Translations under genes and position numbers: made by a program
Shown here: one piece after another, positions 1-44,773 of the stretch
Numbering within the stretch: position 1 is the stretch's first letter
How the letters are laid out: each line of letters begins with the position of its first letter
Source of the DNA: Escherichia phage vB_EcoS_UTEC10
Reading direction: 5' to 3' (one strand)
DNA: 44,773 bases
Sequence record: PP291582.1
The notes under the pieces: model-generated
Databases searched by the model: none
Told to the model about the DNA's origin: nothing
Seen by the model: only the letters and a program-made list of their open reading frames with translations

Positions 1-5
1 TGTGG

Positions 6-155
6 CTATTTTCGGCTTACCACCCATTGCAGTAATTGATTTATGCAATCTGCTTTCGAAAACCCGTTAAAGGACTTTGAGTAAACACCGTACATCACAG
101 TCAAAAACACCGTTCCGCGGTATTCCTCAAATAAAACATCATCAAACTCAATCAT
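6..155 (-). CDS. hypothetical small protein (49 aa)
   Basis: Manually translated ORF below the track cutoff (MIEFDDVLFEEYRG...); ATG overlaps the stop of the upstream gene in an ATGA motif at 152-155; GAGGAGAG RBS upstream. Confidence 0.35.
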   Translation of the reverse strand: MIEFDDVLFEEYRGTVFLTVMYGVYSKSFNGFSKADCINQLLQWVVSRK

Positions 156-388
156 TCCCCACTCTCCTCTTTAGCAATACGTTGCTCAGTTTTAGTGATG
201 CCCCTGCGCGTGAATAACACCGGGCTTGTCTTAACGTGCGTCATAAGACGGTTGTTATAAATTACGTGGCGCTCGCAGTCAACGTCTTTGCTGTACTTCG
301 CAATCGTCATTTCGTTGATGCCGGTTTGTCGGCATGTCTCCGCCATCGTGCCGTATTCTTTTATCAGGTTCGGAATGCTGGTAATCAT
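152..388 (-). CDS. small helix-turn-helix DNA-binding protein
   Basis: 78 aa track ORF; segment EYGTMAETCRQTGINEMTIAKYSKD resembles an HTH; tightly coupled to flanking small genes. Confidence 0.5.
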   Translation of the reverse strand: MITSIPNLIKEYGTMAETCRQTGINEMTIAKYSKDVDCERHVIYNNRLMTHVKTSPVLFTRRGITKTEQRIAKEESGE

Positions 389-582
389 TCTGCAGCAATC
401 TCCACTATGGATATAATTGCAACCTTCGAGTTGGGTGGCATACGCGAGGCCACATCTGATTCAATCGATCGAATATCCTTTACTGTAAGTTTTTCACCTT
501 TTTCTGGTGACGCCGTACAGTTGCCGAAGCCAGTTCCTGCGACGCTTGTCCAGGCATAACTGATAAAGAAACGTTTCATCAT
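385..582 (-). CDS. hypothetical small protein with N-terminal hydrophobic signal-like segment
   Basis: Track ORF 385..603 has a GTG at 603; internal ATG at 582 (MMKRFFISYAWTSVAGTGFGNC...) overlaps the stop of the upstream ORF (ATGA at 579-582). Confidence 0.4.
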   Translation of the reverse strand: MMKRFFISYAWTSVAGTGFGNCTASPEKGEKLTVKDIRSIESDVASRMPPNSKVAIISIVEIAAE

Positions 583-746
583 AAGAAATTCCTCGTTGTC
601 CACATCGCATTCGGATATTTGTTATCGCGGTCCTGCACTACGGCAATCATGTTACCCCGTTGCACCAGGCAGAAGTGCCGTTGCTGCTCGCCGTTGTAGC
701 GACGCCAGATTGCTTCTTCGATTGCTGCGTTGATGTCGCTGAACAT
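579..746 (-). CDS. hypothetical small protein (55 aa)
   Basis: Manually translated (MFSDINAAIEEAIWRRYNGEQQRHF...); stop overlaps the next start (ATGA); not in track because under 60 aa. Confidence 0.35.
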   Translation of the reverse strand: MFSDINAAIEEAIWRRYNGEQQRHFCLVQRGNMIAVVQDRDNKYPNAMWTTRNFL

Positions 747-833
747 TAGTATCTACCCCACAGAAAACCGACCAATAGCCCAATGAAGTAACTAAGACCA
801 ACCAGACTTATAACAACCTCAAGACTCATGCTC

Positions 834-1022
834 TCACCCCACTATCTCATCGCCAAGCCACGCCGTTTCTCGTATATCGTCTACTACACACGCAGCGTGC
901 TCACGGCTAATTGCAAAAATGTAGAAGCTGAACTTCTTCCCGTCGGCGTCGATATGGTTAACCGAGTAGGGTTTCCACAAGACGCCATCTATAACTACTG
1001 GCTCAGGCGCTTTCATACCCAT
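834..1022 (-). CDS. hypothetical protein
   Basis: Track ORF 834..1025; first ATG at 1022 (MGMKAPEPVV...); overlaps the end of the upstream gene. Confidence 0.45.
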   Translation of the reverse strand: MGMKAPEPVVIDGVLWKPYSVNHIDADGKKFSFYIFAISREHAACVVDDIRETAWLGDEIVG

Positions 1023-1200
1023 CACCGGAGGCTTTGTTAAGGTTGAAGCGGTTAATCAGTTCACGACGTGTCTCGTAAAGCGACTCTACCATTTGTTCAG
1101 CTACAGCGATTTTAGTATTCAGGACGTGCATCACGTGGCTGATGTCTACGCCGCCGTTAACAGCCTCTACCATCATCTTTTCGTATTCGCGGTCAGTCAT
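1003..1200 (-). CDS. hypothetical protein
   Basis: Track ORF 1003..1215; internal ATG at 1200 (MTDREYEKMMVE...) overlaps the stop of the upstream small ORF in GGAGAGAAGAAATGA. Confidence 0.45.
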   Translation of the reverse strand: MTDREYEKMMVEAVNGGVDISHVMHVLNTKIAVAEQMVESLYETRRELINRFNLNKASGDGYESA

Positions 1201-1352
1201 TTCTTCTCTCCCCACATGCGATTGAGATACTTGTTCTTGTCCGGCCCAGGGAAACTGTTACGTTTCATCAGTTCCTCGCGTGTAGGGAACGGGGTGTGAC
1301 TAACTTTGCGGCCTACTCGTAATGGTTGGCTTACTTGACCTTGTTCGCTCAT
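1197..1352 (-). CDS. hypothetical small protein (51 aa)
   Basis: Manually translated (MSEQGQVSQPLRVGRK...MWGEKK); start and stop both sit in copies of the 15-mer GGAGAGAAGAAATGA. Confidence 0.4.
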   Translation of the reverse strand: MSEQGQVSQPLRVGRKVSHTPFPTREELMKRNSFPGPDKNKYLNRMWGEKK

Positions 1353-1498
1353 TTCTTCTCTCCTGCGTAAGCTGCTTTCAGTGTTTGCATCGCAGCGAAC
1401 CAGAACGCGTCAGCGGGGATACTGCTACTAAGGTTACTAACGGCGATACGTGCCATCAGTTGTGCGTCTTTGAAGGCTTCGATATCTGTGATTTTCAT
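1349..1498 (-). CDS. hypothetical small protein (49 aa)
   Basis: Manually translated (MKITDIEAFKDAQLMARIAV...AAYAGEKK); first gene after the minus-strand promoter at 1532-1560; GGAG RBS upstream. Confidence 0.4.
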   Translation of the reverse strand: MKITDIEAFKDAQLMARIAVSNLSSSIPADAFWFAAMQTLKAAYAGEKK

Positions 1499-1531
1499 CT
1501 TCTCTACTCCGTTCTCGTTGTCGATGGAGTA

Positions 1532-1560
1532 AATATAATAGGGTCGTAGGTAATAGTCAA
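1532..1560 (-). promoter_or_regulatory. sigma70-like promoter (TTGACT-N17-TATATT) for the leftward small-gene operon
   Basis: Minus-strand reading gives TTGACT, a 17-nt spacer and TATATT; shares the TATAATAGGG core of the repeated promoter element. Confidence 0.4.
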
Positions 1561-1591
1561 CTAGTCATTGCAGAAAATAGATAAAAAAAAA

Positions 1592-1614
1592 TCCCGGCTG
1601 GGTCAGGGCCGGGA
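1592..1614 (-). terminator. Rho-independent terminator (minus strand)
   Basis: GC-rich hairpin CCCGGC/GCCGGG at 1593-1613 followed on the minus strand by a 9-nt T run (A run 1583-1591 on plus strand). Confidence 0.55.
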
Positions 1615-1697
1615 TAAAACTGGAGAGTAGAGGGATGGAACAGGAGGTGATTTAAGTATCGTCGGATTAGTCTCAGGTGTCAATTGGTAAAATAAAA

Positions 1698-1716
1698 CCC
1701 GGATTCGCGGTCCGGG
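1698..1716 (-). terminator. hairpin terminator downstream of endolysin
   Basis: CCCGGA-N7-TCCGGG hairpin flanked by a T-rich run on the minus strand. Confidence 0.4.
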
Positions 1717-1846
1717 TTTCGGTCATAAGCCCCTGAACCCTACGCAGTCTCCACCGCTTGGGCTGCTGCTTCAGGTTTACCAGGGCTTAGTGTGCAAGCA
1801 CAAACAGCGTGGAAGTAAGTTTACTAAACGCCTTCGTATTCGTCCA

Positions 1847-2347
1847 TCATTTAACAGCCCTCCCAATAGCCTCAGCCTCTTGCCACGGTTTACCGTCGAA
1901 CAGTGCAAGCCGTCCGGCGGTACGGCGGCGCAGGCCGAGTAACGGTTTACCGTTCTGGTTGATGAACAGCGCCAGCTTAGCCTGCAGCGTCGCAATATCT
2001 CCCCGCCGTAGCGCCTTACCTGTGCCTGTAGTAGCGGCAATCACACCTGCTCCGGCGTTATACACCAGGTCACACACCGCGTCAAACTGAGCCTGTGTCA
2101 GTGAATGGTGTGCTGCTGCGTCAACCGCAGCTACGGCCTTAGCCATATCGCGATTCAGTAACAGGAGGCCTTGTCCGGGGGTGATGGTCTTACCAGGTGT
2201 TACGTCAGGCCCGTAGTGACCATAGCCAATAGTAAGGTACTTCTCGTTCGGCGTAGCACGATACGCAGTTCCGCGGAATCCCTCGAACGCGGCAGTGAAA
2301 TGCAACCCATTATCTGAAATATTTCGAGACACGCTTATGTCCTCCAT
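1847..2347 (-). CDS. endolysin, T4-type lysozyme fold (GH24-like)
   Basis: FEGFRGTAYRATPNEKYLTIGYGH matches the catalytic Glu-Asp-Thr region of T4-type lysozymes; start uncertain (ATG 2347 or TTG 2383). Confidence 0.8.
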   Translation of the reverse strand: MEDISVSRNISDNGLHFTAAFEGFRGTAYRATPNEKYLTIGYGHYGPDVTPGKTITPGQGLLLLNRDMAKAVAAVDAAAHHSLTQAQFDAVCDLVYNAGAGVIAATTGTGKALRRGDIATLQAKLALFINQNGKPLLGLRRRTAGRLALFDGKPWQEAEAIGRAVK

Positions 2348-2582
2348 ACGACAGCCACGCCTGACGAATCTGACGCAGCGCAACTAATGTGATTAATGTC
2401 TCCGGCAACGTCGGGGACATGCTGCCCTGTAACAGGTGGATGCATCCGGCGACGCAGACGATAGCGGTCAGGATATAGAGCACCCGACCAAACAGCCCGT
2501 CGTCCACGCTGGGGTGGTACACATTAAACAGCGATGTGCCCCCGATTGCCAGCATACCGCCGAACCAGAATAGTTCATTCAT
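2310..2582 (-). CDS. two-TM membrane protein, holin/antiholin-like
   Basis: Internal ATG at 2582 with GAGGAGG RBS; 90 aa with two hydrophobic helices; sits between holin and endolysin. Confidence 0.45.
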   Translation of the reverse strand: MNELFWFGGMLAIGGTSLFNVYHPSVDDGLFGRVLYILTAIVCVAGCIHLLQGSMSPTLPETLITLVALRQIRQAWLSYGGHKRVSKYFR

Positions 2583-2883
2583 CTGTGCCTCCTCGACGTG
2601 CGATGTATTCTCCGGCGACGATACCAGAGAGACGGGAATAGATAGGCATCCAGAGAATGGCGATAATGAAGCCCAACCCGGCGATTTCACGGTCGCCCGT
2701 GATTCCAAACCATTGAGCTGCGAGAGGCGCGCCAAATACTGCGCAAGTGAAGCCGGTTGCAATAAAGCAGAAGCCGTCGATAGGGCCGGAAATAGCGGAC
2801 TTATGTTGTCGTAGTCCTATTACCCCTCCGGCTAGCGCGGCAGCGAGAAGCCACCCCGTCACTGTTTCAGTAAATTTATCCAA
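2575..2883 (-). CDS. holin (three predicted TM helices)
   Basis: 102 aa, three hydrophobic segments, charged C-terminus; TTG start with GGAGGA RBS; immediately upstream of the lysis genes. Confidence 0.55.
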   Translation of the reverse strand: MDKFTETVTGWLLAAALAGGVIGLRQHKSAISGPIDGFCFIATGFTCAVFGAPLAAQWFGITGDREIAGLGFIIAILWMPIYSRLSGIVAGEYIARRGGTDE

Positions 2884-2942
2884 GATGAATCCTCCAGGTG
2901 CGTATTAAGTATGCAGTAACTGGAGGATACCACGGGTAGGAA

Positions 2943-3383
2943 TTATCCTAATAGTTGTTTGGTAATAATCTTGCCGCCGGTGTTAACGTCGAACTTCGAT
3001 GCAACGGCTACGCCGCCATGCGCCGAATACCCACATTCCATAGCCGCTAATGCATATGGCGAGCCGGACCCAACGGCGGCAAAGCTGTCCGCAACCGTAA
3101 TAACCGAACTTAGTGCACAATCCCATGATTTATAGAACGCGACTTTGTACACCTTTTCTGTGTCTTTCACGAACACCAGGGCTTCGAAATCGAAGTCATA
3201 ATGTCTTGCCTGAAGGATATAAGGGTTGTCTATAAGCATAGTGCCAACTCCGGCATCACCCGCCACACCGATAATATAAGTATCATTCTCGTATATCTTT
3301 GTGTCAGTGTTGTAGCAGTTACTTCCGCACACAACGCGGGTATCACAGGCCATGGTCTTTCCATCGAATGCAATAGTAGTCAT
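2943..3383 (-). CDS. HslV/proteasome beta-subunit-like Ntn-hydrolase peptidase
   Basis: N-terminal MTTIAF (Thr nucleophile after Met), YIIGVAGDAGVGT and GSGSPYA motifs parallel HslV TTIVSV / VIAGFAGGTADA / GSGGPYA. Confidence 0.55.
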   Translation of the reverse strand: MTTIAFDGKTMACDTRVVCGSNCYNTDTKIYENDTYIIGVAGDAGVGTMLIDNPYILQARHYDFDFEALVFVKDTEKVYKVAFYKSWDCALSSVITVADSFAAVGSGSPYALAAMECGYSAHGGVAVASKFDVNTGGKIITKQLLG

Positions 3384-3673
3384 TTATGTCTCCAGATGTA
3401 TTGTCGTCTCTGCGGTTTCGTTGGAATATCATCGTACCCCCGCGATTTCCAGTAATTAAATAGCCGATTAGCGATAGCGGCGCGTTCCTGTGTTTTAAAC
3501 TCACCGAGATTCACGGCCTTCCCGTTCTGGAATCCGCAGGCGCGGACAGCTTTGCGTCTGGCCTGAATCTCTGGGTACAGCGCGTTACGGCGGCGCTTGT
3601 ATATCTGTATTTTAGCTCTCGGCGACAGCGGCGCGAGGCCGCTTCGTTTCAGGATGTCAGTTGCAAGAGACAT
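3380..3673 (-). CDS. hypothetical basic protein
   Basis: 97 aa track ORF, ATG start, ATGA overlap with the downstream gene. Confidence 0.5.
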   Translation of the reverse strand: MSLATDILKRSGLAPLSPRAKIQIYKRRRNALYPEIQARRKAVRACGFQNGKAVNLGEFKTQERAAIANRLFNYWKSRGYDDIPTKPQRRQYIWRHK

Positions 3674-3901
3674 TTATTGCCTCTCTATTTTAAAATGATA
3701 CATAATTCCGGATAACGCACCGATAGCCGTGTTGACATTGAAGTCTTTAATGTCGCAGAGGTTTCTAAGATACCGAACAGCATCAGCGAGTTCCGCGAAG
3801 TCTTCGTAACGTACCCAATCACCTTCGTCACTCTTAACCAGGTCGTTATACGGGTCGTATGGGTATTCACTAACATCTTTAAGCTCGTATCTCTGTACCA
3901 T
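3674..3901 (-). CDS. hypothetical protein, paralog A of a tandem pair
   Basis: Internal ATG at 3901 (MVQRYELKD...); shares VQRYE...LVKSDEGDW.YED with the upstream gene. Confidence 0.45.
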   Translation of the reverse strand: MVQRYELKDVSEYPYDPYNDLVKSDEGDWVRYEDFAELADAVRYLRNLCDIKDFNVNTAIGALSGIMYHFKIERQ

Positions 3902-4188
3902 CACTCCACCCCTTCCACATGTGTAACAGACCCGCAGTTCGCGCACTCGACGTAATCCGGGAACTGGTCTTTGTATTTCTGTAACTCGGCGTTTACTTCT
4001 GCCAGTCTTGACACAAGCCCCTCTATTTCCATATCCGTAGTGGTTATGTAGTCCTGGAAACTGTCGTCCAGTTCCTTGTAATCTTCGTAACTTATCCAGT
4101 CGCCTTCGTCACTCTTAACCAGCTCATGATACGGGTGGCACGAGTTAACACACACAGCTCTAAACTCATATCTCTGTACCACAATCAC
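3901..4188 (-). CDS. hypothetical protein, paralog B of a tandem pair
   Basis: 95 aa; N-terminal 40 aa paralogous to 3674..3901; C-terminus has a CxxC pair; GTG start overlapping the upstream stop. Confidence 0.45.
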   Translation of the reverse strand: MIVVQRYEFRAVCVNSCHPYHELVKSDEGDWISYEDYKELDDSFQDYITTTDMEIEGLVSRLAEVNAELQKYKDQFPDYVECANCGSVTHVEGVE

Positions 4189-4388
4189 TTCTCCTGTTTA
4201 CCAAGTCGCTTAGGTGAGCAGATAGCGCGTACCTCTGAATCGTTGGGCTTGTCGCCCTGAAACAGGAAGTGCGCGTTCTCTGCGGCGCGTGCCGCTGACT
4301 GGCACGCCTCCATCGAATAAAACGTTTCTGCTGCCGCTAGTTGCATCTGGCCTGCGGACAGTACCCAGATAAATAAGATGCTGGTCAT
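4185..4388 (-). CDS. small secreted protein (signal peptide predicted)
   Basis: Internal ATG at 4388 gives MTSILFIWVLSAGQMQLAAAETF..., a typical signal peptide with AxA site; ATGA overlap with the upstream gene. Confidence 0.45.
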   Translation of the reverse strand: MTSILFIWVLSAGQMQLAAAETFYSMEACQSAARAAENAHFLFQGDKPNDSEVRAICSPKRLGKQEK

Positions 4389-4882
4389 TTCTTTAACCCG
4401 CATTTAAGGCACATACAAGGAAACCCGACTCCGTAAAATTGCCATTCGTGCTCGCATTCCTGAGTATAGTTTTTCGGTTTATATTCCTCGTCATCCCACT
4501 CACGTTTACCACATTTAGAACAAAGCTCGCTACCAGGAACGTTGTTCGGATTGCCTTCACTGAGAAACAACCCAGGCATAATAATCCAAGAGTGCTCACA
4601 TTCCTGAGTATCTTCCTTACGGCAACCTGATTGCTCGGGTCCGTGTTCACCTACTACGTAGCTCACCCCTTTCGGCAGCGGGCCGCCGCGTTTTGTGACG
4701 CGGTTGAAATCCTCGTTCATCAGCTTTATTGTTTCCTGTAGCTCATCCACCAGCGCCGACGCGTCACGTAACTGATTCTTAAGTGACTGCACCTCATGCG
4801 CCAGGTCTTCGCACTGGTTGCTGTTTACCTGCTGCCGTAGTTGGTCAATCAGGTACTCGAATACTTCGTTTTTACTGTTCAT
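4385..4882 (-). CDS. coiled-coil / zinc-ribbon protein
   Basis: 165 aa; N-terminal heptad-like region, C-terminal Cys-rich region with repeated QECEH.W and CxxC motifs. Confidence 0.5.
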   Translation of the reverse strand: MNSKNEVFEYLIDQLRQQVNSNQCEDLAHEVQSLKNQLRDASALVDELQETIKLMNEDFNRVTKRGGPLPKGVSYVVGEHGPEQSGCRKEDTQECEHSWIIMPGLFLSEGNPNNVPGSELCSKCGKREWDDEEYKPKNYTQECEHEWQFYGVGFPCMCLKCGLKK

Positions 4883-5039
4883 TTTTCTGTTGCTCCCGGT
4901 CTCTTTTTAACATTTCATTGGCTTCCGCCAGTGCCTCTTTCCAGGTATCGAACTGGCGCCCATTGCACACCCACGGAGCACCTTTATAATTTCCTCTACG
5001 TCTTAAGTACCCGTATGATACCGCTTCTTTAAACGTCAT
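4872..5039 (-). CDS. hypothetical small protein
   Basis: Track ORF 4872..5054 (GTG); ATG at 5039 with GGAGAGA RBS; first gene downstream of the promoter at 5071-5099. Confidence 0.4.
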   Translation of the reverse strand: MTFKEAVSYGYLRRRGNYKGAPWVCNGRQFDTWKEALAEANEMLKRDREQQKNEQ

Positions 5040-5070
5040 CTTCCATCTCTCCACTCGTCGGTGTAAATGA

Positions 5071-5099
5071 ATAGTAGCCTATTCTATCTTAGTGTGCAA
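5071..5099 (-). promoter_or_regulatory. promoter TTGCAC-N17-TACTAT with embedded AATAG-N4-CTATT inverted repeat
   Basis: Minus-strand reading of 5071-5099; inverted repeat at 5070-5083 lies in the spacer. Confidence 0.5.
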
Positions 5100-5106
5100 G
5101 TAAATT

Positions 5107-5280
5107 TTATTGGTGTGTTATAGAGTCGATGAACGCCAGTAACTCGCGCTCCGCTTCTGCTTCTCTTTCTTCAAGCAACCAGGTAGCGGATTCCTCTGTT
5201 GCCGTTGCTATATCGGTTTTCACATCAATCATCGTGTCTATTAACGCGATTAATCGTTCGGCCTGTTCTTTAGTAATCAT
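5107..5280 (-). CDS. hypothetical small acidic protein (57 aa)
   Basis: Manually translated (MITKEQAERLIALIDTMIDVKTD...); AGGAGA RBS 7 nt upstream; opposite-strand track ORF 5129..5341 is low-complexity. Confidence 0.4.
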   Translation of the reverse strand: MITKEQAERLIALIDTMIDVKTDIATATEESATWLLEEREAEAERELLAFIDSITHQ

Positions 5281-5415
5281 TGTTGCATCTCCTGCAATAA
5301 TCGCTTCTATTGTTGCGTTCGGTGAAAGTGTCGCTTTTTGACGACACTAATCTAAAGTTGTACGCTGCTGTGTAGCAGCGTAAGTCACTCAGTCAAATAG
5401 TAACCTATTGACCTG

Positions 5416-5616
5416 TTACACCAGTTTCGGCGGTTTAGGCAATTTCCTCCAGTGCGTTATATCCTCGTTGTCTATGACAGAGTTGAATTCATCCCAACTA
5501 TCCCACTCATCCGAATCATCATCGAACCATTTAATCTCAACCTCTCCCCCATCAGTCACAAGTACATGAGAGAAAGGAGCGGGCATCTGCTCACTGCACT
5601 TAATCCACTTACCCAT
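5416..5616 (-). CDS. DUF551-like phage protein
   Basis: MGKWIKCSEQMP...THWRKLPKPP pattern typical of small DUF551 phage proteins. Confidence 0.45.
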   Translation of the reverse strand: MGKWIKCSEQMPAPFSHVLVTDGGEVEIKWFDDDSDEWDSWDEFNSVIDNEDITHWRKLPKPPKLV

Positions 5617-5766
5617 ATCTCACCTCGTATTCATCACAGCTTGCACACCAGCTTTCCACGCCCGCCACGCTAGACGCGTCTTAATGTTCAGGTACTCTTT
5701 CTTTGAACCTTTGTTAACCGGCAGACCCTCGACGACAGCCCACCGTTCGAATGCTTCTCTCACAAC

Positions 5767-6033
5767 TCACCCCATCTTCTCTTTAACGTGCACCCAAAAC
5801 TCACCACAGTACCAGCACCACATAAGATTAGGCGTCTCGCGCACCCAACCGTAATCCTTGCGGGCACGAATCGGGATAATACCCTTAGTGAAATAATAAC
5901 CTGTTCGCAGAAACTCAGGGTCGCGAGTCGCAGTGCGCCACATGTTATAAAACTGCTCCAGCCCGGAACCCCGGCGCATGACCCGTATTTTATGGTTATA
6001 TTCCGCTACTGTTTTCAGTTCAGTGTTATTCAT
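5767..6033 (-). CDS. hypothetical protein
   Basis: 88 aa track ORF; ATG start; ATGA overlap with the upstream gene stop. Confidence 0.5.
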   Translation of the reverse strand: MNNTELKTVAEYNHKIRVMRRGSGLEQFYNMWRTATRDPEFLRTGYYFTKGIIPIRARKDYGWVRETPNLMWCWYCGEFWVHVKEKMG

Positions 6034-6284
6034 TTACGGCAACCTCCCTCAGAGTCGTCGGCACGGGCATCATGATTCGATGCCGTTGTGAATGATGCGG
6101 AAGCAACATCGAAGAAACTAACGGTTAAAGTCTCGCCCACAGCGTCCTCTAAATCCCATTCATCACCGTCTTCATCTAAAACGTATCGACGGCCGTCGTA
6201 ATATACTCCCGACGAATACTTGTTACCTTTTACAAACCAATGCTGCACATCTGGACCAGATTCAATACAAATTAATTCTCCCAT
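6030..6284 (-). CDS. hypothetical protein
   Basis: Track ORF 6030..6287 (GTG); ATG at 6284. Confidence 0.45.
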   Translation of the reverse strand: MGELICIESGPDVQHWFVKGNKYSSGVYYDGRRYVLDEDGDEWDLEDAVGETLTVSFFDVASASFTTASNHDARADDSEGGCRK

Positions 6285-6469
6285 CACTTCGCCCCTTTGA
6301 ATTTAAAATTGTTGCCGATGAGTGTTAAATCACATTTACGGAGCAGTCCCTTACCAAACCCAGCTACGCTATTAACCTCAACAAAACCGAACCACATTAG
6401 CTTCGACTCTATTACAGTGAATAAATCGCCGCTAAATTTATCCCTAACCAACTGACCTTTCTTAAACAT
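6284..6469 (-). CDS. hypothetical protein
   Basis: Track ORF 6284..6478 (GTG); ATG at 6469 with AAGGGGTGAGG RBS. Confidence 0.45.
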   Translation of the reverse strand: MFKKGQLVRDKFSGDLFTVIESKLMWFGFVEVNSVAGFGKGLLRKCDLTLIGNNFKFKGAK

Positions 6470-6487
6470 AACCCTCACCCCTTTGTC

Positions 6488-6706
6488 TTATTTAAAGTAG
6501 ATAGCGAATTTCTTGTAACCAGCAGGCTCGTTACGAAGCCCTTTACCGTTGGCGAAACGTTGTACGTTGTTAAAATCATTTTCATCCATTCCGTCGGTGT
6601 CGAACGTAAAGAAGCTGCGTTTGTTCCCGATAATTACGCGCTCTGAAATATCGATGCCGTAAACTTCTTTGATTGCGGAAACCACGCTTGCGGTCGCTTT
6701 GTTCAT
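6488..6706 (-). CDS. hypothetical protein, first gene of a leftward early operon
   Basis: 72 aa track ORF; ATG with AAGGAAT RBS; directly downstream of the promoter at 6741-6769. Confidence 0.5.
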   Translation of the reverse strand: MNKATASVVSAIKEVYGIDISERVIIGNKRSFFTFDTDGMDENDFNNVQRFANGKGLRNEPAGYKKFAIYFK

Positions 6707-6740
6707 TTCTGAATTCCTTATGTCTCGTTTCGATAAGTGA

Positions 6741-6769
6741 ATAGTATCCTATTATGTTGGGGTGTGCAA
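6741..6769 (-). promoter_or_regulatory. promoter TTGCAC-N17-TACTAT with embedded AATAG-N4-CTATT inverted repeat
   Basis: Same architecture as the 5071-5099 promoter; inverted repeat at 6740-6753. Confidence 0.5.
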
Positions 6770-7142
6770 GAGAATAGTTACGTTGCCGTTGTGATTCTTC
6801 AGGTAGGGTTGTGCCTTTATTCTTATTACTTGGTAACTAAAGGGCAGGCCCTAAGCCTGCCCAATAATCGTTACATTTTTACGGTTGCGAATCTACGGCA
6901 CTTTAAGAAAATCAGATACTTAAGATATATTCCGCCGATGGGAATAGAGCTTGCCCAGGGCAACCGGAGATACTTAGGAAGGAAAGTTACGATAATTCGA
7001 ATGTTCAGTAAACTGCCGCCTAACACTTCGCGTTGGGCGCTCGTTTTCGGCGGGTTTTACAAGGTGAACAGGAATCAAAGTAACTAAGATATAGAAGCAC
7101 CTTAAACGAAGATTTTCTTAATGTCAATAGGTGCGATTATGT

Positions 7143-7171
7143 TTGATTTCCCATTATTCGCAATGTATACT
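7143..7171 (+). promoter_or_regulatory. sigma70-like promoter TTGATT-N17-TATACT for the rightward operon
   Basis: Near-consensus hexamers with 17-nt spacer in the 460-bp divergent intergenic region; lacks the AATAG/CTATT repeat. Confidence 0.5.
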
Positions 7172-7203
7172 TGGTTTCGTTAACTGATAATGGGGGTTTG
7201 AGA

Positions 7204-7374
7204 ATGACACAGAATGAAGTAGCCGAGCGTATTGGGGTTACCCGTCGCACGCTGAATAACTGGTTAAAGAGTGGGAAGTTCCCGGATTGTTGTATCCGTA
7301 TTATGGGCCGCCGGCAGCCGGGTACTTTCGACCCGGAGAAAGTGGAAGCGTGGATTAAGGAGAATGTAAAATGA
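7204..7374 (+). CDS. AlpA/Xis-like HTH transcriptional regulator
   Basis: Internal ATG of track ORF 7171..7374; MTQNEVAERIGVTRRTLNNWLKSGKFP resembles AlpA-family HTH proteins. Confidence 0.5.
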   Translation: MTQNEVAERIGVTRRTLNNWLKSGKFPDCCIRIMGRRQPGTFDPEKVEAWIKENVK

Positions 7375-7604
7375 CCGAGTTCCAGTCCCGCGTATTTACG
7401 GCAGTCGTTTCATTAACCTGTAAAAAAGGGTCGTGCAGCGTTATGGACTTGCGCCGTAGTTATTTTAGGTACTATAGTTCCGCCATTATTGAAGGGTCGT
7501 TGAAGGTACTGGTTAAATCTGGTGTCGTGAAAAATGTTGGCGGGAAATATAGTGCTGTTGCCGAAGTTCGCGGAATGACCGCTACTTTAGAAGACCTGGA
7601 ATAA
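7371..7604 (+). CDS. hypothetical protein with C-terminal LEDLE tail
   Basis: 77 aa; ATGA overlap with the upstream gene; C-terminus ...ATLEDLE. Confidence 0.45.
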   Translation: MTEFQSRVFTAVVSLTCKKGSCSVMDLRRSYFRYYSSAIIEGSLKVLVKSGVVKNVGGKYSAVAEVRGMTATLEDLE

Positions 7605-7662
7605 AAGAAAGCCCCGACGCGGTGAACGCCGAGGCTAAATTACTTGCTGAAGGAAATATAAC

Positions 7663-9903
7663 ATGTCCGATGTAATTTTATCCTACTCGTGGTCTCGTCG
7701 CAACGCGCGGGCGGAGAAAAAGGATATAAACGTCAGAACCACACACACGGCAACGCTGGGCGACCTGAAAGATTTAATCCAGCCGCTTGATGCTGTCCGT
7801 GACGGAATTAACCCGAAGACCGCACCCGGTTATATCACCGCCGCGTGCGACTCCACACACAGCACCGTAAAAGACCCGGAAACAGGCGACTTTAAGCAGG
7901 CGCGTAAAGGCTTCTTCTATCGCTGTGATGCGTCTGTAAGCAAATCGTCGCTGGCGTATCTTGACTTCGACAGTGCAACGCCGGAAGAGTATCAGGAAGC
8001 GGTGCGCCTGGTTAAGCGCAGCCGCCAGGCGATGTGTCTCTACACCACGGCATCACATACCGACGAGTCGCCGCGCTTTCGCGTCGTCATGCCGCTGGCC
8101 CGCCCGGTTGAAGGTGGCGACATCATCCGTGTTCGCCATGGATTACTGGAGCACTTCTTCAAAGGCATGGGCGCGGACCGCAGCGGGTTCACTCTGTCGC
8201 AGCCGATGTACCTGCCGCCAGTTGGCGCTACTGTTATCTGGTCGCGCCGCAACGACCTGATTGACCCTGATGAGTTACTGGAAGGCGTCCCAGCCGTTGA
8301 CATCAGCAGCGCATCTGACTACCAGATACCGGAAGAACTGCGCACTGCGTTTACTGATGCGTTTGAGGCACTGGCGTTCGAGTACGGTGGCATCATGACG
8401 CCGCGCGGACTAAAAATGCCAGCTACACCGGAACACGCAGAGAACTACAGCGACCCGACGCCGCGCTCGGACGACTTCCTGCTGTGCTTCCCACGCGAGG
8501 GGTATGAAGCGCCGAACGTAACCATGATTCACGACACCGACATCACGGCAACCGAAGGCATGTCACCGAAAGAGGTGTGGAAATATGCGTGCGATGCGAC
8601 CGGGCTGCCGTTCAGTGAGGTCGCTGAGGCCATCGGTTGGGGTGCGCGTGAATCAGTTTCATGCAGTCTCGACGACCTGGAAGACGATGAGGACTCAGAG
8701 GAGGACGAGTTACCGGAGCCGGTAAAGGCTGATTTCGTCGTAGAAGGGTACATGCCGTCGGATTGCATATGGGATATTGTTGGGGAATCCGGTACGTATA
8801 AATCATTCTATACGCTGGGGATGATGTACCTCAGCGCCGCCGGATACCGGTTTGCAGGGGCGGATACCCAGCGTTGCCACCATTTCTATATTGACGGTGA
8901 GGGCGGCGCGGCCACACGCACACGTATCGATGCGCTCGCGGCTAAATACGGCGAGGAAGGTAAAGATTATGTACATGTTATCGACATGGGTGAAGTCGGA
9001 AAACTTAAAAGCCTGATTAAGTTAATGCGCGAAACTGCTGGCGACGAGCCAATCGGTATGGTCGCGTTCGACACCCTTAACCAGACGCTGGCCCTGACGA
9101 TTGATAAGTTCGACGAGAACAGTTCATCAACGGCAATCGGCATGGGTAAAGTTATCGCTATCCTGAAAGAAGTGCGTGATGCGACTAAAGCCGCAGTGGG
9201 CGTTGTGCACCATACGCCGAAGGGCGGAAAGAAAGCCCGTGGTAGTGGAGCATTGTATGCGGGTGTCGACGTGGAGCTGACAATCGAACGCGCGACCGAC
9301 CGTCAGATAAATGTATACCACTCTAAATTTAAGCACGGGCCCCAACAGAAGACGGTTGGTATGGTGCTGGAGTCTGTACAGTTCCGTGAAGCTCCGCCGC
9401 CGAAAGAGTACCGTGCGGTTGAGTTTCTTGGTAGTACAGAGGAATACGGCACAATCGTTAACCTGGACCTGCCTGAGCCTCACAAGGCGCTTGTGCTGAT
9501 GCCGTGGGGCTTCGAGCCGTTCAAAACTGACGAGGAGAAAGAGCGGGAAGAAGGGCTGACAAAGGAAGGTAAAGAAAACGTAAAGAATGCTGTAAAACGC
9601 GGGAAGGATGAAGGGCGTAAGGAGTCAATACTCGCCGCGCTGGAAGACCTGCAACAGTCCGACGACACCGGACGGGGTTTCACCCAACGGCAGATAGTAG
9701 CGAACTCCGGCGACCACGCCATCACAAACCACCATCTCGAGAAGATGTTGAAAGACGGTGAGTTGATGCTAGGGTGTGATGCCAACGGTGAAGTTATACC
9801 AGGAACATACCGGATACCTGAAAAGATGGGCGACAGATTAAGACCGAAGACAATATACGAACCGAATGAAATGCTTACAGTGACCGAGGAAGATTTGGAA
9901 TAG
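7663..9903 (+). CDS. bifunctional DNA primase / RecA-fold (DnaB/T7 gp4-like) helicase
   Basis: 746 aa; N-terminal primase-like region (RFRVVMPLARP), central acidic linker, C-terminal Walker-A-like GESGTYKS and HHTPKGG...RGSGAL motifs as in gp4-type helicases; ends EEDLE. Confidence 0.75.
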   Translation: MSDVILSYSWSRRNARAEKKDINVRTTHTATLGDLKDLIQPLDAVRDGINPKTAPGYITAACDSTHSTVKDPETGDFKQARKGFFYRCDASVSKSSLAYLDFDSATPEEYQEAVRLVKRSRQAMCLYTTASHTDESPRFRVVMPLARPVEGGDIIRVRHGLLEHFFKGMGADRSGFTLSQPMYLPPVGATVIWSRRNDLIDPDELLEGVPAVDISSASDYQIPEELRTAFTDAFEALAFEYGGIMTPRGLKMPATPEHAENYSDPTPRSDDFLLCFPREGYEAPNVTMIHDTDITATEGMSPKEVWKYACDATGLPFSEVAEAIGWGARESVSCSLDDLEDDEDSEEDELPEPVKADFVVEGYMPSDCIWDIVGESGTYKSFYTLGMMYLSAAGYRFAGADTQRCHHFYIDGEGGAATRTRIDALAAKYGEEGKDYVHVIDMGEVGKLKSLIKLMRETAGDEPIGMVAFDTLNQTLALTIDKFDENSSSTAIGMGKVIAILKEVRDATKAAVGVVHHTPKGGKKARGSGALYAGVDVELTIERATDRQINVYHSKFKHGPQQKTVGMVLESVQFREAPPPKEYRAVEFLGSTEEYGTIVNLDLPEPHKALVLMPWGFEPFKTDEEKEREEGLTKEGKENVKNAVKRGKDEGRKESILAALEDLQQSDDTGRGFTQRQIVANSGDHAITNHHLEKMLKDGELMLGCDANGEVIPGTYRIPEKMGDRLRPKTIYEPNEMLTVTEEDLE

Positions 9904-9912
9904 GTAAAAAGA

Positions 9913-9931
9913 AAGGGGCGTTAAGCCCCTT
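9913..9931. terminator. hairpin overlapping the stop codon of the XRE gene
   Basis: AAGGGGC-GTTAA-GCCCCTT stem-loop; T-rich flank on the minus strand. Confidence 0.4.
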
Positions 9932-10136
9932 CACCGAACGCCAGCCACTTAGCGTCTACTTCCAGCACTTCCGCCAGTTTAAACAGCGTCGACGGGCGGA
10001 CGTCCTGAGTCACCCCGAGTGCCAGCTGGTTAATTGCGCCCTGGGAAACGCCAGCCAGAACAGCCAGACGGCGCTGGGAGATACCTAATTCTTTACGGCG
10101 TTGCTCTACACGGATGCCTAGTTCAGATGGTTGCAT
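9921..10136 (-). CDS. XRE-family (Cro/CI-type) HTH transcriptional regulator
   Basis: 71 aa; LGISQRRLAVLAGVSQGAINQLALG is a canonical HTH_3 motif; lone minus-strand gene in the plus-strand replication block; AAGGAG RBS. Confidence 0.8.
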   Translation of the reverse strand: MQPSELGIRVEQRRKELGISQRRLAVLAGVSQGAINQLALGVTQDVRPSTLFKLAEVLEVDAKWLAFGEGA

Positions 10137-10166
10137 ATCAATTACTCCTTAGTCAGTTGATATGTG

Positions 10167-10180
10167 AATAGTACCATATT
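10167..10180 (-). promoter_or_regulatory. operator-like half-palindrome overlapping an extended -10 (TGG-TACTAT) for the XRE gene
   Basis: GAATAG-TACC-ATATT imperfect copy of the AATAG-N4-CTATT repeat; TGGTACTAT on the minus strand about 25 nt upstream of the XRE start. Confidence 0.4.
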
Positions 10181-10200
10181 AATTATTTTAGAAAAGCCCA

Positions 10201-10230
10201 TTGACATAATGAATAGTTCGCTATTATAGT
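10201..10230 (+). promoter_or_regulatory. strong sigma70-like promoter TTGACA-N18-TATAGT with embedded AATAG-N4-CTATT repeat
   Basis: Consensus -35; inverted repeat at 10212-10225 in the spacer; drives the acidic-protein gene. Confidence 0.6.
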
Positions 10231-10261
10231 TAACCCATACCAAACGAGAGGAGAGAAACAA

Positions 10262-10762
10262 ATGTTAGACCAATTTTTAAAATTACTGGAACGTTTCGTA
10301 GTCGCGCATGAACTGATTGCCGCAAACAGTGTGAAACGACCGGTGCCGCCGACTGAGCGTGTGGGCGAAATGCTTGTAGACGTGTCAGTTACGGGAGAGG
10401 TACTTGAAGTCGACCCGGGCACCGGCGTCGGGAAAGAAATCCCGGTCGAAGGCGAAGACGTCGTCGACACTAAACCGGCAGAAGAAGAGAAGCCGAAACG
10501 CAAGCCGCGTAAAGCTAAAGTAGATGAACCGACGCCAGAGCCGGAAGAAGAAGTCGATTACCAGTCTCTTCGTGACCAGATTCAGGCTATCGACGATGCG
10601 ATTAACGAAGGTCCTAGCGATGCTGCGTGCGATGATTCCGATGAACTGCTGGAAGAGTTCACCGGTAAGAAAATGAAGATTGCCGCGATTAAAGACGAAG
10701 ACCTGGCGGAATACCTGGAGCGCCTGACAGCAATCAAGAACAAGTATTTCGAAGAAGAATAA
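10262..10762 (+). CDS. highly acidic protein
   Basis: 166 aa rich in Asp/Glu with a short basic patch (KPKRKPRKAK); strong RBS GAGAGGAGAG; flanked by promoter and terminator. Confidence 0.55.
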   Translation: MLDQFLKLLERFVVAHELIAANSVKRPVPPTERVGEMLVDVSVTGEVLEVDPGTGVGKEIPVEGEDVVDTKPAEEEKPKRKPRKAKVDEPTPEPEEEVDYQSLRDQIQAIDDAINEGPSDAACDDSDELLEEFTGKKMKIAAIKDEDLAEYLERLTAIKNKYFEEE

Positions 10763-10769
10763 ATATACC

Positions 10770-10788
10770 GCGGCCTTCGGGCCGCTTT
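10770..10788 (+). terminator. Rho-independent terminator/attenuator
   Basis: GCGGCC-TTCG-GGCCGC hairpin followed by TTT. Confidence 0.5.
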
Positions 10789-10805
10789 AACTGAGGGTCG
10801 GAAAT

Positions 10806-11078
10806 ATGATTTACCAACTCTACCGCGCCGTTGACAGACGGGACAACACGGAGGCGCTATGGTTATTGCGTGCACCGTCCGGCGCGCACCAGATGGAAGA
10901 GATGGCGTACTTAGGAAAAGTACCGCGACCTAAAGATATAGGCCGCCACGTGTCGCAGATTAAGCGCACGACTTTCGCCAAACCTGACTTTTATGTCTTC
11001 GAGTCAATGTATGGGTGGGCTATGCATTGTCATCACCAAACGCGACATTTAATTGACCAGTGGGAGAACAGGGTATGA
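10806..11078 (+). CDS. hypothetical protein
   Basis: 90 aa; GAGGGT RBS; stop overlaps the start of the exonuclease gene (ATGA at 11075). Confidence 0.5.
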   Translation: MIYQLYRAVDRRDNTEALWLLRAPSGAHQMEEMAYLGKVPRPKDIGRHVSQIKRTTFAKPDFYVFESMYGWAMHCHHQTRHLIDQWENRV

Positions 11079-12316
11079 TTTTAAAGGAACGCGGCGGCAA
11101 CAACGATGTGCACGCCTTACTATCACCGTCGGGTGCTAAGAAGTGGCTAACCTGCGCGGCGTCACTGGCCTGTGAAAAAGATATTCCTAACACGTCAGGT
11201 AAGGCCGCAGTGTTAGGCACAGCTATGCACACTATAGCTGAGGTCCATCTAAACCAGTACATCAAAGGCACTGCGTTACCGTTAGAGCGCGAAGTTGGCG
11301 CTTACGTGCTGGATGAGGGTAAAGGACAGATTAAGGCGTTAATCAGCCCGATGAAAGGCGCGGTACTGATTACGGCTGACATGATTGAACAGGTTCGCAA
11401 GTACACCGACTACTGCAAAGCGATTATCGATGTAGCGACTTACGCCAAGCTGGAAATGCGCGTCAATCTTACTGAGGTGTTGCACCCAGGCTACGAAGGC
11501 GTCGAGACGTTCGGAACGGCCGACCTTGTTGCCGTGCAGGAACTGGCCAACACCGACGAGCACATGCTTATTATCGGCGACCTGAAAACTGGACGACATC
11601 GTGTCGAAGCGAAAGAAAACAAGCAGCTTATGCTTTACGCTCTCGGTGTTTATCGCCGACTCAAGAGACGTTATAACATCACCGTTGTTCGTCTGGTCAT
11701 CTTTCAGCCGTATGCTGGAGGTGCGTCGGAGTGGGACATCTCGGTTGAAGGCCTTGAACTGTTCGCTAAGTTTGCGCAGAAACGCGCACTGTTGGCTCTC
11801 GATGCGTATTCCCGTGGCAAGAAGAATCTGAAAGCGTCGGACTTCAGGCCGTCGGTAGACGGTTGTCAGTGGTGCCGGTTCTCTGAACAGTGCGCCGCGC
11901 GTACAAAAACCGTTAACGCGGTACTGGCGGAAGAACTGGAAGACGACTTTGCGCTGGAACTGACACCAGAGCAACTCGTAACTGAGTATGAGAAATTGCC
12001 GCTGTTGCGCCAGCATATCGACAAGGTTGAAAAAGCTATGGCTGCTGCGTTGCATTCCGGTAAAAAAGTTCCTGGGTACAAACTGGTAGAAGGTCGCCCG
12101 GGTAATCGTGCGTGGAAAGACGCAGAGAAAGTAGCAGAACTCTACGGCGACAAGCTGACTAAAGAAGTGCTCATGACGCCAACCGAAGCTGTTAAAGTCA
12201 TACCGGAAGAAGAGCTGAAAAACTTCATTACCCGTAAGCCCGGTGCACCATGTGTCGCAACGGCAGACGACAAACGCCCTGAGTGGAATCAGGTTAGTGA
12301 AGAAGATTTGGAATAA
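11075..12316 (+). CDS. PD-(D/E)XK exonuclease, Cas4/RecB-like (DUF2800-type)
   Basis: Internal ATG of track ORF 11060..12316; LLSPSGAKKWLTC N-terminus, IIGDLKTG...EAKENKQLMLYAL nuclease motifs, C-terminal CQWCRFSEQC cysteine cluster; ends EEDLE. Confidence 0.7.
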   Translation: MILKERGGNNDVHALLSPSGAKKWLTCAASLACEKDIPNTSGKAAVLGTAMHTIAEVHLNQYIKGTALPLEREVGAYVLDEGKGQIKALISPMKGAVLITADMIEQVRKYTDYCKAIIDVATYAKLEMRVNLTEVLHPGYEGVETFGTADLVAVQELANTDEHMLIIGDLKTGRHRVEAKENKQLMLYALGVYRRLKRRYNITVVRLVIFQPYAGGASEWDISVEGLELFAKFAQKRALLALDAYSRGKKNLKASDFRPSVDGCQWCRFSEQCAARTKTVNAVLAEELEDDFALELTPEQLVTEYEKLPLLRQHIDKVEKAMAAALHSGKKVPGYKLVEGRPGNRAWKDAEKVAELYGDKLTKEVLMTPTEAVKVIPEEELKNFITRKPGAPCVATADDKRPEWNQVSEEDLE

Positions 12317-12320
12317 AGTG

Positions 12321-12349
12321 TTGACACCTGAATAGTTAGCTATTATAGT
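12321..12349 (+). promoter_or_regulatory. sigma70-like promoter TTGACA-N17-TATAGT with embedded AATAG-N4-CTATT repeat
   Basis: Consensus -35; inverted repeat at 12331-12344. Confidence 0.6.
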
Positions 12350-12402
12350 TCTAATCACTGGCCGGGCAGCTCCCGGAGTAAACTGAAAAGCGAGAAATCA
12401 CG

Positions 12403-13029
12403 ATGGGTATTAAACTGAATCTGCGTAAAGTAAACACTGCTTGGGTTAACGTATTCGAACGCGAAAAAGACCGTGAAAACGATGATGGCTCCATCACTAA
12501 AGGCCAGTACAGCGCGACTATCATCTTGCCGTCTGACCATGCTCAAATTGATGCGCTCTACGACACAGTTTACGCTGTAGTTGAAGAAGCGTTAGGTGCA
12601 GCCGCTGCCGAGAAGTGGATGAAGTCCAACTACGGCGAAGGTAAGCACATGGATAAATGCGCGATTAAAGACATTGCCGAGCGCGACAATCCGTTTGAAG
12701 ACTTCCCGGAAGGCTTCTACTTCAAGGCGAAGGCACAGAAACAGCCACTGATTGTAACCTCTAAAAAAGGTGAGACTCAGGTAGAGCAGGACTTCAACGT
12801 AGATGGTGAACAGATTGAAGGCGAACAGGTTTACAGCGGATGCGTCGCTAACGTAAGCGTCGAAATCTGGTTCAGCCAGAAATACAAAGTTCTCGGTGTT
12901 AACCTGCTGGCAATTAAATACGTCGGCGAAGGTAAAGCGTTCGGTGGTTCTAAAGTCGCAGCAAGTGTCAATGACCTGGAAGACGACGAAGAAGATGAAG
13001 CACCTCGCCGCGAACGTCGTCGCCGCTAA
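12403..13029 (+). CDS. ssDNA-binding-like protein (DUF2815-type) with acidic/basic C-terminal tail
   Basis: 208 aa; follows the DUF2800 nuclease as in the conserved nuclease / SSB-like / polymerase phage module; C-terminus DLEDDEEDEAPRRERRRR. Confidence 0.55.
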   Translation: MGIKLNLRKVNTAWVNVFEREKDRENDDGSITKGQYSATIILPSDHAQIDALYDTVYAVVEEALGAAAAEKWMKSNYGEGKHMDKCAIKDIAERDNPFEDFPEGFYFKAKAQKQPLIVTSKKGETQVEQDFNVDGEQIEGEQVYSGCVANVSVEIWFSQKYKVLGVNLLAIKYVGEGKAFGGSKVAASVNDLEDDEEDEAPRRERRRR

Positions 13030-13048
13030 CATCTGAATCAATTTAACT

Positions 13049-13072
13049 AAGGCCCTTCATTGGGCCTTTTTA
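13049..13072 (+). terminator. Rho-independent terminator
   Basis: AAGGCCC-TTCATT-GGGCCTT hairpin followed by TTTT. Confidence 0.55.
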
Positions 13073-13085
13073 CTAAGGGTCGAAA

Positions 13086-13244
13086 ATGATGTTTTTCTGT
13101 AAACACGTTTATCGCTATATGAAACCGCTTCCTTGGTACGCGGATGAGTACCGGGCCGGGTACAGGCATGTGTGTATTTGCCGTGATTGTATGAAAATAA
13201 GACTCAGCGAAACGAAGGCACTGGATTTAAGGAAAAAGAAATGA
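13086..13244 (+). CDS. small Cys-rich protein (52 aa) coupled to the DNA polymerase gene
   Basis: Manually translated (MMFFCKHVYRYMKPLPWYADEYRAGYRHVCICRDCMK...); AAGGGT RBS; stop overlaps the polymerase ATG (ATGA at 13241). Confidence 0.35.
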   Translation: MMFFCKHVYRYMKPLPWYADEYRAGYRHVCICRDCMKIRLSETKALDLRKKK

Positions 13245-15412
13245 GCTACTTATACCTGGACTTTGAAACCTACAGCGACATCGATTTGAAGAAAGTCGGT
13301 TCCTACGCTTACGCCGAACACCCGTCAACCGAAGTGCTTATCTGCACATATGCTTTTGACGATGAGCCTGTAAGGGTATGGGATTGCACCGACGGCAGCG
13401 ACATGCCGGGCGATTTGCACCGCGCCTTGCGCCGCCTGGTGAAACCGAACAGTCGCATTAAGATGGTGTGGCACAACGGCTCAATGTTCGACCGTCTCAT
13501 CATGAAGCACTGCTGGGACTTTGATATTCCGGTAAGCAACACCATTGATACGATGATTTGGGCGTTTCGTCACGCGCTGCCGGGGTCACTCGATGCGTTG
13601 TGTGAAGTGCTTGGCGTATCTGCGGACAACGCAAAAGACAAACGCGGCAAGGCGCTCATACAACGTTTCTCTAAACCGACGCCGAAGAACTACAAAATCC
13701 GCCGCTACACCGCTGAAACGCACCCTGATGAGTGGGCGCTGTTCATCAAGTACGCCGTGAGTGACATCACTGCGATGCGTGAAGTCTTCCATAAGCTGCC
13801 GCGGTGGGGTAACTCCGAGTTCGAAGACCGTGTACTGGAGCTGGACCAGCTAATTAATGACCGCGGGTTTAAGGTTGACGTAGCGCTGGCGGAAGCTGCG
13901 ATTGAGGCTGTGGAGAAACACAAAGCGCAGTTACAGGAAGAAGCCCAACGTAAATACGGCGGCTCGCTGACTGGTAAGGATTTTCTGCCGATTCTGCGTG
14001 AACTGGCACCCGCGCACCGCATCCACAATGCGCAGAAGTCGACGCTGAATGACCTGCTGGCAGACGATGACTTACCTGACGACGCACGTACGATTATTGA
14101 AATGCGCCTTGGTGCGGCGTCCACTGCGTCAACGAAATATAACCCGCTGCTGTTGGGCCGCTCGTCGGACGACCGCCGTCGTGGTTGCATCCAGTATGGC
14201 GGGGCAAAGCGTACGCTACGGTTCGCCGGTAAAGGCTTTCAGCCGCAGAACCTGGCGCGCGGGTACTATCACGATGATGAACTGGATAAAGGCATTTCAG
14301 CGTTACTTAAGGGTCGTGCGCACCGCCGATTTGACGTAGCCAAGCTAACGGCATCAACGGTGCGTAGCTGCATTATCCCGGAAGCCGGGCATAAGTTTGT
14401 TGTCGCTGATTACTCGAACGTTGAAGGTCGCGGTCTTGCGTGGCTGGCGGGTGAAGACGATTTAATCGAAGTATTTGTAAACGGGGTTGATGTGTACAAG
14501 AAACTAGCATCAACGGTGTTCAACGTCGCGTATGAGGCCGTAACAAAGGACCAAAGACAAATCGCTAAAGCAATGGTTCTGGGCCTCGGCTACGCGGGGG
14601 GCGTAGGTGCTTTTGTCACGTTTGCTAAAAACTTAGGTCTTGATTTGAACGATATGACCAGCACTTTAGACGGGTCATTCCCTGACCACATCTGGGCCGC
14701 TACCGCACGCGGATATGAGTGGGCACGCATTCAGGAGGCCAAGAGACCGCCGCGGCCTGGTGAAAAGGATGACAGACCGTCGTATATTCTTGATAAGAAA
14801 GTGTGGCGTACCTGCGACGCTTTAAAGCGCATGTACCGAGAAGCTAATCCCGCAATAGTCCAATTCTGGCGGGATATTGAAGACGCGGCTATGGCAGCTA
14901 TCCGCAATCCGGGTAAAGAGTTCACCGCGGGGCCGCGAGGCGTTAAGTTTTCGCGTAACGTAGAGACAGATAACAACGGCAACAAAGTCGCCGGTTGGTG
15001 GTTGCGCATGACGTTGCCGTCGGGTCGTGTTATGTCCTACCCTGGCGTCGGATTAAGTGTGTCGAAAGAGACAGATGAAGACGGAAAGGTGTCTACTAAC
15101 GTGCGCATCAAGTATCAGGGTGAAAATCAGTTAACCCGTCAGTGGGGATTCCAGTACACATATTCCGGTAAACTCGTGGAAAACTGCACTCAGGCGCTGT
15201 GCCGTGATTTGCTGGCTAATGCACTGCTGAACGTAGAGGCAAACGGCTACCCGATTGTGCTTCATGTCCACGATGAGATTATCTGCGAGACACCAGATTT
15301 ACCAGAATACAATGTCGCAGAACTGGAACGATTGATGTGCGAATTACCGGAATGGGCCGAGGGGTTCCCTCTTGTAGCAGAAGGTGCGGAGATGAAGCGT
15401 TATGCTAAGTAA
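13241..15412 (+). CDS. family A DNA polymerase with N-terminal 3'-5' exonuclease domain
   Basis: Internal ATG of track ORF 13187..15412; LYLDFETYSD is an Exo I motif; C-terminal region has PolA-like motifs including HVHDEII. Confidence 0.85.
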   Translation: MSYLYLDFETYSDIDLKKVGSYAYAEHPSTEVLICTYAFDDEPVRVWDCTDGSDMPGDLHRALRRLVKPNSRIKMVWHNGSMFDRLIMKHCWDFDIPVSNTIDTMIWAFRHALPGSLDALCEVLGVSADNAKDKRGKALIQRFSKPTPKNYKIRRYTAETHPDEWALFIKYAVSDITAMREVFHKLPRWGNSEFEDRVLELDQLINDRGFKVDVALAEAAIEAVEKHKAQLQEEAQRKYGGSLTGKDFLPILRELAPAHRIHNAQKSTLNDLLADDDLPDDARTIIEMRLGAASTASTKYNPLLLGRSSDDRRRGCIQYGGAKRTLRFAGKGFQPQNLARGYYHDDELDKGISALLKGRAHRRFDVAKLTASTVRSCIIPEAGHKFVVADYSNVEGRGLAWLAGEDDLIEVFVNGVDVYKKLASTVFNVAYEAVTKDQRQIAKAMVLGLGYAGGVGAFVTFAKNLGLDLNDMTSTLDGSFPDHIWAATARGYEWARIQEAKRPPRPGEKDDRPSYILDKKVWRTCDALKRMYREANPAIVQFWRDIEDAAMAAIRNPGKEFTAGPRGVKFSRNVETDNNGNKVAGWWLRMTLPSGRVMSYPGVGLSVSKETDEDGKVSTNVRIKYQGENQLTRQWGFQYTYSGKLVENCTQALCRDLLANALLNVEANGYPIVLHVHDEIICETPDLPEYNVAELERLMCELPEWAEGFPLVAEGAEMKRYAK

Positions 15413-15533
15413 ACTGATTATCGCAGTACTGGCGGGATTTGCTGTCGGTGTCTACTGTCACGAGGGCCAATACGGCATGATGGTTGCCATATTGGGCATG
15501 TTCATCGCAATTTATATGTGGGTGCTGGAATGA
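15402..15533 (+). CDS. small two-TM membrane protein (43 aa)
   Basis: Manually translated (MLSKLIIAVLAGFAVGVYCHEGQYGMMVAILGMFIAIYMWVLE); overlaps the polymerase 3' end in another frame. Confidence 0.3.
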   Translation: MLSKLIIAVLAGFAVGVYCHEGQYGMMVAILGMFIAIYMWVLE

Positions 15534-15619
15534 AAATTTACTGGTTCTATGAAGAAGACTGCCGAATCTGTCCGCGCTGCGGAGTTGAGCATACGAAACG
15601 TGAGGGGTGCGTATTATGA
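15530..15619 (+). CDS. micro-protein with CxxC...CxxC-like zinc-ribbon pattern (29 aa)
   Basis: Manually translated (MKIYWFYEEDCRICPRCGVEHTKREGCVL); ATGA overlaps at both ends. Confidence 0.25.
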   Translation: MKIYWFYEEDCRICPRCGVEHTKREGCVL

Positions 15620-15810
15620 GTAACAAACCATTTAGTAAGAAACTAGCGGCGTTGGTGGATATGCCAGAATGGGAATTTATCATGGTAATGGGTTATGGGT
15701 TCTTCAGTGACGTTTGCGCCGGGTGTACGCACAAAGGCGTTTACTATTCGGAACACGACATCTATCAAGCGTACTTCCTGCGTAATCCAGATGCGGAGCC
15801 TTTGCTGTGA
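15616..15810 (+). CDS. hypothetical protein
   Basis: Internal ATG of track ORF 15607..15810 (MSNKPFSKK...). Confidence 0.45.
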   Translation: MSNKPFSKKLAALVDMPEWEFIMVMGYGFFSDVCAGCTHKGVYYSEHDIYQAYFLRNPDAEPLL

Positions 15811-16109
15811 CACCGGAAGGAAAAATACAGAAATACGCAAAAGAGCAATTCGAGGCCATTGGTGGCCTCGTTCGTAAACTTTCCTATGAGGGGCGCTCCG
15901 GCGCTCCCGACCTTCTGGTAATTCTCCCCGGCGGCATCGTCTGGTTCGTCGAGGTGAAGAAAGATGAAAACACGAAGCCAGACCCACACCAGCTACGGGA
16001 ACATGAGCGTATGCGTAAACGTGGTGCAAATGTTTTTGTCGTTGGTTCGTTTAAACAGGTTGACGACCTAATAGCGAACTATTATAGTAGTCATACACCA
16101 ACAATATAA
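15807..16109 (+). CDS. VRR-NUC domain nuclease
   Basis: GAPDLLVILPGGIVWFVEVKKD matches the VRR-NUC PD-(D/E)XK motif; GTG start overlapping the upstream stop. Confidence 0.65.
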   Translation: MTPEGKIQKYAKEQFEAIGGLVRKLSYEGRSGAPDLLVILPGGIVWFVEVKKDENTKPDPHQLREHERMRKRGANVFVVGSFKQVDDLIANYYSSHTPTI

Positions 16110-16120
16110 GGAATTGAGAA

Positions 16121-16312
16121 ATGAAACACGAATACGACCGCAAACCAGCACGCGACATCGTACCCGGCGACATGATTTTCAACGTTAAAACACGTCGTCC
16201 TGTTGCCGTAGATACGGTGTTCGTCGAGTCGAACGGTAAACTGGTTATCGAAGATGTAACTGGTAACGTCACGGCGTTCGGGCGTAAAGAGTTAGTTCTG
16301 GTGGCGAAATGA
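16121..16312 (+). CDS. hypothetical protein
   Basis: 63 aa track ORF with AAGGAATTGAG RBS. Confidence 0.5.
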   Translation: MKHEYDRKPARDIVPGDMIFNVKTRRPVAVDTVFVESNGKLVIEDVTGNVTAFGRKELVLVAK

Positions 16313-16992
16313 TTATCTGGTCATTGTTCGACGGTTCGGGCCTCATGGCCCAACCGTGGGCGGAAGCGGGCCATACTTGCTATTGTTTCAACTACGACGG
16401 CGCGGACCACGGAAACTATGCGCGATTGGGCGCAAAAGTTGAACACGAGAACATCCACTATATAAACGCGTGGATTGATAATAAGTTTGACTTCGAGGTT
16501 GCGCCAGATATTATTTTTGCGTTCCCTCCGTGTACAGATTTAGCCGTTAGCGGCGCGGCTCATTTCGAAACGAAGCGGAAGAAGAACCCAACTTTTCAGG
16601 TAGAGGCCGTGGTTACATGCAAAGTGGCTGCGCGTCTGGCTAAAAAGTACAACGTACCTTATATGATTGAGAACCCTGTTAGCGTTCTTTCGTCTTTATG
16701 GCGTAAGCCTGACTACTCGTTCAATCCATACGAATACGGCGGCTATTTACCCGAAGACGACACGCACCCAATGTTCCCTGAATACATAAAACCGCGGGAC
16801 GCGTACCCTAAGAAGACATGTATTTGGGCGGGTAACGGTTTTGTGATGCCCGTTAAATCATGTGTCGCCGTGGTTGGCGGTTACTCTGACCAACACAATA
16901 AATTAGGCGGTAAATCGGTGAGGACAAAAACAATCCGCAGCCTTACCCCGCGGGGTTTCGCAAAAGCAGTTTATGAGGCCAATCATGTCTAA
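16309..16992 (+). CDS. minimal DNA cytosine-C5 methyltransferase-like protein
   Basis: LFDGSG (motif I-like), FPPCTDLAVSG (PC catalytic motif IV-like), MIENP (motif VI-like); only 227 aa, so any target-recognition domain would be minimal. Confidence 0.45.
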   Translation: MIIWSLFDGSGLMAQPWAEAGHTCYCFNYDGADHGNYARLGAKVEHENIHYINAWIDNKFDFEVAPDIIFAFPPCTDLAVSGAAHFETKRKKNPTFQVEAVVTCKVAARLAKKYNVPYMIENPVSVLSSLWRKPDYSFNPYEYGGYLPEDDTHPMFPEYIKPRDAYPKKTCIWAGNGFVMPVKSCVAVVGGYSDQHNKLGGKSVRTKTIRSLTPRGFAKAVYEANHV

Positions 16993-18409
16993 GTTTAAAA
17001 GGCGCGAGTACCAGAAACTCATGACTTCGTTCATGCTACAACACCCACGTTGCAATATCTGGTGCGGTATGGGCGGCGGCAAGACCTCGTCGACAATGTG
17101 GGTTCTTAACCGACTGTTCCGCAACGGCCAACTTAACGATGACGACCGTGTGTTAATCCTTGCGCCGTTGCGTGTTGCGTCCGGCACATGGCCGGCAGAA
17201 CAAACTAAGTGGGGGTTCCCGTGTCTGCGCGTCGTAGATGCGACCGGTTCGGAGAAGCGCCGCATCGCGGCGCTGGAGTCCGATGCTAACGTGGTGTGCA
17301 CCAACTACGAAGTAATCGAGTGGCTTATTGACTACTACGGCAAAGACGACTGGCCTTTTACGGTTATCGTTGCCGATGAGAGCACGAAGTTGAAATCATT
17401 CCGCAGCCGTTCCGGTGGCAGCAAGAGAGCGAAGGCGCTTAGTAAAGTGGCGTTCGGTAAGGTTAAGCGTTTTATCAACCTTACGGGCACACCATCACCA
17501 AACGGACTCAAAGATTTGTGGGGCCAGAACTGGTTTATCGACGCTGGCGAGCGCCTGGGGTCTTCATACACGGCATTCACCGACCGCTGGTTTAACTCGG
17601 TACAGAAAGGCAAATCGGCTATGGCGCGCGAGTATCACGCCCGCCCGGGCGCGGACAATGAAATTCACCAGAAGATGAAGGACATTAGTCTCACGATTGA
17701 CGCCGCAGAGTGGTTCGGATGCGAAGCGCCGATTATTGTACCGGTTGAAATTGACCTGCCGAAGAAAGCGCGTCAGGCGTACATAGATATGGAGGAGAAG
17801 TTATTCGCGGAACTGGAGAGCGGAGAAGTTGAAGCGGCTAACGCGGCGGCGAAGACGTCTAAGTGTTTGCAGATTGCATCCGGTGCCGTATATGTGTCAG
17901 GCCCAGACGGCGAAGCAACCAAAGACTGGGAGAAAGTGCACGACACGAAACTTGATGCGCTGGAGTCCATTGTGGAGGAGTTGCAAGGCGCGCCGTTGCT
18001 TGTGGCCTATCAGTTCAAGCACGAACTGGAGCGCATCATTAAGCGGTTCCCGCAGGCGCAGGCGTTTGCAAAAGGCGCTAAGGGTAATAAGCAGATGGAA
18101 GCATGGAACCGTGGCGAAATCGAAATCTTATGCGTCCACCCCGCTTCAGCCGGGCATGGTTTGAATTTACAGGACGGCGGGCATCATCTGGCGTTTATTT
18201 CGCAAGGCTGGAACCTTGAGCACTATTTGCAGGTTGTCGAGCGCATAGGCCCAGTACGCCAGAAGCAGGCAGGCCACGAACGCCCGGTGTTCCTGTATCA
18301 CATAGTTGCTAAAGACACTCTTGATGAAGTTGTTGCCGCGCGTACAGACGAGAAAAGGTCTGTACAGGACGAACTGCTTAATTATATGAAGAGAAGGAGT
18401 AAGAAATGA
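16985..18409 (+). CDS. SNF2-family DNA helicase
   Basis: Internal ATG of track ORF 16973..18409; motif I GMGGGKT, motif II VIVADESTKLK, motif III NLTGTPSPNGLKDLW. Confidence 0.75.
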   Translation: MSKFKRREYQKLMTSFMLQHPRCNIWCGMGGGKTSSTMWVLNRLFRNGQLNDDDRVLILAPLRVASGTWPAEQTKWGFPCLRVVDATGSEKRRIAALESDANVVCTNYEVIEWLIDYYGKDDWPFTVIVADESTKLKSFRSRSGGSKRAKALSKVAFGKVKRFINLTGTPSPNGLKDLWGQNWFIDAGERLGSSYTAFTDRWFNSVQKGKSAMAREYHARPGADNEIHQKMKDISLTIDAAEWFGCEAPIIVPVEIDLPKKARQAYIDMEEKLFAELESGEVEAANAAAKTSKCLQIASGAVYVSGPDGEATKDWEKVHDTKLDALESIVEELQGAPLLVAYQFKHELERIIKRFPQAQAFAKGAKGNKQMEAWNRGEIEILCVHPASAGHGLNLQDGGHHLAFISQGWNLEHYLQVVERIGPVRQKQAGHERPVFLYHIVAKDTLDEVVAARTDEKRSVQDELLNYMKRRSKK

Positions 18410-18921
18410 TGGATTGCGAGGAGTTACTACTTAAGGCGCATCTGCTGGCGCGTGGGTTTGACGCCGACCGTCTCCGGGTAGTCTTAGCCCATGGCGTTGC
18501 CACATTCTACTTGTGGGGTTTTGACGGTAGGCTACGCGGATACCAGCATTACAAGCCACATGCTGAAAAGAACTGCAAGAATCCAAAGGATGCGCGGTAT
18601 TTTACCAGAACAACAAGACCGTGTTTATGGGGGCTTGAGTACTTGCCGCGTAGCGGGACCGTATTTGTTACCGAAAGCATATTTAAAGCTGTTGCTTTGA
18701 TGAATTGCGGGTTTAATGCAGTTAGCGCATTGGGGTCGAACATACCAGCTGACTTACGGCAGCAAATGTCACTTTTGCCGTATGAATGGGTGTGCGCCGG
18801 TGACAATGATAGAGCGGGCTTAAAGTTCAGCAAAACATTCACCAGAGGATTTGTATCTAACGACCTCGATGAACTTTGTGAAGAAGAAATAACGTATCTT
18901 GCGAGGAAATTTACCAGATGA
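18406..18921 (+). CDS. Toprim-domain protein
   Basis: VFVTESIFKA ... VCAGDNDRAG gives the conserved Glu and DxD of a Toprim fold; ATGA overlap with the helicase gene. Confidence 0.5.
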   Translation: MMDCEELLLKAHLLARGFDADRLRVVLAHGVATFYLWGFDGRLRGYQHYKPHAEKNCKNPKDARYFTRTTRPCLWGLEYLPRSGTVFVTESIFKAVALMNCGFNAVSALGSNIPADLRQQMSLLPYEWVCAGDNDRAGLKFSKTFTRGFVSNDLDELCEEEITYLARKFTR

Positions 18922-19055
18922 ACATCATAGCCCCGATTCCCGCATTGCAAAAACGTATCAAGGAACTCGAAGAAGAGGTTCTACGACTACGGCAGCAAAG
19001 AGACGCCGCTAATGCGCAACTGGCGTTTGTACTGGAGAAGTTATCAGAAGAGTAG
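18918..19055 (+). CDS. small coiled-coil protein (45 aa)
   Basis: Manually translated (MNIIAPIPALQKRIKELEEEVLRLRQQRDAANAQLAFVLEKLSEE); ATGA overlap with the Toprim gene. Confidence 0.3.
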   Translation: MNIIAPIPALQKRIKELEEEVLRLRQQRDAANAQLAFVLEKLSEE

Positions 19056-19059
19056 AGAA

Positions 19060-19086
19060 AAGGCCCCGTTTGGGGCCTTAGTTTTA
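19060..19086. terminator. bidirectional Rho-independent terminator (AAGGCCCC-GTTT-GGGGCCTT)
   Basis: 8-bp GC stem with T-rich flanks on both strands between the convergent replication and tail operons; overlaps the tailspike stop codon. Confidence 0.65.
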
Positions 19087-20919
19087 AGCTTTTAATCCAT
19101 ATATAATAACTTCAACAGATATAGACGACCATGAAGTGTTGCCTTTTGCAGACGATGCACACAAAGAAAAACTAGCTGCTGTTTTATCCGTAACACTGAA
19201 AACCGGGCAGATGGTTTGCAACTGACTGAATGTGCCTTCGAGCGTAGCTGCAACAGTGTAATTGGTGTTCATATTAAAAGGGAGTGTTACAACTGCCGCA
19301 CCAGCGTCTCCCGAAGTCCTAGATACGGATATAGACCTTCTAATTACAAACTGCCCATTTCGCAACCCAGATAAAGTGAGATCTGTCCATCCGTCAACGA
19401 TATCAGATTCCGTAAATCCAATACCAACTTGGTCGTTGCTAGTAATAAATCGCGTGCCATCATACGTCCTTTTTAAAACTCTTGAATTACTCCCTAAGTA
19501 AAACTCTTTAGACATGGCGCTACGACATGTGACGTTTGTTAAATCAAAATAATTATGGTCAGCAGCATCCAAAATTAATGTATCTACATTTACTGTTCTA
19601 ATATTTTTCAGCACAACTTGTGAATATGATGTATTCGAAGCCATGCTAAGTAATGCAGCTGGCGCGGCGGATAAAGAAGGATCGTTGAACGCGTTATGGT
19701 CTTCTATGCTTAGCGAAACCAAGCCGTCCACGTAGAATACTGAATCTGCACCTGATTGCTCTGAGCCGCACCCTTTCATACTGAACGTAGCTAAATCGGT
19801 TCCTGCAGGGCCGCCTTTAAAGTAATAACCCCAGCGCGTGGTCTTATCACATGCGCAATTTACTATCGACGAATACCCACCGCCTAAATAATACCCTCGC
19901 TCCATCTGGTCCGCATAGCATTCACTGATATTAGTACTCGTCCCAGTCTTCTTGAAAAAACCAGTATCTACAATACTGCGCGCGACACATCGCTCTATCC
20001 GGCATATCCATGATCCAATGTCGTACCATCCAAATGTGAACCCAGTAAAAAAGCAGTCATGGATATAGCTATTCTCGGTTTGCCCAACATAAATAGCATA
20101 TTCAGCACCAACTGGTGATTCGAAACGCAATCCACTAATGCGGCAATACTTACTCTGGTTAGTGTCATTCAGAACTACCATCGCTGCGTTAACGTTAAAA
20201 TCATCGCCAAAGGCATCAGGCGCAGTAATTCCAGTTTTTTCCAGAGAATCCATAATGATTACAGCAGCACCTCCGTGCCCTTCAATCTCATAGTTATAAA
20301 AACCTTGATTGCGATATAGCAATGGCTTGGTGATTCGATAGCGCCGGGATGGAATGACTAGCTTTCTATTGTTAATCTGGCAATAATCCATTGCGGCCTG
20401 TATTGCAACTGAGTCATCTGCAACGCCGTCACCAACAGCGCCAAACATAGCGGGCGTTACCACATCTACCCCTTGCGACACAGTACCACCTTGCGGAAGT
20501 CCGATCATATCGGCACCTTGTGCAGACCCTAACTCCGTACGCAAATCCGGGTCTGTCTGCGGTTTCCAGTTAGCGTTCCCTACCGGGTTAAACGATGCAG
20601 GGACAACAACCGGAAGCGTACCCGCGTATGAGTACCAAGTACGGCTAACCGGGTCGTACACCACTTTGTCGCGGTCGTTAGCCGTGAGAGTGCCGCCGGT
20701 TGAAAAATCCCACGACACGGGAGAAAAGCCAGCGTCACGCAACACGGCCGGGAGGGTCTTCTGTGCCTGACCCGTAACAGCATTGGTCGCGTAATCAATA
20801 TCCGCGCCCCCAGCAACCCCGCCGGATTTACCTGTGATAACCTCGGCTTCGAAAATCTGGTGTTTTTTGGCGATCTGTAAATCCGCCAGGCTTAAAACGT
20901 CACCGCATCCGCTTGACAT
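19084..20919 (-). CDS. tailspike / receptor-binding protein with pectate-lyase-like beta-helix domain
   Basis: 611 aa; VVTPAMFGAVGDGVADDSVAIQAAMDYC is the signature start of pectate-lyase-3-type beta-helix depolymerase domains; last gene of the tail module; AAGAGGA RBS. Confidence 0.7.
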   Translation of the reverse strand: MSSGCGDVLSLADLQIAKKHQIFEAEVITGKSGGVAGGADIDYATNAVTGQAQKTLPAVLRDAGFSPVSWDFSTGGTLTANDRDKVVYDPVSRTWYSYAGTLPVVVPASFNPVGNANWKPQTDPDLRTELGSAQGADMIGLPQGGTVSQGVDVVTPAMFGAVGDGVADDSVAIQAAMDYCQINNRKLVIPSRRYRITKPLLYRNQGFYNYEIEGHGGAAVIIMDSLEKTGITAPDAFGDDFNVNAAMVVLNDTNQSKYCRISGLRFESPVGAEYAIYVGQTENSYIHDCFFTGFTFGWYDIGSWICRIERCVARSIVDTGFFKKTGTSTNISECYADQMERGYYLGGGYSSIVNCACDKTTRWGYYFKGGPAGTDLATFSMKGCGSEQSGADSVFYVDGLVSLSIEDHNAFNDPSLSAAPAALLSMASNTSYSQVVLKNIRTVNVDTLILDAADHNYFDLTNVTCRSAMSKEFYLGSNSRVLKRTYDGTRFITSNDQVGIGFTESDIVDGWTDLTLSGLRNGQFVIRRSISVSRTSGDAGAAVVTLPFNMNTNYTVAATLEGTFSQLQTICPVFSVTDKTAASFSLCASSAKGNTSWSSISVEVIIYGLKA

Positions 20920-20931
20920 ATAGAGTCCTCT

Positions 20932-23490
20932 TTAATTAAAACCATTGCTGAATCCGTCGGAGAAACCGCTGCCGTATGGCGCGACGCCGTCGTATTTATA
21001 GAATCCGTCGTCATAGTTGTAGCCCGTAATCTTGACCGTGCGGTCGTCGCCCGGGTCGATTGAAGAAACAACTATCTTCTGAGCATTATGCCTTGCTTCG
21101 TTGCCGAATGAAAACTCAGTTTTTAGTGCGCTATTCCCCGTGTAGATCGCCTCCTCCGGCGCGGAGAGCATAATCACTTCGCGGTCGTGGCTTCCTTTGA
21201 TAACAGAAATACTCTGCACGGAGCCATCGCGCTTCTTGAGGATGATGGAGTGGTCGTCACCGGGAGTAAACGTAATAGGCTGAGACAGCGTCAACGTAAG
21301 CCCATTAACGGCAACAACATAGCCGTCCTGTGGCGCGATACGTGAACCTTTAACCACGCTGATTACACCGCCGGGTGTGGCGAGCGCGCCTTCTTCAGTG
21401 GCTTCGAACTCTACGACAACTTTACTTAACGCGTTGCGCTGGTATCGACGCCACGCCAGCCAATATGCCTGTTGGTAGTTGCGTACACCCTTCGATTCGT
21501 ATTCCTCGGTGTTTGCGCCGAGTTCTTCCGGGATATAAATCGTTTCCTGTACGTTTGTATCCGGGTCAATGTACGAGAACGAAAGGCTATCGTATGTCGT
21601 GGAATCATTGAACGTGCGCGTCCATTTCTCCGTACCGGTCGTTTTACTGCGGTGGGTGAACACCATTTCAGGCCCCGCAACCGGACGGTCGAATCGCAGC
21701 ATAATATCCGCGCCTTTACGGTACGCGGTGCAGAACACGGCTTCCGCTATGGTCTGGACGATGTCCTGCATCGTGGTGTCGTAGTCGTCGAATGTGTAGC
21801 AGAATTGCCCGGCCAATTCGCTACCAAAATAGGACTCAATTTCTTCCTGCACAGCAAGTAACTTGTCCATGTTTGCCGTCGTCAGTTCCAGATTGCCCAC
21901 TGCAGGGTCGCGCGCCAGTCGAATTAGTGACTGCACAGCCTGGGTATTTGGCGACATTACTGTATCGAACACCCCATTGCCTAAGTATTTGTAGCACATC
22001 TCGGTCGCAATCATGCGCAGTTCCGGGTTGTCTATGCTGGCGGCACGTGGCGTCTGTTTACGGGCGCAATGTACGGTAGTTCTGTTGCCGTAGTGTGGGG
22101 TGGTGTCGAGTGATTGCCCATAAAGGTTGATGAAGGTTATCTCGTCGCTTACCGTTCCGTCGTAGTCCTTATCAAAATTCGTTATACGGCGCATACGGGC
22201 GCGGAAACGCGATGCGGTAGGCAACTGCCCATAAATGGTCGTACCGACGTAATCCGTGCTATTACCGGTAATCGTAGCCTGTACCGTGTAGATATCGCTC
22301 AACGGGTTGCGTTGAGAATCAATCATCTGGTACTGGAGTTCTACGGTTACGCTGGTGCGGTTATAGCCGCCGTCGTATTTGTAGAGACCGTTTTGCCCTG
22401 CAACGTTAACGAGCACCCGGTCAACTTCTCCCCGCACCATGTAGTACCAGTCTGAAAGCGAGGGTTCATAAGTGTCTTTAGGCCCGATAAACGTGATTGA
22501 TTGCTCGGTCAGGTTGTAGGTGGTGCTTCCGAGGTTAGGCCATTGGTTAGTACCGCCTGTAGCTATTCTCACCTCAAAATCGTCCACGTAAAGAACTTCA
22601 AACTCCCCGTCTAAAACGGCAACGTCCTTAACCCAAAATTCAGTTAAGACCGCGATGTCTCCGACGTTAAGAAACTCGGTGAAGGCGGAATCCCCAGAGC
22701 TATCATATATGTAGCCTATTTTAGTTGACGAGTCATAACGAACTTTCCCGTCGGCGCTCGGGTTAGCCCCAATGTCGTTTGGAGCTTTCAGTACAATACC
22801 GTCAACGTCGTCGTTGGAGTATGTCACATAGAGTTTCTGGTCAATGACGTCGCCGATTTGTAGTTGCGGAGATGTGGTGTTGTTCGGCGACGTATACGGC
22901 GCATACACGGCAACAGAGGAACCTGTGATGTCGCTTATCAGGGTGTCACCTTCCGTGACGCCATCAGCCTCAATATACAGATGCCCGCGCCCTGCGTCGT
23001 AGTATGAATACTCCAGCAAAGCACCGGTGGAGTTGAACGCCTTATACGTCTGCATCAGGTCGTTAGGGATTGTCTGTACAGTCCCGCAGATGTCATAAGA
23101 GCGCTCGTAAGGGCGTGGTTTGTTGGAGCGGTCTGTGAGGCTGTTATTTGGTGATGTTGTCTGGTTGTTAGTCGCCGTGTAGTTGGCGTTGGTGGCTGTG
23201 TTAAGGCCGAACAACTTGGCAATTGGCTTAAGGATAAAACCAAATACCTTACTAACGGCACCAAGCGCCCCGCTACCCGCTCCCTCAATAATGTGGTACA
23301 CGGCGTCCTCGTCTTTAAGCGCATCGAAGTCGTCCGTTACGTCTGTATCATCACCAATTTCGCCGAGGTAGACGCGCACAGGCACGCCGTCAGGAATACG
23401 GTTAACGACAAACTCCATCGGCGTCCCGACGTGTTTTGTACGGTCGAAAGCGCCATCAGCGTTTCGCGTGTAGTGCAGGATTATCGCCAA
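20932..23490 (-). CDS. central tail fibre / tail tip protein (lambda J-like, short form)
   Basis: 852 aa; SRFRARMRRITNFDKD resembles the conserved NIRMRRMT region of J-type tail tip proteins; follows the K-like gene. Confidence 0.65.
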   Translation of the reverse strand: MAIILHYTRNADGAFDRTKHVGTPMEFVVNRIPDGVPVRVYLGEIGDDTDVTDDFDALKDEDAVYHIIEGAGSGALGAVSKVFGFILKPIAKLFGLNTATNANYTATNNQTTSPNNSLTDRSNKPRPYERSYDICGTVQTIPNDLMQTYKAFNSTGALLEYSYYDAGRGHLYIEADGVTEGDTLISDITGSSVAVYAPYTSPNNTTSPQLQIGDVIDQKLYVTYSNDDVDGIVLKAPNDIGANPSADGKVRYDSSTKIGYIYDSSGDSAFTEFLNVGDIAVLTEFWVKDVAVLDGEFEVLYVDDFEVRIATGGTNQWPNLGSTTYNLTEQSITFIGPKDTYEPSLSDWYYMVRGEVDRVLVNVAGQNGLYKYDGGYNRTSVTVELQYQMIDSQRNPLSDIYTVQATITGNSTDYVGTTIYGQLPTASRFRARMRRITNFDKDYDGTVSDEITFINLYGQSLDTTPHYGNRTTVHCARKQTPRAASIDNPELRMIATEMCYKYLGNGVFDTVMSPNTQAVQSLIRLARDPAVGNLELTTANMDKLLAVQEEIESYFGSELAGQFCYTFDDYDTTMQDIVQTIAEAVFCTAYRKGADIMLRFDRPVAGPEMVFTHRSKTTGTEKWTRTFNDSTTYDSLSFSYIDPDTNVQETIYIPEELGANTEEYESKGVRNYQQAYWLAWRRYQRNALSKVVVEFEATEEGALATPGGVISVVKGSRIAPQDGYVVAVNGLTLTLSQPITFTPGDDHSIILKKRDGSVQSISVIKGSHDREVIMLSAPEEAIYTGNSALKTEFSFGNEARHNAQKIVVSSIDPGDDRTVKITGYNYDDGFYKYDGVAPYGSGFSDGFSNGFN

Positions 23491-23846
23491 AATTCAATCT
23501 CCGTGTACGTGTCTCTGAGGTCCGCCAGCCTGTCAAGCCGCACCTGACGTGAAGCAAGCTCGCAATGACTCACCATCCCGTCGAAGTAAACCCCCGCATG
23601 CCACACGATACGACCGCCGCGTCGATACCCCATAAGCACCGCGCAGAAGTTTTCAGGCTTATCAATCTTCGTAAGCCCCTTCGTGTCACGGTGGCCTTCG
23701 TCAAACGCTTCGTTAATTGCCGTTGGGCTTGTAACGTCGAACGCCGGTGTTTCTAACCCGGCATCCGCGCGGACAATGCGCACGTGATGCCAGCAATTGC
23801 GTTTGCGAAAGTCGTAAGGTATGCCCGTGTAGTCGTTAATATTCAT
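23481..23846 (-). CDS. tail assembly protein (lambda K-like, NlpC/P60-type Cys-His motif)
   Basis: 121 aa; NCWHHV ... HAGVY pattern; position between the minor tail gene and the J-like gene. Confidence 0.45.
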   Translation of the reverse strand: MNINDYTGIPYDFRKRNCWHHVRIVRADAGLETPAFDVTSPTAINEAFDEGHRDTKGLTKIDKPENFCAVLMGYRRGGRIVWHAGVYFDGMVSHCELASRQVRLDRLADLRDTYTEIEFWR

Positions 23847-24358
23847 GTGGTCAACAGGCCGCGTAATAACGGTATCTCTTTAGGTGTCATCAGTATACCA
23901 GTGCTTCGTTGGTTCAGCATAGGTGTACCGACATCCGCAGAGAACTCACCCTTCTCTTGGTTTATAGCCTGCAACTCATACACGACAGGGCCGTCAGCTG
24001 GATAAGACAGGTCTGTGCTGACGTAACGGCGAAAAATAAACTTCGGCAACTCGGTGTTACTCATCGGGATTTTATCCATCTCATCATCCAGTTGATTGAG
24101 AATATCCGGTAAAGTAAACGTCGTCGTCTGGTCCATATCACTGTTGTTAGCGGCCCCCGACGCTTCCATCGGTGTTGGCTCGAACGTGATAGTTTCGCCG
24201 GTCTCCAGTGTTGCCGTGAGTTCCTGCAGCCCGCGCACAAGATAATACGTCTTCGACAGCAACGGGTGGCTTATTTGCAACGTGACGTAGTCCATCTCGC
24301 CGTCGGGGTTTGAGGCCAGCTTACGGCGATAGGCTGCTTCTACTGATTCCTGACTCAT
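23843..24358 (-). CDS. minor tail protein
   Basis: 171 aa; assigned by synteny in the tape-measure to J block. Confidence 0.45.
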   Translation of the reverse strand: MSQESVEAAYRRKLASNPDGEMDYVTLQISHPLLSKTYYLVRGLQELTATLETGETITFEPTPMEASGAANNSDMDQTTTFTLPDILNQLDDEMDKIPMSNTELPKFIFRRYVSTDLSYPADGPVVYELQAINQEKGEFSADVGTPMLNQRSTGILMTPKEIPLLRGLLTT

Positions 24359-24361
24359 AAG

Positions 24362-25750
24362 TTAACCGTCCACATTAAAATCAATACGGGTGATATATTT
24401 ACTACCCCACGCAGAATCAGCCTGCGGGATGATGGCGTAATCGTCAACAGCCGTAACGTTTACCACAGAGCCGTCGGAATAGGTAATGTCGATGCTTGTC
24501 GCGCCGTTCATTACTACTTTTGCTGATGCCGTTGTTCTATCTCCTGCAATAGCTGATGTCTGTATGTAACTGGTAGTATTTGCCGATTTCTCTAACTGCG
24601 CGCCCCATACATAAATGCCATTTCCCCCCGTACCCGCGAATATTGAGGATGTGCCGGATGCGAGCTGCACCCGGATAACAGAGTTTCTAGTTGCGCCCGC
24701 CTGGAAGACCATTGTTACCCGATATGTGTCCTCGGAAACCATAACGGCATTTTTTGATACAAAATTAACTCCTGAGTTCGCGACAAATGCGCCAGTAGCA
24801 GGGTTGAATGTTGCGGTCGCTATGGTGCCCGTTGCCACCCTCAGATAAAGGTTTAGTGGGTTGCTAGTGGCTTTTACAAATATTGAATATGAATACAGCT
24901 CATCTTGCTGCACTCCTATCGTCCTGTCGTTGGCGTAATGCTCAGAATTTGAAGTTGTCGCAGTGATTTCTGCCATAGTTATATCACCACGGGGCGATAC
25001 TTCAGCATTATTCCGCACAAATGTTTGGGGTCCAGTTCCCCATGTTTCCGAATTTATGTACAAATTGCGCGAGGCATCTTCTGGCGGCACCCGCCCAACA
25101 GCTTTACCATCAATAAACGTAAGGGGCCATTCATTGGTGGCGGACGGCACAAGATTGCCGTTGCGGTTGATGTAGTAAACCTGTGGCCCGTCATACACAA
25201 TGCGGCTATCCAGGGCGGACGCCAGAAGGTTAATCGGCGGGTATCCTGCAGGCCCTTCATTGCTCCAGATGCGCGGGAACGTCGTCTCATAGTTAGCGTA
25301 TATTTTCAGGAAACTACCCAGGCAGTCACCATAGCAGCCGTACAAATCTGGCAGATTGTTAATCAGGCACTGGTTCTCAAGGTCCTGGAACGGTGATTTC
25401 TCGGCGGTTGCCGTGAAAGTAATCGTCCAGTTAATGCCGTCTTCGGTGGATTCCGCGATGGTTGACGTGATGGTTACCTGATAATCCTCAATACCCATGC
25501 CGAAGTCGTGCGCCATCCAGAAACTTGACGCACCGCCGTCTACTTTTTCGAGGAACGACAGAAACGCCTGCCGCCCCAGCGCCGATGTAATCAGGGTTAC
25601 GCTTATCGGGAACACGTCGTAATATGTGTCGCGCCCCTGACGCACCCCGCCGCCCGCTAAATCGACACTCCAGACGTTGTTACGTCGGGTCATTGAGTAG
25701 CCTTTCGATACCACCGGCTTAAGGCTACGTGGGAAATATAAGTCGCTCAT
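24362..25750 (-). CDS. distal tail / minor tail protein with C-terminal beta-sandwich-like domain
   Basis: 462 aa immediately downstream of the tape measure gene; C-terminal GIYVWGAQLE-type motif. Confidence 0.5.
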   Translation of the reverse strand: MSDLYFPRSLKPVVSKGYSMTRRNNVWSVDLAGGGVRQGRDTYYDVFPISVTLITSALGRQAFLSFLEKVDGGASSFWMAHDFGMGIEDYQVTITSTIAESTEDGINWTITFTATAEKSPFQDLENQCLINNLPDLYGCYGDCLGSFLKIYANYETTFPRIWSNEGPAGYPPINLLASALDSRIVYDGPQVYYINRNGNLVPSATNEWPLTFIDGKAVGRVPPEDASRNLYINSETWGTGPQTFVRNNAEVSPRGDITMAEITATTSNSEHYANDRTIGVQQDELYSYSIFVKATSNPLNLYLRVATGTIATATFNPATGAFVANSGVNFVSKNAVMVSEDTYRVTMVFQAGATRNSVIRVQLASGTSSIFAGTGGNGIYVWGAQLEKSANTTSYIQTSAIAGDRTTASAKVVMNGATSIDITYSDGSVVNVTAVDDYAIIPQADSAWGSKYITRIDFNVDG

Positions 25751-28092
25751 TATTTAAACCCCGGCGCGTTTCTTGTGGCCTTGCGGGCCTTGCTAATCTT
25801 ACTGTTGCTGTTCTGCAAAGATGCAGCAACTTGCTCTTCTATGATGATACGCAGACGGCCTTCATCATCCTGCTCGGTGGATACGTTGCCAATCTGACTC
25901 GATGTATTATTTACAATGGTAACATTAGATGGGCCGGAAGAAGACCCGTTTTGCCCCATAATTTCTTTCATCTGCTGCGCGGTGCGCACACGCGATGCGC
26001 CAGCGGGCATGATAACTTCGGGTTTACCGCGTTCAGCGATGGTGGAAGCCTGCCCTGCGGATAACTGTCCGCCCTGTTCACGCGCGGACCGGATAGCGGA
26101 AACCTGCGCCATACCCGCCCCAACGGCAGCGGCAGCGGCTACGGGGGCCAGGAACGGGCCAACTACAGGGATAGCGGCCGTTGACTTATAAGCCTCAATA
26201 GCTGCTGTGTACGTGGCTATGGTGGCCTGTACGATAGCGAATGCCTTATACGCACCAGAGGCCTCGCCCAACGCAGACCCGATGTTTGACGCCATGTTAC
26301 CGAAGGCGGTTGCCGTTGCGTCGGCACGCTTGGTGGCGTATTGCTCGTTGATGGCGTTAAGCGCGGCCTGATACTGCTTCTCACTAATAAGCCCTTGCTC
26401 ACGGTACTTATCTGCGACCGCCAGTTTCTGCTGCTCCTGGATGTCGAGAAGATCAAGCTCAGTAGCGTTCTGGCCAATAATCTGAGCCATGAAGTCGTCG
26501 CCTTTCTGCTTTTTCTCCTGCCGTTCTTTCTCGCGCTTATCCAATTCTTGCTGCCGTGCGGTATCCGCCTCCAGCATAATCTGAGTTTTGGCGTTCTCGT
26601 ATTGTTGGTCGCTAAGAAGCCTATTGCCATAGAACTCCTGTAGCTTGGTTAGCTGCTGTTCCTGGTTGGCTTCTATTTTCTGGAATACGTCATCATTGAG
26701 ATGAATCGACTGGTAGTAGAAATCCTCAGCAGCTTTCTTCTGGCGCTCGAACGCATCCGCGGCTTTCTTAGCGGCTTTTGCACCAGCGCTATCATCTTCG
26801 GATCCGCCACCAGTACCCGTTACCTTAAATTTACTAAGCCCTTCTTCCTTAGCAGCCTCTTTGTCGATGTCATACGCCGCGCGTTTAAGCGCGACGATAT
26901 TTTGCTGAGCCTCCACCTGTTCACGGAAACTTTTACGGGTCAGGTCAGCAACATCGCGCTGAGTATCCAGTGCCATCCCCAGCTGGAAGTTGATATTTTT
27001 TGCTACGTCTACAGATTCACCTGGTGTGAAGGCCGCTTTCACTAGTCGCCCAGCGTCCTGTGCCCCTTTAACCATATCCTCAAAGAAGCGCTCCATAGCG
27101 GTGAATTCTTCTGCGATGAAATCGAGAGCATCGGCGGCGGATTCCGCTATGGTTGTCGCCGTTTGTTCGCCGCTGTCAGTGATACTTTTACTGCTAAAAT
27201 CCCAAAGTTCATTCAGTCCGTTTATCGCATCGCCTACGAAGCCGAACGCGGCGTCAAACGACGTCTCTATGGCGCTGCCTACTTCTGACGCGATGTCGCC
27301 CCACATACGCATCTCAGCAGCAAGCTCCCCAGATGCAACCTGTGCATTAAGCTCCTGGATTAAGTCATCTATGTATCTGATAGGTTCGGCTAGGGCGCCA
27401 ACATCAAGACTGGTGGCCAGTGTCATTTTTAACTGCGACCATGAGTCGCTGGCACTGGCTATAGCGCCGTTGAGTGTGTTGGCCTGGTCCGCCATAGCAC
27501 CCGCAAAGTTTACGTTACCAATGTTAAGAAGGTACTGCTCGATATCAGCAGCGCTCTTCTTAACTACCGTAGTGGTGCCCTGGAATGTAAATTCAACATC
27601 GTTTTTGTTCTGCTTGGCCTTGATGCCGAACTCTTTAAGGCGCTCAAATTCAAATGTACTGGCGTCCGCAACGGCCTCAATCATCTGATTCAGGTCTTTA
27701 CCCATAGCGGCGGCGGTGTTGCCGTAGGAGCGCAACGCTTCTTCTGATGGGGTGAGGCCGAGCGCCACAAGTTTACGGAAACCCTCTACTGCCTGCTCGA
27801 GCCCGTAAGGAGTGTCGCGCGCGAAGTCTTGCAGGATGCTTAATGCCTGTCTTGCGCCCTGTGTGCTCCCGGTTAACGTTTTCAGGCTGGCGGACATCTT
27901 GTCCAGTTGCCGTTGGGAGTCCACCAGTTCCTGCGCGGCCTTGTAAGCGGTAGCGGCGACAATTGAAGCAAGGCCCGCTACGGCGGTCCCCGCTACTTTT
28001 GCCGACTTGGAGAGATTATCAAGACGGTCCGATGTAGCTTTCGCGCCTTGCTCTGATACTTTTACAACTAAACTAGCTACATCAGCCATCAT
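25750..28092 (-). CDS. tail tape measure protein
   Basis: 780 aa, long helical/coiled-coil protein rich in Ala/Gln/Glu; location downstream of the chaperone pair. Confidence 0.8.
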   Translation of the reverse strand: MMADVASLVVKVSEQGAKATSDRLDNLSKSAKVAGTAVAGLASIVAATAYKAAQELVDSQRQLDKMSASLKTLTGSTQGARQALSILQDFARDTPYGLEQAVEGFRKLVALGLTPSEEALRSYGNTAAAMGKDLNQMIEAVADASTFEFERLKEFGIKAKQNKNDVEFTFQGTTTVVKKSAADIEQYLLNIGNVNFAGAMADQANTLNGAIASASDSWSQLKMTLATSLDVGALAEPIRYIDDLIQELNAQVASGELAAEMRMWGDIASEVGSAIETSFDAAFGFVGDAINGLNELWDFSSKSITDSGEQTATTIAESAADALDFIAEEFTAMERFFEDMVKGAQDAGRLVKAAFTPGESVDVAKNINFQLGMALDTQRDVADLTRKSFREQVEAQQNIVALKRAAYDIDKEAAKEEGLSKFKVTGTGGGSEDDSAGAKAAKKAADAFERQKKAAEDFYYQSIHLNDDVFQKIEANQEQQLTKLQEFYGNRLLSDQQYENAKTQIMLEADTARQQELDKREKERQEKKQKGDDFMAQIIGQNATELDLLDIQEQQKLAVADKYREQGLISEKQYQAALNAINEQYATKRADATATAFGNMASNIGSALGEASGAYKAFAIVQATIATYTAAIEAYKSTAAIPVVGPFLAPVAAAAAVGAGMAQVSAIRSAREQGGQLSAGQASTIAERGKPEVIMPAGASRVRTAQQMKEIMGQNGSSSGPSNVTIVNNTSSQIGNVSTEQDDEGRLRIIIEEQVAASLQNSNSKISKARKATRNAPGFK

Positions 28093-28441
28093 TTCTACCC
28101 TCGAAAATAGCGTCTAAGCTCATGATGATGCCAGATTCAAACATGCCTATATTCTGGCCTGAAACGGTGCTGTACGCCACTAAATCCGACCATCTTAACT
28201 GTTCACGCGGGTACATCTTGATGCCATCATCGTCCACTCGGCGGGTGAATTTGATTTCCCGGTACTTCTCGAAGGTGGTTAGTAGCTCAGGGGGGCATTC
28301 TGGCCCGGTGTCCTGCGTTGCTTCCGGCGCGTCTTGCATAACCCCCATAGCAATTAGCGCGGCTTTATGCCCGTCGGAGATACTGTCAAACTCCCGCCGT
28401 TTGTGGCGAGTTATGAAGTTCCAACGGGCAAACTGGAGCAA
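28082..28441 (-). CDS. tail assembly chaperone, T-like frame (probable -1 frameshift extension of the G-like gene)
   Basis: ORF lies in the -1 frame relative to 28447..28863 and is open from 28474; GGAAAAG sits just before the G stop codon. Confidence 0.45.
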   Translation of the reverse strand: MLQFARWNFITRHKRREFDSISDGHKAALIAMGVMQDAPEATQDTGPECPPELLTTFEKYREIKFTRRVDDDGIKMYPREQLRWSDLVAYSTVSGQNIGMFESGIIMSLDAIFEGRNDG

Positions 28442-28446
28442 CGCGT

Positions 28447-28863
28447 CTACTTTTCCTGCAATTGGTGTAGCTGTTCATTGTGGAAAACAACAACGTGTTC
28501 AGCGAGGCGTTTATATTGTGAGAAAAGGGTATTCAGGTTCTCTTTATTAAATTCATCGTCGAGACTCCAACCGTTAACTAGTTCAAGTGCTAACTGGCGG
28601 TTAAGGTCCGTCGCGGCGTCTTCCATCTTAATATTGTATTCCGAGAAATCTTTCAGTTCCTCGCATTTATCACGAAGCGGTTTCAATTTACCTAATGCCG
28701 CGCGGTACGCAAGTGTAAACGCCCTCATAGCTTTAACAGCAACGTCTGCCTCCGGTGAAACAACGTTAAGCCACTCCCCTGAATCGGTGCCGTCTTTCAG
28801 TGGGATCGGCATACGGGCGCCTTTTTCCGCCTCAGCTTCGTAATAAAAATCGGAAAGTTTCAT
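28447..28863 (-). CDS. tail assembly chaperone (lambda G-like)
   Basis: 138 aa acidic protein immediately upstream of the T-frame ORF and tape measure gene. Confidence 0.5.
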   Translation of the reverse strand: MKLSDFYYEAEAEKGARMPIPLKDGTDSGEWLNVVSPEADVAVKAMRAFTLAYRAALGKLKPLRDKCEELKDFSEYNIKMEDAATDLNRQLALELVNGWSLDDEFNKENLNTLFSQYKRLAEHVVVFHNEQLHQLQEK

Positions 28864-28970
28864 TCTTTAATCCTTTGGTTAAGAGGTTACTGGTTAAGGT
28901 GAATGCGCCAGGCGGGAACCACCCGCTTTTCGTGTGCGACACTAGGCGCAAACTTATTCTAGCACACTAC

Positions 28971-28999
28971 TTGCAGGCCCCAATATAATAGGGTACTAT
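28971..28999 (+). promoter_or_regulatory. cassette promoter TTGCAG-N17-TACTAT with embedded TATAAT and AATAG-GGTA-CTATT repeat
   Basis: CCAATATAATAGGGTACTATTCA is repeated near-identically at 38644-38668 and 40816-40840. Confidence 0.55.
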
Positions 29000-29029
29000 T
29001 CACTTACACCAACAATGGAGGAATTTAAA

Positions 29030-29221
29030 ATGTCAAGTTTACCAGTTTCATTAATTCTGTTTGCACTTCTCGCCTATTTCGCGCCTTTCCTGGTTGCATA
29101 CTTCCGTAATCATAAAGCGAAGTTGGCAATATTCATGGCCAATCTGTTTCTTGGTTGGATTCTGTTGCCGTGGGTATTCATTTTAATCTGGGCTTGCAAC
29201 TCGAACGTGAAAGAGAAGTAA
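29030..29221 (+). CDS. small two-TM membrane protein, superinfection-immunity (Imm)-like
   Basis: Internal ATG with GGAGGAA RBS; 63 aa; NLFLGWILLPWVFILIWA resembles the conserved motif of small superinfection-immunity proteins. Confidence 0.5.
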   Translation: MSSLPVSLILFALLAYFAPFLVAYFRNHKAKLAIFMANLFLGWILLPWVFILIWACNSNVKEK

Positions 29222-29258
29222 GCTACTATAAGACAAATCCTAAGCACGAGGAATAAGC

Positions 29259-30389
29259 ATGGCCCGGAAGAAAATAACCGACGAACAGTTGCAGGAAGAA
29301 TTGAACGCCGGGATGAAGAATATCGATATAGCTCGTAAATACGGCATCTCCGACCGCGTTATTCGTATCCGTAAAGCGAAGCTGGCAAAGAAAGGCGTAG
29401 GCCACGGGCGCGACGTTAGTCACCTTGTACCAGACGGCTACAAGATTAAAGGAACGTCGTCGCTTGTGGACGAGTTCGGCAACACTAAGCTGCAATGGGT
29501 TAAGACCGACACCGATGCCGAACGTCAGGTCGAGTTAATGAAGGCCGTAATCGAGGGCATGAAGTCGGAGATTACCCCCGTTGCTCCTGTTAAAGCCGTT
29601 CGCACCAAACGAGACGACAAGCTACTCAACCTTTACACTGTGTCTGATTTCCATCTCGGTATGCTGGCATGGGCCGACGAGAGCGGCGATGACTGGGATA
29701 TGAAGATTGCAGAAGACCTGTTCTCTCGGTGGTTTGATGCTGCGTTTCAGAAAGCGCCAGATGCGGGAACAGGGGTTATTAACCTTCTTGGTGACTTCGC
29801 GCACTTTGATAGTCTGGATGCCGTTACGCCAGCGAGTGGTCATGTTCTTGACGCGGATACGCGCTATCAGAAACTGGTCCGCTACATGATTCGTATGGTC
29901 CGCCGTGTTGTCGATATGGCTCTGGTTAAACATAAAAATGTTCGCCTGCTTATCGTGCAAGGGAACCATGACGAATCAGGTATGATTTGGTTGGCTGAGA
30001 TGTTCAGTACGCTATACGACAACGAGCCTCGTGTGTTCGTCGATACGTCGCCGGATGTTTACAAGATGGTGCAACACGGCAAAACGACGCTGTTCTTCCA
30101 CCACGGGCATAAAGCACGCTTCGATGCTATCGAACCGGTTATGATTGCCAAGTTCCGCAAAGCGTTCGGTGAGAGCGTTTATAGCTACGCCCACGTGGGC
30201 CACCTGCACCATCAGAAGATTGTAGAAAGCCGTAACATGATTGTTGAGCAACACCGCACCTTAGCGGCTAAAGATGCTTACGCCTCTCGCGGCGGGTGGA
30301 TGTCGGGCCGTAGTGCAAACGTAATTACTTATAGCGCCGAATACGGCGAGGTCGCACGTTTAACTATTTCACCGGAGATGCTGGGATGA
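29259..30389 (+). CDS. HTH domain fused to calcineurin-like metallophosphoesterase
   Basis: N-terminus NIDIARKYGISDRVIRIRKAKL (HTH); C-terminal motifs DFHLG, GDFAHFD, GNHDE, HHGH, GHLHH match the DxH / GD / GNH[DE] / H / GHxH set. Confidence 0.7.
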   Translation: MARKKITDEQLQEELNAGMKNIDIARKYGISDRVIRIRKAKLAKKGVGHGRDVSHLVPDGYKIKGTSSLVDEFGNTKLQWVKTDTDAERQVELMKAVIEGMKSEITPVAPVKAVRTKRDDKLLNLYTVSDFHLGMLAWADESGDDWDMKIAEDLFSRWFDAAFQKAPDAGTGVINLLGDFAHFDSLDAVTPASGHVLDADTRYQKLVRYMIRMVRRVVDMALVKHKNVRLLIVQGNHDESGMIWLAEMFSTLYDNEPRVFVDTSPDVYKMVQHGKTTLFFHHGHKARFDAIEPVMIAKFRKAFGESVYSYAHVGHLHHQKIVESRNMIVEQHRTLAAKDAYASRGGWMSGRSANVITYSAEYGEVARLTISPEMLG

Positions 30390-30871
30390 AAAGTATTGTG
30401 ATTTTCGATTTAGATGGGACATTGGCTGATGGTACGCATCGTTTGCACCTGCTGCCGAAAGATAACTACAACGAAACGTGGGCGTGGAAGCCCTTTAACA
30501 TGGCGTGCAAAGATGATGAACCAATTAGAGATAACATCGAACTGTGTAACGCCCTCAATCGTCGCTACGCCGTTATTATTTTAACGGGCCGTAGTGATGA
30601 TGCAGAAAAAGAAACCAGAATGTGGTTGCAGCGCCACCGCGTCGAATTTTATCAGCTAATCATGCGCGGCAAACACGACAACAGAAAAGACATCGCAATT
30701 AAAGAAGAGGTGTTGCGTGCTATCGGGCTGGAGAGAATCTTGTGTGCATTCGATGATTCTCCGGCGGTAATTAAGCATTTCCGAGGCCTCGGCATAACCA
30801 CACACGCTGTCACTGAATACGACTGTAACGGTAACTCTACACACTTAAAATCACACGGGAGTGATAAATAA
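30386..30871 (+). CDS. HAD-family phosphatase (T4 Pnk phosphatase-domain-like)
   Basis: VIFDLDGTLADG is HAD motif I (DxDGT); later TGR and D-containing motifs; ATGA overlap with the upstream gene. Confidence 0.7.
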   Translation: MKSIVIFDLDGTLADGTHRLHLLPKDNYNETWAWKPFNMACKDDEPIRDNIELCNALNRRYAVIILTGRSDDAEKETRMWLQRHRVEFYQLIMRGKHDNRKDIAIKEEVLRAIGLERILCAFDDSPAVIKHFRGLGITTHAVTEYDCNGNSTHLKSHGSDK

Positions 30872-31425
30872 TGGCTAAGGTAATTATTCTTAATGGCCCT
30901 GCGGGTTGCGGGAAAGACACGCTTGCTAGGGAGCTGGTAGAAATGGGCTTTGCAAAAGGAACTACCAGTTTCAAGAATCCGATGTTCAATATTGCGCTGG
31001 CGGCGTTAGGCCCCGATACTTACCACGAGTTTCTCGACGGCTACGACGACCGGGCGCGGAAAGAAAAGCCGGAAGGCTTCCTTAACGGGTTGTCTCGGCG
31101 TCAGTTCATGATTGCCATTTCTGAGCAATTCATTAAACCGGTATTCGGTGACGATTATTTCGGTAAATATCTCGCTGAAAACTTGCCTGACGGCGACGAA
31201 GTTTTTGTAGTGTCCGACGGTGGATTCGCCAGTGAAGTGGTCCCTATCGTCGCCGCAGGGCATGACGTAAGAATTGTTCGCTTACACAGAGACGGCTATA
31301 CGTTCATCGGCGATAGCCGGGAGTATCTGTATGATGTTAGTGGCGTAAAAGATTACGACATCTACATCATACCGGGTGACGTTAAATCCAACGTCATAGA
31401 CATTGCTCTAAAATTAGGTTTGTAA
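30871..31425 (+). CDS. P-loop kinase (T4 gp1 dNMP-kinase-like, or polynucleotide-kinase-like)
   Basis: Walker A GPAGCGKDT near the N-terminus; overall layout resembles T4 gp1 (SGKDT Walker A, RLHRDG region). Confidence 0.65.
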   Translation: MAKVIILNGPAGCGKDTLARELVEMGFAKGTTSFKNPMFNIALAALGPDTYHEFLDGYDDRARKEKPEGFLNGLSRRQFMIAISEQFIKPVFGDDYFGKYLAENLPDGDEVFVVSDGGFASEVVPIVAAGHDVRIVRLHRDGYTFIGDSREYLYDVSGVKDYDIYIIPGDVKSNVIDIALKLGL

Positions 31426-31429
31426 GAAA

Positions 31430-31455
31430 AAGGCCCCGAAAGGGGCCTTAGTTTT
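31430..31455. terminator. bidirectional Rho-independent terminator (AAGGCCCC-GAAA-GGGGCCTT)
   Basis: Same stem and AGTTTTA flank as the 19060-19086 terminator; overlaps the major tail gene stop. Confidence 0.65.
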
Positions 31456-32620
31456 ATGCGTAGGTGATACGCTGGATAACAATAGACGACTGGTACTGGT
31501 TGCCAGTAGCCTGGCCCTCAATGGACTGAGTGATTGACTCAGGCCCGCCAATCTCTGGCGTAACCGCCGTAAGTTCCGCACGTTTCAGGCTGAAAGACAT
31601 AGCCCCGTTTACCCCCGCCAGAATAGAGTTAATCTCTACCTGCTGTTCGTTGATAAACTTCTGAATCATCGCCATGTCGTACAGCTTACCGGAGATGGAG
31701 AAGGTGTTAGCCGCGCGGCTACGCTCCACAAACGCTACGTTAGTGTTGCCGAGTTCGAACTGCGCCGACGCGCTGTTATCGTTGGTGATGGTCAGGCTAT
31801 CACAACGCAACGGCGTAGAACCGTCGAACACAGAAACGTCAACCGAGGAGAACGGCTCATCACCAAAAGTAACAGATGAGAAGTTGGAACCGGTCGGCGG
31901 CGTAGTGAGAATCTCCTGACTGCGACCGATGAATGGGAAGCTGCCAGTTACCATCGCGTTAACAGCCTGTTCGATGGTAAAACCAGAAACTTCCACGCCT
32001 TTGGTTAACGTGTACGCGTCAGTACCGCCGCACTGGCCTTTGTACCAGGTAAGGATAGAGAACGTCTTACACGTGTTACCGGTTTCCAGCGTGTCGCCGG
32101 TTTTAGCCTTACTAGTTTTTGTCTCGGTGGTCAGGGTGTGTTGGATGCCCGCACCAGTAACAACCGTAGCCGTTACTGCAGTAACAATAAATGGTTTTGC
32201 GTTATCGCCTGTTAAATCGGTAAATGCAATCAGGTCGCCTACCCCAACTCCGTCAGTGATAAAACTGCCGGTAGCGCGTGTGAACGTCTTGCCCGCCGGT
32301 GCGACCGTAATCGACAGACTGGACAGGGAAACACCGGATTGCCACGTAGAGCCTAAAGCACCAGCCAGCCAGTCATCCTGGCTTTTCGAGCTAAGCTCGA
32401 TCGCGTATTCGCCGCTAACCTGTTTGTTACCGGTGCGGATGGATGTAGTTTCACGGCTGCCGTCCAGTTCGTTGGAGGTCAGCGTGTCGCGGGTAATAGC
32501 AGGAACACCGCCTGTGTTGCGCAACGGCGACCATACCGGGTTAGCTGGTGTTACGCCCGGGGTGACTTCCGCCACATAGAATTGCGCGGTATTCGCGCCC
32601 TTAAAAGGAGTTGTAGCCAT
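31454..32620 (-). CDS. major tail (tube) protein
   Basis: About 388 aa Thr/Ser/Gly-rich protein downstream of the tail terminator gene; ATG at 32620 with AAGAGG RBS. Confidence 0.65.
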   Translation of the reverse strand: MATTPFKGANTAQFYVAEVTPGVTPANPVWSPLRNTGGVPAITRDTLTSNELDGSRETTSIRTGNKQVSGEYAIELSSKSQDDWLAGALGSTWQSGVSLSSLSITVAPAGKTFTRATGSFITDGVGVGDLIAFTDLTGDNAKPFIVTAVTATVVTGAGIQHTLTTETKTSKAKTGDTLETGNTCKTFSILTWYKGQCGGTDAYTLTKGVEVSGFTIEQAVNAMVTGSFPFIGRSQEILTTPPTGSNFSSVTFGDEPFSSVDVSVFDGSTPLRCDSLTITNDNSASAQFELGNTNVAFVERSRAANTFSISGKLYDMAMIQKFINEQQVEINSILAGVNGAMSFSLKRAELTAVTPEIGGPESITQSIEGQATGNQYQSSIVIQRITYA

Positions 32621-32622
32621 AT

Positions 32623-33036
32623 TCACAGCCTCTTGGTGAATGCAATAAAGTTAATTGACAATGGTCGTTTGGCCCATCCGTTTTCTACAATCAGCGGCCC
32701 CAGGCTAACCGATTGAACCTCGGCGCAGATGTCGTTACGTGAAAATGACTTACCTGCTTTAAACGCCGTGTTAAGTAAGTCTGCCATTTTATTGATTGGC
32801 GCGCTACCTTTCACCGATGCGTAGTTAATGTCTACCTGATAAACACCGGCGCGTTGTTCCGTGAAGAACAAATCAGCCTGCTCGGTATCCGCAAGTAGCA
32901 TGTAACTTGCCAGATACGGCGTATCGGTTGACGTCGGCGCGTCAATATTTTCAAGCGCAACCTTGATGCCGTTGGTGGTTCCGAAGGCTACCAGCGGCAC
33001 ATCGAACGCTTTGGTTAAGTCTTCAAAGTAGCCCAT
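32623..33036 (-). CDS. tail terminator / tail completion protein
   Basis: 137 aa; synteny immediately upstream of the major tail gene. Confidence 0.45.
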   Translation of the reverse strand: MGYFEDLTKAFDVPLVAFGTTNGIKVALENIDAPTSTDTPYLASYMLLADTEQADLFFTEQRAGVYQVDINYASVKGSAPINKMADLLNTAFKAGKSFSRNDICAEVQSVSLGPLIVENGWAKRPLSINFIAFTKRL

Positions 33037-33431
33037 TATTTCACCTTGTTGGCTTCTTCGTTAATGAGTTGCTGGAAGCGAGACACATTAGTCCTGACAA
33101 CCCCGGCTGGCGCCTGTTGCGACCAACCGTACTCCAGCCGTTGCGCATACGGCAGGTTATTAGTAAGTGTGAACTCGCGCCAGTCGGCGGCTTTCAGTAC
33201 GAAACTTGTAGCGTTTCCGGTTGCAGTGTTTCCTGATTTATCCGTAGCATCTGTAATCCCGGAAGCAGGAGTACCACCAGACGCCATCCAGTTCATACGA
33301 AAGCGGCCAGTGTCTACCGGACTCGCCTTTATGATAGCGGAAAACAGCTTGATAGACACCTGACGCATCACCTTCTCAGGGTTCTTCTTCGCCTTTTCCA
33401 CGAACTTAGAGACGTCAAGCGCGAAACTCAT
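33036..33431 (-). CDS. head-tail joining / neck protein
   Basis: 131 aa; PYAQRLEYGW motif; synteny. Confidence 0.45.
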   Translation of the reverse strand: MSFALDVSKFVEKAKKNPEKVMRQVSIKLFSAIIKASPVDTGRFRMNWMASGGTPASGITDATDKSGNTATGNATSFVLKAADWREFTLTNNLPYAQRLEYGWSQQAPAGVVRTNVSRFQQLINEEANKVK

Positions 33432-33787
33432 TTTCTCACCTGAATAAAGTAGGCCACGACATCATCGTTAACCATCTTCTTCTCAATAGCTACGACAGAC
33501 CATTGCTCGCCGCCGAATTGCACCTTGTCTTCCATCTTCGGGACGACACCGCAATCCGCTTTAACAATCATGTCGCCAGCCTGAATCGTCGTACCGTTTA
33601 CCAGTCCAGCGTTTACCGGAACCGGAACAGCTTTCAACAGCAACACTTCATCGTCAGACCAGACGTACTCACCGAGAACTTCATCCCATACTTTCGAGCC
33701 AGCGCGAATCAGAGATACCGTGCTGCCGAATTTGGTTAGCAGGCGTGTACCCACGCCCTGCATACGTTTGCTGAAAGCGGTGCTCAT
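33428..33787 (-). CDS. head-tail connector protein
   Basis: Internal ATG at 33787 with GGGGAG RBS (MSTAFSKRMQG...). Confidence 0.4.
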   Translation of the reverse strand: MSTAFSKRMQGVGTRLLTKFGSTVSLIRAGSKVWDEVLGEYVWSDDEVLLLKAVPVPVNAGLVNGTTIQAGDMIVKADCGVVPKMEDKVQFGGEQWSVVAIEKKMVNDDVVAYFIQVRK

Positions 33788-33915
33788 GTTGACTCCCCGC
33801 AAACCGCTAAAAATATAATTAGAGCTGTTGTTGATACCAGCGCAAACACTGATACCAAAAATTCGTACTTCCACAAAAAATCAGAGTTAATCCACATATT
33901 AATTATTTTACGCAT
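33784..33915 (-). CDS. small single-TM membrane protein (43 aa)
   Basis: MRKIINMWINSDFLWKYEFLVSVFALVSTTALIIFLAVCGEST; ATG overlaps the upstream stop and its stop overlaps the downstream ATG. Confidence 0.25.
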   Translation of the reverse strand: MRKIINMWINSDFLWKYEFLVSVFALVSTTALIIFLAVCGEST

Positions 33916-34529
33916 TACGCAGCCTCCAGTCTCGAAATAACCAGTAGCGCAGATGGTGCTGTGCCCCATGCAGTTACCGTAGCCGCTTGCGGGTATACGC
34001 CGCCGAAGTTACTCCCGGCGCTATCCCGCATAATCTGAACGGCAAACGTCTGGCCTGCGGTCGGGTTAATAACGACGCGAGACTCAATCGGGATTGTGGT
34101 ATCGGCGCTAACTAGTTTTGTAGCGGCGGGTGAGCCGTACTGAGCACCGTTCAGAAGAATGCGCGATAGCAAGATAGATGTACCGCTGGCCCCAGTGCGC
34201 CCAGCCTGTAACTTGATGCGAACGGCGTAGTTACCTGCGGTGTTGAACGTAACCAGCCCCGCGGCATTAATCATTACAGGGTCGGATGCGCTACCCTGTG
34301 CAGCTCCAAAAGTTAACTGCAACGCCGTGTTCGTTGCGGTGGGCACTTGTATCACGGTCGACGCTGCGCGGAGAACTTCAACCTCTTTAACACCGGGAGT
34401 GGCGTAAATAGGTGAGTCCGCCATCTGCGTCATTACCTCGCGTAGCTTCGCGGGTGTGATGGCACCGTTGGTGTTATCGGGGAGATTCGCGCCGATGAGG
34501 GTGAACATCTCTGATTTAGTCTTCGCCAT
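33915..34529 (-). CDS. virion structural protein
   Basis: 204 aa Ala/Thr/Gly-rich protein in the connector region. Confidence 0.45.
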   Translation of the reverse strand: MAKTKSEMFTLIGANLPDNTNGAITPAKLREVMTQMADSPIYATPGVKEVEVLRAASTVIQVPTATNTALQLTFGAAQGSASDPVMINAAGLVTFNTAGNYAVRIKLQAGRTGASGTSILLSRILLNGAQYGSPAATKLVSADTTIPIESRVVINPTAGQTFAVQIMRDSAGSNFGGVYPQAATVTAWGTAPSALLVISRLEAA

Positions 34530-34531
34530 TT

Positions 34532-35044
34532 TTAACCCCGGTACACATTAAATGAGAAGCCATTGTTAAGACCACCACACAGTAACGGGCGTAAGGCGTC
34601 GTCCGCAGCGGTAATCGCGGTTGTAGCGCCGCTGCTGCCGTTGTTGAAGTATGTCACTGTTACTGCGCCCTCAACACGCTCAGTCTGCACGGAACGCCCG
34701 TCAGAGTTGGCCCGCACTTCCGTGCCCGCGCCATATGTGGCGGAGGCGATTACCTGCGCAAGAATTACCTGTTTCGGGATAACATTATCCGCTACCGGGA
34801 ATCCGTTTAACATAACACCGGTACGAGGGTATGCCAGAGACTGTTCAGCGGATACACGACGACCGCACATCTGCGGTTCTGCAAGCCCGACATAAGTAGC
34901 GCCGTTGCGCAGGGCAACTTCAGCTGCGGTATCGTCTTCCGGTAGCTCAAGGCCATAATTAGCCGCTAACGCTCGGGCGTCAGCCAGACTAATGTAACTG
35001 TCAGCATTAGGGACGATTTCACCCGTTTCCACGATTAGCGGCAT
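34532..35044 (-). CDS. head-tail adaptor / head completion protein
   Basis: 170 aa; synteny downstream of capsid-associated genes. Confidence 0.45.
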   Translation of the reverse strand: MPLIVETGEIVPNADSYISLADARALAANYGLELPEDDTAAEVALRNGATYVGLAEPQMCGRRVSAEQSLAYPRTGVMLNGFPVADNVIPKQVILAQVIASATYGAGTEVRANSDGRSVQTERVEGAVTVTYFNNGSSGATTAITAADDALRPLLCGGLNNGFSFNVYRG

Positions 35045-35047
35045 AAA

Positions 35048-35227
35048 TTATTCCTCTGATTTACGGCGACGACGCTTAGCACCACCGCCGTTGTTGTGCG
35101 CTTCTTCGTTGTCCGGTTGAGACGCAACCAGTTCATCCGCTTCTACAACACCGCGAACTGGCATCACCTGGCCGTTAACAACGTCAACGTGTGTGTACTT
35201 TTCGCGGATTACGTAATTATCTGCCAT
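35048..35227 (-). CDS. small protein with basic C-terminal tail (59 aa)
   Basis: Manually translated (MADNYVIREKYTHVDVVNGQVMPVRG...GGGAKRRRRKSEE); AAGGAAAGG RBS. Confidence 0.4.
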   Translation of the reverse strand: MADNYVIREKYTHVDVVNGQVMPVRGVVEADELVASQPDNEEAHNNGGGAKRRRRKSEE

Positions 35228-35263
35228 GACCTTTCCTTATTACGGCCCCGAAGGGCCGTTGTA

Positions 35264-35614
35264 TTAAGACACAGTTGCTACGGTGCTGCTGGAGATAATA
35301 TTACCATATGCATCGTGAACAACCACTTTATACGTACCAGAATCGGCGGTAGTGGTTGACGCTTTAGCATAGGAAGCAGCGTTTGCCCCGGCGATAGCGT
35401 TGTTGTTCTTGTACCACTGGTAGGAATATGGCTCCAGGCCACCAGTTACTGCGACGGTCAGGGTCATAGTCTGCCCTGCCGTAACTGCGGTGGTAGCCGC
35501 GGGCGCGGTAGAAAAAGATGCTGGTGAGATATTTGCCATGTCGATTTCTACTTGACCATCGGCCGGGGAGTCGTCTGAGACACCAGTAATGCGGCGTTTA
35601 ATTACATCAACCAT
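35264..35614 (-). CDS. Ig-like domain protein (probable capsid decoration)
   Basis: YSYQWYKNNNAIAGANAASY...DSGTYKVVVHD is a classic Ig-like pattern. Confidence 0.5.
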   Translation of the reverse strand: MVDVIKRRITGVSDDSPADGQVEIDMANISPASFSTAPAATTAVTAGQTMTLTVAVTGGLEPYSYQWYKNNNAIAGANAASYAKASTTTADSGTYKVVVHDAYGNIISSSTVATVS

Positions 35615-35626
35615 TTTTAAGCTCCT

Positions 35627-35926
35627 TTAGCTTACAGTTCCTGCGTTTTTAAGCGCAGTCAACAGATTTGCTACGGTAGTACGCAGCGCGGTAACATCGG
35701 TTCGCAGTTTGTTGTACTCGGCTACAAGCGCGTCGAACTCGGCTTTAGTCGGTTCGGCAGCGGACTGCGCCCCGGCTGCGGCGGTAATGGCCGCGGGTGC
35801 AGCTACGGTAGCTGACTTTTTAACCCCACCAACTACGCTGGTAGTAGCAGGCGTGACTGGGATATCAAAGTCGCCGAAATCGACATTCTGAAGGCTGCGC
35901 GGCAAGCCTTTTCCGGTCTTGGCCAT
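35627..35926 (-). CDS. Ala-rich structural protein (possible head decoration)
   Basis: 99 aa directly downstream of the major capsid gene. Confidence 0.45.
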   Translation of the reverse strand: MAKTGKGLPRSLQNVDFGDFDIPVTPATTSVVGGVKKSATVAAPAAITAAAGAQSAAEPTKAEFDALVAEYNKLRTDVTALRTTVANLLTALKNAGTVS

Positions 35927-35985
35927 AATTTACCTCTTAGTAAATGAAAAGAGGGACCGAAGTCCCTCTCGATTATATCTTAACC

Positions 35986-37035
35986 TTAAGCCCCTACACC
36001 AGTTACCAGGAAGGCAATCGGTACGTGCTTACGCTCAACCACACGATTCCAGTTGGAGGCGTTAGCCAGGTCCTGCCAGGAAGCGGAGCGTGCAACAGTC
36101 TCGGTGCCATTCCCAGTGATTACTGCGCTGGTGAAGCTGTAGCCAAACGGATGCAGCAGCCAGGTCTTACGGGTCCACAGGGTTTCAACGCCGCCACCGT
36201 TACCGCGGGACGCTTCGCGCTCGTATTCCAGCGGGTTAGACGGATTGCCTTCACCGTAACCGATAGCGCCGTTGCCGAAGATGATGGAGATGAACTTGCG
36301 GCTCGGGCCAGTTCCGACCACGGTCATGCTGTCATCAACAATCACACGGTAGCCCTGGTAGGTGGCGAACAAGGTGTCGTTGTCGGCGTCTCTGATGAAG
36401 TCGATAAGTTGCTGCTTACGCGCCTGCGCATAAACGAAGCTGTGCATCGCGATAGCGCCCAGCACTTCACCGCCGTTGCCCATCAGCGCATCGCCCATAG
36501 TCTGGGTAGCGTCGATGAATGCGCCAGCGTCGAAGCCCAGAGAAGCAGACACGTCGATAACCATATCGTTCTGCGTATGGTATTCATCGGTAGCGGCTAC
36601 GTTGTCGTTGTACAGACCGAGCGCGGTAGCAATCAGACGGCGTTGCGCCTGGCGCTGCCAGAAGTTATCCAGGCGAGAAGCTACGGATTGCAGCGGGTTC
36701 TGGCTGGTAAGTTCTACAGTCAGGTCCGCCTGACCGAAACCCTCGTTCAGGTACGCCACGCGCGCCATCATCTCGCCGGTCTGCACGTTACGCGGGGTGG
36801 CGATGTCCTGGTATACGTCGTTCGAGTAGTTAGGCTCGATAGAAGTATCAATCGCTTTCCAGAAAGGAATATTAGCGACGTTGGACGGGCCGCGGGCAAT
36901 CTCGGCAGCGTATGGGGTCGGGGTCAGAATACCAGACTGGAAGAATGCGGTTTTTTCTACCGGGTCCTCGGTCATATAAGACGCCAGGACCGGGATGTTG
37001 CCAGTTACGATATCGCCGATAGTGGTAATTGCCAT
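35986..37035 (-). CDS. major capsid protein
   Basis: 349 aa immediately downstream of the scaffold gene. Confidence 0.75.
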   Translation of the reverse strand: MAITTIGDIVTGNIPVLASYMTEDPVEKTAFFQSGILTPTPYAAEIARGPSNVANIPFWKAIDTSIEPNYSNDVYQDIATPRNVQTGEMMARVAYLNEGFGQADLTVELTSQNPLQSVASRLDNFWQRQAQRRLIATALGLYNDNVAATDEYHTQNDMVIDVSASLGFDAGAFIDATQTMGDALMGNGGEVLGAIAMHSFVYAQARKQQLIDFIRDADNDTLFATYQGYRVIVDDSMTVVGTGPSRKFISIIFGNGAIGYGEGNPSNPLEYEREASRGNGGGVETLWTRKTWLLHPFGYSFTSAVITGNGTETVARSASWQDLANASNWNRVVERKHVPIAFLVTGVGA

Positions 37036-37037
37036 TA

Positions 37038-37739
37038 TTATTTCCTCAGGGCTTTAAGTTGCCGTTCAAATTCGGCAGGGTTCGATTTATACAGGGCTAA
37101 ACGCTCTGCTTCACTCATGTCTTTAAACGCTGGTGCGGCCCCGCCGCCTTTGCTACCGGAAGCCCCGCCGCCGGAAGCTGCATTTGCTTTAATCAAATGC
37201 GAAAACGCTTTGTGTTCACGCAGGTATTTGCGGAACTGTTCCGGGTCAGTCGTGATTACATTGCCGTCTGCACCAACAAACTTAGTAACCACATCATCGC
37301 CTTCGAACTCAGTCTTAACGAACGGTGCAAGAATGTCTACCGCTTCCGGGGTGATGAAATCACCTGCGAAAGAGCCTAACACCGCTTTACGTTCGCTGCC
37401 GAGGATGCGCTCTGCCATTTTGGAGATGCGACCATCTTTCTCGGCTAACACCGGGTCATACTGGCTACGAATCGTCTTTTCAAACTCGTCCATCTTACCG
37501 GCGGCCTTTAACGCCTCCTGGTGTGCGCGCTGCCGTTCTTCTTCAGCCTCTTTTGCTTTGCGAGCGGCTTCTTTCTTCTCCGCCAGCAATGCTTCCTGAT
37601 TGGCCTTAAGCCCGGCAACTTCTTTCTCAATCAGCGCCTGAACTTCTTCGGCTGTGAACATTTTCGGCGCGTCACCGCCACCGGCTTTATCTTCTGCTCC
37701 AGCTTCTTCCTGGAACGGATAACGTAAAAAACGATTCAT
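37038..37739 (-). CDS. scaffolding protein
   Basis: Internal ATG (MNRFLRYPFQEE...); highly charged helical protein rich in Ala/Glu/Lys immediately upstream of the capsid gene; track start 37793 is TTG. Confidence 0.65.
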   Translation of the reverse strand: MNRFLRYPFQEEAGAEDKAGGGDAPKMFTAEEVQALIEKEVAGLKANQEALLAEKKEAARKAKEAEEERQRAHQEALKAAGKMDEFEKTIRSQYDPVLAEKDGRISKMAERILGSERKAVLGSFAGDFITPEAVDILAPFVKTEFEGDDVVTKFVGADGNVITTDPEQFRKYLREHKAFSHLIKANAASGGGASGSKGGGAAPAFKDMSEAERLALYKSNPAEFERQLKALRK

Positions 37740-37821
37740 AGTCAGTATGTCCCCTGGACGTTGGAATCCGGGCCCCCCGGATTTACATGTCAAGAATAAA
37801 TTATTCCAACATGCAAGGCAA

Positions 37822-38085
37822 CTATTCCAGAATATTCCTCACGTAGTCCTGCAACATGAACACTTTCAGACGCAGTTGCCGCACGCATTCGGCGTTCTGA
37901 ACGTCAATAGCTAAGTCCTGGTCAGCATCGCTACTTGGCGTGGCCAGTTTGCACGGTGGCTGCATCATCGTCGTATCCGGAGATGGAATTGGCGTTGGCG
38001 ACGGCGCGGGACTTGAGCAGGACGCGAGCATCGTCAAAAGTGCACACGCTGCGACCAGGCGTTTTAATGTACTTAACGACTTCAC
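37822..38085 (-). CDS. o-spanin (Rz1-like outer-membrane lipoprotein)
   Basis: LLTMLASC lipobox followed by a Pro-rich sequence; starts inside the i-spanin gene in another frame and extends past it. Confidence 0.55.
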   Translation of the reverse strand: MKSLSTLKRLVAACALLTMLASCSSPAPSPTPIPSPDTTMMQPPCKLATPSSDADQDLAIDVQNAECVRQLRLKVFMLQDYVRNILE

Positions 38086-38317
38086 GGGTAATTACCTCTG
38101 ATTTCGTCTTGCCTTCGTTGTCAGCGGCGGCTGCCTTTGATTCATCCTGCTGCTGCCGTTGTGTTTTCTTCGCTAACTCAGCCTGTGCTTTCTGCTGTTG
38201 CTGCGAAACGAGATTAGCGCGGCCTTCGTCCCAACCAGCGCGGTACTGGTAGATGCCGTGTGCGTATAACAGGATGATGAAACATGCTCCCGCTACGACA
38301 GTTGCTTTAAGATTCAT
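37931..38317 (-). CDS. i-spanin (Rz-like)
   Basis: N-terminal TM helix (ATVVAGACFIILLYAHGIY) followed by a Gln/Ala/Lys-rich coiled-coil region. Confidence 0.55.
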   Translation of the reverse strand: MNLKATVVAGACFIILLYAHGIYQYRAGWDEGRANLVSQQQQKAQAELAKKTQRQQQDESKAAAADNEGKTKSEVITREVVKYIKTPGRSVCTFDDARVLLKSRAVANANSISGYDDDAATVQTGHAK

Positions 38318-38636
38318 GTTTCTCCTTTCTCGATAAGTAAAGCCCCGCCATAAAGCGGGGCGCTAGTCCTTATCATTTAAACATAGAAACGGCGTAATCT
38401 CAGTAAACCCGGTACTTTTTACACAAGCAATAGAGTATGGCCCTTCCGAACGCGTCAGCGTAACTACACTCGGACTTAACGTCCGGCTCCGTTACCTGCC
38501 CGCGCCGCGGTCGCTTGTTCATACTTCACAAGCTCAGGTGGAGCTTATCATATTTTCAGTGAAAAGTCAACTATTCGAATAGTTTATTCCAACATTTACA
38601 ATTGAGCGGAATAACTGGAATACGTAAACAAATAGT

Positions 38637-38665
38637 TTGCGGACACCAATATAATAGGGTACTAT
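38637..38665 (+). promoter_or_regulatory. cassette promoter TTGCGG-N17-TACTAT with embedded AATAG-GGTA-CTATT repeat
   Basis: Near-identical to the promoters at 28971 and 40809. Confidence 0.55.
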
Positions 38666-38691
38666 TCATTACAACGAAACGAGGAGGGTGT

Positions 38692-39231
38692 ATGCTCACT
38701 AAACGTTCAGAAGCCATAGCCGCTGGTGATGATTATTACTTCACGGGAAAACCGTGTAAACGTGGGCATGTTGCGAAAAGGCATGTCCGCACCGGGTGCT
38801 ATGAGTGCGCTAAAGAGATACAAAAATCGTACCGAGAACGCAACGTTGTTTCTTGGGCGGCGAAAAACGCAAAATGGAGGCAAGAAAATAGAGACCGAAT
38901 AGCCGAAATTGACGCAGAGTACCGTAAGAAAAACAAAACCGCCAGGAAAGCCCAAAGGCTAAAGTATAAAACGGCAAAAAGAGCCAGGAGTATAAACATC
39001 AGGAATGATGAATTTGACCTATTAGTATTCGAAGAAGCGCAGGAGCTATGTCAACTACGAGCGGGCGAAACAGGTTTCGTATGGCATATCGACCACATGC
39101 TGCCGCTGCGTGCTAAAACTGTCTCGGGGCTGCATGTCGCAGAAAACATACAAGTTATCCCCGCGGTTCTGAATCTCTTAAAAGGTAATAAATTAATTTT
39201 CACCGAGAGAGGCTCTTGGTTGTCTTCCTGA
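38692..39231 (+). CDS. HNH endonuclease (free-standing)
   Basis: Internal ATG with GAGGAGGG RBS; GDDYYFTGKPCKRGH zinc-binding N-terminus and HIDHMLPLRAK...N HNH motif. Confidence 0.75.
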   Translation: MLTKRSEAIAAGDDYYFTGKPCKRGHVAKRHVRTGCYECAKEIQKSYRERNVVSWAAKNAKWRQENRDRIAEIDAEYRKKNKTARKAQRLKYKTAKRARSINIRNDEFDLLVFEEAQELCQLRAGETGFVWHIDHMLPLRAKTVSGLHVAENIQVIPAVLNLLKGNKLIFTERGSWLSS

Positions 39232-39236
39232 AATTG

Positions 39237-39259
39237 AGGCCCCTTAATGGGGCCTTTTA
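39237..39259 (+). terminator. Rho-independent terminator (AGGCCCC-TTAAT-GGGGCCT)
   Basis: GC stem followed by TTTTAT. Confidence 0.55.
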
Positions 39260-39721
39260 TCATTCTGGCTTAGTAACCTTCGCCGCTTTACTCACAGCCT
39301 CTACTCCATCAGCATCGGTAACTTTAACGAAGTATTCACCGACAGCATTAACTGTCAGAGACAAAGCCTCTTCCGGGGCGTTTACCACTTCCTTACCGTC
39401 TTTGTACCAGGTCAGCGCATACGGCGCTTTGCCCGCCTTAACTTCAACAGTAAGAGTCGCGCTGCCGTCTACCAATTCGGTGTCTTTCGGTTGTACAGAG
39501 AAATACACATCACCAGCGTCCGCCAGATACGGAATCTCGTAAAGCATACCAGCCGCCGGAAGCGCAATACCGGTTTTATCTGCAAACGGCATATCGTCTA
39601 CAGGTGTACCCAGTACACTTTCGTCCTCAATAAATACCACGTTCTCGCCAGAGCCAGACACGCGGGTGTACTGGACAACACGACGCGACGGTACATCAGT
39701 TACTTTGAAAAAGCCCATCAT
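39260..39721 (-). CDS. Ig-like (BIG2-type) domain virion protein
   Basis: C-terminal YALTWYKDGKEV...GEYFVKVTDADG Ig-like pattern; downstream of head morphogenesis gene. Confidence 0.5.
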   Translation of the reverse strand: MMGFFKVTDVPSRRVVQYTRVSGSGENVVFIEDESVLGTPVDDMPFADKTGIALPAAGMLYEIPYLADAGDVYFSVQPKDTELVDGSATLTVEVKAGKAPYALTWYKDGKEVVNAPEEALSLTVNAVGEYFVKVTDADGVEAVSKAAKVTKPE

Positions 39722-40764
39722 TATTCCCCTTTCAGATAATCAGCAACACGTTTATCGAGTTCCGCCATCTGCTTAAGCGTGAGCGGATTCCCGAAACCAT
39801 CTACAGATATTACGCGAAACTCCTCTGGTGAGATACCGCTGTTACGGAAAATCTTGCCTCGCACCGGCCCGAGCGCCTGGTCCTGGAACCATGCCGGTTG
39901 CTGTTTCAGGAACTCATAATAGGTGGTGTCAGCGCTTACCTGAGTACCGCCGTTCGCACCCTTAGCCGCGCGTTTTGCACCTTTATCCAGGAAGTCGAAT
40001 TCTGAACTGATTACCGGGGCCGTGCACGACCGACAATTCGGATGGGCAGGGGGCATCGGCCCCTTACCTATTTCCCACGTCATTCCGTCCCTGGCTCTGC
40101 AAATCGTGCTGGTACGGCTGTCCAGCGTCGACACCCACTCGTACTTCTCAATGATGTCGTCGTTCTGGCGGTATGTCTCGTTGCGGGCTTCGTTGGACAC
40201 GTGAGCCAGCGCGGTACGGATTACTGTAGCCGCGTTGCGTTCAGAGATGTCAGCCAGTCCCCCAGCGCCTACGACATTCTTAACAATCTGCCGTGTTGTT
40301 TGGCCCTGAACAAAGCCCATCTTAACGCCGGTTACCAGGCGCGACACTTCTGTTTCACCCCAGCCGTCCATCAGCTTAGTGAAGTCAACAGGCTTGTCGT
40401 TCAACGCCAGAGGTTGAAACTCGGCAGCAGCCCACACTTGCTCGGCAGTAGGCGTAACAAATTCCGCATTAACGTTGGCGGTCAGAGTCTTTACGTTCCA
40501 TTCGGCCTCATACGCCGCCAGCTCCTTAAGGTCTTCTGTCAGCTTTGTTTGCCAGTCGCCTGTAAACCCCGTTAGCGCTTCTTCGAGGTCGCGTAACAAT
40601 TTATTCAGACGGGCAGTGCTTCGCCCGTCGTCACCGAACAACAGCACCTGCCGTTTGATTTCGTCCCGCATTTCCTGAAGAAACGGTGCAAGGTCTTTCA
40701 CTTCGCCGGATGCAGTGCGTTGCAGCCATATCTGGTGGCTGATTAAGGATGTAAGTAAGCTCAT
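39721..40764 (-). CDS. head morphogenesis protein (SPP1 gp7 / Mu F-like)
   Basis: Internal ATG with AGGAGGG RBS; ICRARDG...PPAHPNCRSC motif characteristic of gp7/F-family minor head proteins. Confidence 0.75.
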   Translation of the reverse strand: MSLLTSLISHQIWLQRTASGEVKDLAPFLQEMRDEIKRQVLLFGDDGRSTARLNKLLRDLEEALTGFTGDWQTKLTEDLKELAAYEAEWNVKTLTANVNAEFVTPTAEQVWAAAEFQPLALNDKPVDFTKLMDGWGETEVSRLVTGVKMGFVQGQTTRQIVKNVVGAGGLADISERNAATVIRTALAHVSNEARNETYRQNDDIIEKYEWVSTLDSRTSTICRARDGMTWEIGKGPMPPAHPNCRSCTAPVISSEFDFLDKGAKRAAKGANGGTQVSADTTYYEFLKQQPAWFQDQALGPVRGKIFRNSGISPEEFRVISVDGFGNPLTLKQMAELDKRVADYLKGE

Positions 40765-40808
40765 AATCCCTCCTGTAGTACCGACAGTGTAACGCATAAA
40801 AATAATAT

Positions 40809-40837
40809 TTGCAGACACCAATATAATAGGGTACTAT
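40809..40837 (+). promoter_or_regulatory. cassette promoter TTGCAG-N17-TACTAT with embedded AATAG-GGTA-CTATT repeat
   Basis: Third copy of CACCAATATAATAGGGTACTATTCA. Confidence 0.55.
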
Positions 40838-40864
40838 TCAGTTAACTTAAGCAGGAGATGAAAA

Positions 40865-41026
40865 ATGGTTACTTTGATTACCTGGGAACACGAAAATAGT
40901 CAACCTGAAACGCGTGAATTCGAAACTGTGGCGGCTTGCTACCGCCTGGCGTCAGCCGGATTCTATAAATCACAGATTGTAAATGAGTTTGGAGTGGTGG
41001 ATTATGAGTTTACGAAACAATCTTAA
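40865..41026 (+). CDS. hypothetical small protein (53 aa)
   Basis: Manually translated (MVTLITWEHENSQPETREFETVAACYRLASAGFYK...); AGGAGA RBS 8 nt upstream. Confidence 0.4.
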   Translation: MVTLITWEHENSQPETREFETVAACYRLASAGFYKSQIVNEFGVVDYEFTKQS

Positions 41027-41348
41027 GAATCACTTGAAGGTCTACGGACCCAAGGGGTTGCATTCATGGAACGGCGGGTATGACGTAAACGATGACCTGC
41101 CAATACGTAAAATAGCGCGCGCGGCGAGACGCAATGTAGAGCCTGGCGACGTGCTAGTTATACGAGATAATAATGTCATTGTTGAAGTTGAGAAAGTTCT
41201 TGGTGTGTTTCTCATAGTAATACCTGTTGATGTTGTTTTGCGTGACGCAAGGCCTTACCGAGAAGCTGGGAGCGGTAAAACTGGTAAATACACATACGGC
41301 AGGATTAAGATACATAAAACACATCTTGATAAATTTAAGGCCCCGTGA
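41004..41348 (+). CDS. hypothetical protein
   Basis: Internal ATG of track ORF 40983..41348 (MSLRNNLKNHL...); stop codon lies in the terminator loop. Confidence 0.45.
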   Translation: MSLRNNLKNHLKVYGPKGLHSWNGGYDVNDDLPIRKIARAARRNVEPGDVLVIRDNNVIVEVEKVLGVFLIVIPVDVVLRDARPYREAGSGKTGKYTYGRIKIHKTHLDKFKAP

Positions 41349-41356
41349 GGGGCCTT
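41337..41356 (+). terminator. Rho-independent terminator (AAGGCCCC-GTGA-GGGGCCTT)
   Basis: Same stem as the terminators at 19060 and 31430. Confidence 0.6.
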
Positions 41357-41358
41357 TC

Positions 41359-42846
41359 TTATTGCTGCGGATTCTGTTGGTCTTGCGGGTTAGCCGACTG
41401 CGGAATCTCCCCCGCCACCTGAGTAACCGCGCCCATCGGCAACGGTGCATCCTCGATAGCGTTCTGAATATCCTCATCCGTCCAGTCAGTTACCCCAGCT
41501 TTACGCAATGCCGCGTAGTAAGCGGTAGCTGGTAGCAGGCCTGCGTTAATATCCGCCATCCACTGAGCACGGTCCTGAGCGGTCATCGGTTGCAGGAAGA
41601 ACTCCATGTTCAGTTTGAACTCAACCTCTGTGTCCTCACGCAACCCTAGCATCGCAGCCACCCAGCGCAACGCATCGGTGTACGCCATGCTTACGTTACG
41701 TGCGATTGTCGCCATAACGGATGTATCCGCTCCACGTTGCAGGCGGGCCGATTCCGCGGTGATTTGCTGCGTCGGGGTGATAAGCTGCGCGCCAATCTGG
41801 ATTGCCTGATTCTCTTTATCCAGCATGTTCTGTTTGGCGAGGTTGTTCTCTCCCGCCTGAACCAGAAACGCATTGCCGCCGTAGCCAATGTTATGGCCTG
41901 AGCGCGACCCCATGCGCACGCCGTGAGGGTTGGCTTCTTTCCATTGCTCCATGCTCATGTTTTCACCAGGGGCGATGAACAGAGTTGGCTGGCCTACAAC
42001 AAAGCTGGACTCCTCATTGTCCGCGCTGTTGCGGAAATGCCCGATATTAAGTTCAGCCAACGGCAACAAAGGGGCATCGTCGATGGTTGCGTCGTTGTTG
42101 CTCGCTCCAATGAACGTGAAGGGGATTTTGCCGCGTAACTGTTCGCCAAGTTCCGGGAAGATTTCGATTACTTCACCCTGTGCACCACCTTCTGCATCGA
42201 AGCGATAGATTCGCTGGCGGTAGTGACCGTCAATAAGGTCAAGGACGCGGTATTGCTCACCGAACTTTGTCTCAAATTCCGCGCCGGGTTCTGAGTATTC
42301 CCATACTTCTCGCAACACAACCATTGTCACACGGTTAACTGAACCTACGCGAGTCAGTCGCCAGTTGATGATGTTCTCTGCGGTATAGAATGCGATGACC
42401 GGGTTTAATAAGCCCGCATTCTGTTCTGCCGCCGTCGCCGCGGCTGTCTCCGGGGCGTCCACCAGCAACCCGCCACGGCCTACTGAGTCAATCTCCATCA
42501 GCGTATCCTGCGCGTGCTGCCACAGCCCGACACCAGAACCGTCGGCGTTACGTAATAGGTACTCAAGCTCAGGCGGGATAATCTGCTCGGGGTCTTTGCG
42601 CATCACGGACCCGACCATCCCCGCCAGCGTTCTCTTGGTGAAGTTGTAGCAGATAGCGCCGTTCTCGTATTCTTCCTGGCGCTGTGCTGCATATTTAGGG
42701 TCCGGCTCGTTCTTCCCGACGTTGCGCAGATAGCGAATAAGGTCGCCTTCCAGCGCGTGGCGTACCTTCTGCCATTTATCGAAGTGATGCAGCCATTCCC
42801 GGTGTTTTGTCTTAACACCCTGATTCTGACCGTTCATAGTTAACAT
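41359..42846 (-). CDS. portal protein
   Basis: 495 aa immediately downstream of TerL; AAGAGGA RBS. Confidence 0.7.
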   Translation of the reverse strand: MLTMNGQNQGVKTKHREWLHHFDKWQKVRHALEGDLIRYLRNVGKNEPDPKYAAQRQEEYENGAICYNFTKRTLAGMVGSVMRKDPEQIIPPELEYLLRNADGSGVGLWQHAQDTLMEIDSVGRGGLLVDAPETAAATAAEQNAGLLNPVIAFYTAENIINWRLTRVGSVNRVTMVVLREVWEYSEPGAEFETKFGEQYRVLDLIDGHYRQRIYRFDAEGGAQGEVIEIFPELGEQLRGKIPFTFIGASNNDATIDDAPLLPLAELNIGHFRNSADNEESSFVVGQPTLFIAPGENMSMEQWKEANPHGVRMGSRSGHNIGYGGNAFLVQAGENNLAKQNMLDKENQAIQIGAQLITPTQQITAESARLQRGADTSVMATIARNVSMAYTDALRWVAAMLGLREDTEVEFKLNMEFFLQPMTAQDRAQWMADINAGLLPATAYYAALRKAGVTDWTDEDIQNAIEDAPLPMGAVTQVAGEIPQSANPQDQQNPQQ

Positions 42847-42858
42847 TGAATAATCCTC

Positions 42859-44109
42859 TTAAAGTGCGAAAGTCACCGGGATGTTGATTACGGGTTTAAC
42901 CACCGGCATCTCGTAAACTACAGGATAGCCGAGAGCATCTGCCATATGGTCAATGATGCCGTCTTTAGCGGGCTCTCCGTTATCGTCGTATGCCTGCTGC
43001 TCCAGCGTCTTCGCTATCTCAGGGCATAAGTGGTCGTTAACCCACAGCTTACCTTTTTCCAGCGCGGTATTCACCGCTAAAACACGGTCTTTAACCGGGG
43101 GGTTGGCTGATTTAGCGCGAACATCAAAACCGGCCTGCTGGAGTAACGCGATATCTGAGATTGATGCTGAGTTGGTCTTGCGGTTCTTACCGCTGGCGTC
43201 GGGGTAAACGACAATGCGGTGGCCTTGCGACTTCCACTTCTCGGTAATTACGCGCACAGTATCTGGCGTATCGAACAAGCCTTTCAGTTCAGCCACCGCG
43301 TGCCATCCGTCTTTACGCTGCACATACACTGCGCTTGCGTTCTTCGTAACGTTGAAGTCCTGCCCGATGTACAGTGTGTCGCCGGGTTGAATTGTCTCTT
43401 TGCTGCGGTGCTTATGGCGGTCGTATGCGTAATACACGCTGCCGGACGTCAGGTTTACGAACTCACCATTCAGATACGCGTTAATCAGTTGCGCCGGGTA
43501 AGTCTCTGTCAGCGAGCTAATGTAATCCGGGGGAAGGAATCGCGCATTCTCGTGAGTTGATGCCTGCACCATTGAGTAACTCGGTGTGGGGTTCTCTTTG
43601 AACTTGGCGTAGACGAACTTGAACCCTTCCGGCGTCGTGGTGACGGAGATGTGGTTGGTTACACCAGGAATAACAAGTCGCATACGGGCTACGATTTTAT
43701 TCCACGCCAGCTCCGCTTTTTCCCGGCTCAATACGTCCAACTCATCCACGACCGCAGCGGCGATCTTGAAACCGACTATCGAGCCGGGGTTATCCATTGA
43801 ACGGCAGATAACGGTCCCGAGCACAGTCTTACCGCGAGTTACAACGACTTCTTTGTCGCCGGATTTAACCAGCACATCAAGGCCAAGCAGGTTAGCCGCT
43901 TCCTCGAATGTCGGGTAGAAGATGTCACGTATGGCCGGGTATGTCGGGCCGAAGTAGCCCAGGCGCGTACCGGGGTGCTTGAGCATAAACGTAAGCAGGT
44001 CGAGACATCCGACGAATGTCTTGCCGCTACCGAAGCCGCCGACATAGGCTTTGTACTTGTTATCGCAATTCAGGAACAGTGCCTGTGGCGCGGATAGCTG
44101 AATACTCAT
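42859..44109 (-). CDS. terL: terminase large subunit
   Basis: Walker A GGFGSGKT and Walker B-like AAAVVDELD; C-terminal nuclease-like region; ATGA overlap with the TerS gene. Confidence 0.85.
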   Translation of the reverse strand: MSIQLSAPQALFLNCDNKYKAYVGGFGSGKTFVGCLDLLTFMLKHPGTRLGYFGPTYPAIRDIFYPTFEEAANLLGLDVLVKSGDKEVVVTRGKTVLGTVICRSMDNPGSIVGFKIAAAVVDELDVLSREKAELAWNKIVARMRLVIPGVTNHISVTTTPEGFKFVYAKFKENPTPSYSMVQASTHENARFLPPDYISSLTETYPAQLINAYLNGEFVNLTSGSVYYAYDRHKHRSKETIQPGDTLYIGQDFNVTKNASAVYVQRKDGWHAVAELKGLFDTPDTVRVITEKWKSQGHRIVVYPDASGKNRKTNSASISDIALLQQAGFDVRAKSANPPVKDRVLAVNTALEKGKLWVNDHLCPEIAKTLEQQAYDDNGEPAKDGIIDHMADALGYPVVYEMPVVKPVINIPVTFAL

Positions 44110-44651
44110 TCCTCTACCTCGCCCATATTCGTTGTTACGATTTTACCTACAGGCTCCGCGACACTGAAAATAATCTCAGTCGGTGCTGTTTCTTCGGTGG
44201 ATTCAACCGGTTTCTCTTTGCCGAGACCCAGTTTAGCGGCGGCAAACGTAGCAGAAATACCGGCGGCCCCTGTCTCGGTGAAGTATGCCTCTTCCAACGC
44301 CTGCGCGGTTTCATATGCTTCTGCAAATGCGGGAATCTCGCGCAACCACAGCTTAATAATCGGGATAGTGACGCCGATGTGCAAGGCAAAACGGGCCAAT
44401 GACGGTGGTTTATCCTGAATCAGCGGGCGTTCGTCACCCTTTGACGTAGGCACTAGTTCCCACGACGTGCGGTCGAAGAAACGAATCAATTCGTCGCAAT
44501 AGTCCGGGTCCCACAACGCGGCGGAATTACGGGATGATTGATAAAGGCTCTGTTTACCGCGCGGTCGTTTACGACGACGGTTTGCGCTAACAGCTTCTTC
44601 ATGTGCCGCTTGCACCACCTCTGGCGATGGCTGCTTAAGTTTCAGCTTCAT
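44106..44651 (-). CDS. terS: terminase small subunit
   Basis: Position upstream of TerL; internal ATG 44651 with AAGGGGA RBS (track ORF extends to 44690). Confidence 0.55.
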   Translation of the reverse strand: MKLKLKQPSPEVVQAAHEEAVSANRRRKRPRGKQSLYQSSRNSAALWDPDYCDELIRFFDRTSWELVPTSKGDERPLIQDKPPSLARFALHIGVTIPIIKLWLREIPAFAEAYETAQALEEAYFTETGAAGISATFAAAKLGLGKEKPVESTEETAPTEIIFSVAEPVGKIVTTNMGEVEE

Positions 44652-44749
44652 AGAATCCCCTTGCATATGCGTCTGACCATCAGAGCGCACCAGACGCGCC
44701 CTACGCGTCTAAAGGGATTATATAAGGGGATTGGGCGGGATGTACAGAA

Positions 44750-44769
44750 AAGCCCTCCGTAGAGGGCTT
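44750..44769 (-). terminator. hairpin terminator at the right end of the window
   Basis: AAGCCCTC-CGTA-GAGGGCTT followed by TTTTCT on the minus strand; would end the leftward early operon if the genome is circular/permuted. Confidence 0.4.
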
Positions 44770-44773
44770 GTGG

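What the first reader, a model, noticed from the sequence alone, without database searches (positions are those of the whole stretch)
6..6706. Left arm is a dense chain of small genes joined by overlapping stop/start codons, including unannotated sub-60-aa ORFs
Most junctions overlap as ATGA or GTGA (for example 152-155, 579-582, 1197-1200, 1349-1352, 3380-3383, 3899-3903, 4385-4388, 6030-6033). Hand translation finds candidate genes the 60-aa track misses at 6-155, 579-746, 1197-1352, 1349-1498 and 5107-5280, plus less certain ones at 747-829 (27-aa hydrophobic peptide) and 5620-5763. Such early small proteins are the usual reservoir of host-takeover and anti-defence factors.
Basis: seen in the sequence. 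Interest (0 to 1): 0.4.

Follow-up and report, generated by a model that had tools for sequence, protein, structure and literature searches.

The report
Small-gene operons of a Kagunavirus phage
The region is the ordinary, densely packed accessory and lysis gene block of a Kagunavirus coliphage; nearly all its tiny genes are already in databases, and the one new item is a conserved 27-codon membrane-peptide gene that is absent from every public annotation checked, probably because it is shorter than gene-caller length floors.

Summary
From 6706 down to 6 there are 26 back-to-back genes (median 66.5 aa, 90% coding). All eight quoted junctions are ATGA or TGATG. Of 25 junctions, 16 overlap and 9 are ATGA/GTGA. 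There are 14 coupled junctions against 0.7 in shuffles and 0 on the other strand.

The window is a Kagunavirus, 97% identical to phage CR01. Six of the seven "missed" ORFs belong to PHROG or Pfam families, and the five looked up are already called proteins. All seven have pN/pS of 0.04-0.37.

The 27-aa ORF (746-829) is new. It occurs in 53 phage records, was unannotated in all 12 checked, and is absent from a 15-billion-protein collection. It is under clear coding selection (pN/pS 0.15; variable codon positions 13/5/23) and its stop always overlaps the next gene's ATG.

The "early host-takeover/anti-defence" reading is only partly supported. The chain contains the holin-holin-endolysin cassette, an HslV-like peptidase and nin-like genes. 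Conserved promoter-like sites divide it into several units. No protein matches a known anti-defence factor.

The 348-nt gap at 1499-1846 holds a conserved promoter, a ~70-nt CU-rich RNA, a terminator and a second promoter. Overall ordinary; modest interest.

The parts
6488..6706 (-). g01, 72 aa, first gene of the chain
   Evidence: ATG with AGGA SD. phrog_7673, E 3e-27. pN/pS 0.12.
6284..6469 (-). g02, 61 aa
   Evidence: ATG preceded by GGGGTGAGG. phrog_12538.
6030..6284 (-). g03, 84 aa. Start is ATG 6284 (TGATG overlap) or GTG 6287 (GTGA overlap).
5767..6033 (-). g04, 88 aa, ATGA overlap with g03
   Evidence: GGAGG SD. The exact protein is in the collection. pN/pS 0.18.
5620..5763 (-). g05, 47 aa, GTG start (a reader candidate rated 'less certain')
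   Evidence: phrog_15836, E 4e-35. Intact in 15 loci, pN/pS 0.24. Annotated in CR01 and Bas73. GGGGTGAG SD.
5416..5616 (-). g06, 66 aa, DUF551
   Evidence: Pfam PF04448, 49.2 bits against a cut-off of 22.
5281..5415 (-). Structured intergenic region with the palindrome AATAGGTTACTATT (5396-5409) and two further strong hairpins
   Evidence: MFE -40.6 kcal/mol for 135 nt; conserved at 72-98% in relatives. Palindrome mapped.
5107..5280 (-). g07, 57 aa, DUF7438 (reader candidate)
   Evidence: Pfam PF24219, 38.3 bits against a cut-off of 25. phrog_653. AGGAG SD. Cluster members are annotated in GenBank. pN/pS 0.21.
5071..5099 (-). Promoter-like site TTGCAC-17-TACTAT with the palindrome AATAGGCTACTATT, upstream of g08
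   Evidence: Same layout as the site upstream of g01.
4872..5039 (-). g08, 55 aa (ATG start)
   Evidence: GGAG SD. The exact protein is annotated in phage 22664BS2. No family hit.
4385..4882 (-). g09, 165 aa, with a repeated ECEH(S/E)W...C..CG cysteine motif seen by eye
   Evidence: phrog_6094, E 1e-53. The motif is a by-eye reading of the translation.
4185..4388 (-). g10, 67 aa, with an N-terminal signal-peptide-like segment; ATGA overlap and no SD
   Evidence: phrog_3766. Found in 22 loci, pN/pS 0.20. The signal peptide is my reading of the sequence.
3901..4188 (-). g11, 95 aa, paralog of g12
   Evidence: BLASTP g11 against g12: 53% identity over 43 aa, E 2e-15.
3674..3901 (-). g12, 75 aa, TGATG overlap with g11
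3380..3673 (-). g13, 97 aa
   Evidence: phrog_9632, E 1.5e-54.
2943..3383 (-). g14, HslV-family peptidase-like protein, 146 aa
   Evidence: phrog_1040, E 4e-34. Pfam Proteasome, 22.9 bits against a cut-off of 22.4.
2889..2928 (-). Hairpin AUCCUCCAG/CUGGAGGAU that pairs the SD of the first holin gene
   Evidence: The 59-nt gap is 93-100% identical in every Kagunavirus locus it aligns to. The same hairpin is predicted in all 11 variants.
2575..2883 (-). g15, holin, 102 aa, conserved TTG start
   Evidence: phrog_2359. TTG conserved.
2310..2582 (-). g16, second holin, 90 aa, ATGAATGA overlap
   Evidence: phrog_2508. AGGAGG SD.
1847..2332 (-). g17, endolysin (phage lysozyme), 161 aa
   Evidence: Pfam PF00959, 95.4 bits.
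1689..1717 (-). Terminator-like hairpin plus T-rich tail after the endolysin
   Evidence: Read from the sequence. Present only in CR01-like relatives.
1655..1683 (-). P1, TTGACA-17-GATACT
   Evidence: 10/12 match. Both hexamers invariant in 19 loci.
1583..1651 (-). Predicted ~70-nt CU-rich RNA ending in an intrinsic terminator (hairpin 1615-1591, T9 at 1591-1583)
   Evidence: The stem is kept through a compensatory change, CCCGGC/GCCGGG to CCCGGTAA/TTACCGGG. Non-triplet indels exclude a coding role. No Rfam family.
1532..1560 (-). P2, TTGACT-17-TATATT, promoter of the distal unit g18-g26
   Evidence: 10/12 match. Hexamers invariant. Shares CCCTATTATATT with three sites in the structural-gene region.
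1349..1498 (-). g18, 49 aa (reader candidate)
   Evidence: phrog_2180, E 4e-26. 20 loci, pN/pS 0.12. Exact protein found on 200 contigs.
1197..1352 (-). g19, 51 aa, DUF2737 (reader candidate)
   Evidence: Pfam PF10930, 38.9 bits against a cut-off of 25. phrog_4684, E 7e-34. pN/pS 0.23.
1003..1200 (-). g20, 65 aa
   Evidence: phrog_1402. ATGA overlap.
834..1022 (-). g21, 62 aa, 20-nt overlap, no SD
   Evidence: phrog_10509, E 4e-35. pN/pS 0.05.
746..829 (-). g22, 27-aa hydrophobic peptide MSLEVVISLVGLSYFIGLLVGFLWGRY (reader candidate rated 'less certain'); not annotated in any record checked
   Evidence: Present in 53 phage records. No CDS in 12 records examined. Exact peptide absent from the protein collection. 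12 distinct 27-codon nucleotide versions, all intact, plus a 22-codon copy with an in-frame 15-nt deletion. Variable columns by codon position 13/5/23; pN/pS 0.15 against 1.18 and 2.78 in the other frames. GGGGTGAG-type SD in 7 of 10 copies and a TAATG/TGATG stop-start overlap in all.
579..746 (-). g23, 55 aa (reader candidate); its start overlaps the g22 stop by 1 nt and it has no strong SD of its own
   Evidence: phrog_5407, E 2e-25. pN/pS 0.04. Annotated in CR01.
385..582 (-). g24, 65 aa
   Evidence: No PHROG or Pfam hit. tblastn homologs at 43-50% identity in Schulenburg, JSSK01 and Salmonella phages. Exact protein in the collection.
152..388 (-). g25, 78 aa, NinH-like
   Evidence: phrog_268, E 2e-30. 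Pfam NinH 26.0 bits, below the cut-off of 29.8.
6..155 (-). g26, 49 aa (reader candidate), last gene of the chain
   Evidence: AGGAG SD. phrog_16162, E 2e-7. Annotated in CR01, M01 and phage 26. pN/pS 0.37 from 4 loci.
44744..44768 (-). Terminator-like hairpin downstream of g26, across the window boundary, followed by the terminase genes
   Evidence: Sequence read. The terminase genes at 44651-44109 and 44109-42859 match CR01 at 98-100%.
6741..6769 (-). Promoter-like site TTGCAC-17-TACTAT with the palindrome AATAGGATACTATT, 33 nt upstream of the g01 ATG

Best explanation
Window 6-6706 (minus strand) is the accessory-plus-lysis arm of a Kagunavirus (Guernseyvirinae) coliphage. It holds 26 real protein genes.

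The genes form tight blocks in which the stop codon of one gene overlaps or abuts the start codon of the next. This saves space and most likely couples translation: a ribosome terminating at one gene re-initiates at the next. That would matter most for the three genes with no SD of their own (g10, g21, g23).

The blocks are not one string. Conserved intergenic elements divide them into at least four units:
- a palindrome-containing promoter-like site, then g01-g06;
- a structured spacer, then g07;
- a second promoter-like site, then g08-g14 and, after a hairpin that pairs the holin's SD, holin-holin-endolysin;
- promoter P1 with a short terminated CU-rich RNA, then promoter P2, g18-g26 and a hairpin, followed by the terminase genes.

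The seventh, the 27-codon ORF at 746-829, encodes a single-helix membrane peptide with a G-x3-G-x3-G motif. It was not annotated in any record checked, probably because at 84 nt it falls below the length floor of standard gene callers. It most likely acts in the inner membrane and also delivers ribosomes to the gene that starts at its stop codon.

Shown: the gene structure, conservation, selection and sequence signals. Inferred: translational coupling, promoter use, expression timing, and the location and role of the peptide.
For: Identity: 97% identical to Escherichia phage CR01 over 78% of the region, with 428 Guernseyvirinae-type records matching. Relatives have the same gene order.

Junctions: (14 coupled junctions against 0.7 in shuffles and 0 on the other strand). 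An SD precedes 13 of the 16 overlapping starts.

Families.

Public status: 9 of 10 small proteins are exact database entries, and only the 27-aa peptide is missing.

The 27-aa ORF. The shortest CDSs annotated in Bas73 are 90-96 nt, consistent with a 90-nt floor. The Prodigal default of 90 nt is my own knowledge.

Transcription units: P1 and P2 are invariant in 19 loci. The palindrome AATAG-N4-CTATT has 14 copies against 1.2 expected, all intergenic and embedded in promoter-like sites. The same motif was reported as a repeated 'phage promoter' in Kagunavirus fBC-Eco01 (PMC9825357).

Timing: the NinH gene is listed among the middle genes in Kagunavirus K1B4 (PMC12645636).
Against: No expression data exist for this phage. 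Promoters, terminators, coupling and the small RNA are all sequence predictions.

Some start codons are ambiguous (g03, g11, g17).

Several genes rest on few independent relatives: g07 has 3 loci, g26 has 4, and g08 and g12 have none in my locus set.

Two of the five scorable control ORFs gave pN/pS of 0.37-0.59, so the ratio alone is not decisive for individual short ORFs.

For the 27-aa peptide:
- One lineage (L014/L059) has Arg and Thr in the middle of the helix.
- Another (L005/L051) has lost 5 codons.
- Some relatives lack the ORF entirely, so it is dispensable.
- The sequences compared are related, not independent.
- The antisense frame that shares its third codon positions also scores low (0.26), although no ORF of 20 aa or more spans 746-829 on the plus strand.
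Confidence: 0.85

Rival explanations
1. One reading: the chain is an early operon whose small proteins mainly shut down host functions or counter bacterial defence systems.
For: The promoter-proximal genes g01-g13 lie next to the divergent control region. They are mosaic between relatives, as accessory genes usually are. Most have no known function, so such roles cannot be excluded.
Against: The chain includes the lysis cassette and nin-like genes. No protein matches a characterised anti-defence or takeover factor in PHROGs, Pfam or PDB sequences. Only 4 of 57 genes were early in a Kagunavirus time course, and NinH was listed among the middle genes. Kagunaviruses are highly sensitive to restriction-modification systems and variably sensitive to Old. 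Most genes are under ordinary purifying selection rather than showing arms-race-like divergence.
Confidence: 0.2
2. The 27-codon ORF is only a 'landing strip'. Its translation brings ribosomes to the SD-less downstream gene, and the peptide itself has no function.
For: Its stop overlaps the downstream ATG in all ten copies, even where the downstream gene differs (168-, 171- and 282-nt genes). The downstream start lacks a good SD. In relatives without the ORF the flanks abut.
Against: A pure coupling leader would not conserve its amino-acid sequence. Here 23 of 27 third positions vary against 5 second positions, pN/pS is 0.15, and substitutions are conservative (L/V/I/M, G/A/S, R/K).
Confidence: 0.1
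3. Some or all of the sub-60-aa ORFs are chance ORFs in non-coding spacer DNA.
For: Short ORFs arise easily by chance. One search lists 121 ORFs of at least 20 aa in 7.5 kb, most of them spurious.
Against: They lie in register in a single-strand chain, have SD motifs, belong to families, stay intact across up to 20 loci, and have low pN/pS, whereas three of the five scorable opposite-strand controls sit near 1.1-1.3 and most controls acquire stops in homologs.
Confidence: 0.03

Closest known systems
nin region of lambdoid phages (lambda ninA-ninI; P22 ninA-ninZ)
   Same: It is a string of very small genes with overlapping stop and start codons and mostly unknown function. The window has a DUF2737 protein (g19) and a NinH-like protein (g25), and relatives carry a 'NinZ-like' gene.
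   Different: In lambdoid phages the nin genes lie between the replication genes and the late-gene antiterminator Q. Here they lie after the lysis cassette and before the terminase, behind their own promoter. The NinH match is below Pfam's cut-off. No Q-like gene was found.
Annotated accessory/lysis arm of Kagunavirus genomes (CR01, Bas70-76, Golestan, phage 26, K1G relatives)
   Same: The gene order and most of the genes are the same. The holin-holin-endolysin cassette, the HslV-like peptidase and the small-gene strings are all annotated there.
   Different: The gene content is mosaic. For example, g08, g12 and g24 are rare, and the window lacks the 300-nt gene of Bas73 and phage 26. None of the 12 annotations checked includes the 27-codon ORF.
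Small bacterial and phage membrane proteins under 50 aa that are missed by annotation (for example E. coli AcrZ, MgtS and KdpF, or type I toxins such as TisB and DinQ); catalogues of overlooked small ORFs (PMC11364881, bioRxiv 10.1101/494179)
   Same: A single hydrophobic helix, fewer than 30 codons, missed by standard callers and detectable by comparative genomics.
   Different: There is no sequence similarity to any of these. The only Pfam hit is EpuA at 15.7 bits against a cut-off of 27. Function is untested. The named examples are recalled from my own knowledge.
Translational control of T4 lysozyme (gene e) by an SD-sequestering hairpin in early transcripts (own knowledge)
   Same: The SD of a lysis gene (here the first holin, g15) is paired in a conserved 9-bp stem in the transcript coming from upstream.
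   Different: In T4, late transcripts start inside the hairpin and free the SD. I found no convincing promoter inside this hairpin. The gene here is a holin with a TTG start, not the lysozyme.
Hfq-type trans-acting small RNAs and the lambda PR'-6S RNA-tR' unit (own knowledge)
   Same: A strong promoter, a short transcript and an intrinsic terminator with a U-tract, just upstream of genes that lead into the terminase.
   Different: There is no Rfam family, no specific target and no Q-like protein. A second promoter follows the terminator.

Membership tests
Kagunavirus (Guernseyvirinae) genome | High nucleotide identity and shared gene order with classified members | tested here: met
   97% identity to CR01, and 88-94% to many Kagunavirus records. 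Same gene order as Bas73 and phage 26.
Translationally coupled polycistronic gene array | Same-strand genes whose stop and start codons overlap (ATGA, TAATG, TGATG), more often than chance | tested here: met
   16 of 25 junctions overlap. 14 coupled junctions against 0.7 in shuffles and 0 on the other strand.
Translationally coupled polycistronic gene array | Downstream translation depends on upstream translation | not testable with these tools
   This needs polar stop-codon mutants with reporter fusions. Three downstream genes lack an SD (g10, g21, g23), which is suggestive only.
Pfam DUF2737 (g19), DUF7438 (g07), DUF551 (g06) | Score above Pfam's gathering threshold | tested here: met
   38.9 against 25; 38.3 against 25; 49.2 against 22.
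Pfam Phage_NinH (g25) | Score above Pfam's gathering threshold | tested here: not met
   26.0 bits against a cut-off of 29.8. It does match phrog_268 at E 2e-30, and relatives call it NinH-like.
Lambdoid nin region | Position between the replication genes and the Q antiterminator / late promoter | tested here: not met
   The cluster lies between the endolysin and the terminase. No Q-like gene; the 'antiterminator' of phage 26 has no Pfam support and no homolog in the window.
Known anti-defence or host-takeover proteins | Sequence similarity to a characterised member | tested here: not met
   No such PHROG or Pfam annotation for any of the 26 proteins. No PDB sequence relative for g01, g09, g13, g21 or g23. 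No dedicated anti-defence library was available, and fold-level similarity was not tested.
Early gene class | Transcript peak early in infection | not testable with these tools
   The only evidence is indirect. In Kagunavirus K1B4, 4 of 57 genes are early and NinH is listed among the middle genes. Gene-by-gene correspondence to this window was not established.
Small single-pass membrane protein (g22) | One hydrophobic segment long enough to span a membrane, conserved as protein | tested here: met
   About 20 consecutive apolar or small residues (V5-W24) with charged ends, read from the sequence. Coding selection shown. No transmembrane predictor was run, and membrane location is untested.
Trans-acting small RNA (1651-1583) | Own promoter, non-coding transcript, intrinsic terminator, all conserved | tested here: met
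   Non-triplet indels exclude a coding role.
Trans-acting small RNA (1651-1583) | A specific complementary target | tested here: inconclusive
   The best duplex with a phage translation start region is -29.8 kcal/mol, but 14% of shuffled RNAs do as well. Host targets were not searched.
T4 gene e-type translational control | SD sequestered in a stem, plus an alternative transcript start inside the stem-loop | tested here: inconclusive
   The SD is in a 9-bp stem, invariant in 11 variants. The loop has a -10-like ATACTTAAT but no -35, by my reading. Because the stem is invariant, no covariation test is possible.

The most novel reading that the evidence does not exclude
This ordinary-looking gene string may hide unannotated regulators that together set lysis timing and the switch to late expression:
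- a 27-aa glycine-zipper membrane peptide (746-829);
- a conserved ~70-nt CU-rich small RNA with anti-SD-like motifs (1651-1583);
- an invariant hairpin that masks the SD of the first holin (2928-2889).

For example, the small RNA or the hairpin might hold back holin translation, and the peptide might modulate holin triggering or a host membrane protein.
Probability: 0.12. Interest if true: 0.55.

Novelty: new member of a known kind. Interest (0 to 1): 0.25.

Why it matters
The main result is a clean negative. The striking chain of overlapping mini-genes is the normal architecture of this phage group, and nearly all of it is already catalogued, so it needs no special follow-up.

Three practical points remain:
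- A conserved 27-codon membrane-peptide gene is missing from every Kagunavirus annotation examined, probably because it is shorter than the usual gene-caller length floor. Kagunaviruses are being adopted as small synthetic-biology and therapy chassis, so complete gene lists matter.
- At least two public CDS calls in this region look wrong: the plus-strand CDS in CR01 opposite g24, and the 116-aa CDS over the divergent control region in CR01 and Bas73.
- The non-coding parts of the region (the promoter-embedded palindrome, the small RNA unit, the holin SD hairpin and the conserved control block) are better leads to the unstudied regulation of these phages than the small proteins are.

Tried and rejected
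I used exact look-up, DNA search and a degenerate DNA pattern scan instead.
- The Rfam scan of 1-7400 at E up to 1 gave only two sub-threshold hits to the terminator hairpin. The tRNA scan found none.
- The sRNA target search against 95 phage translation start regions did not beat shuffled RNAs, so I make no claim of a specific target. This includes the holin and g18 start regions that looked complementary by eye.
- The lambda Q / 6S RNA analogy is rejected as a membership claim. The 'early transcription antiterminator' of phage 26 has no Pfam support and no homolog in the window.
- The 26-aa ORF at 1603-1683 over the sRNA is rejected as a gene. It starts in the -35 hexamer, has no SD, and relatives carry 2-nt and 4-nt indels.
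- PDB sequence searches for g01, g09, g13, g21 and g23 found nothing meaningful. Names given by other annotators, such as 'internal head protein' (phrog_7673), 'head protein' and 'host nuclease inhibitor', have no support here and I did not adopt them.
- Spanin candidates within the chain are rejected. The Rz-like spanins are annotated in the head module of Bas73, and the weak Rz-like PHROG hit of g09 (E 0.0017) is only to a coiled-coil segment.
- I did not run structure prediction. The peptide is below the 30-aa minimum, and the other small proteins would not have changed the verdict.

Full report
**What the window is.** The first 7.2 kb match 428 phage records. The best is Escherichia phage CR01 (Guernseyvirinae) at 97% identity over 78% of the query, followed by many Kagunavirus isolates at 88-94%. 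The genome map of a well-annotated relative, Bas73, has three parts: terminase and structural genes on one strand; replication genes on the other; and, starting at a divergent control region, a long string of small genes that includes the lysis cassette and runs on the same strand back into the terminase. The window is that genome in the opposite orientation. The terminase genes lie at the other end of the window (44651-44109 and 44109-42859, minus strand).

**Checking the observation.** I chose start codons using SD motifs and the annotation of relatives. That gave 26 genes covering 90% of 6-6706, with a median of 66.5 aa and eight below 60 aa.
- Of 25 junctions, 9 overlap by 4 nt, 3 by 1 nt, and 4 by 8-23 nt.
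- Five more are 0-18 nt apart.
- Four are real gaps of 59, 67, 135 and 348 nt.

So most junctions do overlap, but only 9 of 25 as ATGA or GTGA. The pattern is far from chance. I counted 14 stop/start-coupled pairs of ORFs of at least 40 aa on the minus strand, none on the plus strand, and 0.7 on average in dinucleotide shuffles. It is also the densest block of the genome.

**Are the small ORFs genes?** Yes.
- Six of the seven match existing PHROG families, some very strongly: 5620-5763 with phrog_15836 (E 4e-35), 1197-1352 with phrog_4684 (E 7e-34), 1349-1498 with phrog_2180 (E 4e-26), 579-746 with phrog_5407 (E 2e-25), 5107-5280 with phrog_653 (E 9e-12), and 6-155 with phrog_16162 (E 2e-7).
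- Two pass Pfam thresholds: DUF2737 for 1197-1352 and DUF7438 for 5107-5280.
- Against 33 related loci they stay intact. Their pooled pN/pS values are 0.04-0.37. Three of the five scorable opposite-strand control ORFs give 1.1-1.3, and most controls pick up stops in homologs.
- Two controls gave 0.37-0.59, so the ratio is supportive rather than decisive for any single short ORF.
- The five candidates I looked up exactly are all already called proteins in the public collection. GenBank accessions are listed for four of those exact sequences; for 5107-5280 only other members of its cluster carry them.
- CR01 annotates the equivalents of four of the seven.

They are therefore "unannotated" only with respect to a 60-aa ORF track.

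**The one new gene.** The 27-codon ORF at 746-829 has no PHROG family and no meaningful Pfam hit. The exact peptide is absent from the 15-billion-protein collection. The 84-nt stretch occurs in 53 phage records at identities down to 74%. None of the 12 records I examined annotates it: CR01, Bas71, Bas73, Bas75, SZH-1, EM1, EC3-1, NTEC3, fEg-Eco19, phiWAO78-1, Golestan and phiSD1. The shortest CDSs annotated in Bas73 are 90, 93 and 96 nt. That fits a 90-nt floor in gene callers, which is Prodigal's default as far as I know, and an 84-nt ORF falls below it.

The comparative evidence for coding is strong.
- All ten copies first examined are intact. A GGGGTGAG-type SD is conserved in seven of them, and a weaker G-rich stretch lies further upstream in the three whose upstream neighbour differs.
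- In every copy the stop overlaps the ATG of the next gene (TAATG or TGATG), even though that gene differs between phages (168-, 171- or 282-nt genes).
- One lineage has an in-frame 15-nt deletion.
- A pattern scan of viral contigs added more variants.
- Over 12 distinct nucleotide versions, 13, 5 and 23 columns vary at codon positions 1, 2 and 3. pN/pS is 0.15 in frame against 1.18 and 2.78 in the other two same-strand frames.
- The antisense frame that shares its third codon positions also scores low (0.26), but no ORF of 20 aa or more spans 746-829 on the plus strand.

Substitutions are conservative (L/V/I/M, G/A/S, R/K). The peptide, MSLEVVISLVGLSYFIGLLVGFLWGRY, is one hydrophobic helix with a G17-x3-G21-x3-G25 motif and a basic C-terminal end.

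The ORF is optional. In some relatives the flanks abut without it. One lineage carries Arg and Thr inside the helix.

I infer a small inner-membrane peptide that also hands ribosomes to the SD-poor downstream gene. Its actual role is unknown.

**What the chain is made of.** It is not a uniform set of early genes.
- It contains an HslV-family peptidase-like gene (2943-3383), two holins (2575-2883 and 2310-2582) and a lysozyme-type endolysin (1847-2332).
- The distal genes resemble lambdoid nin genes: DUF2737, a NinH-like protein below Pfam's cut-off, and 'NinZ-like' in relatives.
- g06 is DUF551.
- g11 and g12 are paralogs.
- g10 has a signal-peptide-like N-terminus, by my reading.
- g24 (385-582) is supported by protein-level homologs at 43-50% identity, whereas CR01 annotates the opposite strand there.

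None of the 26 proteins matches a characterised host-takeover or anti-defence protein. Five PDB sequence searches were empty.

**The chain is several units.** The four gaps are conserved and carry signals.

(i) The 348-nt gap at 1499-1846, read on the minus strand, holds:
- a terminator-like hairpin after the endolysin, found only in CR01-like phages;
- promoter P1 (TTGACA-17-GATACT, 1683-1655);
- a ~70-nt CU-rich transcript ending in a strong hairpin plus T9 (to 1583);
- promoter P2 (TTGACT-17-TATATT, 1560-1532), followed by g18.

The last 185 nt are conserved in every relative, including Jersey-like loci. Both hexamer pairs are invariant. The terminator stem is kept through a compensatory change, and non-triplet indels rule out coding. 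Rfam has no family for it. Its pairing with phage translation start regions is no better than that of shuffled RNAs. No Q-type antiterminator is present.

(ii) The 59-nt gap before the first holin is essentially invariant. It folds so that the holin's GGAGG is paired in a 9-bp stem, and the holin's TTG start is conserved. This is reminiscent of T4 gene e, but I found no internal promoter.

(iii) The palindrome AATAG-N4-CTATT occurs 14 times at up to one mismatch, against 1.2 expected, and always between genes.
- In the replication module it sits in the spacer of near-consensus promoters (TTGAC[A/G]-17/18-TATAGT).
- In the structural module it sits next to a good -10 with a weak -35.
- In the chain it appears as TTGCAC-17-TACTAT upstream of g01 (6769-6741) and of g08 (5099-5071), and once in the structured 135-nt spacer (5396-5409).
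- P2 shares its CCCTATTATATT core with the three structural-module sites.
- The same motif was reported as a repeated "phage promoter" in Kagunavirus fBC-Eco01 (PMC9825357).

(iv) A hairpin follows g26 at the window boundary.

I therefore read the region as at least four transcription units. This is inference from sequence.

A temporal RNA-seq study of Kagunavirus K1B4 classed only 4 of 57 genes as early, one of them an HTH gene, and lists the NinH gene among the middle genes (PMC12645636). I did not map its genes one-to-one onto this window. The BASEL study reports Kagunavirus isolates as highly sensitive to restriction-modification systems and variably sensitive to Old. That argues against a rich anti-restriction arsenal, although it says nothing about other defences. 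The "reservoir of host-takeover and anti-defence factors" idea is thus untested for g01-g13 and unlikely for the lysis and nin-like parts.

**Verdict.** The small ORFs are genuine, but six of the seven are already known families of unknown function. The new element is a conserved 27-codon membrane-peptide gene that is missing from every annotation examined. I score interest at 0.25. The most interesting leads are the non-coding ones: the small RNA unit, the holin SD hairpin, the promoter-embedded palindrome and the conserved control block next to the chain.

Noticed in passing
window 1583-1683 (minus strand), inside the 1499-1846 gap: A conserved unit consisting of promoter P1 (TTGACA-17-GATACT), a ~70-nt CU-rich transcript with anti-SD-like CACCUCCU and CUCUCC motifs, and a strong intrinsic terminator. 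It is followed at once by a second invariant promoter, P2 (1560-1532). The unit is conserved in 19 loci across Kagunavirus and Jersey-like phages, with a compensatory change in the terminator stem. It matches no Rfam family. No specific target was found.
   Followed up: partly
window 2889-2928 (minus strand): A nearly invariant hairpin (AUCCUCCAG/CUGGAGGAU) pairs the Shine-Dalgarno sequence of the first holin gene, which has a conserved TTG start. This may be translational control of lysis timing. The stem is invariant, so no covariation test is possible.
   Followed up: partly
window 5070, 5396, 6740, 10212, 12331, 16070, 28987, 38653, 40825 (perfect copies); 1552, 10167, 20357, 21828, 38562 (one mismatch): The palindrome AATAG-N4-CTATT has 14 copies against 1.2 expected. 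In the 11 copies I examined in context it is intergenic and embedded in the spacer or -10 region of promoter-like sites, in three flavours (replication, structural and accessory modules). It is probably an operator for a phage regulator. The HTH_17 protein at 7204-7374 is a candidate, by inference only. Others reported the motif as a PHIRE 'phage promoter'.
   Followed up: partly
window 6737-7087 (plus strand) and 6776-6990: The 116-aa ORF annotated as a hypothetical protein in CR01 and Bas73 shows no coding signal: pN/pS is 0.93, indels are not multiples of three, and homologs carry 29 in-frame stops. The underlying ~215-nt block is nevertheless 82-90% identical (88-90% in most) even in Jersey-like loci whose proteins are only ~58% identical. 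It contains a hairpin (6862-6842) with a compensatory change and repeated TAAGTATCT and GTAAC motifs. It is a conserved non-coding element, possibly an origin, an operator cluster or a non-coding RNA, in the divergent control region.
   Followed up: partly
window 385-582 (minus) versus 407-559 (plus): CR01 annotates a plus-strand CDS here. The minus-strand ORF g24 is the one supported, by protein-level homologs at 43-50% identity in other phages and by its place in the overlapping chain. The last 12 residues of g24 differ from CR01, which suggests a recombination joint near 388-424.
   Followed up: partly
window 3674-4188 (minus strand): g11 and g12 are tandem paralogs: 53% identity over 43 aa, with a shared VQRYE...LVKSDEGDW motif. 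They are joined by a 1-nt TGATG overlap.
   Followed up: yes
window 5281-5415 (minus strand): A 135-nt spacer with three strong hairpins (MFE -40.6 kcal/mol), none followed by a T-run, conserved at 72-98% across relatives. One hairpin has an A-rich loop loosely reminiscent of a boxB element. Its function is unknown.
   Followed up: no
L004, L009, L003, L006, L013 relative to window 746-829: The 27-codon ORF behaves as an optional cassette. In some relatives the flanks abut and in others a different gene sits there, while the conserved flanks (about 30 nt on each side) persist. This suggests recombination at conserved gene boundaries.
   Followed up: partly

What the first reader, a model, noticed from the sequence alone, without database searches (positions are those of the whole stretch)
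1197..1363. Duplicated 15-mer GGAGAGAAGAAATGA forming RBS plus stop/start coupling junctions
The plus-strand 15-mer TCATTTCTTCTCTCC occurs at 1197-1211 and 1349-1363. On the minus strand each copy encodes a ...GEKK* C-terminus, a GGAG RBS and an ATG overlapping the TGA. Two consecutive small genes are therefore joined by the same junction module, suggesting junction duplication or strong selection for translational coupling.
Basis: seen in the sequence. Interest (0 to 1): 0.4.

Follow-up and report, generated by a model that had tools for sequence, protein, structure and literature searches.

The report
Shared ribosome-site junction between small phage genes
Two neighbouring small genes of a Kagunavirus-type E. 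coli phage end in the same 15 bases, which carry the ribosome-binding site and overlapping start codon of the next gene; this is an ordinary translational-coupling junction, and in related phages it is also the exact point where accessory genes are swapped in and out.

Summary
TCATTTCTTCTCTCC occurs exactly twice, at 1197-1211 and 1349-1363, with about 0.04-0.05 matches expected by chance.

On the minus strand each copy (J = GGAGAGAAGAAATGA) encodes ...GEKK-stop, has GGAG 7 nt before an ATG, and overlaps stop and start as ATGA. It links three genes that are each under purifying selection: A (49 aa), B (51 aa, DUF2737) and C (65 aa). They open a promoter-led array of small genes in a Guernseyvirinae phage.

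It is not a recent local duplication.
- **B-end copy:** this is the native tail of DUF2737. Lambdoid prophage homologues end in GGAGCGAAGAAATGA.
- **A-end copy:** this is the conserved tail of a lineage-specific gene.

In 55 related arrays, J follows 4 unrelated upstream gene families and precedes 12 downstream families, and conservation stops exactly after ATGA. Some inserted genes are flanked by 18-23 nt direct repeats of J. Joints such as F26-J-F12 and F26-J-F17 share only J with their presumed parental arrangements (A-J-F12, A-J-F17), which implies crossovers inside it. The same 14-mer is reused twice in four unrelated phage contigs.

Verdict: a translational-coupling "docking" junction that also serves as a short recombination linker. 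It is a new member of known kinds and of modest interest. Coupled translation itself was not tested.

The parts
1349..1363 (-). Junction copy 1 (J, GGAGAGAAGAAATGA): last four codons plus stop of gene A (..AGEKK*), GGAG Shine-Dalgarno, and the ATG of gene B overlapping the TGA
   Evidence: Present in 40 of 55 related arrays, whichever gene follows.
1197..1211 (-). Junction copy 2 (J): last four codons plus stop of gene B (..WGEKK*), GGAG, and the ATG of gene C overlapping the TGA
   Evidence: The same tail type occurs in distant DUF2737 genes, 1 mismatch away. Relatives carry alternative B-end alleles: GERKE*, GERKND*, GKKK*.
1349..1498 (-). Gene A, 49 aa, first gene of the array (PHROG 2180). 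The 198 homologues found were at least 80% identical (best 120 listed) and lie on contigs of up to about 45 kb; named members are Escherichia or Salmonella phage or host records
   Evidence: Third-position variation 39 sites versus 20 and 14.
1197..1352 (-). Gene B, 51 aa, DUF2737 family (PF10930, PHROG 4684); flanked by the two J copies
   Evidence: Third-position variation 34 sites versus 17 and 11. No similarity to A.
1003..1200 (-). Gene C, 65 aa (PHROG 1402; the N-terminal part resembles PHROG 268), started from junction copy 2
1495..1510 (-). Gene A's own initiation region GGAGTAGAGAAGATGA: also GGAG plus a purine-rich spacer plus ATGA, similar to J but not identical
   Evidence: It is the most accessible 15-mer initiation region of the array.
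1532..1560 (-). Sigma-70-like promoter TTGACT-17-TATATT upstream of gene A
   Evidence: 10 of 12 matches. This is a consensus match only.
1583..1613 (-). Terminator-like hairpin followed by a U9 run, between the endolysin gene and the array promoter
   Evidence: -13.8 kcal/mol, z -3.35.
1689..1716 (-). Second terminator-like hairpin followed by a U-rich run, downstream of the endolysin gene
   Evidence: -14.4 kcal/mol, z -3.49.
152..166 (-). A further docking junction of the same array: NinH-like gene tail GAGAGTGGGGAATGA (..ESGE*) with ATGA overlap. Across its close sequence variants it is followed by at least 9 different gene families in relatives

Best explanation
J is a translational-coupling or 'docking' junction. 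The last four codons of a small upstream gene are written in purines only (GGA GAG AAG AAA). They therefore hold a GGAG Shine-Dalgarno site 7 nt before an ATG that overlaps the upstream TGA. Ribosomes finishing the upstream gene, or binding the open purine tract afresh, start the next gene.

The three genes A, B and C head a promoter-driven array of small accessory genes downstream of the lysis cassette in a Kagunavirus-type phage.

The two copies in the window are not a recent duplication. The B-end copy is the native DUF2737 tail. The A-end copy is the conserved tail of gene A, and it supplies the initiation signals for whichever gene sits behind it.

Because the same short sequence sits at several gene boundaries, it has also served as the crossover point at which inserted genes were gained and stacked in this phage subfamily.

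**Shown:** the anatomy, that the three genes are coding, conservation that stops exactly at ATGA, repeats flanking inserted genes, and joints that share only J.

**Inferred:** that translation is coupled, that J is selected as an initiation region, and that recombination in J is promoted by phage functions.
For: **Anatomy and chance**
- Positions, reading frame and chance expectation.

**Real genes**
- Variation is concentrated at third codon positions in A, B and C.
- A and B are unrelated.

**Transcription unit**
- Two hairpin-plus-U-run terminators and a promoter-like site precede A.

**Open initiation regions**
- J is unpaired in local minimum-energy folds (z +0.34 and +1.43).
- The initiation regions of A, B and C are the most accessible of the array, at the 85th-94th percentile.

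**Nucleotide-level rather than peptide-level constraint**
- 99 of 120 gene A representatives end in YAGEKK. The rest vary (GAKK, GEQK, GEKE, GDKK, GENK).
- The same 14-mer serves as a purely intergenic RBS-ATG in unrelated contigs L011 and L046.

**Ancestry of the B-end copy**
- DUF2737 genes in lambdoid prophages end in GGAGCGAAGAAATGA and are followed by variable genes.

**Docking role**
- In 55 arrays J follows 4 upstream families and precedes 12 downstream families.
- Column entropy jumps from 0 to more than 1 bit immediately after ATGA.

**Recombination at J**
- Inserted genes F26 and F32 are flanked by GCAGGAGAGAAGAAATGAG(CGAA), direct repeats of 19-23 nt.
- A Jerseyvirus (L160) has F26 flanked by the local GEQK-type variant on both sides, followed by the 5' end of a different gene, F17.
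- phiWAO78-1 has the order A-J-F26-J'-F12.
- In Shuimuvirus IME207 the F26 homologue is flanked by GAAACAAAATGA, which occurs only at those two sites in 47.5 kb.
- CR01, which is 98% identical to this window over the queried 901 bases, has a second identical 18-nt junction pair flanking an unrelated gene. Genome-wide, its only two identical initiation-region pairs both involve nearby genes.
- CR01 encodes a PD-(D/E)XK nuclease next to an Enc34-type ssDNA-binding protein.
Against: - No translation data exist, so coupling is inferred from anatomy alone.
- Exact J is not required before gene C. Most Kagunavirus relatives use GGAGAGCGTAAAGAATGA or a -8 overlap at that junction instead.
- In Salmonella-phage relatives the A-end (GGAGAACAAAAATGA) and B-end (GGTAAGAAGAAATGA) junctions differ. 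These two particular copies are therefore not homogenised, and their identity in the window could be shared ancestry of state or convergence.
- The joint expected from J x J deletion of gene B (A-J-C) is absent from IMG/VR.
- Four unrelated phage contigs reuse the same 14-mer twice. That fits selection for one favoured initiation sequence as well as it fits copying.
Confidence: 0.6

Rival explanations
1. Pure convergence. Two independent junctions arrived at the same purine-only sequence because very few sequences can at once encode a harmless tail, hold GGAG at the right distance, stay unstructured and end in ATGA. Recombination played no part in the identity.
For: - The same 14-mer is used twice within 1 kb in four unrelated IMG/VR contigs, both as an overlap junction and as a free intergenic RBS.
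- The B-end form predates this phage group.
- The A-end and B-end junctions differ in Salmonella-phage relatives.
- Other phage loci also repeat 15-nt RBS-ATG modules.
Against: - In CR01 only 3 of 94 start regions have GGAG at -11, and start regions in general are not purine-only.
- CR01's pairwise distances between start regions show two pairs at 0, none at 1 and five at 2. Both identical pairs involve nearby genes.
- The second identical pair (GAGGACTAAGTTATGAGA) is not purine-only.
- F26 carries lineage-specific repeats at both flanks in three phage lineages.
Confidence: 0.25
2. A recent local duplication or insertion scar. Gene B was inserted into this genome with duplication of a 15-nt target, and the repeat has no function of its own.
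For: - Gene B is flanked by direct repeats.
- Other inserted genes (F26, F32) show the same flanked-by-repeat layout.
Against: - B is present in all 55 related arrays examined.
- B's J-type tail is native to DUF2737 in distant phages.
- The A-end J is conserved across dozens of genomes, whichever gene follows.
- No genome lacking B with a single J was found.
Confidence: 0.05
3. A protein-level motif. GEKK is a functional C-terminal tag, for example for binding or degradation, shared by proteins A and B. The DNA identity is a by-product.
For: - Both proteins end in GEKK.
- DUF2737 homologues end in G[AE]KK.
Against: - The tail of A tolerates GAKK, GEQK, GEKE, GDKK, GENK and GGKK.
- The tail of B varies: GERKE, GERKND, GKKK, GTKK.
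- The tail of F26 changes with the slot it occupies: AGEKK, AREQK, VGGVESD, EETK.
- The same DNA serves as a non-coding RBS in L011 and L046.
Confidence: 0.05
4. Chance coincidence.
For: The repeat is short (15 nt), and 8 of its positions (GGAG and ATGA) are functionally constrained.
Against: - About 0.04-0.05 matches are expected by chance.
- The two copies share the same reading frame and the same role.
- The pattern recurs across relatives and in other phages.
Confidence: 0.03

Closest known systems
ATGA stop/start overlap junctions with an intragenic Shine-Dalgarno site (translational coupling by termination-reinitiation; Huber et al. 2019, PMC6728339)
   Same: - Co-directional genes with a 4-nt ATGA overlap and a Shine-Dalgarno site inside the end of the upstream gene.
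- In CR01, 18 same-strand gene pairs have this 4-nt overlap.
   Different: The whole 15-nt module is identical at two consecutive junctions, and it is constant in front of a dozen different downstream genes in relatives. Coupling itself was not measured.
PeSL mobile regulatory cassettes in hyperplastic regions of T4-type phages (Arbiol et al. 2010, PMC2839356; PMC4122927)
   Same: - Short repeated expression signals sit between small non-essential genes in variable regions.
- Genomes differ by insertions, deletions and replacements bounded by the repeats.
- Recombination between the repeats is the proposed driver.
   Different: - PeSLs are promoter plus terminator stem-loops lying in intergenic DNA. 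J is a 15-18 nt translation signal embedded in coding sequence, with no promoter or hairpin.
- No mini-circles or B-deletion joints were detected.
Short conserved sequences at gene boundaries of lambdoid phages, proposed as sites of module exchange (the 'linker' idea of the modular theory of phage evolution; recalled from memory, not read here)
   Same: Novel joints coincide with gene boundaries, and a short shared sequence at the boundary gives homology between genes that are otherwise unrelated.
   Different: This is a different phage group (virulent Guernseyvirinae siphoviruses). The shared sequence is also the ribosome-binding site and start of the incoming gene, which itself begins exactly at the shared ATG.
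Relaxed or short-homology recombination by phage recombination functions (Martinsohn et al. 2008, PMC2327257; De Paepe et al. 2014, PMC3945230)
   Same: Offers a plausible enzymatic route for exchange at very short or diverged homology. CR01 encodes a PD-(D/E)XK nuclease next to an Enc34-type ssDNA-binding protein.
   Different: No activity was tested. Homology of 15-23 nt is at or below the lengths I recall those systems needing; only the abstracts were seen here.

Membership tests
ATGA-overlap translational-coupling junction | Two co-directional genes whose stop and start codons overlap as ATGA | tested here: met
   A/B overlap at 1352-1349 and B/C overlap at 1200-1197.
ATGA-overlap translational-coupling junction | Shine-Dalgarno motif inside the upstream gene, at working distance from the downstream ATG | tested here: met
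   GGAG lies 7 nt before the ATG in both copies. The tract is unpaired in local folds.
ATGA-overlap translational-coupling junction | Both partners are real protein-coding genes | tested here: met
   Excess third-position variation in A, B and C. PHROG and Pfam matches.
ATGA-overlap translational-coupling junction | Translation of the downstream gene depends on translation of the upstream gene | not testable with these tools
   Needs reporter fusions or ribosome profiling.
PeSL-type mobile regulatory cassette | Strong sigma-70 promoter joined to a terminator stem-loop within each repeat | tested here: not met
   No promoter-like or hairpin element in or around J. The only promoter-like site lies upstream of gene A.
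PeSL-type mobile regulatory cassette | Repeats bound insertions, deletions and replacements of small genes between close relatives | tested here: met
   F26 and F32 are flanked by J. The joints F26-J-F12 and F26-J-F17 share only J with the arrangements A-J-F12 and A-J-F17.
PeSL-type mobile regulatory cassette | Circular excision products or deletion joints formed between repeats | tested here: inconclusive
   The A-J-C joint is absent from IMG/VR. Mini-circles cannot be tested without a phage lysate.
DUF2737 (PF10930), gene B only | Score above the Pfam gathering threshold | tested here: met
   38.9 bits against a cut-off of 25. PHROG 4684, E = 7e-34.
Tandem gene duplication (A and B as paralogues) | Detectable similarity between the two genes beyond the repeat | tested here: not met
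   No BLASTP alignment at E <= 100. They belong to different PHROGs. The DNA repeat is exactly 15 nt.
Transposon-type target-site duplication | A mobile element encoding a transposase or similar function lies between the repeats | tested here: not met
   The 137 nt between the repeats hold only the 51-aa DUF2737 gene.

The most novel reading that the evidence does not exclude
J and its analogues would be dedicated, portable 'docking linkers'. The analogues are the NinH-tail junction, the 18-nt GAGGACTAAGTTATGAGA pair in CR01, and the GAAACAAAATGA pair around F26 in Shuimuvirus. On this reading, small accessory genes that lack their own ribosome-binding site travel between phages as linker-plus-gene units, perhaps as circles formed by linker x linker recombination as for PeSL mini-circles. 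They would be captured in frame at the ATGA of a resident anchor gene. This would be a translation-signal-based system for exchanging inserted genes in virulent siphoviruses.
Probability: 0.2. Interest if true: 0.55.

Novelty: new member of a known kind. Interest (0 to 1): 0.3.

Why it matters
For this window it gives a clean annotation. Three real small genes are joined by ATGA overlaps, and they form the head of an accessory-gene transcription unit.

More broadly, conserved anchor genes in Guernseyvirinae (A, DUF2737, NinH-like) provide the ribosome-binding site and start codon for whichever variable gene sits behind them. The same short signal also marks the breakpoints at which genes are exchanged.

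That is useful in two ways. Phage engineers get a natural, precise insertion slot that brings expression signals with it. Comparative genomics gets a concrete case of how small genes of unknown function are shuffled without losing expression. It does not change current understanding of translational coupling or of phage mosaicism.

Tried and rejected
- **A and B as paralogues:** rejected. There is no similarity outside the 15-mer.
- **A structured RNA or known RNA family at J:** rejected. Rfam finds nothing there, and local folds are no more stable than shuffles.
- **A tRNA or integration site:** none found.
- **A genome-wide stereotyped ribosome-binding site:** rejected. J occurs only twice in the window and in CR01, even allowing 2 mismatches.
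- **Exact 15-mer scan of IMG/VR:** mostly single hits in unrelated contigs. Only 3 of 120 loci are Guernseyvirinae, and none share the inserted genes. The scan was still useful because it found four unrelated loci with the 14-mer doubled.
- **Search for the B-deletion joint A-J-C:** nothing found.
- **Distant homologues of gene A, to learn its ancestral tail:** the 120 homologues listed are all at least 80% identical, so this was uninformative.
- **Single-protein searches for F26 and F32 in IMG/VR:** these only returned loci already in hand. A tblastn search of GenBank phages was more useful.
- **Kagunavirus transcriptome paper (PMC12645636):** it classed only 57 genes, and the passages read did not mention these small genes.
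- **Gene D as a T7 Gp2-like RNA polymerase inhibitor, as annotated in a relative:** no sequence-level match in the PDB.

Full report
**1. Observation**

The plus-strand 15-mer TCATTTCTTCTCTCC is present exactly at 1197-1211 and 1349-1363. These are the only matches in the window even with two mismatches, and shuffles give 0.05 matches on average. Window-wide there are only two exact direct 15-mer repeats within 400 nt; Markov simulations give a mean of 0.04. The other one lies inside a pair of paralogous genes.

The repeat is exactly 15 nt, and the flanking bases differ. On the minus strand each copy (J = GGAGAGAAGAAATGA) reads GGA GAG AAG AAA TGA in the frame of an upstream gene. GGAG lies 7 nt before an ATG that overlaps the TGA. 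The two copies are the junctions A->B and B->C of three genes: A 1498-1349 (49 aa), B 1352-1197 (51 aa) and C 1200-1003 (65 aa).

**2. Context**

The window is a Guernseyvirinae (Kagunavirus-type) siphovirus. Bases 900-1800 are 98% identical to Escherichia phage CR01 and about 93% identical to K1G, and 368 phage records match.

On the minus strand the order is:
- two holin-like genes and an endolysin (annotations of relatives);
- two hairpins followed by U-runs;
- a promoter-like TTGACT-17-TATATT;
- an array of about nine small genes, most joined by ATGA overlaps, which in relatives runs up to the small terminase gene.

A matches PHROG 2180. B is DUF2737 (PF10930, 38.9 bits) and PHROG 4684. 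C matches PHROG 1402. A and B share no similarity. In alignments of relatives, variation falls mainly at third codon positions in all three genes, so they are real genes under purifying selection.

**3. What the junction does**

This section is inference from anatomy. J is a purine-only tract and is unpaired in local minimum-energy folds, with z-scores of +0.34 and +1.43. With local-folding probabilities, the initiation regions of A, B and C are the three most accessible of the array, at the 85th-94th percentile of all 15-mers in the transcript. Gene A's own initiation region, GGAGTAGAGAAGATGA, is of the same style.

The constraint acts on the nucleotides rather than the peptide:
- 99 of 120 cluster representatives of A end in YAGEKK, but the rest carry GAKK, GEQK, GEKE, GDKK, GENK and others.
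- The same sequence serves as a non-coding intergenic RBS-ATG in unrelated phage contigs.

This matches the known class of ATGA-overlap junctions with an intragenic Shine-Dalgarno site. For that class, strict coupling was shown in 13 of 14 tested pairs in Haloferax volcanii and E. coli (PMC6728339). Coupling here has not been tested.

**4. Origin of the two copies**

DUF2737 homologues in lambdoid prophages are about 65-70% identical to B over the conserved part. They end in W[LF]GAKK*, encoded as GGAGCGAAGAAATGA, which is one mismatch from J, and they are followed by variable genes. The B-end copy is therefore the native tail of that family.

Within Kagunavirus the B-end is polymorphic: GEKK, GERKE, GERKND with a -8 overlap, and GKKK in Salmonella phages. 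Exact J is thus not needed to express C.

The 198 homologues of gene A that were found are at least 80% identical among the 120 listed. Its tail is constant in E. coli phages and reads GGAGAACAAAAATGA in many Salmonella phages. In those Salmonella phages the A-end and B-end junctions differ, so these two copies are not kept identical by conversion. A recent local duplication is not supported.

**5. J is a docking point for variable genes**

I reconstructed the array in 55 genomes (the window, 3 GenBank relatives and 51 IMG/VR contigs). F-numbers are single-linkage BLASTP clusters of the proteins in these arrays; F01 is gene A and F02 is gene B. The clustering merged gene C with the NinH-like protein as F00.
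- **Slot A|B** is either empty or holds one of at least nine unrelated genes.
- **Slot B|C** is either empty or holds one of at least six.
- Column entropy is 0 through ATGA and jumps above 1 bit at the next base.
- J follows 4 upstream families (A, B, F26, F32) and precedes 12 downstream families in 40 of 55 genomes.
- Nine arrays carry two exact copies of J.
- The NinH-like tail GAGAG(T/C)GGGGAATGA is a further slot of this kind.

**6. Evidence that exchanges occurred inside the junction**

- Inserted genes F26 and F32 in the A|B slot end in GCAGGAGAGAAGAAATGAG(CGAA). This gives 19-23 nt direct repeats around the inserted gene.
- In Jerseyvirus contig L160, F26 is flanked on both sides by the local GEQK-type variant. 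The second copy is followed by the first 20 nt of a different gene, F17.
- In phiWAO78-1 the order is A-J-F26-J'-F12.
- The joints F26-J-F17 and F26-J-F12 share only J with the arrangements A-J-F17 and A-J-F12.
- The tail of F26 changes with its slot: AGEKK, AREQK, VGGVESD.
- In the unrelated Shuimuvirus IME207, the F26 homologue sits between two copies of GAAACAAAATGA, which occurs nowhere else in 47.5 kb.
- In CR01, only 2 of 4,371 pairs of start regions are identical. One is the J pair. The other is an 18-nt GAGGACTAAGTTATGAGA pair flanking a non-homologous 63-aa gene. Both pairs involve nearby genes.
- CR01 encodes a PD-(D/E)XK nuclease (DUF2800) next to an Enc34-type ssDNA-binding protein, a possible recombination module.

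Against a frequent J x J exchange in this genome: the joint A-J-C, in which B is deleted, is absent from IMG/VR.

**7. Convergence remains a serious rival**

Of 120 IMG/VR loci pulled out by one copy of J, only three are Guernseyvirinae. Four unrelated loci carry GGAGAGAAGAAATG twice within 1 kb, each copy starting an ORF. Five or six further loci repeat other 15-nt RBS-ATG modules.

Reuse of one initiation module within a phage genome is therefore common, and this particular purine tract seems favoured. For the A-end/B-end pair in the window, I cannot separate retained or convergent states from copying.

**8. Comparison with known systems**

- **ATGA-overlap coupling junction:** all sequence-level features are met. 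The functional feature is untested.
- **PeSLs of T4-type phages** (PMC2839356): J resembles them in bounding gene gain and loss in a variable region. It fails their defining feature, because it has no promoter or terminator.
- **Short conserved boundary sequences proposed for lambdoid phages** (recalled from memory): J fits this older idea.

**9. Verdict**

The finding is real and not due to chance. It is best read as a translational-coupling or docking junction that has also served as a short recombination linker in a hyperplastic accessory-gene array. It is a new member of known kinds. Interest is 0.3.

Noticed in passing
window 3674-3946 and 3901-4188 (minus strand); repeat 3789-3900 / 4070-4181: Two adjacent overlapping small genes (90 and 95 aa) are tandem paralogues. 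They share a 112-nt direct repeat at 79% identity and the motif LVKSDEGDW..YED.
   Followed up: partly
window 4448-4467 and 4592-4611: A 20-nt direct repeat (95% identical, 144 nt apart) inside the 165-aa ORF at 4882-4385 on the minus strand. Its nature is unknown.
   Followed up: no
window 28888-28952 (minus strand): The only Rfam match in the window: int-alpA RNA (RF02996), 36.4 bits against a gathering score of 35.8, so borderline.
   Followed up: no
L256 (phage CR01) 34076-34097 and 34271-34292; equivalent window region about 5620-6033: CR01, 98% identical to the window over the queried 901 bases, has a second identical junction pair, GAGGACTAAGTTATGAGA (18 nt), flanking a non-homologous 63-aa gene. 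The window lacks these genes and has an 88-aa gene there instead, so this is a second variable small-gene array.
   Followed up: partly
window 1003-1200 and 152-388; loci L156, L160, L161: Gene C and the NinH-like gene are separate here (65 aa and 78 aa). In some Salmonella-phage relatives a single 118-aa protein combines a C-like N-terminus with the NinH-like part. PHROG 268 spans both halves.
   Followed up: partly
Gene A homologues P0002, P0017, P0040, P0068: Some relatives have gene A fused in frame to an upstream gene, giving 74- or 82-aa proteins. Others have expansions of an SNL tripeptide repeat (SNLSNLSNLSNS) inside A.
   Followed up: no
window 1197-1204 (ATGACTGA) and relatives: The start of gene C, ATGACTGA, offers TGA stops in two frames. 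Single-base changes in the A-run before it switch gene B between a -4 overlap (GERKE*, GEKK*) and a -8 overlap (GERKND*) without disturbing C.
   Followed up: partly
window 834-1016 (minus strand): This 60-aa gene (PHROG 10509) is annotated in phage fEg-Eco06 as an RNA polymerase inhibitor 'similar to 2LMC_A' (T7 Gp2). No sequence-level match to any PDB chain was found at E <= 0.1.
   Followed up: partly
L256 (CR01) 25469-26095 and 26427-27533: An Enc34-type ssDNA-binding protein lies next to a DUF2800 / PD-(D/E)XK nuclease. This is a candidate recombination module that could act on short homologies.
   Followed up: partly
L011 (reverse strand 9262 and 9376), L033 (5597 and 5812), L046 (897 and 1084), L121 (2938 and 3639): Four unrelated IMG/VR phage contigs each carry GGAGAGAAGAAATG twice within 1 kb. 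Some copies are ..GEKK*/ATGA overlaps and others are free intergenic ribosome-binding sites.
   Followed up: partly

What the first reader, a model, noticed from the sequence alone, without database searches (positions are those of the whole stretch)
2943..3383. Phage-encoded HslV / proteasome beta-subunit-like peptidase without an HslU partner
The 146-aa protein begins MTTIAF, placing Thr at position 1 after Met removal, and carries GxAGDAGxGT and GSGSPYA motifs that parallel the catalytic architecture of HslV. No AAA+ HslU-like gene is present in the window, so it may use host HslU or act alone. Its position next to the lysis cassette and early genes suggests a host-takeover or regulatory proteolysis role.
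Basis: partly seen in the sequence, partly recalled or inferred. Interest (0 to 1): 0.6.

Follow-up and report, generated by a model that had tools for sequence, protein, structure and literature searches.

The report
Phage mini-proteasome homolog (PPH family)
The gene is real and encodes a compact proteasome-like threonine peptidase of the phage family PPH, described bioinformatically in 2021; it is not a true HslV, about 70% of sister phages lack it, and its substrate is still unknown.

Summary
Window 2943..3383 (minus strand) encodes a 146-aa protein starting MTTIAF with the quoted motifs. The window, a near-complete Kagunavirus (Guernseyvirinae) genome, has no HslU/Clp-type AAA+ gene.

Homology to peptidase family T1 is solid:
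- PHROG 1040 'peptidase HslV family', E 3.6e-34.
- AlphaFold model pLDDT 92.

All catalytic positions are conserved: Thr2, Asp14, Lys29, Gly42, Ser106 and Asp132-x-x-Thr-Gly-Gly.

It is not an HslV orthologue. It scores 16.6 bits against an NCBIfam HslV cut-off of 157.75, and it lacks helix H2. [quoted passage not shown]

New here:
- PPH is a clean ~425-bp presence/absence polymorphism in Kagunavirus. Of 115 non-Salmonella records that carry the neighbouring holin, 35 carry the PPH gene.
- In other phages it sits in the neck module.
- In Acetobacteraceae it is a solitary chromosomal gene.

It is most likely an accessory, self-contained, HslU-independent peptidase. Function is unknown. Known kind, modest interest.

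The parts
2943..3383 (-). PPH gene: 146-aa compact proteasome-like (MEROPS T1) Ntn hydrolase, stop codon included
3378..3380 (-). Thr2 codon: predicted N-terminal nucleophile after removal of Met1
   Evidence: Coordinates. T2 conserved in >=90% of 134 diverse family members and in 116 of 118 close homologues. 118 of 146 representatives begin MTTI/MTTV/MTTL
3342..3344 (-). Asp14 codon, equivalent to proteasome/HslV Asp17
   Evidence: >=90% conserved; aligned to the Asp of GDGQ in HslV and of DSR in beta5
3297..3299 (-). Lys29 codon, equivalent to Lys33
   Evidence: Invariant in 134 diverse and 118 close sequences; aligned to HslV Lys33
3240..3269 (-). GVAGDAGVGT motif (residues 39-48) containing Gly42, equivalent to oxyanion-hole Gly47, followed by the short helix H1
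   Evidence: G42 >=90% conserved; helix 44-52/54-58 in the model
3051..3071 (-). GSGSPYA motif (residues 105-111); Ser106 is equivalent to Ser129, and the motif starts helix H3
   Evidence: G105 and G107 invariant, S106 >=90%; aligned to GSGGPYA of HslV and GSGS.YA of beta5
2973..2990 (-). D132-V-N-T135-G-G137: proteasome-type Asp166-x-x-Ser169-Gly-Gly motif
   Evidence: D132 and G136 >=90% conserved; aligned to DsYSGG of beta5. HslV has C-I-Y-T-N-H at this place
3384..3399 (-). Translation initiation region: GGAG (3393..3390) 6 nt before the ATG. ATGA overlap with the stop of the upstream gene (3380..3383), suggesting translational coupling
   Evidence: Sequence read directly
3380..3673 (-). 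Upstream neighbour: 97-aa basic protein of unknown function (phrog_9632). It is retained in phages that lack PPH
   Evidence: phrog_9632 E 1.5e-54; no Pfam or PADLOC hit; present in K1G as gp47 directly before the holins
2955..3379 (.). The ~425-bp segment that is cleanly absent from K1G and most other Kagunavirus records (PPH indel)
   Evidence: Pairwise alignment with K1G; record spans of ~940 bp against ~1360 bp in the query; 35 against 115 non-Salmonella records
2884..2942 (-). Intergenic region between PPH and the holin: conserved hairpin AUCCUCCAG/CUGGAGGAU that pairs the holin Shine-Dalgarno (context, not part of the enzyme)
   Evidence: 100% identical to K1G; MFE -23.6 kcal/mol, z -3.27, 0 of 200 shuffles
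1847..2883 (-). Downstream lysis cassette: holin 2575..2883 (TTG start), holin 2310..2582, endolysin within 1847..2383 (context)
   Evidence: phrog_2359 E 1.1e-29, phrog_2508 E 2e-33, endolysin phrog_33703/phrog_7

Best explanation
[quoted passage not shown] PPH proteins are stripped-down proteasome-beta/HslV/BPH-like N-terminal-nucleophile hydrolases of about 145 residues.

Shown: the fold, the full set of family-T1 catalytic residues, the loss of helix H2, the lack of any phage-encoded unfoldase, and the fact that the gene is dispensable within the genus.

Inferred mechanism:
1. Host methionine aminopeptidase removes Met1, as it does for E. coli HslV, which also starts MTTI.
2. Thr2 then becomes residue 1. 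Its free alpha-amino group and hydroxyl act as base and nucleophile, with Asp14/Lys29 as the triad partners, Gly42 as the oxyanion hole, and Ser106/Asp132/Thr135 holding the site together.
3. The subunits probably assemble into rings, using the retained beta-sandwich and helices H3/H4.
4. The enzyme acts on its own, without HslU or ATP, on peptides or on a limited set of loosely folded host or phage proteins in the infected cell.

Biologically it is an accessory gene that is useful only in some hosts or conditions. It is not a core lysis, replication or morphogenesis function. The substrate is unknown.
For: Family and fold:
- phrog_1040 E 3.6e-34; Pfam Proteasome just above its cut-off.
- AF2 model pLDDT 92.3, pTM 0.87, with helices only at 44-58 (H1), 108-116 (H3) and 121-131 (H4).

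Active site:
- K29, G105 and G107 are invariant. T2, D14, G42, S106, D132 and G136 are >=90% conserved across 134 sequences that are only about 35% identical to one another.
- The same residues are kept in 118 close homologues.
- dN/dS is 0.22 against a sister phage.

PPH definition: ~140 residues, lacks H2, no propeptide, Caudovirales-borne, radiating from BPH (PMC8665760).

Autonomy:
- No unfoldase in the window.
- The gene is solitary among ordinary metabolic genes, with varying neighbours, in Acetobacteraceae chromosomes.
- No gene is consistently adjacent across 80 viral loci.
- BPH, the closest solved relative, has lost the HslU-interface residues and did not pull down HslU (PMC5777263).
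- HslV residues ~60-95 (helix H2, carrying R86/R89/K90) have no counterpart in this protein.

Accessory status: the holin gene is found in 115 non-Salmonella records but the PPH gene in only 35. K1G shows a clean deletion.
Against: - No biochemical data exist for any PPH. None was found in the held library.
- BPH was catalytically inert in standard peptide and casein assays, so an intact active site does not guarantee general protease activity.
- All identified phage hosts are Proteobacteria, which as a rule possess HslU. The distribution therefore cannot exclude use of the host ATPase.
- The oligomeric state could not be modelled with the tools at hand.
Confidence: 0.72

Rival explanations
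1. It is a phage HslV that docks onto the host's HslU hexamer and works as an ATP-dependent HslUV-type protease with altered specificity.
For: - hhalign probability 97.6% to E. coli HslV.
- The N-terminus MTTI is identical to that of E. coli HslV.
- All known hosts are Proteobacteria.
- Database names say 'ATP-dependent protease'.
Against: - NCBIfam HslV equivalogs score 16.6 and 15.6 bits against cut-offs of 157.75 and 137.
- Helix H2 is missing, and with it the Arg86/Arg89/Lys90 cluster whose mutation cripples HslV and which rearranges on HslU binding.
- HslV Lys28 aligns with a non-conserved Asn25. From memory of the HslUV structures, Lys28 binds the HslU C-terminus; treat this as a lead only.
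- The nearest solved relative, BPH, is HslU-independent.
Confidence: 0.13
2. It is a morphogenetic protease, or a virion-associated one, that processes a head, neck or scaffold protein.
For: - In 17 of 80 environmental viral loci the gene directly follows the head-tail adaptor Ad1 (phrog_477, 10 loci) or phrog_14539 (7 loci). It precedes head-closure, neck and tail-terminator genes. Across all members of these two gene clusters the median gap to the PPH gene is 1-3 nt.
- The same position is seen in a Yersinia massiliensis prophage.
- These phages and the window share portal, scaffold, Ad1, Neck1 and tail-terminator families and have no canonical prohead protease.
Against: - About 70% of Kagunavirus records have the same structural genes but no PPH.
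- In Guernseyvirinae the gene lies outside the structural module.
- Solitary copies sit among metabolic genes in bacterial chromosomes.
- Portal-MuF-scaffold-capsid modules of this type are not known to need a protease (SPP1/P22-type assembly, established knowledge).
Confidence: 0.06
3. It is not a general protease. It could be a sequence-specific transpeptidase or ligase like connectase. It could also be a non-catalytic decoy that poisons host HslV rings or titrates HslU.
For: - BPH is inert on standard substrates.
- Phages often encode inhibitors of host proteases (general knowledge).
Against: - Near-invariant conservation of every catalytic residue over more than 1,500 clusters argues against a decoy.
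- There is no S3/S4 insertion like the connectase lid.
Confidence: 0.07

Closest known systems
[quoted passage not shown]
   Same: - About 140 residues.
- Conserved beta-sandwich with Thr1/Asp17/Lys33/Gly47.
- Helix H2 missing.
- No propeptide.
- Carried by tailed phages and prophages of Proteobacteria.
- Nearest to BPH.
All of these features were reproduced here independently.
   Different: Nothing found that conflicts with the published description.

- The indel status within Kagunavirus.
- The neck-module position in other siphophages.
- Solitary chromosomal copies in Acetobacteraceae. The paper named only Pseudoalteromonas and Mesorhizobium as non-phage contexts.
- A much larger family: 1,516 clusters at 50% identity with E <= 1e-3, against 324 nr90 sequences in the paper.
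BPH, bacterial (Betaproteobacteria) proteasome homologue, PDB 5OVS/5OVU
   Same: - Met-Thr start without a propeptide.
- No partner ATPase known.
   Different: BPH is about 185-200 aa. It keeps H2 and has a long acidic pore loop after it, and it forms heptameric double rings. The window protein has neither H2 nor that loop.
HslV (ClpQ), the peptidase of the HslUV protease, MEROPS T1B
   Same: - Same MTTI N-terminus.
- Same GSG(G/S)PYA motif.
- Same Asp17/Lys33 spacing.
   Different: - About 30 residues shorter.
- H2 and its basic cluster are absent.
- D-x-x-T-G-G where HslV has C-I-Y-T-N-H.
- Fails the HslV equivalog models.
- No linked hslU.
20S proteasome beta5-type subunits
   Same: The best sequence-profile match covers the whole length, including Thr1 and the Asp166-x-x-Ser169-Gly-Gly motif (E 7e-12).
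   Different: No propeptide, no H2, no C-terminal S12/H5, no alpha-ring partner; the protein is about 55 residues shorter.

Membership tests
MEROPS T1 / proteasome-like Ntn hydrolases (Pfam PF00227) | Ntn-hydrolase beta-sandwich flanked by helices | tested here: met
   [not shown]
MEROPS T1 / proteasome-like Ntn hydrolases (Pfam PF00227) | Thr (or Ser) that becomes residue 1 of the mature chain | tested here: met
   M-T-T start with no alternative upstream start; conserved family-wide. Actual Met removal is not testable here
MEROPS T1 / proteasome-like Ntn hydrolases (Pfam PF00227) | Asp17, Lys33, Gly47, Ser129, Asp166 and Ser/Thr169 equivalents | tested here: met
   D14, K29, G42, S106, D132, T135
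MEROPS T1 / proteasome-like Ntn hydrolases (Pfam PF00227) | Score above the curated Pfam gathering threshold | tested here: met
   22.9 bits against 22.4, so marginal for the single sequence. The family profile reaches E 7e-12 against PDB T1 chains
MEROPS T1 / proteasome-like Ntn hydrolases (Pfam PF00227) | Peptide-bond hydrolysis through Thr1 | not testable with these tools
   Needs enzyme assays and inhibitor labelling
HslV (NCBIfam TIGR03692 / NF003964) | Score above the equivalog cut-off | tested here: not met
   16.6 against 157.75 bits and 15.6 against 137 bits
HslV (NCBIfam TIGR03692 / NF003964) | Both helices H1 and H2, with the Arg86/Arg89/Lys90 cluster at the pore | tested here: not met
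   No helix between residues 59 and 107 of the model; HslV ~60-95 is unmatched in hhalign; the role of the cluster is taken from PMC5777263
HslV (NCBIfam TIGR03692 / NF003964) | Genetic linkage to hslU | tested here: not met
   No Clp/Hsp100-type AAA+ in the window or in the sister genome
HslV (NCBIfam TIGR03692 / NF003964) | Activation by HslU and ATP | not testable with these tools
   Biochemical
PPH (Fuchs et al. 2021) | About 140 residues, no propeptide, no C-terminal extension | tested here: met
   146 aa. The relatives listed from the exhaustive search are mostly 135-160 aa and align from residue 1
PPH (Fuchs et al. 2021) | Lacks helix H2 but keeps H1, H3 and H4 | tested here: met
   DSSP of the model: helices 44-52/54-58, 108-116 and 121-131 only; definition read
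PPH (Fuchs et al. 2021) | Encoded by tailed phages and prophages | tested here: met
   342 phage records; 352 viral-contig relatives for one subfamily pattern; prophage contexts in Yersinia, Pantoea and Morganella
PPH (Fuchs et al. 2021) | Closest characterised relative is BPH (group I) | tested here: met
   [not shown]
PPH (Fuchs et al. 2021) | Clusters by sequence with the published representative WP_042125023.1 | not tested
   The sequence was not retrievable; a cluster look-up of ten consensus-like members returned no accession numbers
BPH | H2 followed by a long acidic pore loop; heptameric double ring | tested here: not met
   No H2 or pore loop in the model; the oligomer is not testable here
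Phage prohead (head maturation) proteases | Assemblin-like or ClpP-like serine protease fold, with the gene between portal and capsid genes | tested here: not met
   The fold is Ntn/T1. The gene lies next to the holins here, and after Ad1 elsewhere

The most novel reading that the evidence does not exclude
PPH is a free-standing, ATP-independent viral 'mini-proteasome' (or connectase-like enzyme) with a specific target. That target could be a host defence or stress protein, or a regulator of lysis timing. Its repeated loss and retention within Kagunavirus would then reflect selection by different E. coli hosts. If so, it would be the first functionally defined viral member of the proteasome family, with a natural plus/minus phage panel already available for testing.
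Probability: 0.2. Interest if true: 0.65.

Novelty: already known. Interest (0 to 1): 0.3.

Why it matters
In practice, the label 'HslV family peptidase / ATP-dependent protease' that annotation pipelines attach to this gene overstates what is known. It is a PPH-type proteasome homologue lacking the helix that carries the HslU-responsive basic cluster of HslV, and no ATPase partner is evident.

Scientifically, no PPH has been characterised. The family is large: 1,516 clusters at 50% identity in the exhaustive search. It occurs in many phages of enterobacteria, including phages considered for therapy.

The clean presence/absence polymorphism in otherwise syntenic Kagunavirus genomes offers a simple route to a phenotype. 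Beyond that, the finding is ordinary and was already published as a family in 2021.

Tried and rejected
**Literature**
- Searches for phage HslV found no functional study.
- PMC12345140 looked promising but concerns a T7-like kinase and only mentions host hslV.
- One badly framed search returned unrelated protease papers.
- Two jumbo-phage papers merely note an HslV gene without HslU.

**Searches that failed or gave nothing**
- The search for related loci with the broad alignment A1 failed for lack of a conserved stretch. Narrower alignments A2 and A3 worked, but they sample subfamilies only.
- PADLOC gave no hit, so there is no link to known defence systems.
- Pfam gave nothing for the small upstream genes.
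- The cluster look-up for the published PPH accession found no accession numbers, and the paper's supplement held nothing useful.

**Ideas considered and dropped**
- A conserved partner gene. None recurs next to PPH across the 80 viral loci or the 44 genomic loci. The largest 'neighbour' cluster (69 loci) was judged from its coordinates and strand to be a spurious antisense ORF inside the PPH gene itself.
- A morphogenetic role, considered because of the neck-module position. It was down-weighted after the Kagunavirus indel was found.

- The model's coordinates are not exposed, so active-site geometry and ring interfaces could not be measured.
- Multimer prediction was not possible with the tools.

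Full report
**Observation**

The minus-strand ORF 2943..3383 encodes 146 residues: MTTIAFDGKTMACDTRVVCGSNCYNTDTKIYENDTYIIGVAGDAGVGTML...AAVGSGSPYALAAMECGYSAHGGVAVASKFDVNTGGKIITKQLLG. Its ATG is the first start codon after the preceding stop. A GGAG lies 6 nt upstream, and the ATG overlaps the stop of the upstream gene as ATGA.

**What the window is**

The region is 83-95% identical to Escherichia phages of the genus Kagunavirus (Guernseyvirinae); the nearest is phage CR01. The window is essentially one whole phage genome. Gene order matches the annotated sister genome PQ423993: small genes, this gene, two holins, endolysin, small genes, terminase, portal, head, neck, tail, and a divergent replication arm.

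Downstream neighbours:

| Gene | Coordinates | PHROG | E-value |
|---|---|---|---|
| Holin | 2575..2883 | phrog_2359 | 1.1e-29 |
| Holin | 2310..2582 | phrog_2508 | 2e-33 |
| Endolysin | within 1847..2383 | phrog_33703 / phrog_7 | 2.7e-47 / 2.2e-40 |

All.

The ten largest plausible proteins were scanned against Pfam. The only AAA-type domain is AAA_25, in the primase-helicase. No HslU/Clp-type unfoldase is encoded, and the sister genome lists none either.

**Homology and fold**

- The protein matches phrog_1040, 'peptidase HslV family', at E 3.6e-34.
- It just passes the Pfam Proteasome threshold, 22.9 against 22.4 bits.
- An exhaustive phmmer search of 1.84 billion representatives found 1,516 clusters at E <= 1e-3. 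The 150 best hits listed are mostly 135-160 residues long, start MTT(I/V), and align from residue 1.

An alignment of 134 of these sequences, about 35% identical to the query, shows:
- K29, G105, G107 and A111 invariant.
- T2, D14, G42, S106, D132 and G136 conserved in at least 90%.

Aligned to proteasome beta5 and HslV, these residues are Thr1, Asp17, Lys33, Gly47, Ser129-Gly130 and Asp166-x-x-Ser169-Gly-Gly.

With this alignment AlphaFold2 gives a confident model, pLDDT 92.3 and pTM 0.87. Structural matches:

| Method | Target | Score |
|---|---|---|
| Foldseek | BPH | TM 0.76 |

**Not an HslV**

Four results separate it from HslV proper.
1. The NCBIfam HslV equivalogs score 16.6 and 15.6 bits against cut-offs of 157.75 and 137.
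2. The family profile is equidistant from beta5 (7e-12), HslV (9e-12) and BPH (5.5e-11).
3. The model has helices only at 44-58, 108-116 and 121-131. According to the BPH structure paper, Arg86/Arg89/Lys90 lie at the pore entrance of HslV, their mutation severely reduces activity, and HslU binding remodels this region. The same paper reports that BPH has lost the HslU-interface residues and did not pull down HslU (PMC5777263).
4. The C-terminal D-x-x-T-G-G motif is of the proteasome type, where HslV has C-I-Y-T-N-H.

**What it is called**

[quoted passage not shown] Its features are: about 140 residues; found in Caudovirales and their hosts; part of group I radiating from BPH; no propeptide; and, together with its relative RPC, the only homologue that lacks helix H2. 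[quoted passage not shown] Every one of these features was reproduced here independently. I therefore file the protein as a PPH. One reservation remains: the published representative sequence could not be retrieved for a direct comparison.

GenBank records of sister phages already label the gene 'peptidase HslV family', 'protease' or 'ATP-dependent protease'. Two jumbo-phage papers had noted an HslV gene without HslU. No experimental study of a PPH was found in the held library.

**Context: what it says about function**

*Within Guernseyvirinae.* In Salmonella and Pseudomonas Jerseyvirus records the gene holds the same place, directly upstream of holin-holin-endolysin.

*Within Kagunavirus it is optional.* The adjacent holin gene is found in 115 non-Salmonella records, but the PPH gene in only 35.
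- In K1G, K1H, K1ind1, K1ind3, Golestan, Bas76 and many others, the match to this region spans ~940 bp instead of ~1,360 bp.
- The alignment with K1G shows a clean gap of about 425 bp (window 2955-3379). The flanks are identical, and K1G retains the last 12 nt of the PPH reading frame: TTATTAAGATAA on the coding strand, against CTATTAGGATAA here. This looks like a deletion scar (inference).
- PPH-minus phages with 92-93% flank identity are interleaved with PPH-plus phages at 83-87%. Loss or exchange therefore happened more than once (inference).
- The gene is nevertheless under purifying selection where present: dN/dS is 0.13/0.60 against PQ423993, and the catalytic residues are kept in 118 close homologues.

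*In 80 environmental viral contigs of another PPH subfamily.*
- 46 have structural genes within 6 kb.
- In 17, the gene directly follows the head-tail adaptor Ad1 (phrog_477) or phrog_14539. Across all members of these two gene clusters the median gap to the PPH gene is 1-3 nt.
- Head-closure, neck and tail-terminator genes follow.
- A Yersinia massiliensis prophage shows the same order.

*Elsewhere.*
- In a Klebsiella Jedunavirus it sits in a small opposite-strand island inside the tail module.
- In an Aeromonas phage it carries a 120-residue C-terminal extension.
- In Acetobacteraceae/Roseomonas-type and other alphaproteobacterial genomes (Acetobacteraceae/Roseomonas titles in about 20 of the 44 genomic loci) it is a solitary gene with host-like GC3. 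In the six loci examined its neighbours are glycosyltransferase, TctC, dehydrogenase, ferredoxin, aldolase, pirin, GatCA or PyrB genes, and they differ from genome to genome.

*Summary.* No gene accompanies PPH consistently. There is no PADLOC hit.

**Best explanation**

The protein is an accessory, self-contained PPH-type threonine peptidase. Host methionine aminopeptidase should expose Thr2, because Thr is a permitted penultimate residue and E. coli HslV matures the same way (established knowledge). The Thr/Asp/Lys triad, the Gly42 oxyanion hole and the Ser106/Asp132/Thr135 support network are all in place. Helices H3/H4, which mediate ring-ring contacts in the family, are retained, so ring assembly is plausible. 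The face that in HslV meets HslU is stripped of H2, so ATPase-independent action is more likely than HslU docking. These last steps are inferred, not shown.

The variety of genomic positions, the stand-alone cellular copies and the indel in Kagunavirus argue for a conditional fitness function rather than a core role in lysis or assembly.

Caveats:
- BPH, the nearest solved relative, was inert in standard assays.
- All known hosts possess HslU as a rule.
- Oligomers could not be modelled.

**Rivals**

| Rival | Weight |
|---|---|
| HslU-dependent phage HslV | 0.13 |
| Morphogenetic protease | 0.06 |
| Connectase-like ligase or non-catalytic decoy | 0.07 |

Evidence and refutation tests for each are in the structured fields.

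**Verdict**

'HslV' is too specific, and the proposed role is unsupported. The family is already described and the gene already annotated, so this is not new. What remains open is the function of PPH in general. For that question the natural plus/minus polymorphism documented here is a convenient starting point.

Noticed in passing
window 2884-2942 (minus strand), between the PPH stop and the holin TTG start at 2883: This intergenic stretch is 100% identical to phage K1G, although the region as a whole is about 85% identical. It folds into a 9-bp hairpin, AUCCUCCAG/CUGGAGGAU, that pairs the holin Shine-Dalgarno GGAGG (MFE -23.6 kcal/mol, z -3.27, 0 of 200 shuffles). It may be a translational control of holin synthesis.
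   Followed up: partly
L128 (Salmonella phage ST521_1PISJ) 3979-4015: In Jerseyvirus the same PPH-holin gap instead holds a hairpin followed by a T-run (CTCCGAA...TTCGGAG ATTTTTTTATT) immediately before the holin GTG. This is terminator-like, but the scanner did not flag it; I estimate the hairpin loop at about 12 nt, above the scanner's 8-nt limit. It would place PPH at the end of the upstream transcription unit.
   Followed up: partly
window 1655-1683 (minus strand); L128 5057-5149: A sigma70-like TTGACA-17-GATACT lies just downstream of the endolysin in both genera. In Jerseyvirus a strong terminator follows it. It may be a late promoter/terminator pair ahead of the small genes and the terminase.
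   Followed up: no
window 2955-3379 compared with L130 (K1G) 940-960: PPH is a clean ~425-bp indel within Kagunavirus. It is present in 35 of 115 non-Salmonella records that carry the neighbouring holin. K1G keeps the last 12 nt of the PPH frame as an apparent deletion scar.
   Followed up: yes
window 3674-3946 and 3901-4188 (minus strand): Two adjacent, overlapping small ORFs are paralogues. Both carry VQRYE...PY..LVKSDEGDW..YED. Neither has a Pfam hit.
   Followed up: no
L002-L081 (viral contigs), e.g. L007 2715-3649; L108 5517-6775 (Yersinia massiliensis): In another PPH subfamily the gene sits in the neck module, directly after the head-tail adaptor Ad1 (phrog_477) or phrog_14539 and before head-closure, Neck1 and tail-terminator genes.
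   Followed up: partly
L087, L092, L095, L101-L104 (Acetobacteraceae/Roseomonas-type and other alphaproteobacterial genomes), match at about 6001-6417: Here PPH is a solitary gene with host-like GC3. It lies among ordinary metabolic genes (GT4, TctC, SDR, Fer2, aldolase, pirin, GatCA, PyrB) that differ between genomes. This non-phage context goes beyond the Pseudoalteromonas and Mesorhizobium cases named in the 2021 paper.
   Followed up: partly
L083 4001-4831 (Aeromonas phage vB_AceP_PAc): This 276-aa homologue is a PPH core plus a ~120-residue C-terminal extension. It covers the whole phrog_1040 profile and probably corresponds to the 'RPC' type. There is only a sub-threshold Rho_N-like hint in the tail.
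   Followed up: no
L084 and L085 (genome contigs): A 'Bacillota' MAG contig and a Taishania (Flavobacteriia) scaffold encode proteins 87% and 59% identical to the window protein. These look like Guernseyvirinae phage contigs binned or assembled with unrelated genomes, not evidence for those hosts.
   Followed up: no

What the first reader, a model, noticed from the sequence alone, without database searches (positions are those of the whole stretch)
3674..4188. Tandem paralogous gene pair
Two adjacent genes share an N-terminal block (VQRYE.. ... LVKSDEGDW.YED.) and nucleotide stretches such as CCTTCGTCACTCTTAACCAG (3826-3845 and 4104-4123). The second copy has acquired a C-terminal CxxC-containing extension, indicating duplication and divergence in the early region.
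Basis: seen in the sequence. Interest (0 to 1): 0.4.

Follow-up and report, generated by a model that had tools for sequence, protein, structure and literature searches.

The report
Two shuffled-module small phage genes
Two neighbouring small genes of an E. coli Kagunavirus-type phage are real relatives, but each was pieced together by recombination from a shared pool of interchangeable parts rather than copied on the spot; the family is common, dispensable and of unknown function.

Summary
On the minus strand, gene "up" (4182/4188..3901, 93/95 aa, CxxC tail) and gene "dn" (3901..3674, 75 aa) share an N-terminal block. BLASTP gives 23/43 identical residues, E=2e-15. The DNA shows a 112-nt direct repeat at 79% identity, with an exact 20-mer at 3822-3841 and 4103-4122.

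The window is a Kagunavirus-like siphophage. Relatives carry 0, 1 or 2 genes of this family in the same slot. Each gene has four parts:
- a conserved MVQRY head;
- a variable 15-30 aa cassette (at least 21 types);
- a conserved YEDYxxL junction;
- one of at least 11 unrelated helical C-terminal modules.

The CxxC tail is the commonest C-module, not a new extension. Each window gene has a much closer relative in other phages than its neighbour. The identical dn gene is paired with three different partners elsewhere. The pair was therefore assembled by module exchange within an old paralogous family.

Both proteins are acidic and under purifying selection. They match no family with a tested function. 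The N-module recurs in Eae-annotated accessory proteins of other enterobacterial phages. The likely role, a dispensable host-interaction protein, is inferred and not shown.

The parts
3901..4182 (-). Gene 'up': 93 aa from GTG 4182 (95 aa if GTG 4188 is used). Parts: head, cassette, coiled-coil spacer, invariant CxxC tail. Stop TGA at 3903-3901.
   Evidence: ORF. 416 homologues, almost all starting MVQRY. The fEg-Eco06 orthologue is annotated from the equivalent GTG. The repeat register 4181/3900 supports this start. AF2 mean pLDDT 78: beta N-domain, helix 34-75, C-terminal hairpin.
4093..4167 (-). Variable cassette of up (EFRAVCVNSCHPYHELVKSDEGDWI)
   Evidence: Median pairwise identity among 98 long CxxC-tail homologues is 26% in this segment, against 90% in the rest. 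DNA identity to L071, L073 and L002 collapses exactly here.
3904..3990 (-). Invariant tail AELQKYKDQFPDYVECANCGSVTHVEGVE, with the CxxC codons at 3945-3934 and a conserved His
   Evidence: Columns C82 and C85 are invariant; H90 and most tail columns are at least 90% conserved in 69 sequences. phrog_29624 matches residues 61-95, E=4.8e-22.
3674..3901 (-). Gene 'dn': 75 aa. Parts: head, cassette, YEDF junction, rare two-helix C-module. ATG 3901-3899 overlaps the up stop by one base.
   Evidence: ORF. 16 homologues, of which only 5 clusters share the C-module. The exact protein is found on 7 metagenome contigs. No phage genome record holds its C-module. AF2 pLDDT is 66.
3812..3886 (-). Variable cassette of dn (ELKDVSEYPYDPYNDLVKSDEGDWV)
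   Evidence: The same cassette is found fused to at least 5 different C-modules, including the CxxC tail (P0004, P0005, P0009, P0011).
3789..3900 (.). Direct repeat copy 1 (head, cassette and junction of dn)
   Evidence: 112 nt, reference copy
4070..4181 (.). Direct repeat copy 2 (head, cassette and junction of up), 79% identical to copy 1
   Evidence: exact 20-mer at 4103-4122 and 3822-3841
4185..4403 (-). Conserved upstream flank: 67/72-aa protein with a signal-like N-terminus (left boundary of the variable slot)
   Evidence: phrog_3766, E=1e-35; at least 92% nt identity to relatives up to the boundary
3380..3673 (-). Conserved downstream flank: 97-aa basic protein (right boundary of the slot), used as the anchor to fetch 63 related loci
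   Evidence: phrog_9632, E=1.5e-54

Best explanation
The two genes are neighbouring members of one family of small (about 50-110 aa), strongly acidic accessory proteins of Guernseyvirinae phages. The family is built from exchangeable modules.

Shown:
- Each protein starts with a conserved MVQRY strand. A sequence- and length-variable cassette follows. It ends in a conserved G-x-[WYF]-V-x-Y-E-D-[YF]-x-x-L junction that begins a helix.
- The junction is followed by one of many unrelated helical C-terminal modules.
- In the up gene the C-part is a variable-length coiled-coil spacer plus an invariant 29-aa tail carrying CxxC...H.
- The slot between two conserved flanking genes holds 0, 1 or 2 family genes in related phages.
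- Cassettes and C-modules occur in many combinations and in either slot, with sharp DNA identity breakpoints at the gene boundaries and at the junction.
- The window pair is therefore a recombinant assembly from a population-wide pool. It is unusual only in that both slots happen to hold the same cassette type.

Inferred:
- The proteins oligomerise through the helix.
- In the up gene the CxxC/His tails of neighbouring chains may clasp a metal ion.
- The variable loop on the small beta domain, and/or the alternative C-modules, may bind host or phage partners.
- The family would then be a dispensable host-interaction function (takeover or counter-defence) that diversifies by module swapping.
- The target is unknown.
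For: Paralogy.

Phage identity and operon context.

Family size and architecture:
- 416 hits to up, with an invariant tail and a variable cassette.
- 16 hits to dn, in which the same cassette joins five or more C-modules.
- The N-module profile finds 599 proteins, and 438 clusters at 50% identity. The module almost always starts at residue 1.

Shuffling:
- 21 cassette clusters by 11 C-module clusters. Seven cassette clusters occur with two or more C-modules; six C-modules occur with two or more cassettes.
- More C-modules appear.

Copy number: among 42 Kagunavirus-like loci, 15 have two genes, 17 one and 10 none.

Breakpoints: block-wise identity profiles against L071, L073, L001 and L002.

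Re-pairing:
- The identical dn gene has three different partners.
- The C-module of dn occurs alone in L068.

The window is the exception: slot1/slot2 cassette identity is 52% here, against 12-33% in 16 other two-gene arrangements.

Real coding genes under constraint: pN/pS is 0.21 in the cassette and 0.05 in the C-module within one cassette type, n=6.

Acidity: up has pI 4.3 and charge -14; dn has pI 4.5 and charge -6; the family median pI is 4.25.

Structure: beta N-domain, a 42-residue helix with pLDDT above 90, and a C-terminal hairpin. The heptad pattern I55/L58/L62/V65/L69/Y72 is read directly from the sequence.

The N-module also heads longer proteins. Their C-terminal parts resemble HK97 gp37 and genes annotated Eae in phage records.
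Against: - No function has been tested for any member. Pfam, NCBIfam, PADLOC, PDB sequence search and fold searches give nothing significant.
- The crude pN/pS is below 1, so positive selection on the cassette is not demonstrated. Greater cassette variability could partly reflect weaker constraint.
- The homologue sets were collected with the window proteins as queries. This inflates the apparent conservation of the CxxC tail relative to the cassette.
- Oligomerisation and metal binding are unsupported by any computation here beyond a monomer model. The tail has only two Cys and one His per chain, and its pLDDT is 53-66.
- Expression timing is unknown.
Confidence: 0.6

Rival explanations
1. 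One reading: a recent tandem duplication in this phage lineage, followed by divergence, with the CxxC-bearing copy gaining a C-terminal extension.
For: The genes are adjacent, co-oriented and significantly similar at the N-terminus. The similarity includes a 20-nt identical run. This genome is the only arrangement seen in which both slots carry the same cassette type.
Against: Each copy has near-identical counterparts in other phages that lack the other copy. The two copies are only 79% identical to each other. The CxxC tail is the ancestral majority module. The dn gene has its own unrelated C-module rather than simply lacking one. The identical dn gene pairs with other partners.
Confidence: 0.08
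2. The up protein is a Lar-like zinc-ribbon restriction-alleviation protein, and the pair is an anti-restriction module.
For: Pfam Lar_restr_allev gives a weak hit on the CxxC tail (E=0.084, 13.6 bits). Longer proteins carrying the same N-module hit phrog_3592, 'Lar-like restriction alleviation protein', at E=4e-6 to 4e-4. The proteins are very acidic. The neighbouring 165-aa gene carries complete zinc-ribbon units, and some relatives fuse such a unit after the tail.
Against: The Pfam score is far below the 28.6-bit cut-off. The tail has one CxxC, not the two Cys pairs of a zinc ribbon. Neither window protein hits phrog_3592 at E<=1. BASEL Kagunaviruses are reported as highly sensitive to restriction-modification systems (PMC11990801). 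The PHROG label is an annotation, not a tested function.
Confidence: 0.1
3. The genes serve the adjacent lysis/protease cassette, for example as adaptors or regulators of the HslV-like peptidase or the holins.
For: They lie in the same operon, immediately upstream of the 97-aa gene, the HslV-like peptidase, two holins and the endolysin.
Against: Family genes and the HslV-like gene are present or absent independently. fEg-Eco06, BUCT823 and L073 have a pair but no peptidase gene. XY2 has the peptidase. Ten loci have lysis genes but no family gene.
Confidence: 0.07
4. The cassette diversity is neutral drift in an unconstrained loop of a protein whose only functional part is the C-terminal module. 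The paralogy then has no functional meaning.
For: pN/pS is higher in the cassette than in the C-module (0.21 versus 0.05) and below 1. Cassettes differ in length. Copy number 0-2 shows dispensability.
Against: A pN/pS of 0.21 still indicates purifying selection within a cassette type. Discrete cassette types are kept nearly unchanged across different genes, slots and phages. Framework residues (MVQRY, G, aromatic-V, YEDY) are conserved across 438 clusters.
Confidence: 0.15

Closest known systems
PHROG phrog_29624 (unknown function): short CxxC-tail proteins of Guernseyvirinae
   Same: The C-terminal 35 residues of up match profile positions 26-60 of 60 at E=4.8e-22. Same slot and same tail in about 100 sequenced Kagunavirus/Jerseyvirus genomes.
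   Different: The window protein is the long form, with an inserted coiled-coil spacer and a different cassette, so the N-terminal half does not align to the profile. The PHROG has no assigned function. The dn gene matches it only at E=0.1.
Proteins annotated Eae / eae in enterobacterial siphophages (e.g. phage vB_EcoS_swi2), whose C-terminal domain is shared with HK97 gp37 and HK620 hkaG/hkaH (phrog_492/614/368)
   Same: The same N-terminal module (x-V-[QK]-R-Y ... G-x-Y-V-x-Y-E-D-Y-A-x-L-E-A), followed by a coiled coil, heads some proteins annotated Eae, e.g. phage swi2. The layout is similar: short N-domain, coiled coil, C-terminal domain. These are likewise mosaic, non-essential accessory genes.
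   Different: The window proteins lack the C-terminal 'TPATDAFLAEVRAQGVE...AAQLR' domain of that family. HK97-type members carry a different N-module. No function is established for Eae.
Lambda Ea22 (exo-xis region)
   Same: Comparable three-part plan: short N-terminal domain, coiled coil, C-terminal domain. It oligomerises (tetramer), is transcribed early, and is diverse in sequence among lambdoid phages (PMC10834534, PMC7093339).
   Different: No sequence similarity was shown here. The HK140 'ead/Ea22-like' protein is a neighbouring, different gene. Ea22's pro-lysogenic role has no obvious meaning in a Kagunavirus-type phage.
Rac prophage Lar / Pfam PF14354 Lar_restr_allev
   Same: A small phage accessory protein with a CxxC motif; weak sub-threshold hit on the tail.
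   Different: The score is below the gathering threshold and only one Cys pair is present. See the membership test.

Membership tests
   (E=2e-15; 112-nt repeat at 79%)
   up is 100% identical to fEg-Eco06; the dn cassette is 88-100% identical to BUCT823, L071 and L073; up versus dn is 79%
Modular MVQRY...YEDY small-protein family of Guernseyvirinae (defined here) | MVQRY-type head, cassette, G-x-[WYF]-V-x-Y-E-D-[YF]-x-x-L junction at the N-terminus, located between the signal-peptide gene and the 97-aa gene | tested here: met
   The N-module HMM hits both genes at E=3e-18 and 2e-17 and nothing else in the window. The position matches 32 related loci.
phrog_29624 | Significant profile match | tested here: met
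   up: E=4.8e-22 over the tail. dn: E=0.1, not met.
Pfam PF14354 Lar_restr_allev | Score at or above the gathering threshold (28.6 bits) | tested here: not met
   13.6 bits, E=0.084
Pfam PF14354 Lar_restr_allev | Two Cys pairs forming a zinc ribbon (from my knowledge of the family) | tested here: not met
   The tail has only C-A-N-C plus one conserved His. The cassette Cys residues (CVNSC) are not conserved in the family.
Eae-annotated / HK97 gp37-like proteins (phrog_492/614/368) | C-terminal domain with the TPATDAFLAEVRAQGVE...AAQLR motifs | tested here: not met
   Absent from both window proteins. These PHROGs were not hit. Only the N-module is shared.
Diversity-generating retroelement target | Nearby reverse transcriptase and template repeat; variation limited to substitutions at adenine-templated positions | tested here: not met
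   Cassettes differ in length and are unalignable between types. No second cassette-like repeat occurs apart from the paralogue. The annotated relative Snoke has no RT gene. The window's own ORFs were not scanned for RT.
Known anti-phage defence proteins (PADLOC) | Profile match | tested here: not met
   No family at E<=1

The most novel reading that the evidence does not exclude
The family is a population-level, cassette-diversified binder. A variable loop sits on a tiny conserved beta scaffold that is oligomerised by a coiled coil and, in the up gene, clasped by an intermolecular Cys/His metal site. Discrete cassette alleles would match different variants of a host target, for example a defence protein or its sensor. 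Phages would usually carry two different specificities in tandem. This would be a recombination-driven counterpart of the variable-loop strategy, without any dedicated diversification enzyme.
Probability: 0.15. Interest if true: 0.65.

Novelty: new member of a known kind. Interest (0 to 1): 0.32.

Why it matters
Taken at face value the finding is ordinary: phage accessory regions are full of mosaic small genes. The comparison does expose three useful things.
- A clean natural example of exchange at domain boundaries inside genes of under 100 codons.
- An N-terminal module that no Pfam or NCBIfam model matched, present in more than 400 protein clusters and shared with Eae-annotated accessory proteins of other enterobacterial phages.
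- A two-slot locus whose occupancy (0, 1 or 2 genes) and alleles differ between otherwise about 90-95% identical phages.

Kagunaviruses are being adopted as small model and therapy phages. This locus is therefore a cheap candidate to test when closely related isolates differ in host range or in sensitivity to prophage-encoded immunity.

Tried and rejected
- Family libraries gave nothing usable. Pfam gave only sub-threshold hits (Lar_restr_allev, DUF2525). NCBIfam gave none and PADLOC none. PHROGs gave only unknown-function families.
- Structure-based searches were uninformative. PDB profile searches gave all E>0.1, coiled-coil noise. Foldseek against BFVD returned only family members and uncharacterised proteins. 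Foldseek against PDB returned nothing below E=7.9. The dn model is too poor (pLDDT 66) for a fold search.
- Rfam found no RNA family in 3000-5200, so there is no sign that the conserved tail/head DNA is an RNA element.
- The promoter/terminator scan was inconclusive.
- A DGR-type mechanism was considered and rejected (length-variable, unalignable cassettes; no RT in the annotated relative).
- Recent gene conversion between the two copies was considered. The single 20-nt identical run is compatible with ordinary 79% homology, so it is not invoked.
- A three-gene array in phage XY2 ('3 places') was examined. The middle copy is truncated and lies exactly on the record origin, so it may be an assembly artefact. 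It is left unresolved.
- I tried to take expression timing from Kagunavirus K1B4 RNA-seq (PMC12645636). Gene numbers cannot be mapped to this family from the text.
- Literature searches for Kagunavirus mosaicism and for phage CM001 gave nothing on these genes.
It was rebuilt.

Full report
**1. What is in the sequence**

The region 3674-4188 holds two adjacent ORFs on the minus strand.

- The upstream one ("up") runs from GTG 4188, or more probably GTG 4182, to TGA 3903-3901.
- The downstream one ("dn") runs from ATG 3901-3899 to TAA 3676-3674.
- The dn start shares one base with the up stop codon (TGATG), a layout typical of translational coupling.

The evidence for 4182 as the true up start is as follows.

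- It yields MVQRY..., the start of almost all of the hundreds of homologues.
- fEg-Eco06 is annotated from the equivalent codon.
- GGAG lies 8 nt upstream of it.
- The internal DNA repeat is in register with it (4181 versus 3900).

The paralogy is well supported.

- BLASTP gives 23/43 identities, E=2e-15, confined to the N-terminal 43 residues.
- The DNA is 79% identical over 112 nt, 3789-3900 versus 4070-4181.
It never appears in shuffles.
- Beyond residue 43 the proteins are unrelated.

**2. Where the window comes from and what surrounds the pair**

Megablast places the window among Kagunavirus phages of E. coli (Guernseyvirinae siphoviruses), with Salmonella jerseyviruses further away.

In the annotated relative Snoke the orthologous genes (gp67, gp68) sit in a run of about 14 small genes of unknown function. 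This run is transcribed away from a regulatory region with HTH genes. It continues without a break into an HslV-like peptidase, two holins and the endolysin.

In the window the immediate neighbours are:

- a 165-aa coiled-coil and zinc-ribbon protein (4882..4385);
- a 67/72-aa protein with a signal-like N-terminus (4403..4185, phrog_3766);
- the pair itself;
- a 97-aa basic protein (3673..3380, phrog_9632);
- the HslV-like peptidase (3383..2943).

All of these are of unknown function. The label "early region" is not verified. A promoter/terminator scan is uninformative. The one Kagunavirus RNA-seq paper found cannot be mapped to these genes from its text (PMC12645636).

**3. The family and its modular build**

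The up protein has 416 database homologues. Aligned, they show an almost invariant MVQRY start and a near-invariant C-terminal two thirds (C82 and C85 invariant; H90 at least 90% conserved). Between these lies a segment of 15-30 residues that differs in sequence and length. Among 98 long-form proteins the median pairwise identity is 26% in this cassette, against 90% in the remainder. The set was gathered with a query dominated by the C-part, which inflates the contrast.

The dn protein has only 16 homologues.

- Its cassette (ELKDVSEYPYDPYNDLVKSDEGDWV) is found fused to at least five unrelated C-terminal modules, including the CxxC tail.
- Its own C-module is found behind two other cassette types.
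- No phage genome in the 50,697-record collection carries the dn C-module.
- The exact protein is on seven metagenome contigs.

Clustering 178 family proteins gives 21 cassette clusters and 11 C-module clusters. Seven cassette clusters were seen with two or more C-modules. Six C-modules were seen with two or more cassettes. Further C-modules turned up later.

The up gene has a third variable element, the coiled-coil spacer between the junction and the invariant tail AELQKYKDQFPDYVECANCGSVTHVEGVE. It is absent in the 59-61-aa short forms. Other spacers replace it in L006, L013, L033 and P0049.

**4. Copy number and how the window pair arose**

I fetched 63 related loci using the conserved 97-aa gene as anchor. 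I then counted family genes with an N-module HMM. Among 42 Kagunavirus-like loci, 15 have two tandem genes, 17 have one and 10 have none, K1H among them. More distant Jerseyvirus-like loci have none or one.

Block-wise DNA comparison shows sharp mosaic boundaries.

| Compared with | Where identity stays high | Where it collapses |
|---|---|---|
| L071 | At least 71% in every other block, mostly 88-100% | Only in the up cassette (29-62%) |
| fEg-Eco06 (L001) | 88-100% through the up gene (100% through its first two thirds); 100% again at the 97-aa gene | At 3899, through the whole dn gene |
| BUCT823 (L002) | Up tail and dn head plus cassette (88-100%) | Up cassette and spacer; dn C-module |

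The identical dn gene (97-100% nt) follows three different slot-1 genes in L071, L072 and L073/L074. A gene with the dn C-module occurs alone in L068.

So each window gene has much closer kin in other phages than its neighbour. The pair is a recombinant assembly drawn from a shared pool. An old duplication must underlie the two-slot layout and the family. It did not happen in this lineage, and the CxxC tail was not a later addition.

In 16 other two-gene arrangements the two cassettes are 12-33% identical, against 52% here.

Recombinant fusions confirm that the head/tail boundary and the YEDY junction act as crossover points. Examples are L031, L037 and L010. In L036, L041, P0044, P0120 and P0249 a zinc-ribbon unit is added after the tail.

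Both junctions are conserved as DNA in most genomes. They also tolerate synonymous change, so the conservation is at least partly at the protein level.

**5. Are they real, constrained genes?**

Yes. Within one cassette type (six slot-2 genes) pN/pS is 0.21 in the cassette and 0.05 in the C-module. Both parts are under purifying selection. The cassette is about four times less constrained. This small test gives no evidence of positive selection.

No RNA family matches the region.

**6. What the proteins look like**

The AlphaFold model of up (69-sequence alignment, mean pLDDT 78) has three parts:

- a small four-strand beta unit (residues 2-32);
- one long helix (34-75, pLDDT above 90);
- a low-confidence C-terminal hairpin carrying the CxxC.

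The helix shows a 3-4 hydrophobic repeat (I55, L58, L62, V65, L69, Y72), read directly from the sequence, as expected for a coiled coil.

The dn model is weaker (pLDDT 66): a hairpin followed by two helices.

All family members are acidic. The median pI is 4.25. The up protein has charge -14 and dn -6.

The conserved tail offers two Cys and one His per chain. A complete metal site would need a second chain or another ligand. This is inference only.

**7. Comparison with what is known**

No family with a tested function matches.

- Pfam gave only sub-threshold noise, including Lar_restr_allev at 13.6 bits against a 28.6-bit cut-off.
- NCBIfam gave none and PADLOC none.
- PDB sequence and fold searches gave nothing significant.
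- BFVD returned only uncharacterised relatives.
- The CxxC tail belongs to phrog_29624, of unknown function.

A profile of the N-module finds 599 proteins in one database and 438 clusters at 50% identity in another. The module nearly always starts at residue 1.

Most hits are small proteins from contigs of 40-45 kb. Some are 165-280 aa. In those the module is followed by a coiled coil and a C-terminal domain with TPATDAFLAEVRAQGVE...AAQLR motifs. That domain is phrog_492/614/368. It matches HK97 gp37, HK620 hkaG/hkaH and genes annotated "Eae protein" in several phages.

The swi2 Eae protein begins MSEVKRYDISAFGSMSMDECGDGAYVNYEDYAELEAK, which is the same module. HK140 gp36 has the same C-part behind a different N-module. 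One relative is fused to an HNH domain.

The N-parts of several long relatives also hit phrog_3592, labelled "Lar-like restriction alleviation protein", at E=4e-6 to 4e-4. The window proteins themselves do not hit it.

The architecture (short N-domain, coiled coil, C-domain; oligomeric; diverse) parallels lambda Ea22 (PMC10834534, PMC7093339). I found no sequence link to it.

**8. Most likely mechanism, and its status**

Shown: two members of a modular, dispensable, acidic small-protein family, assembled and re-assorted by recombination at gene and domain boundaries.

Inferred:

- The proteins oligomerise via the helix.
- They use the variable loop and/or the alternative C-modules to bind host or phage partners.
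- The locus is therefore a host-interaction (takeover or counter-defence) function that diversifies by module exchange.

I put about 0.75 on [quoted passage not shown]. I put about 0.3 on counter-defence specifically, and about 0.1 on restriction alleviation.

Independence from the HslV-like gene argues against a role tied to that peptidase.

**9. Verdict**

The pair is an ordinary, though tidy, example of phage mosaicism. It sits in an uncharacterised family whose N-module matched no Pfam or NCBIfam model here.

Novelty: new member of a known kind. Interest is modest (0.32). It would rise if the cassette alleles prove to match host defence variants.

Noticed in passing
window 4385-4882 (minus strand): The 165-aa gene has a coiled-coil N-part followed by repeated zinc-ribbon units (SGCRKEDxQECxHxW ... 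CxKCG). The number and type of units differ widely among relatives. Recombinants fuse it to the CxxC tail of the family gene (L010) or place a unit after that tail (L036, L041, P0044, P0120, P0249).
   Followed up: partly
window 2943-3383 (minus strand): The HslV-like peptidase gene (phrog_1040) is present or absent among close relatives. It is absent in fEg-Eco06, BUCT823, L068 and L073, and present in the window, XY2, L071 and L072. Its presence is independent of the family genes.
   Followed up: partly
window 4185-4403 (minus strand): A highly conserved 67/72-aa protein with a hydrophobic, signal-like N-terminus (phrog_3766, unknown function) forms the fixed left border of the variable slot. 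In L018 and L010 it is partly or wholly deleted by recombination.
   Followed up: no
window 3380-3673 (minus strand): A conserved 97-aa very basic protein (phrog_9632, unknown function) forms the fixed right border. More distant versions (about 37% identity) exist in Jerseyvirus-like contigs.
   Followed up: no
L077/L003 (phage vB_EcoS_XY2, MN927226, across the record origin): Two CxxC-tail family genes lie in tandem, with a truncated, frame-shifted third copy between them, exactly at the start/end of the circular record. This may be a circularisation artefact at the repeated tail-plus-head junction, or a real deletion derivative.
   Followed up: partly
window 3674-3946 (minus strand): The mechanical ORF call extends dn upstream by 15 codons (VRELRVCYTCGRGGV). 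This is merely the CxxC tail of the up gene read in another frame. The same 'signature' marks every gene that follows a CxxC tail in relatives and could mislead automatic start calling.
   Followed up: yes
L072 (ENA ERZ28579237, BRIT20-1 scaffold_5990): A metagenome scaffold carries the same up/dn pair as the window (dn 100% nt identical; up partly masked by N), so this phage type has been sampled independently.
   Followed up: partly
window 5416-5616 and 5107-5280 (minus strand): Other small operon genes have Pfam families of unknown function (DUF551; DUF7438).
   Followed up: no

What the first reader, a model, noticed from the sequence alone, without database searches (positions are those of the whole stretch)
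5070..40838. One inverted repeat (AATAG-N4-CTATT) embedded in the spacer of at least eight promoters
Copies lie at 5070-5083, 6740-6753, 10167-10180 (imperfect), 10212-10225, 12331-12344, 28987-29000, 38653-38666 and 40825-40838, always between -35-like (TTGACA/TTGCAC/TTGCAG) and -10-like (TATAGT/TACTAT) hexamers. They precede leftward early genes, the XRE regulator, the acidic-protein and SSB-like genes, and all three plus-strand cassettes. This is an operator-in-promoter arrangement suggesting one dimeric regulator (the XRE protein at 9921-10136, the AlpA-like protein, or the HTH-phosphoesterase) controls a genome-wide regulon. The promoter at 7143-7171 lacks the repeat.
Basis: seen in the sequence. 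Interest (0 to 1): 0.75.

Follow-up and report, generated by a model that had tools for sequence, protein, structure and literature searches.

The report
Cro-like repressor sites in phage promoters
A 14-base palindrome sits inside about a dozen promoters of this E. coli phage and is most likely where the phage's own small 434-Cro-like protein binds to turn those promoters down; the mechanism is a familiar kind used in an unusually dispersed way, and the repeat itself has been reported before under a wrong label.

Summary
AATAG-N4-CTATT occurs 9 times exactly against about 0 expected. All eight listed sites are real.

The window is a Kagunavirus genome (Guernseyvirinae). The repeat is not always in the promoter spacer. 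It sits at four or five different registers relative to the sigma-70-like hexamers, and in six sites TACTAT lies inside the repeat.

Between Kagunavirus and Jerseyvirus the arms are conserved (77/80) and the centre is not (17/32). That pattern points to a dimer-binding operator, not a promoter element.

The best candidate binder is the 71-aa XRE protein (9921-10136, minus strand):
- Its closest solved relative by sequence and by fold is phage 434 Cro, which binds 14-bp operators.
- It is present in every genus that carries a related repeat.
- Its own promoter carries a weakened copy of the repeat.

The AlpA-like protein and the HTH-phosphoesterase do not fit this distribution across genera.

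The repeat is already published as PHIRE "phage RNAP promoters", but these phages encode no RNA polymerase. I found no paper linking it to the Cro-like protein. Binding is untested. This is a new variant of a known kind, of moderate interest.

The parts
9921..10136 (-). 71-aa XRE/HTH_3 protein, 434-Cro-like; proposed binder of the repeat
   Evidence: Pfam HTH_3, E 1.4e-12. The best PDB sequence hit is 434 Cro, E 5.6e-7, aligned over the full length. The AF2 model has pLDDT 85 and five helices; the top fold hit is 2cro, TM 0.80/0.86, rmsd 1.6 A. tblastn finds it in 564 phage records, essentially all Guernseyvirinae.
10167..10180 (-). Weakened repeat (AATAT-GGTA-CTATT read on the minus strand) in the XRE gene's own promoter. 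Extended -10 TGgTACTAT (TG at 10176-10175, TACTAT at 10173-10168); no -35.
   Evidence: Conserved in relatives. Jerseyvirus and Cornellvirus also have degenerate copies at the XRE promoter.
10201..10230 (+). Class B promoter TTGACA-18-TATAGT with the repeat at 10212-10225 in the spacer. It is divergent from the XRE gene and drives hyp49, hyp48 and the exonuclease.
   Evidence: (11/12 consensus match).
12321..12349 (+). Class B promoter TTGACA-17-TATAGT with the repeat at 12331-12344. It drives the gp2.5-like SSB and the DNA polymerase.
   Evidence: The orthologous Cornellvirus promoter carries ATTAG-TACA-GTATT.
16060..16088 (+). It drives hyp37, the methyltransferase and the helicase.
   Evidence: The 14-mer is the reverse complement of the one at 10212.
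6741..6769 (-). Class A promoter TTGCAC (6769-6764), 17-nt spacer, TACTAT (6746-6741), with the repeat at 6740-6753. It drives the leftward early genes starting at 6706.
5071..5099 (-). Class A promoter TTGCAC (5099-5094), 17-nt spacer, TACTAT (5076-5071), with the repeat at 5070-5083. It drives the leftward genes through HslV-like, the holins and the endolysin.
5396..5409 (-). It has TACTAT but no -35, and is followed by two strong conserved hairpins.
   Evidence: The 96 nt downstream fold with z = -4.3.
28971..29000 (+). Class A promoter TTGCAG (28971-28976), 17-nt spacer, TACTAT (28994-28999), with the repeat at 28987-29000. It drives cassette 1: Imm, HTH-phosphoesterase, polynucleotide kinase and dNMP kinase.
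38637..38666 (+). Class A promoter TTGCGG-17-TACTAT with the repeat at 38653-38666. It drives cassette 2 (endonuclease VII-like).
40809..40838 (+). Class A promoter TTGCAG-17-TACTAT with the repeat at 40825-40838. It drives cassette 3 (DUF7170 and an unknown gene).
1532..1565 (-). Class C promoter. The -35 TTGACT (1560-1555) lies inside the weakened repeat ACTAG-TTGA-CTATT (1565-1552 on the minus strand); -10 TATATT at 1537-1532. It follows the endolysin terminator and leads to small genes and then the terminase.
   Evidence: In Jerseyvirus the mirror-image half-site is the weakened one (AATAG-TTGA-CTAGT).
38542..38575 (-). Class C promoter. The -35 TTGACT (38570-38565) lies inside the weakened repeat AATAG-TTGA-CTTTT (38575-38562 on the minus strand); extended -10 TGaTAAGCT (-10 at 38547-38542). 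It leads to Rz/Rz1, the scaffold and the major capsid protein.
   Evidence: Identical in Bas73 and S100. Listed as host promoter HP1 in PMC9825357 Table S2.

Best explanation
The 14-bp palindrome AATAG-N4-CTATT is most likely the operator of the phage's own 71-aa 434-Cro-like HTH protein (9921-10136, minus strand).

Proposed mechanism:
1. Host sigma-70 RNA polymerase starts transcription at about a dozen phage promoters.
2. A dimer of the Cro-like protein binds the palindrome. Each recognition helix reads one AATAG arm, and the four central bases are not read.
3. Every copy overlaps a core promoter element: the spacer just before the -10, the -10 itself, or the -35. Binding therefore excludes polymerase and turns the promoter down.
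4. Perfect operators sit in the early leftward promoters, the replication promoters and the three opposite-strand cassettes. Copies with one weakened half-site sit in the regulator's own promoter and in two promoters that lead into late genes. Those should be repressed less, or later.

Shown here: the sites, their enrichment and symmetry, their conservation pattern, their overlap with promoter hexamers, the protein's family and fold, and its distribution across genera.

Inferred: that this protein binds these sites, that the effect is repression, and the graded-affinity timing.
For: (1) Enrichment: 9 exact sites against 0 in 100 shuffles. It is the top palindrome in Kagunavirus and Jerseyvirus genomes.

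(2) Operator-like conservation: between the window and Jerseyvirus S100 orthologous sites, the arms are identical at 77/80 positions and the centre at 17/32 (Fisher p = 1.7e-7). Alignments of 18-43 unique orthologues show the same pattern.

(3) The repeat is independent of the polymerase hexamers. It starts 4-5 nt after the -35 (class B), 7 nt after (S100 17568), 10 nt after (class A), 5 nt before the -35 hexamer starts (class C), and about 19 nt after in one Cornellvirus promoter. The same 14-mer occurs in both orientations, at 10212 and 16070.

(4) The left arm falls in spacer positions where sigma-70 has no sequence requirement, yet it is invariant.

(5) The protein: HTH_3. Its best solved relative is 434 Cro by sequence (E 5.6e-7, full length) and by fold (TM 0.80/0.86, rmsd 1.6 A). 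From established knowledge, 434 Cro and repressor bind 14-bp operators of the form ACAA-N6-TTGT.

(6) Distribution across genera (tblastn): the XRE protein is present in Kagunavirus, Jerseyvirus and Cornellvirus. All three carry AWTAS-N4-STAWT repeats in promoters, 4-9 sites against about 0.5 expected. It is absent from the Dhillonvirus, which shares the replication module but has no repeat.

(7) Autoregulatory layout: a weakened copy sits in the XRE promoter and a strong copy in the divergent promoter, in all three genera.

(8) Analogy by homology: in temperate-phage locus L089, a CI-type repressor has an HTH domain 43% identical to this protein. It sits beside five ATAAG-N4-CTTAT sites with the same 5-N4-5 geometry.

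(9) Suggestive covariation: Klebsiella phage VLCpiS11a has a more divergent XRE (41% identity, recognition helix LSQSALSF). It lacks AATAG repeats and has ATATGA-N6-TCATAT in at least two promoter spacers.
Against: No binding or expression data exist.

Kagunavirus and Jerseyvirus XRE proteins are only 51% identical and differ at 4 of 7 recognition-helix positions (SQGAINQ against SQSLITH). Yet both use the same AATAG arms, so simple helix-to-site covariation is not seen between these two genera.

The only RNA-seq time course for a Kagunavirus (PMC12645636) is too coarse to show turn-down. It places the XRE gene among 42 'middle' genes.

The class A -35 (TTGCAn) is a weak match, so those promoters might need an extra factor.

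One of the many uncharacterised small early proteins, or a host factor, cannot be excluded as the binder.

The Klebsiella phage evidence rests on only two exact sites.
Confidence: 0.58

Rival explanations
1. The repeat is an operator, but for a different protein: the AlpA-like HTH_17 protein (7204-7374), the HTH-phosphoesterase (29259-30389), an uncharacterised small early protein, or a host transcription factor.
For: Both named proteins carry HTH motifs. Many early genes have no known function. The XRE recognition helix differs between Kagunavirus and Jerseyvirus while the site does not. The AlpA-like gene is among the four earliest genes in the Kagunavirus RNA-seq study.
Against: The AlpA-like protein is absent from Cornellvirus, which keeps related repeats at orthologous promoters. 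The phosphoesterase, including its N-terminal HTH, is 76% identical in a Dhillonvirus that has no repeat, and it is absent from Cornellvirus. From general knowledge, AlpA/Xis-type 56-aa proteins usually bind direct repeats rather than 14-bp palindromes. I know of no E. coli or Salmonella factor with this site (memory only). The Dhillonvirus infects the same host and lacks the repeat.
Confidence: 0.2
2. The conserved 20-mer is a phage-specific promoter, as published from PHIRE output. It would be read by a phage RNA polymerase, or by host polymerase redirected by a phage factor, and would not be a repressor site.
For: PHIRE finds it, and two papers label it a phage promoter or regulatory element: PMC9825357 with consensus tgAATAGTa-ccTATTat-T and PMC8790156. 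Class A sites share about 35 bp, well beyond the palindrome. Their -35 matches only TTG (one search does not list them).
Against: No RNA polymerase or sigma factor is annotated in the window's relatives, and no unassigned ORF is large enough. The element occurs in both orientations relative to transcription and at four or five registers relative to good sigma-70 hexamers. A polymerase-recognition element would have a fixed position and polarity. Conservation is symmetric, with a free centre.
Confidence: 0.07
3. No factor binds the repeat. The palindrome would be a by-product of A/T-rich -10-like sequence (TATAGT, TACTAT, TATTAT) and of promoter copies spread by duplication.
For: The right arm overlaps or abuts a -10-like hexamer in every class. 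The three cassette promoters are near-identical copies.
Against: The left arm lies where polymerase imposes no sequence, yet it is invariant over the Kagunavirus-Jerseyvirus divergence, while the adjacent centre and flanks drift. The chance expectation is about 0.04 sites. Class C sites place the palindrome over the -35 rather than the -10.
Confidence: 0.08

Closest known systems
Phage 434 Cro (and 434 repressor) with the 14-bp operators OR1-3 and OL1-3
   Same: It is a small (71 aa), all-helical HTH_3 protein and the closest solved relative by sequence and fold. Its operator is a 14-bp palindrome with conserved outer bases and a non-contacted centre, and it overlaps promoters. The glutamine at the start of the recognition helix is conserved, and both half-sites begin with A. 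The 434 contact details are from memory, not tested here.
   Different: The half-site is AATAG rather than ACAA(G). The sites are single and scattered over about 12 promoters across the genome, not clustered as two tripartite operators. No CI partner, integrase or lysogeny module is present. Sequence identity is only about 40%.
Lambda-type Cro turn-down of early transcription during lytic growth
   Same: The proposed role is the same: an early or middle small repressor lowers early promoter activity once enough early product has been made.
   Different: Lambda Cro acts at two operator regions. Here the replication, cassette and some late-direction promoters each carry their own operator, in a phage regarded as strictly virulent.
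Mycobacteriophage L5 gp71 'stoperators' (from memory)
   Same: One phage repressor has many binding sites dispersed through the genome.
   Different: Stoperators are asymmetric 13-bp sites. They lie within transcribed regions in one orientation and block elongation. The sites here are symmetric and lie in core promoters.
PHIRE 'phage promoters' reported for Kagunavirus fBC-Eco01 and Jerseyvirus SGP-C
   Same: They are the same sequence element. PP1-PP7 in PMC9825357 Table S2 are the same 20-mers as the window's sites. SGP-C reports TAATAGTACCCTATTATGTT.
   Different: Those papers treat it as a promoter for a phage RNA polymerase, or as an undefined regulatory element. They do not note the dyad symmetry and do not connect it to the Cro-like gene, although SGP-C calls that gene 'Cro'.
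Restriction-modification controller (C) proteins and their C-boxes
   Same: They are XRE-fold dimers found among the fold hits (C.BclI, C.AhdI, C.Esp1396I). They bind palindromes inside their own promoter, with graded affinity.
   Different: C-proteins act on one or two promoters and both activate and repress through paired boxes. I found no evidence of activation here. The distance from the repeat to the divergent tail-operon -10 is 23, 25 or 34 nt in three genera.

Membership tests
Cro/CI-type (XRE, HTH_3) repressor with palindromic operator | Regulator has an HTH_3 domain and the five-helix 434 Cro/repressor fold | tested here: met
   Pfam HTH_3, E 1.4e-12. phmmer hit to 434 Cro, E 5.6e-7. 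AF2 model with five helices and pLDDT 85; Foldseek top hit 2cro, TM 0.80/0.86.
Cro/CI-type (XRE, HTH_3) repressor with palindromic operator | Operator is a 14-18 bp dyad with conserved arms and a freer centre | tested here: met
   AATAG-N4-CTATT. Arms 77/80 identical against centre 17/32 across genera. Orthologue alignments agree.
Cro/CI-type (XRE, HTH_3) repressor with palindromic operator | Operators overlap core promoter elements so that binding excludes polymerase | tested here: met
   All 11 promoter-associated sites overlap the -35, the -10, or the last part of the spacer. The overlap is with predicted hexamers, not mapped start sites.
Cro/CI-type (XRE, HTH_3) repressor with palindromic operator | Operator at the regulator's own gene (autoregulation) | tested here: met
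   A weakened site at 10167 lies in the XRE promoter and a strong site at 10212 in the divergent promoter. Jerseyvirus and Cornellvirus have the same layout.
Cro/CI-type (XRE, HTH_3) repressor with palindromic operator | The protein physically binds the operator as a dimer and represses | not testable with these tools
   Needs EMSA or footprinting, reporter assays, or protein-DNA co-folding.
Lambdoid immunity region (CI + Cro + tripartite OR/OL) | Divergent CI repressor with an S24 peptidase domain, clustered triple operators, and an integrase | tested here: not met
   No CI or integrase appears among the 81 annotated genes of the 90%-identical Bas73 or in S100. The sites are single and dispersed. 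By contrast, locus L089 has this layout.
Phage-RNA-polymerase promoters (the published PHIRE label) | A phage-encoded RNA polymerase exists | tested here: not met
   None is annotated in relatives, and no ORF of suitable size is left unassigned.
Phage-RNA-polymerase promoters (the published PHIRE label) | Fixed polarity and fixed distance to the transcription start | tested here: not met
   The element occurs in both orientations relative to downstream genes and in at least four registers relative to the sigma-70-like hexamers.
MerR-type spacer operators | Dyad in an over-long (19-20 bp) spacer, with a MerR-family activator that has a coiled-coil dimerisation helix | tested here: not met
   Spacers are 17-18 bp. 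The only MerR-like hit is weak and falls within the 56-aa AlpA-like protein, which is absent from Cornellvirus.
Stoperator-type dispersed repressor sites | Asymmetric site, oriented with transcription, inside transcribed regions | tested here: not met
   The sites are symmetric and lie upstream of the predicted start points.

The most novel reading that the evidence does not exclude
The Cro-like protein and its graded set of operators would be the master timer of a phage regarded as strictly virulent.
- Perfect sites shut off early, replication and cassette promoters.
- Weakened sites spare its own promoter and the late-direction promoters.
- Silencing the cassette promoter at 28971-29000 frees the back-to-back tail-operon promoter (28956-28961).

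Because nearly every early promoter carries an operator, the same protein could also hold the genome silent as an episome. That would explain the 'lysogens' with superinfection immunity reported for a Jerseyvirus (PMC8790156). It would matter for Guernseyvirinae used in phage therapy and biocontrol.
Probability: 0.15. Interest if true: 0.7.

Novelty: new variant of a known kind. Interest (0 to 1): 0.42.

Why it matters
Guernseyvirinae (Kagunavirus, Jerseyvirus, Cornellvirus) account for more than 500 sequenced phages and are widely proposed for therapy and food biocontrol. Their transcription programme is essentially unstudied.

If the reading is right, the published "phage RNA polymerase promoter" label is wrong. 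These elements are host sigma-70 promoters carrying a repressor site.

It also gives a simple, testable circuit: one 71-aa protein and one 14-bp site at about 12 promoters. That circuit could explain how a virulent siphophage without its own polymerase orders its gene expression. It also offers a compact, portable repressor-operator pair for engineering.

It bears on safety claims as well. A repressor able to silence almost all early promoters is relevant to reports of carrier or pseudolysogenic states in this group.

Tried and rejected
- **Sigma-54 reading of the class A TTGCA.** No GG element lies at the required 10-bp distance upstream (inspection sequences).
- **TATAAT just upstream of class A repeats as the real -10.** No -35 lies at 16-18 nt.
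- **The repeat as an activator site for the divergent tail-operon promoter.** The repeat-to-(-10) distance is 25 nt in the window, 23 nt in S100 and 34 nt in Cornellvirus, so the phasing is not conserved.
- **The repeat as an RNA hairpin.** It lies upstream of the predicted start sites and would form only a weak 5-bp A/U stem.
- **More sites at two mismatches.** Only scattered, mostly genic hits turned up.
- **A natural XRE knockout.** Locus L087 has a frameshifted XRE but keeps its sites. This is probably a sequencing error and is uninformative.
- **Timing from the K1B4 RNA-seq paper.** There are only three coarse classes, with 42 of 57 genes called 'middle'. The supplement gives coordinates only.
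- **Clean helix-to-site covariation.**
  - Cornellvirus uses a degenerate version (AWTAS) that overlaps the Kagunavirus site rather than a distinct one.
  - Jerseyvirus has a different recognition helix but the same site.
  - The Klebsiella phage VLCpiS11a has a different repeat, but with only 2 exact copies.
- **Rfam on relatives for the int-alpA hit.** Nothing reached threshold, although the sequence is conserved.

Full report
**What the window is.** Megablast places the window in Kagunavirus (Guernseyvirinae). It is 94% identical to Escherichia phage CR01 and about 90% to the K1G, K1H and K1ind phages and Bas73. In all, 503 related records were found, mostly Salmonella and Escherichia siphophages. 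I mapped the 81 annotated genes of Bas73 onto the window, which gives this layout:
- Leftward genes at 152-6706: small early genes, an HslV-like protein, holins and the endolysin.
- Rightward replication genes at 7204-19052.
- The structural genes on the minus strand from 44690 down to 19084, interrupted by three short plus-strand cassettes.

**Checking the observation.** AATAG-N4-CTATT occurs nine times exactly, against none in 100 dinucleotide-preserving shuffles. The composition-based expectation is 0.04, and it is by far the most enriched 5-Nx-5 palindrome in the window.
One is 16070, inside a strong TTGACG-17-TATAGT promoter. The other is 5396, an orphan.
These are conserved in relatives and lie in promoters.
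- The one-mismatch hits at 20357 and 21828 are inside tail genes and match the chance expectation of about 1.2.
- A two-mismatch scan added nothing.

**Anatomy: the repeat is not simply in the spacer.** Reading each site in the direction of its downstream gene gives three arrangements.

| Class | Sites | Arrangement |
|---|---|---|
| B | 10212, 12331, 16070 | TTGACA/G, a 17-18 nt spacer, TATAGT. The repeat starts 4-5 nt after the -35, and its last T is the first T of the -10. |
| A | 5070, 6740, 28987, 38653, 40825; 10167 as an extended -10 variant | TTGCAn, a 17 nt spacer, TACTAT. The repeat starts 10 nt after the -35, and TACTAT is positions 8-13 of the repeat. |
| C | 1552, 38562 | The -35 TTGACT is formed by the centre and right arm of a weakened repeat (ACTAG-TTGA-CTATT; AATAG-TTGA-CTTTT). 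|

- The three class B promoters are the best sigma-70 matches in the first 19 kb (10-11 of 12).
- At 10167 the mismatch that weakens the left arm creates the TG of an extended -10 (TGgTACTAT). That promoter has no -35.
- Jerseyvirus S100 adds a fourth register, 7 nt after the -35 with -10 TATTAT. One Cornellvirus promoter adds a fifth.
- The 14-mers at 10212 and 16070 are reverse complements of each other, so the element works in either orientation relative to transcription.

An element that keeps its own sequence, slides relative to the polymerase hexamers and always overlaps the core promoter behaves like a repressor operator. It does not behave like part of the promoter.

**Conservation.** The same palindrome is the top one in Bas73 (7 exact sites) and in Jerseyvirus S100 (5 exact plus conserved one-mismatch sites). 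It is absent from a Dhillonvirus that shares the replication module at about 60% polymerase identity.
- Across eight orthologous promoter pairs between the window and S100, the arms are identical at 77 of 80 positions and the four central bases at 17 of 32 (p = 1.7e-7). Eight of those 17 central matches come from class C, where the centre doubles as the -35.
- Alignments of 18-43 unique orthologous sequences per site show the same pattern: conserved arms and hexamers, variable centre.
- Cornellvirus genomes carry a degenerate version, AWTAS-N4-STAWT, at orthologous promoters. This includes the SSB promoter and the promoter divergent from the XRE gene. There are 6 and 4 sites against about 0.5 expected.
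- The weakened class C sites are weakened in a mirror-image way. The post-lysis promoter has ACTAG as its left arm in Kagunavirus and CTAGT as its right arm in Jerseyvirus. That looks like selection for one strong and one weak half-site.

**Which protein.** The 71-aa product of 9921-10136 (minus strand) is an HTH_3 protein.
- Its best match among all solved structures is phage 434 Cro, also 71 aa. The alignment runs end to end with E = 5.6e-7. 434 repressor and P22 c2 follow.
- A single-sequence AlphaFold model (pLDDT 85, five helices) has 434 Cro (2cro) as its top Foldseek hit: TM 0.80/0.86, rmsd 1.6 A, 41% identity.
- 434 Cro and repressor bind 14-bp operators with conserved outer bases and a non-contacted centre (established knowledge). 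That is the geometry seen here.
- The alignment shows that the glutamine at the second position of the recognition helix is kept, while the next residue is glycine instead of glutamine. From my memory of the 434 complexes, the first glutamine contacts the outermost adenine and the second reads positions 2-3. That would fit a change from ACAAG to AATAG, but I did not test it.

The distribution across genera singles out this protein (tblastn).

| Candidate | Kagunavirus | Jerseyvirus | Cornellvirus | Dhillonvirus (no repeat) |
|---|---|---|---|---|
| XRE protein | present | present (51% identity) | present (41% identity) | absent |
| AlpA-like protein | present | present | absent | absent |
| HTH-phosphoesterase | present | present | absent | present (76% identity, including its HTH) |

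In the phage collection the XRE protein is found in 564 records, essentially all of the subfamily. It is annotated variously as repressor, DicA or hypothetical. Bas73 does not annotate it; a short opposite-strand ORF is called there instead.

In all three genera the XRE gene's own promoter carries a degenerate copy of the repeat, and the divergent promoter carries a good one. That is the usual layout of an autoregulated repressor.

Two outgroups add support:
- In temperate-phage locus L089, a 271-aa CI-type repressor has an HTH domain 43% identical to the window's protein. It sits beside five ATAAG-N4-CTTAT sites with the same 5-N4-5 geometry.
- In the Klebsiella Guernseyvirinae phage VLCpiS11a, the XRE protein is more divergent and the AATAG repeat is absent. 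A different palindrome, ATATGA-N6-TCATAT, fills the spacer of at least two TTGCA-type promoters. That is only 2 exact copies, so it is suggestive at best.

One point counts against a tidy story. Kagunavirus and Jerseyvirus proteins differ at four of seven recognition-helix positions yet use the same arms.

**What the regulon covers.**
- Perfect sites drive the two leftward early operons, three replication-gene promoters and all three plus-strand cassettes. The cassettes encode:
  - a superinfection-immunity protein, the HTH-phosphoesterase, polynucleotide kinase and dNMP kinase;
  - an endonuclease VII-like protein;
  - DUF7170 and an unknown protein.
- Weakened sites lie in the XRE promoter and in two promoters that read in the late direction. 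One follows the endolysin terminator. The other precedes Rz, the scaffold and the major capsid gene.
- At least three promoter-like sites have no repeat:
  - 7143-7171, upstream of the AlpA-like gene and the primase-helicase;
  - TGTACA-18-TATAAT at 44746-44717, upstream of the terminase;
  - an extended -10 (TGcTAGAAT, 28961-28956) for the tail-chaperone and tape-measure operon.

**Most likely mechanism.** Host sigma-70 polymerase starts at all these promoters. The Cro-like protein is made from its own weak, -35-less promoter. As it accumulates, it binds the perfect operators as a dimer and excludes polymerase. The imperfect operators are occupied later or less fully. The sites, their symmetry, their conservation and the protein's family are shown here. 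Binding, the sign of the effect and the timing are inferred. I put 0.58 on the full statement. I put roughly 0.8 on the narrower claim that the repeat is an operator for some phage-encoded dimeric protein.

**Rivals.**
- A different binder (0.20) is disfavoured by the distribution across genera, but it is not excluded.
- The published label, phage RNA polymerase promoter, fails. No such enzyme is encoded, and the element has neither fixed polarity nor fixed register (0.07, which includes a host polymerase redirected by a phage factor).
- A pure by-product of A/T-rich -10 sequence and promoter duplication (0.08) does not explain the invariant left arm, which lies in positions that sigma-70 does not read.

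**Prior knowledge and novelty.** The element has been seen before.
- PMC9825357 lists seven 'phage RNAP promoters' in Kagunavirus fBC-Eco01 whose 20-mers are the window's sites (consensus tgAATAGTa-ccTATTat-T). It lists the 38562 promoter as a host promoter.
- PMC8790156 reports TAATAGTACCCTATTATGTT in Jerseyvirus SGP-C. It calls the XRE gene 'Cro' and the AlpA-like gene a possible 'cI', and it claims lysogens with immunity.
- PMC7203180 reports seven PHIRE promoters in phage Golestan.
- In the papers I could search, none notes the dyad symmetry or links the element to the Cro-like protein.

So the parts are known and the mechanism is of a classic kind. What is new is the reading: a Cro-only repressor with single operators dispersed over about a dozen promoters of a virulent phage. 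That reading also corrects a published annotation. I rate it a new variant of a known kind, with moderate interest.

**Limits.** All promoter assignments rest on consensus matches and conservation, not mapped 5' ends. The only transcriptome for the genus is too coarse to test the timing.

Noticed in passing
window 28888-28952 (-), with the putative promoter at 28956-28961 (-): Rfam int-alpA RNA (RF02996) hits at 36.4 bits (gathering score 35.8). The hit begins 4 nt after an extended -10 (TGcTAGAAT) that lies back-to-back with the cassette promoter at 28971-29000. It sits in the leader of the tail-chaperone and tape-measure operon. The sequence is conserved in Bas73, Jerseyvirus S100 and Cornellvirus W5_chr3, with what looks like a compensatory change in the outer stem (GCGCC:GGCGC to GCGGC:GCCGC). 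Those relatives fall just below the Rfam threshold. The phage also encodes an AlpA-like protein (7204-7374), so that protein may regulate late genes through this leader rather than bind the repeat.
   Followed up: partly
window 31430-31449, 39236-39256, 41337-41356: Each of the three plus-strand cassettes ends in the same G+C-rich hairpin, AAGGCCCC-N4-GGGGCCTT. The one at 31430 has T-runs on both strands. Each cassette is therefore a unit bounded by the same repeat-bearing promoter and the same terminator. The number and content of cassettes differ between relatives: Bas73 has two, the window three and S100 more. This looks like modular, exchangeable early-gene cassettes inside the late operon.
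   Followed up: partly
window 5300-5409 (-): The orphan exact repeat at 5396 has no -35. It is followed on the minus strand by two strong hairpins (ACGCUGCU-ACAC-AGCAGCGU and GUGUCGUC-N6-GCGACAC). The 96-nt stretch folds at -29.2 kcal/mol with z = -4.3. The first hairpin is highly conserved, also in Jerseyvirus, where a degenerate repeat follows it instead of preceding it. It could be a terminator pair or a small RNA.
   Followed up: partly
window 5'-UTRs after the repeat-bearing promoters, e.g. 6707-6735 (-), 38667-38691 (+), 10226-10261 (+), 1499-1531 (-): Many leaders share CGAAACGAG(A/G)GGAG or ACCAACAA just upstream of the ribosome-binding site. The Klebsiella phage VLCpiS11a has AACCAAC in the same position and TGTTGGTTGCAA at eight intergenic regions. 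This may be a translation-initiation or transcript-stability element common to the subfamily.
   Followed up: no
window 44717-44746 (-) and 44690-44773: A promoter-like site, TGTACA-18-TATAAT, follows a terminator hairpin directly and lies about 25 nt upstream of the small terminase gene. It has no repeat, and its leader has its own hairpin (AGACGCG-N5-CGCGTCT). It is a candidate late promoter outside the regulon.
   Followed up: no
window 6707-7203: A stretch of about 500 bp lies between the divergent leftward early operon and the AlpA-like/primase operon. Relatives annotate it as a hypothetical gene (hyp55, 6737-7027 +) whose start overlaps the 6740 repeat. It contains two terminator-like hairpins (6842-6862, 7017-7039). 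It may be non-coding, for example a replication origin or regulatory region.
   Followed up: no
L001 (Bas73) 34027-34239 (+): The Cro-like gene is not annotated in Bas73. A 31-aa ORF on the opposite strand (34042-34137) is called instead. Several other records label the gene hypothetical, or have no feature there.
   Followed up: yes
L100 (Klebsiella phage VLCpiS11a) 4743-5297 and 35652-35934: Two long intergenic regions are packed with (A/T)CTCGCAA repeats, including the palindrome CTCGCAAAATTTTGCGAG. This is unrelated to the window's repeat and may be iterons or another regulator's sites.
   Followed up: no
literature: PMC8790156 (Jerseyvirus SGP-C): The paper reports 'lysogens' with superinfection immunity, and possibly an episomal state, for a member of a subfamily regarded as strictly virulent. 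A repressor with operators in nearly all early promoters could provide a mechanism for this.
   Followed up: no
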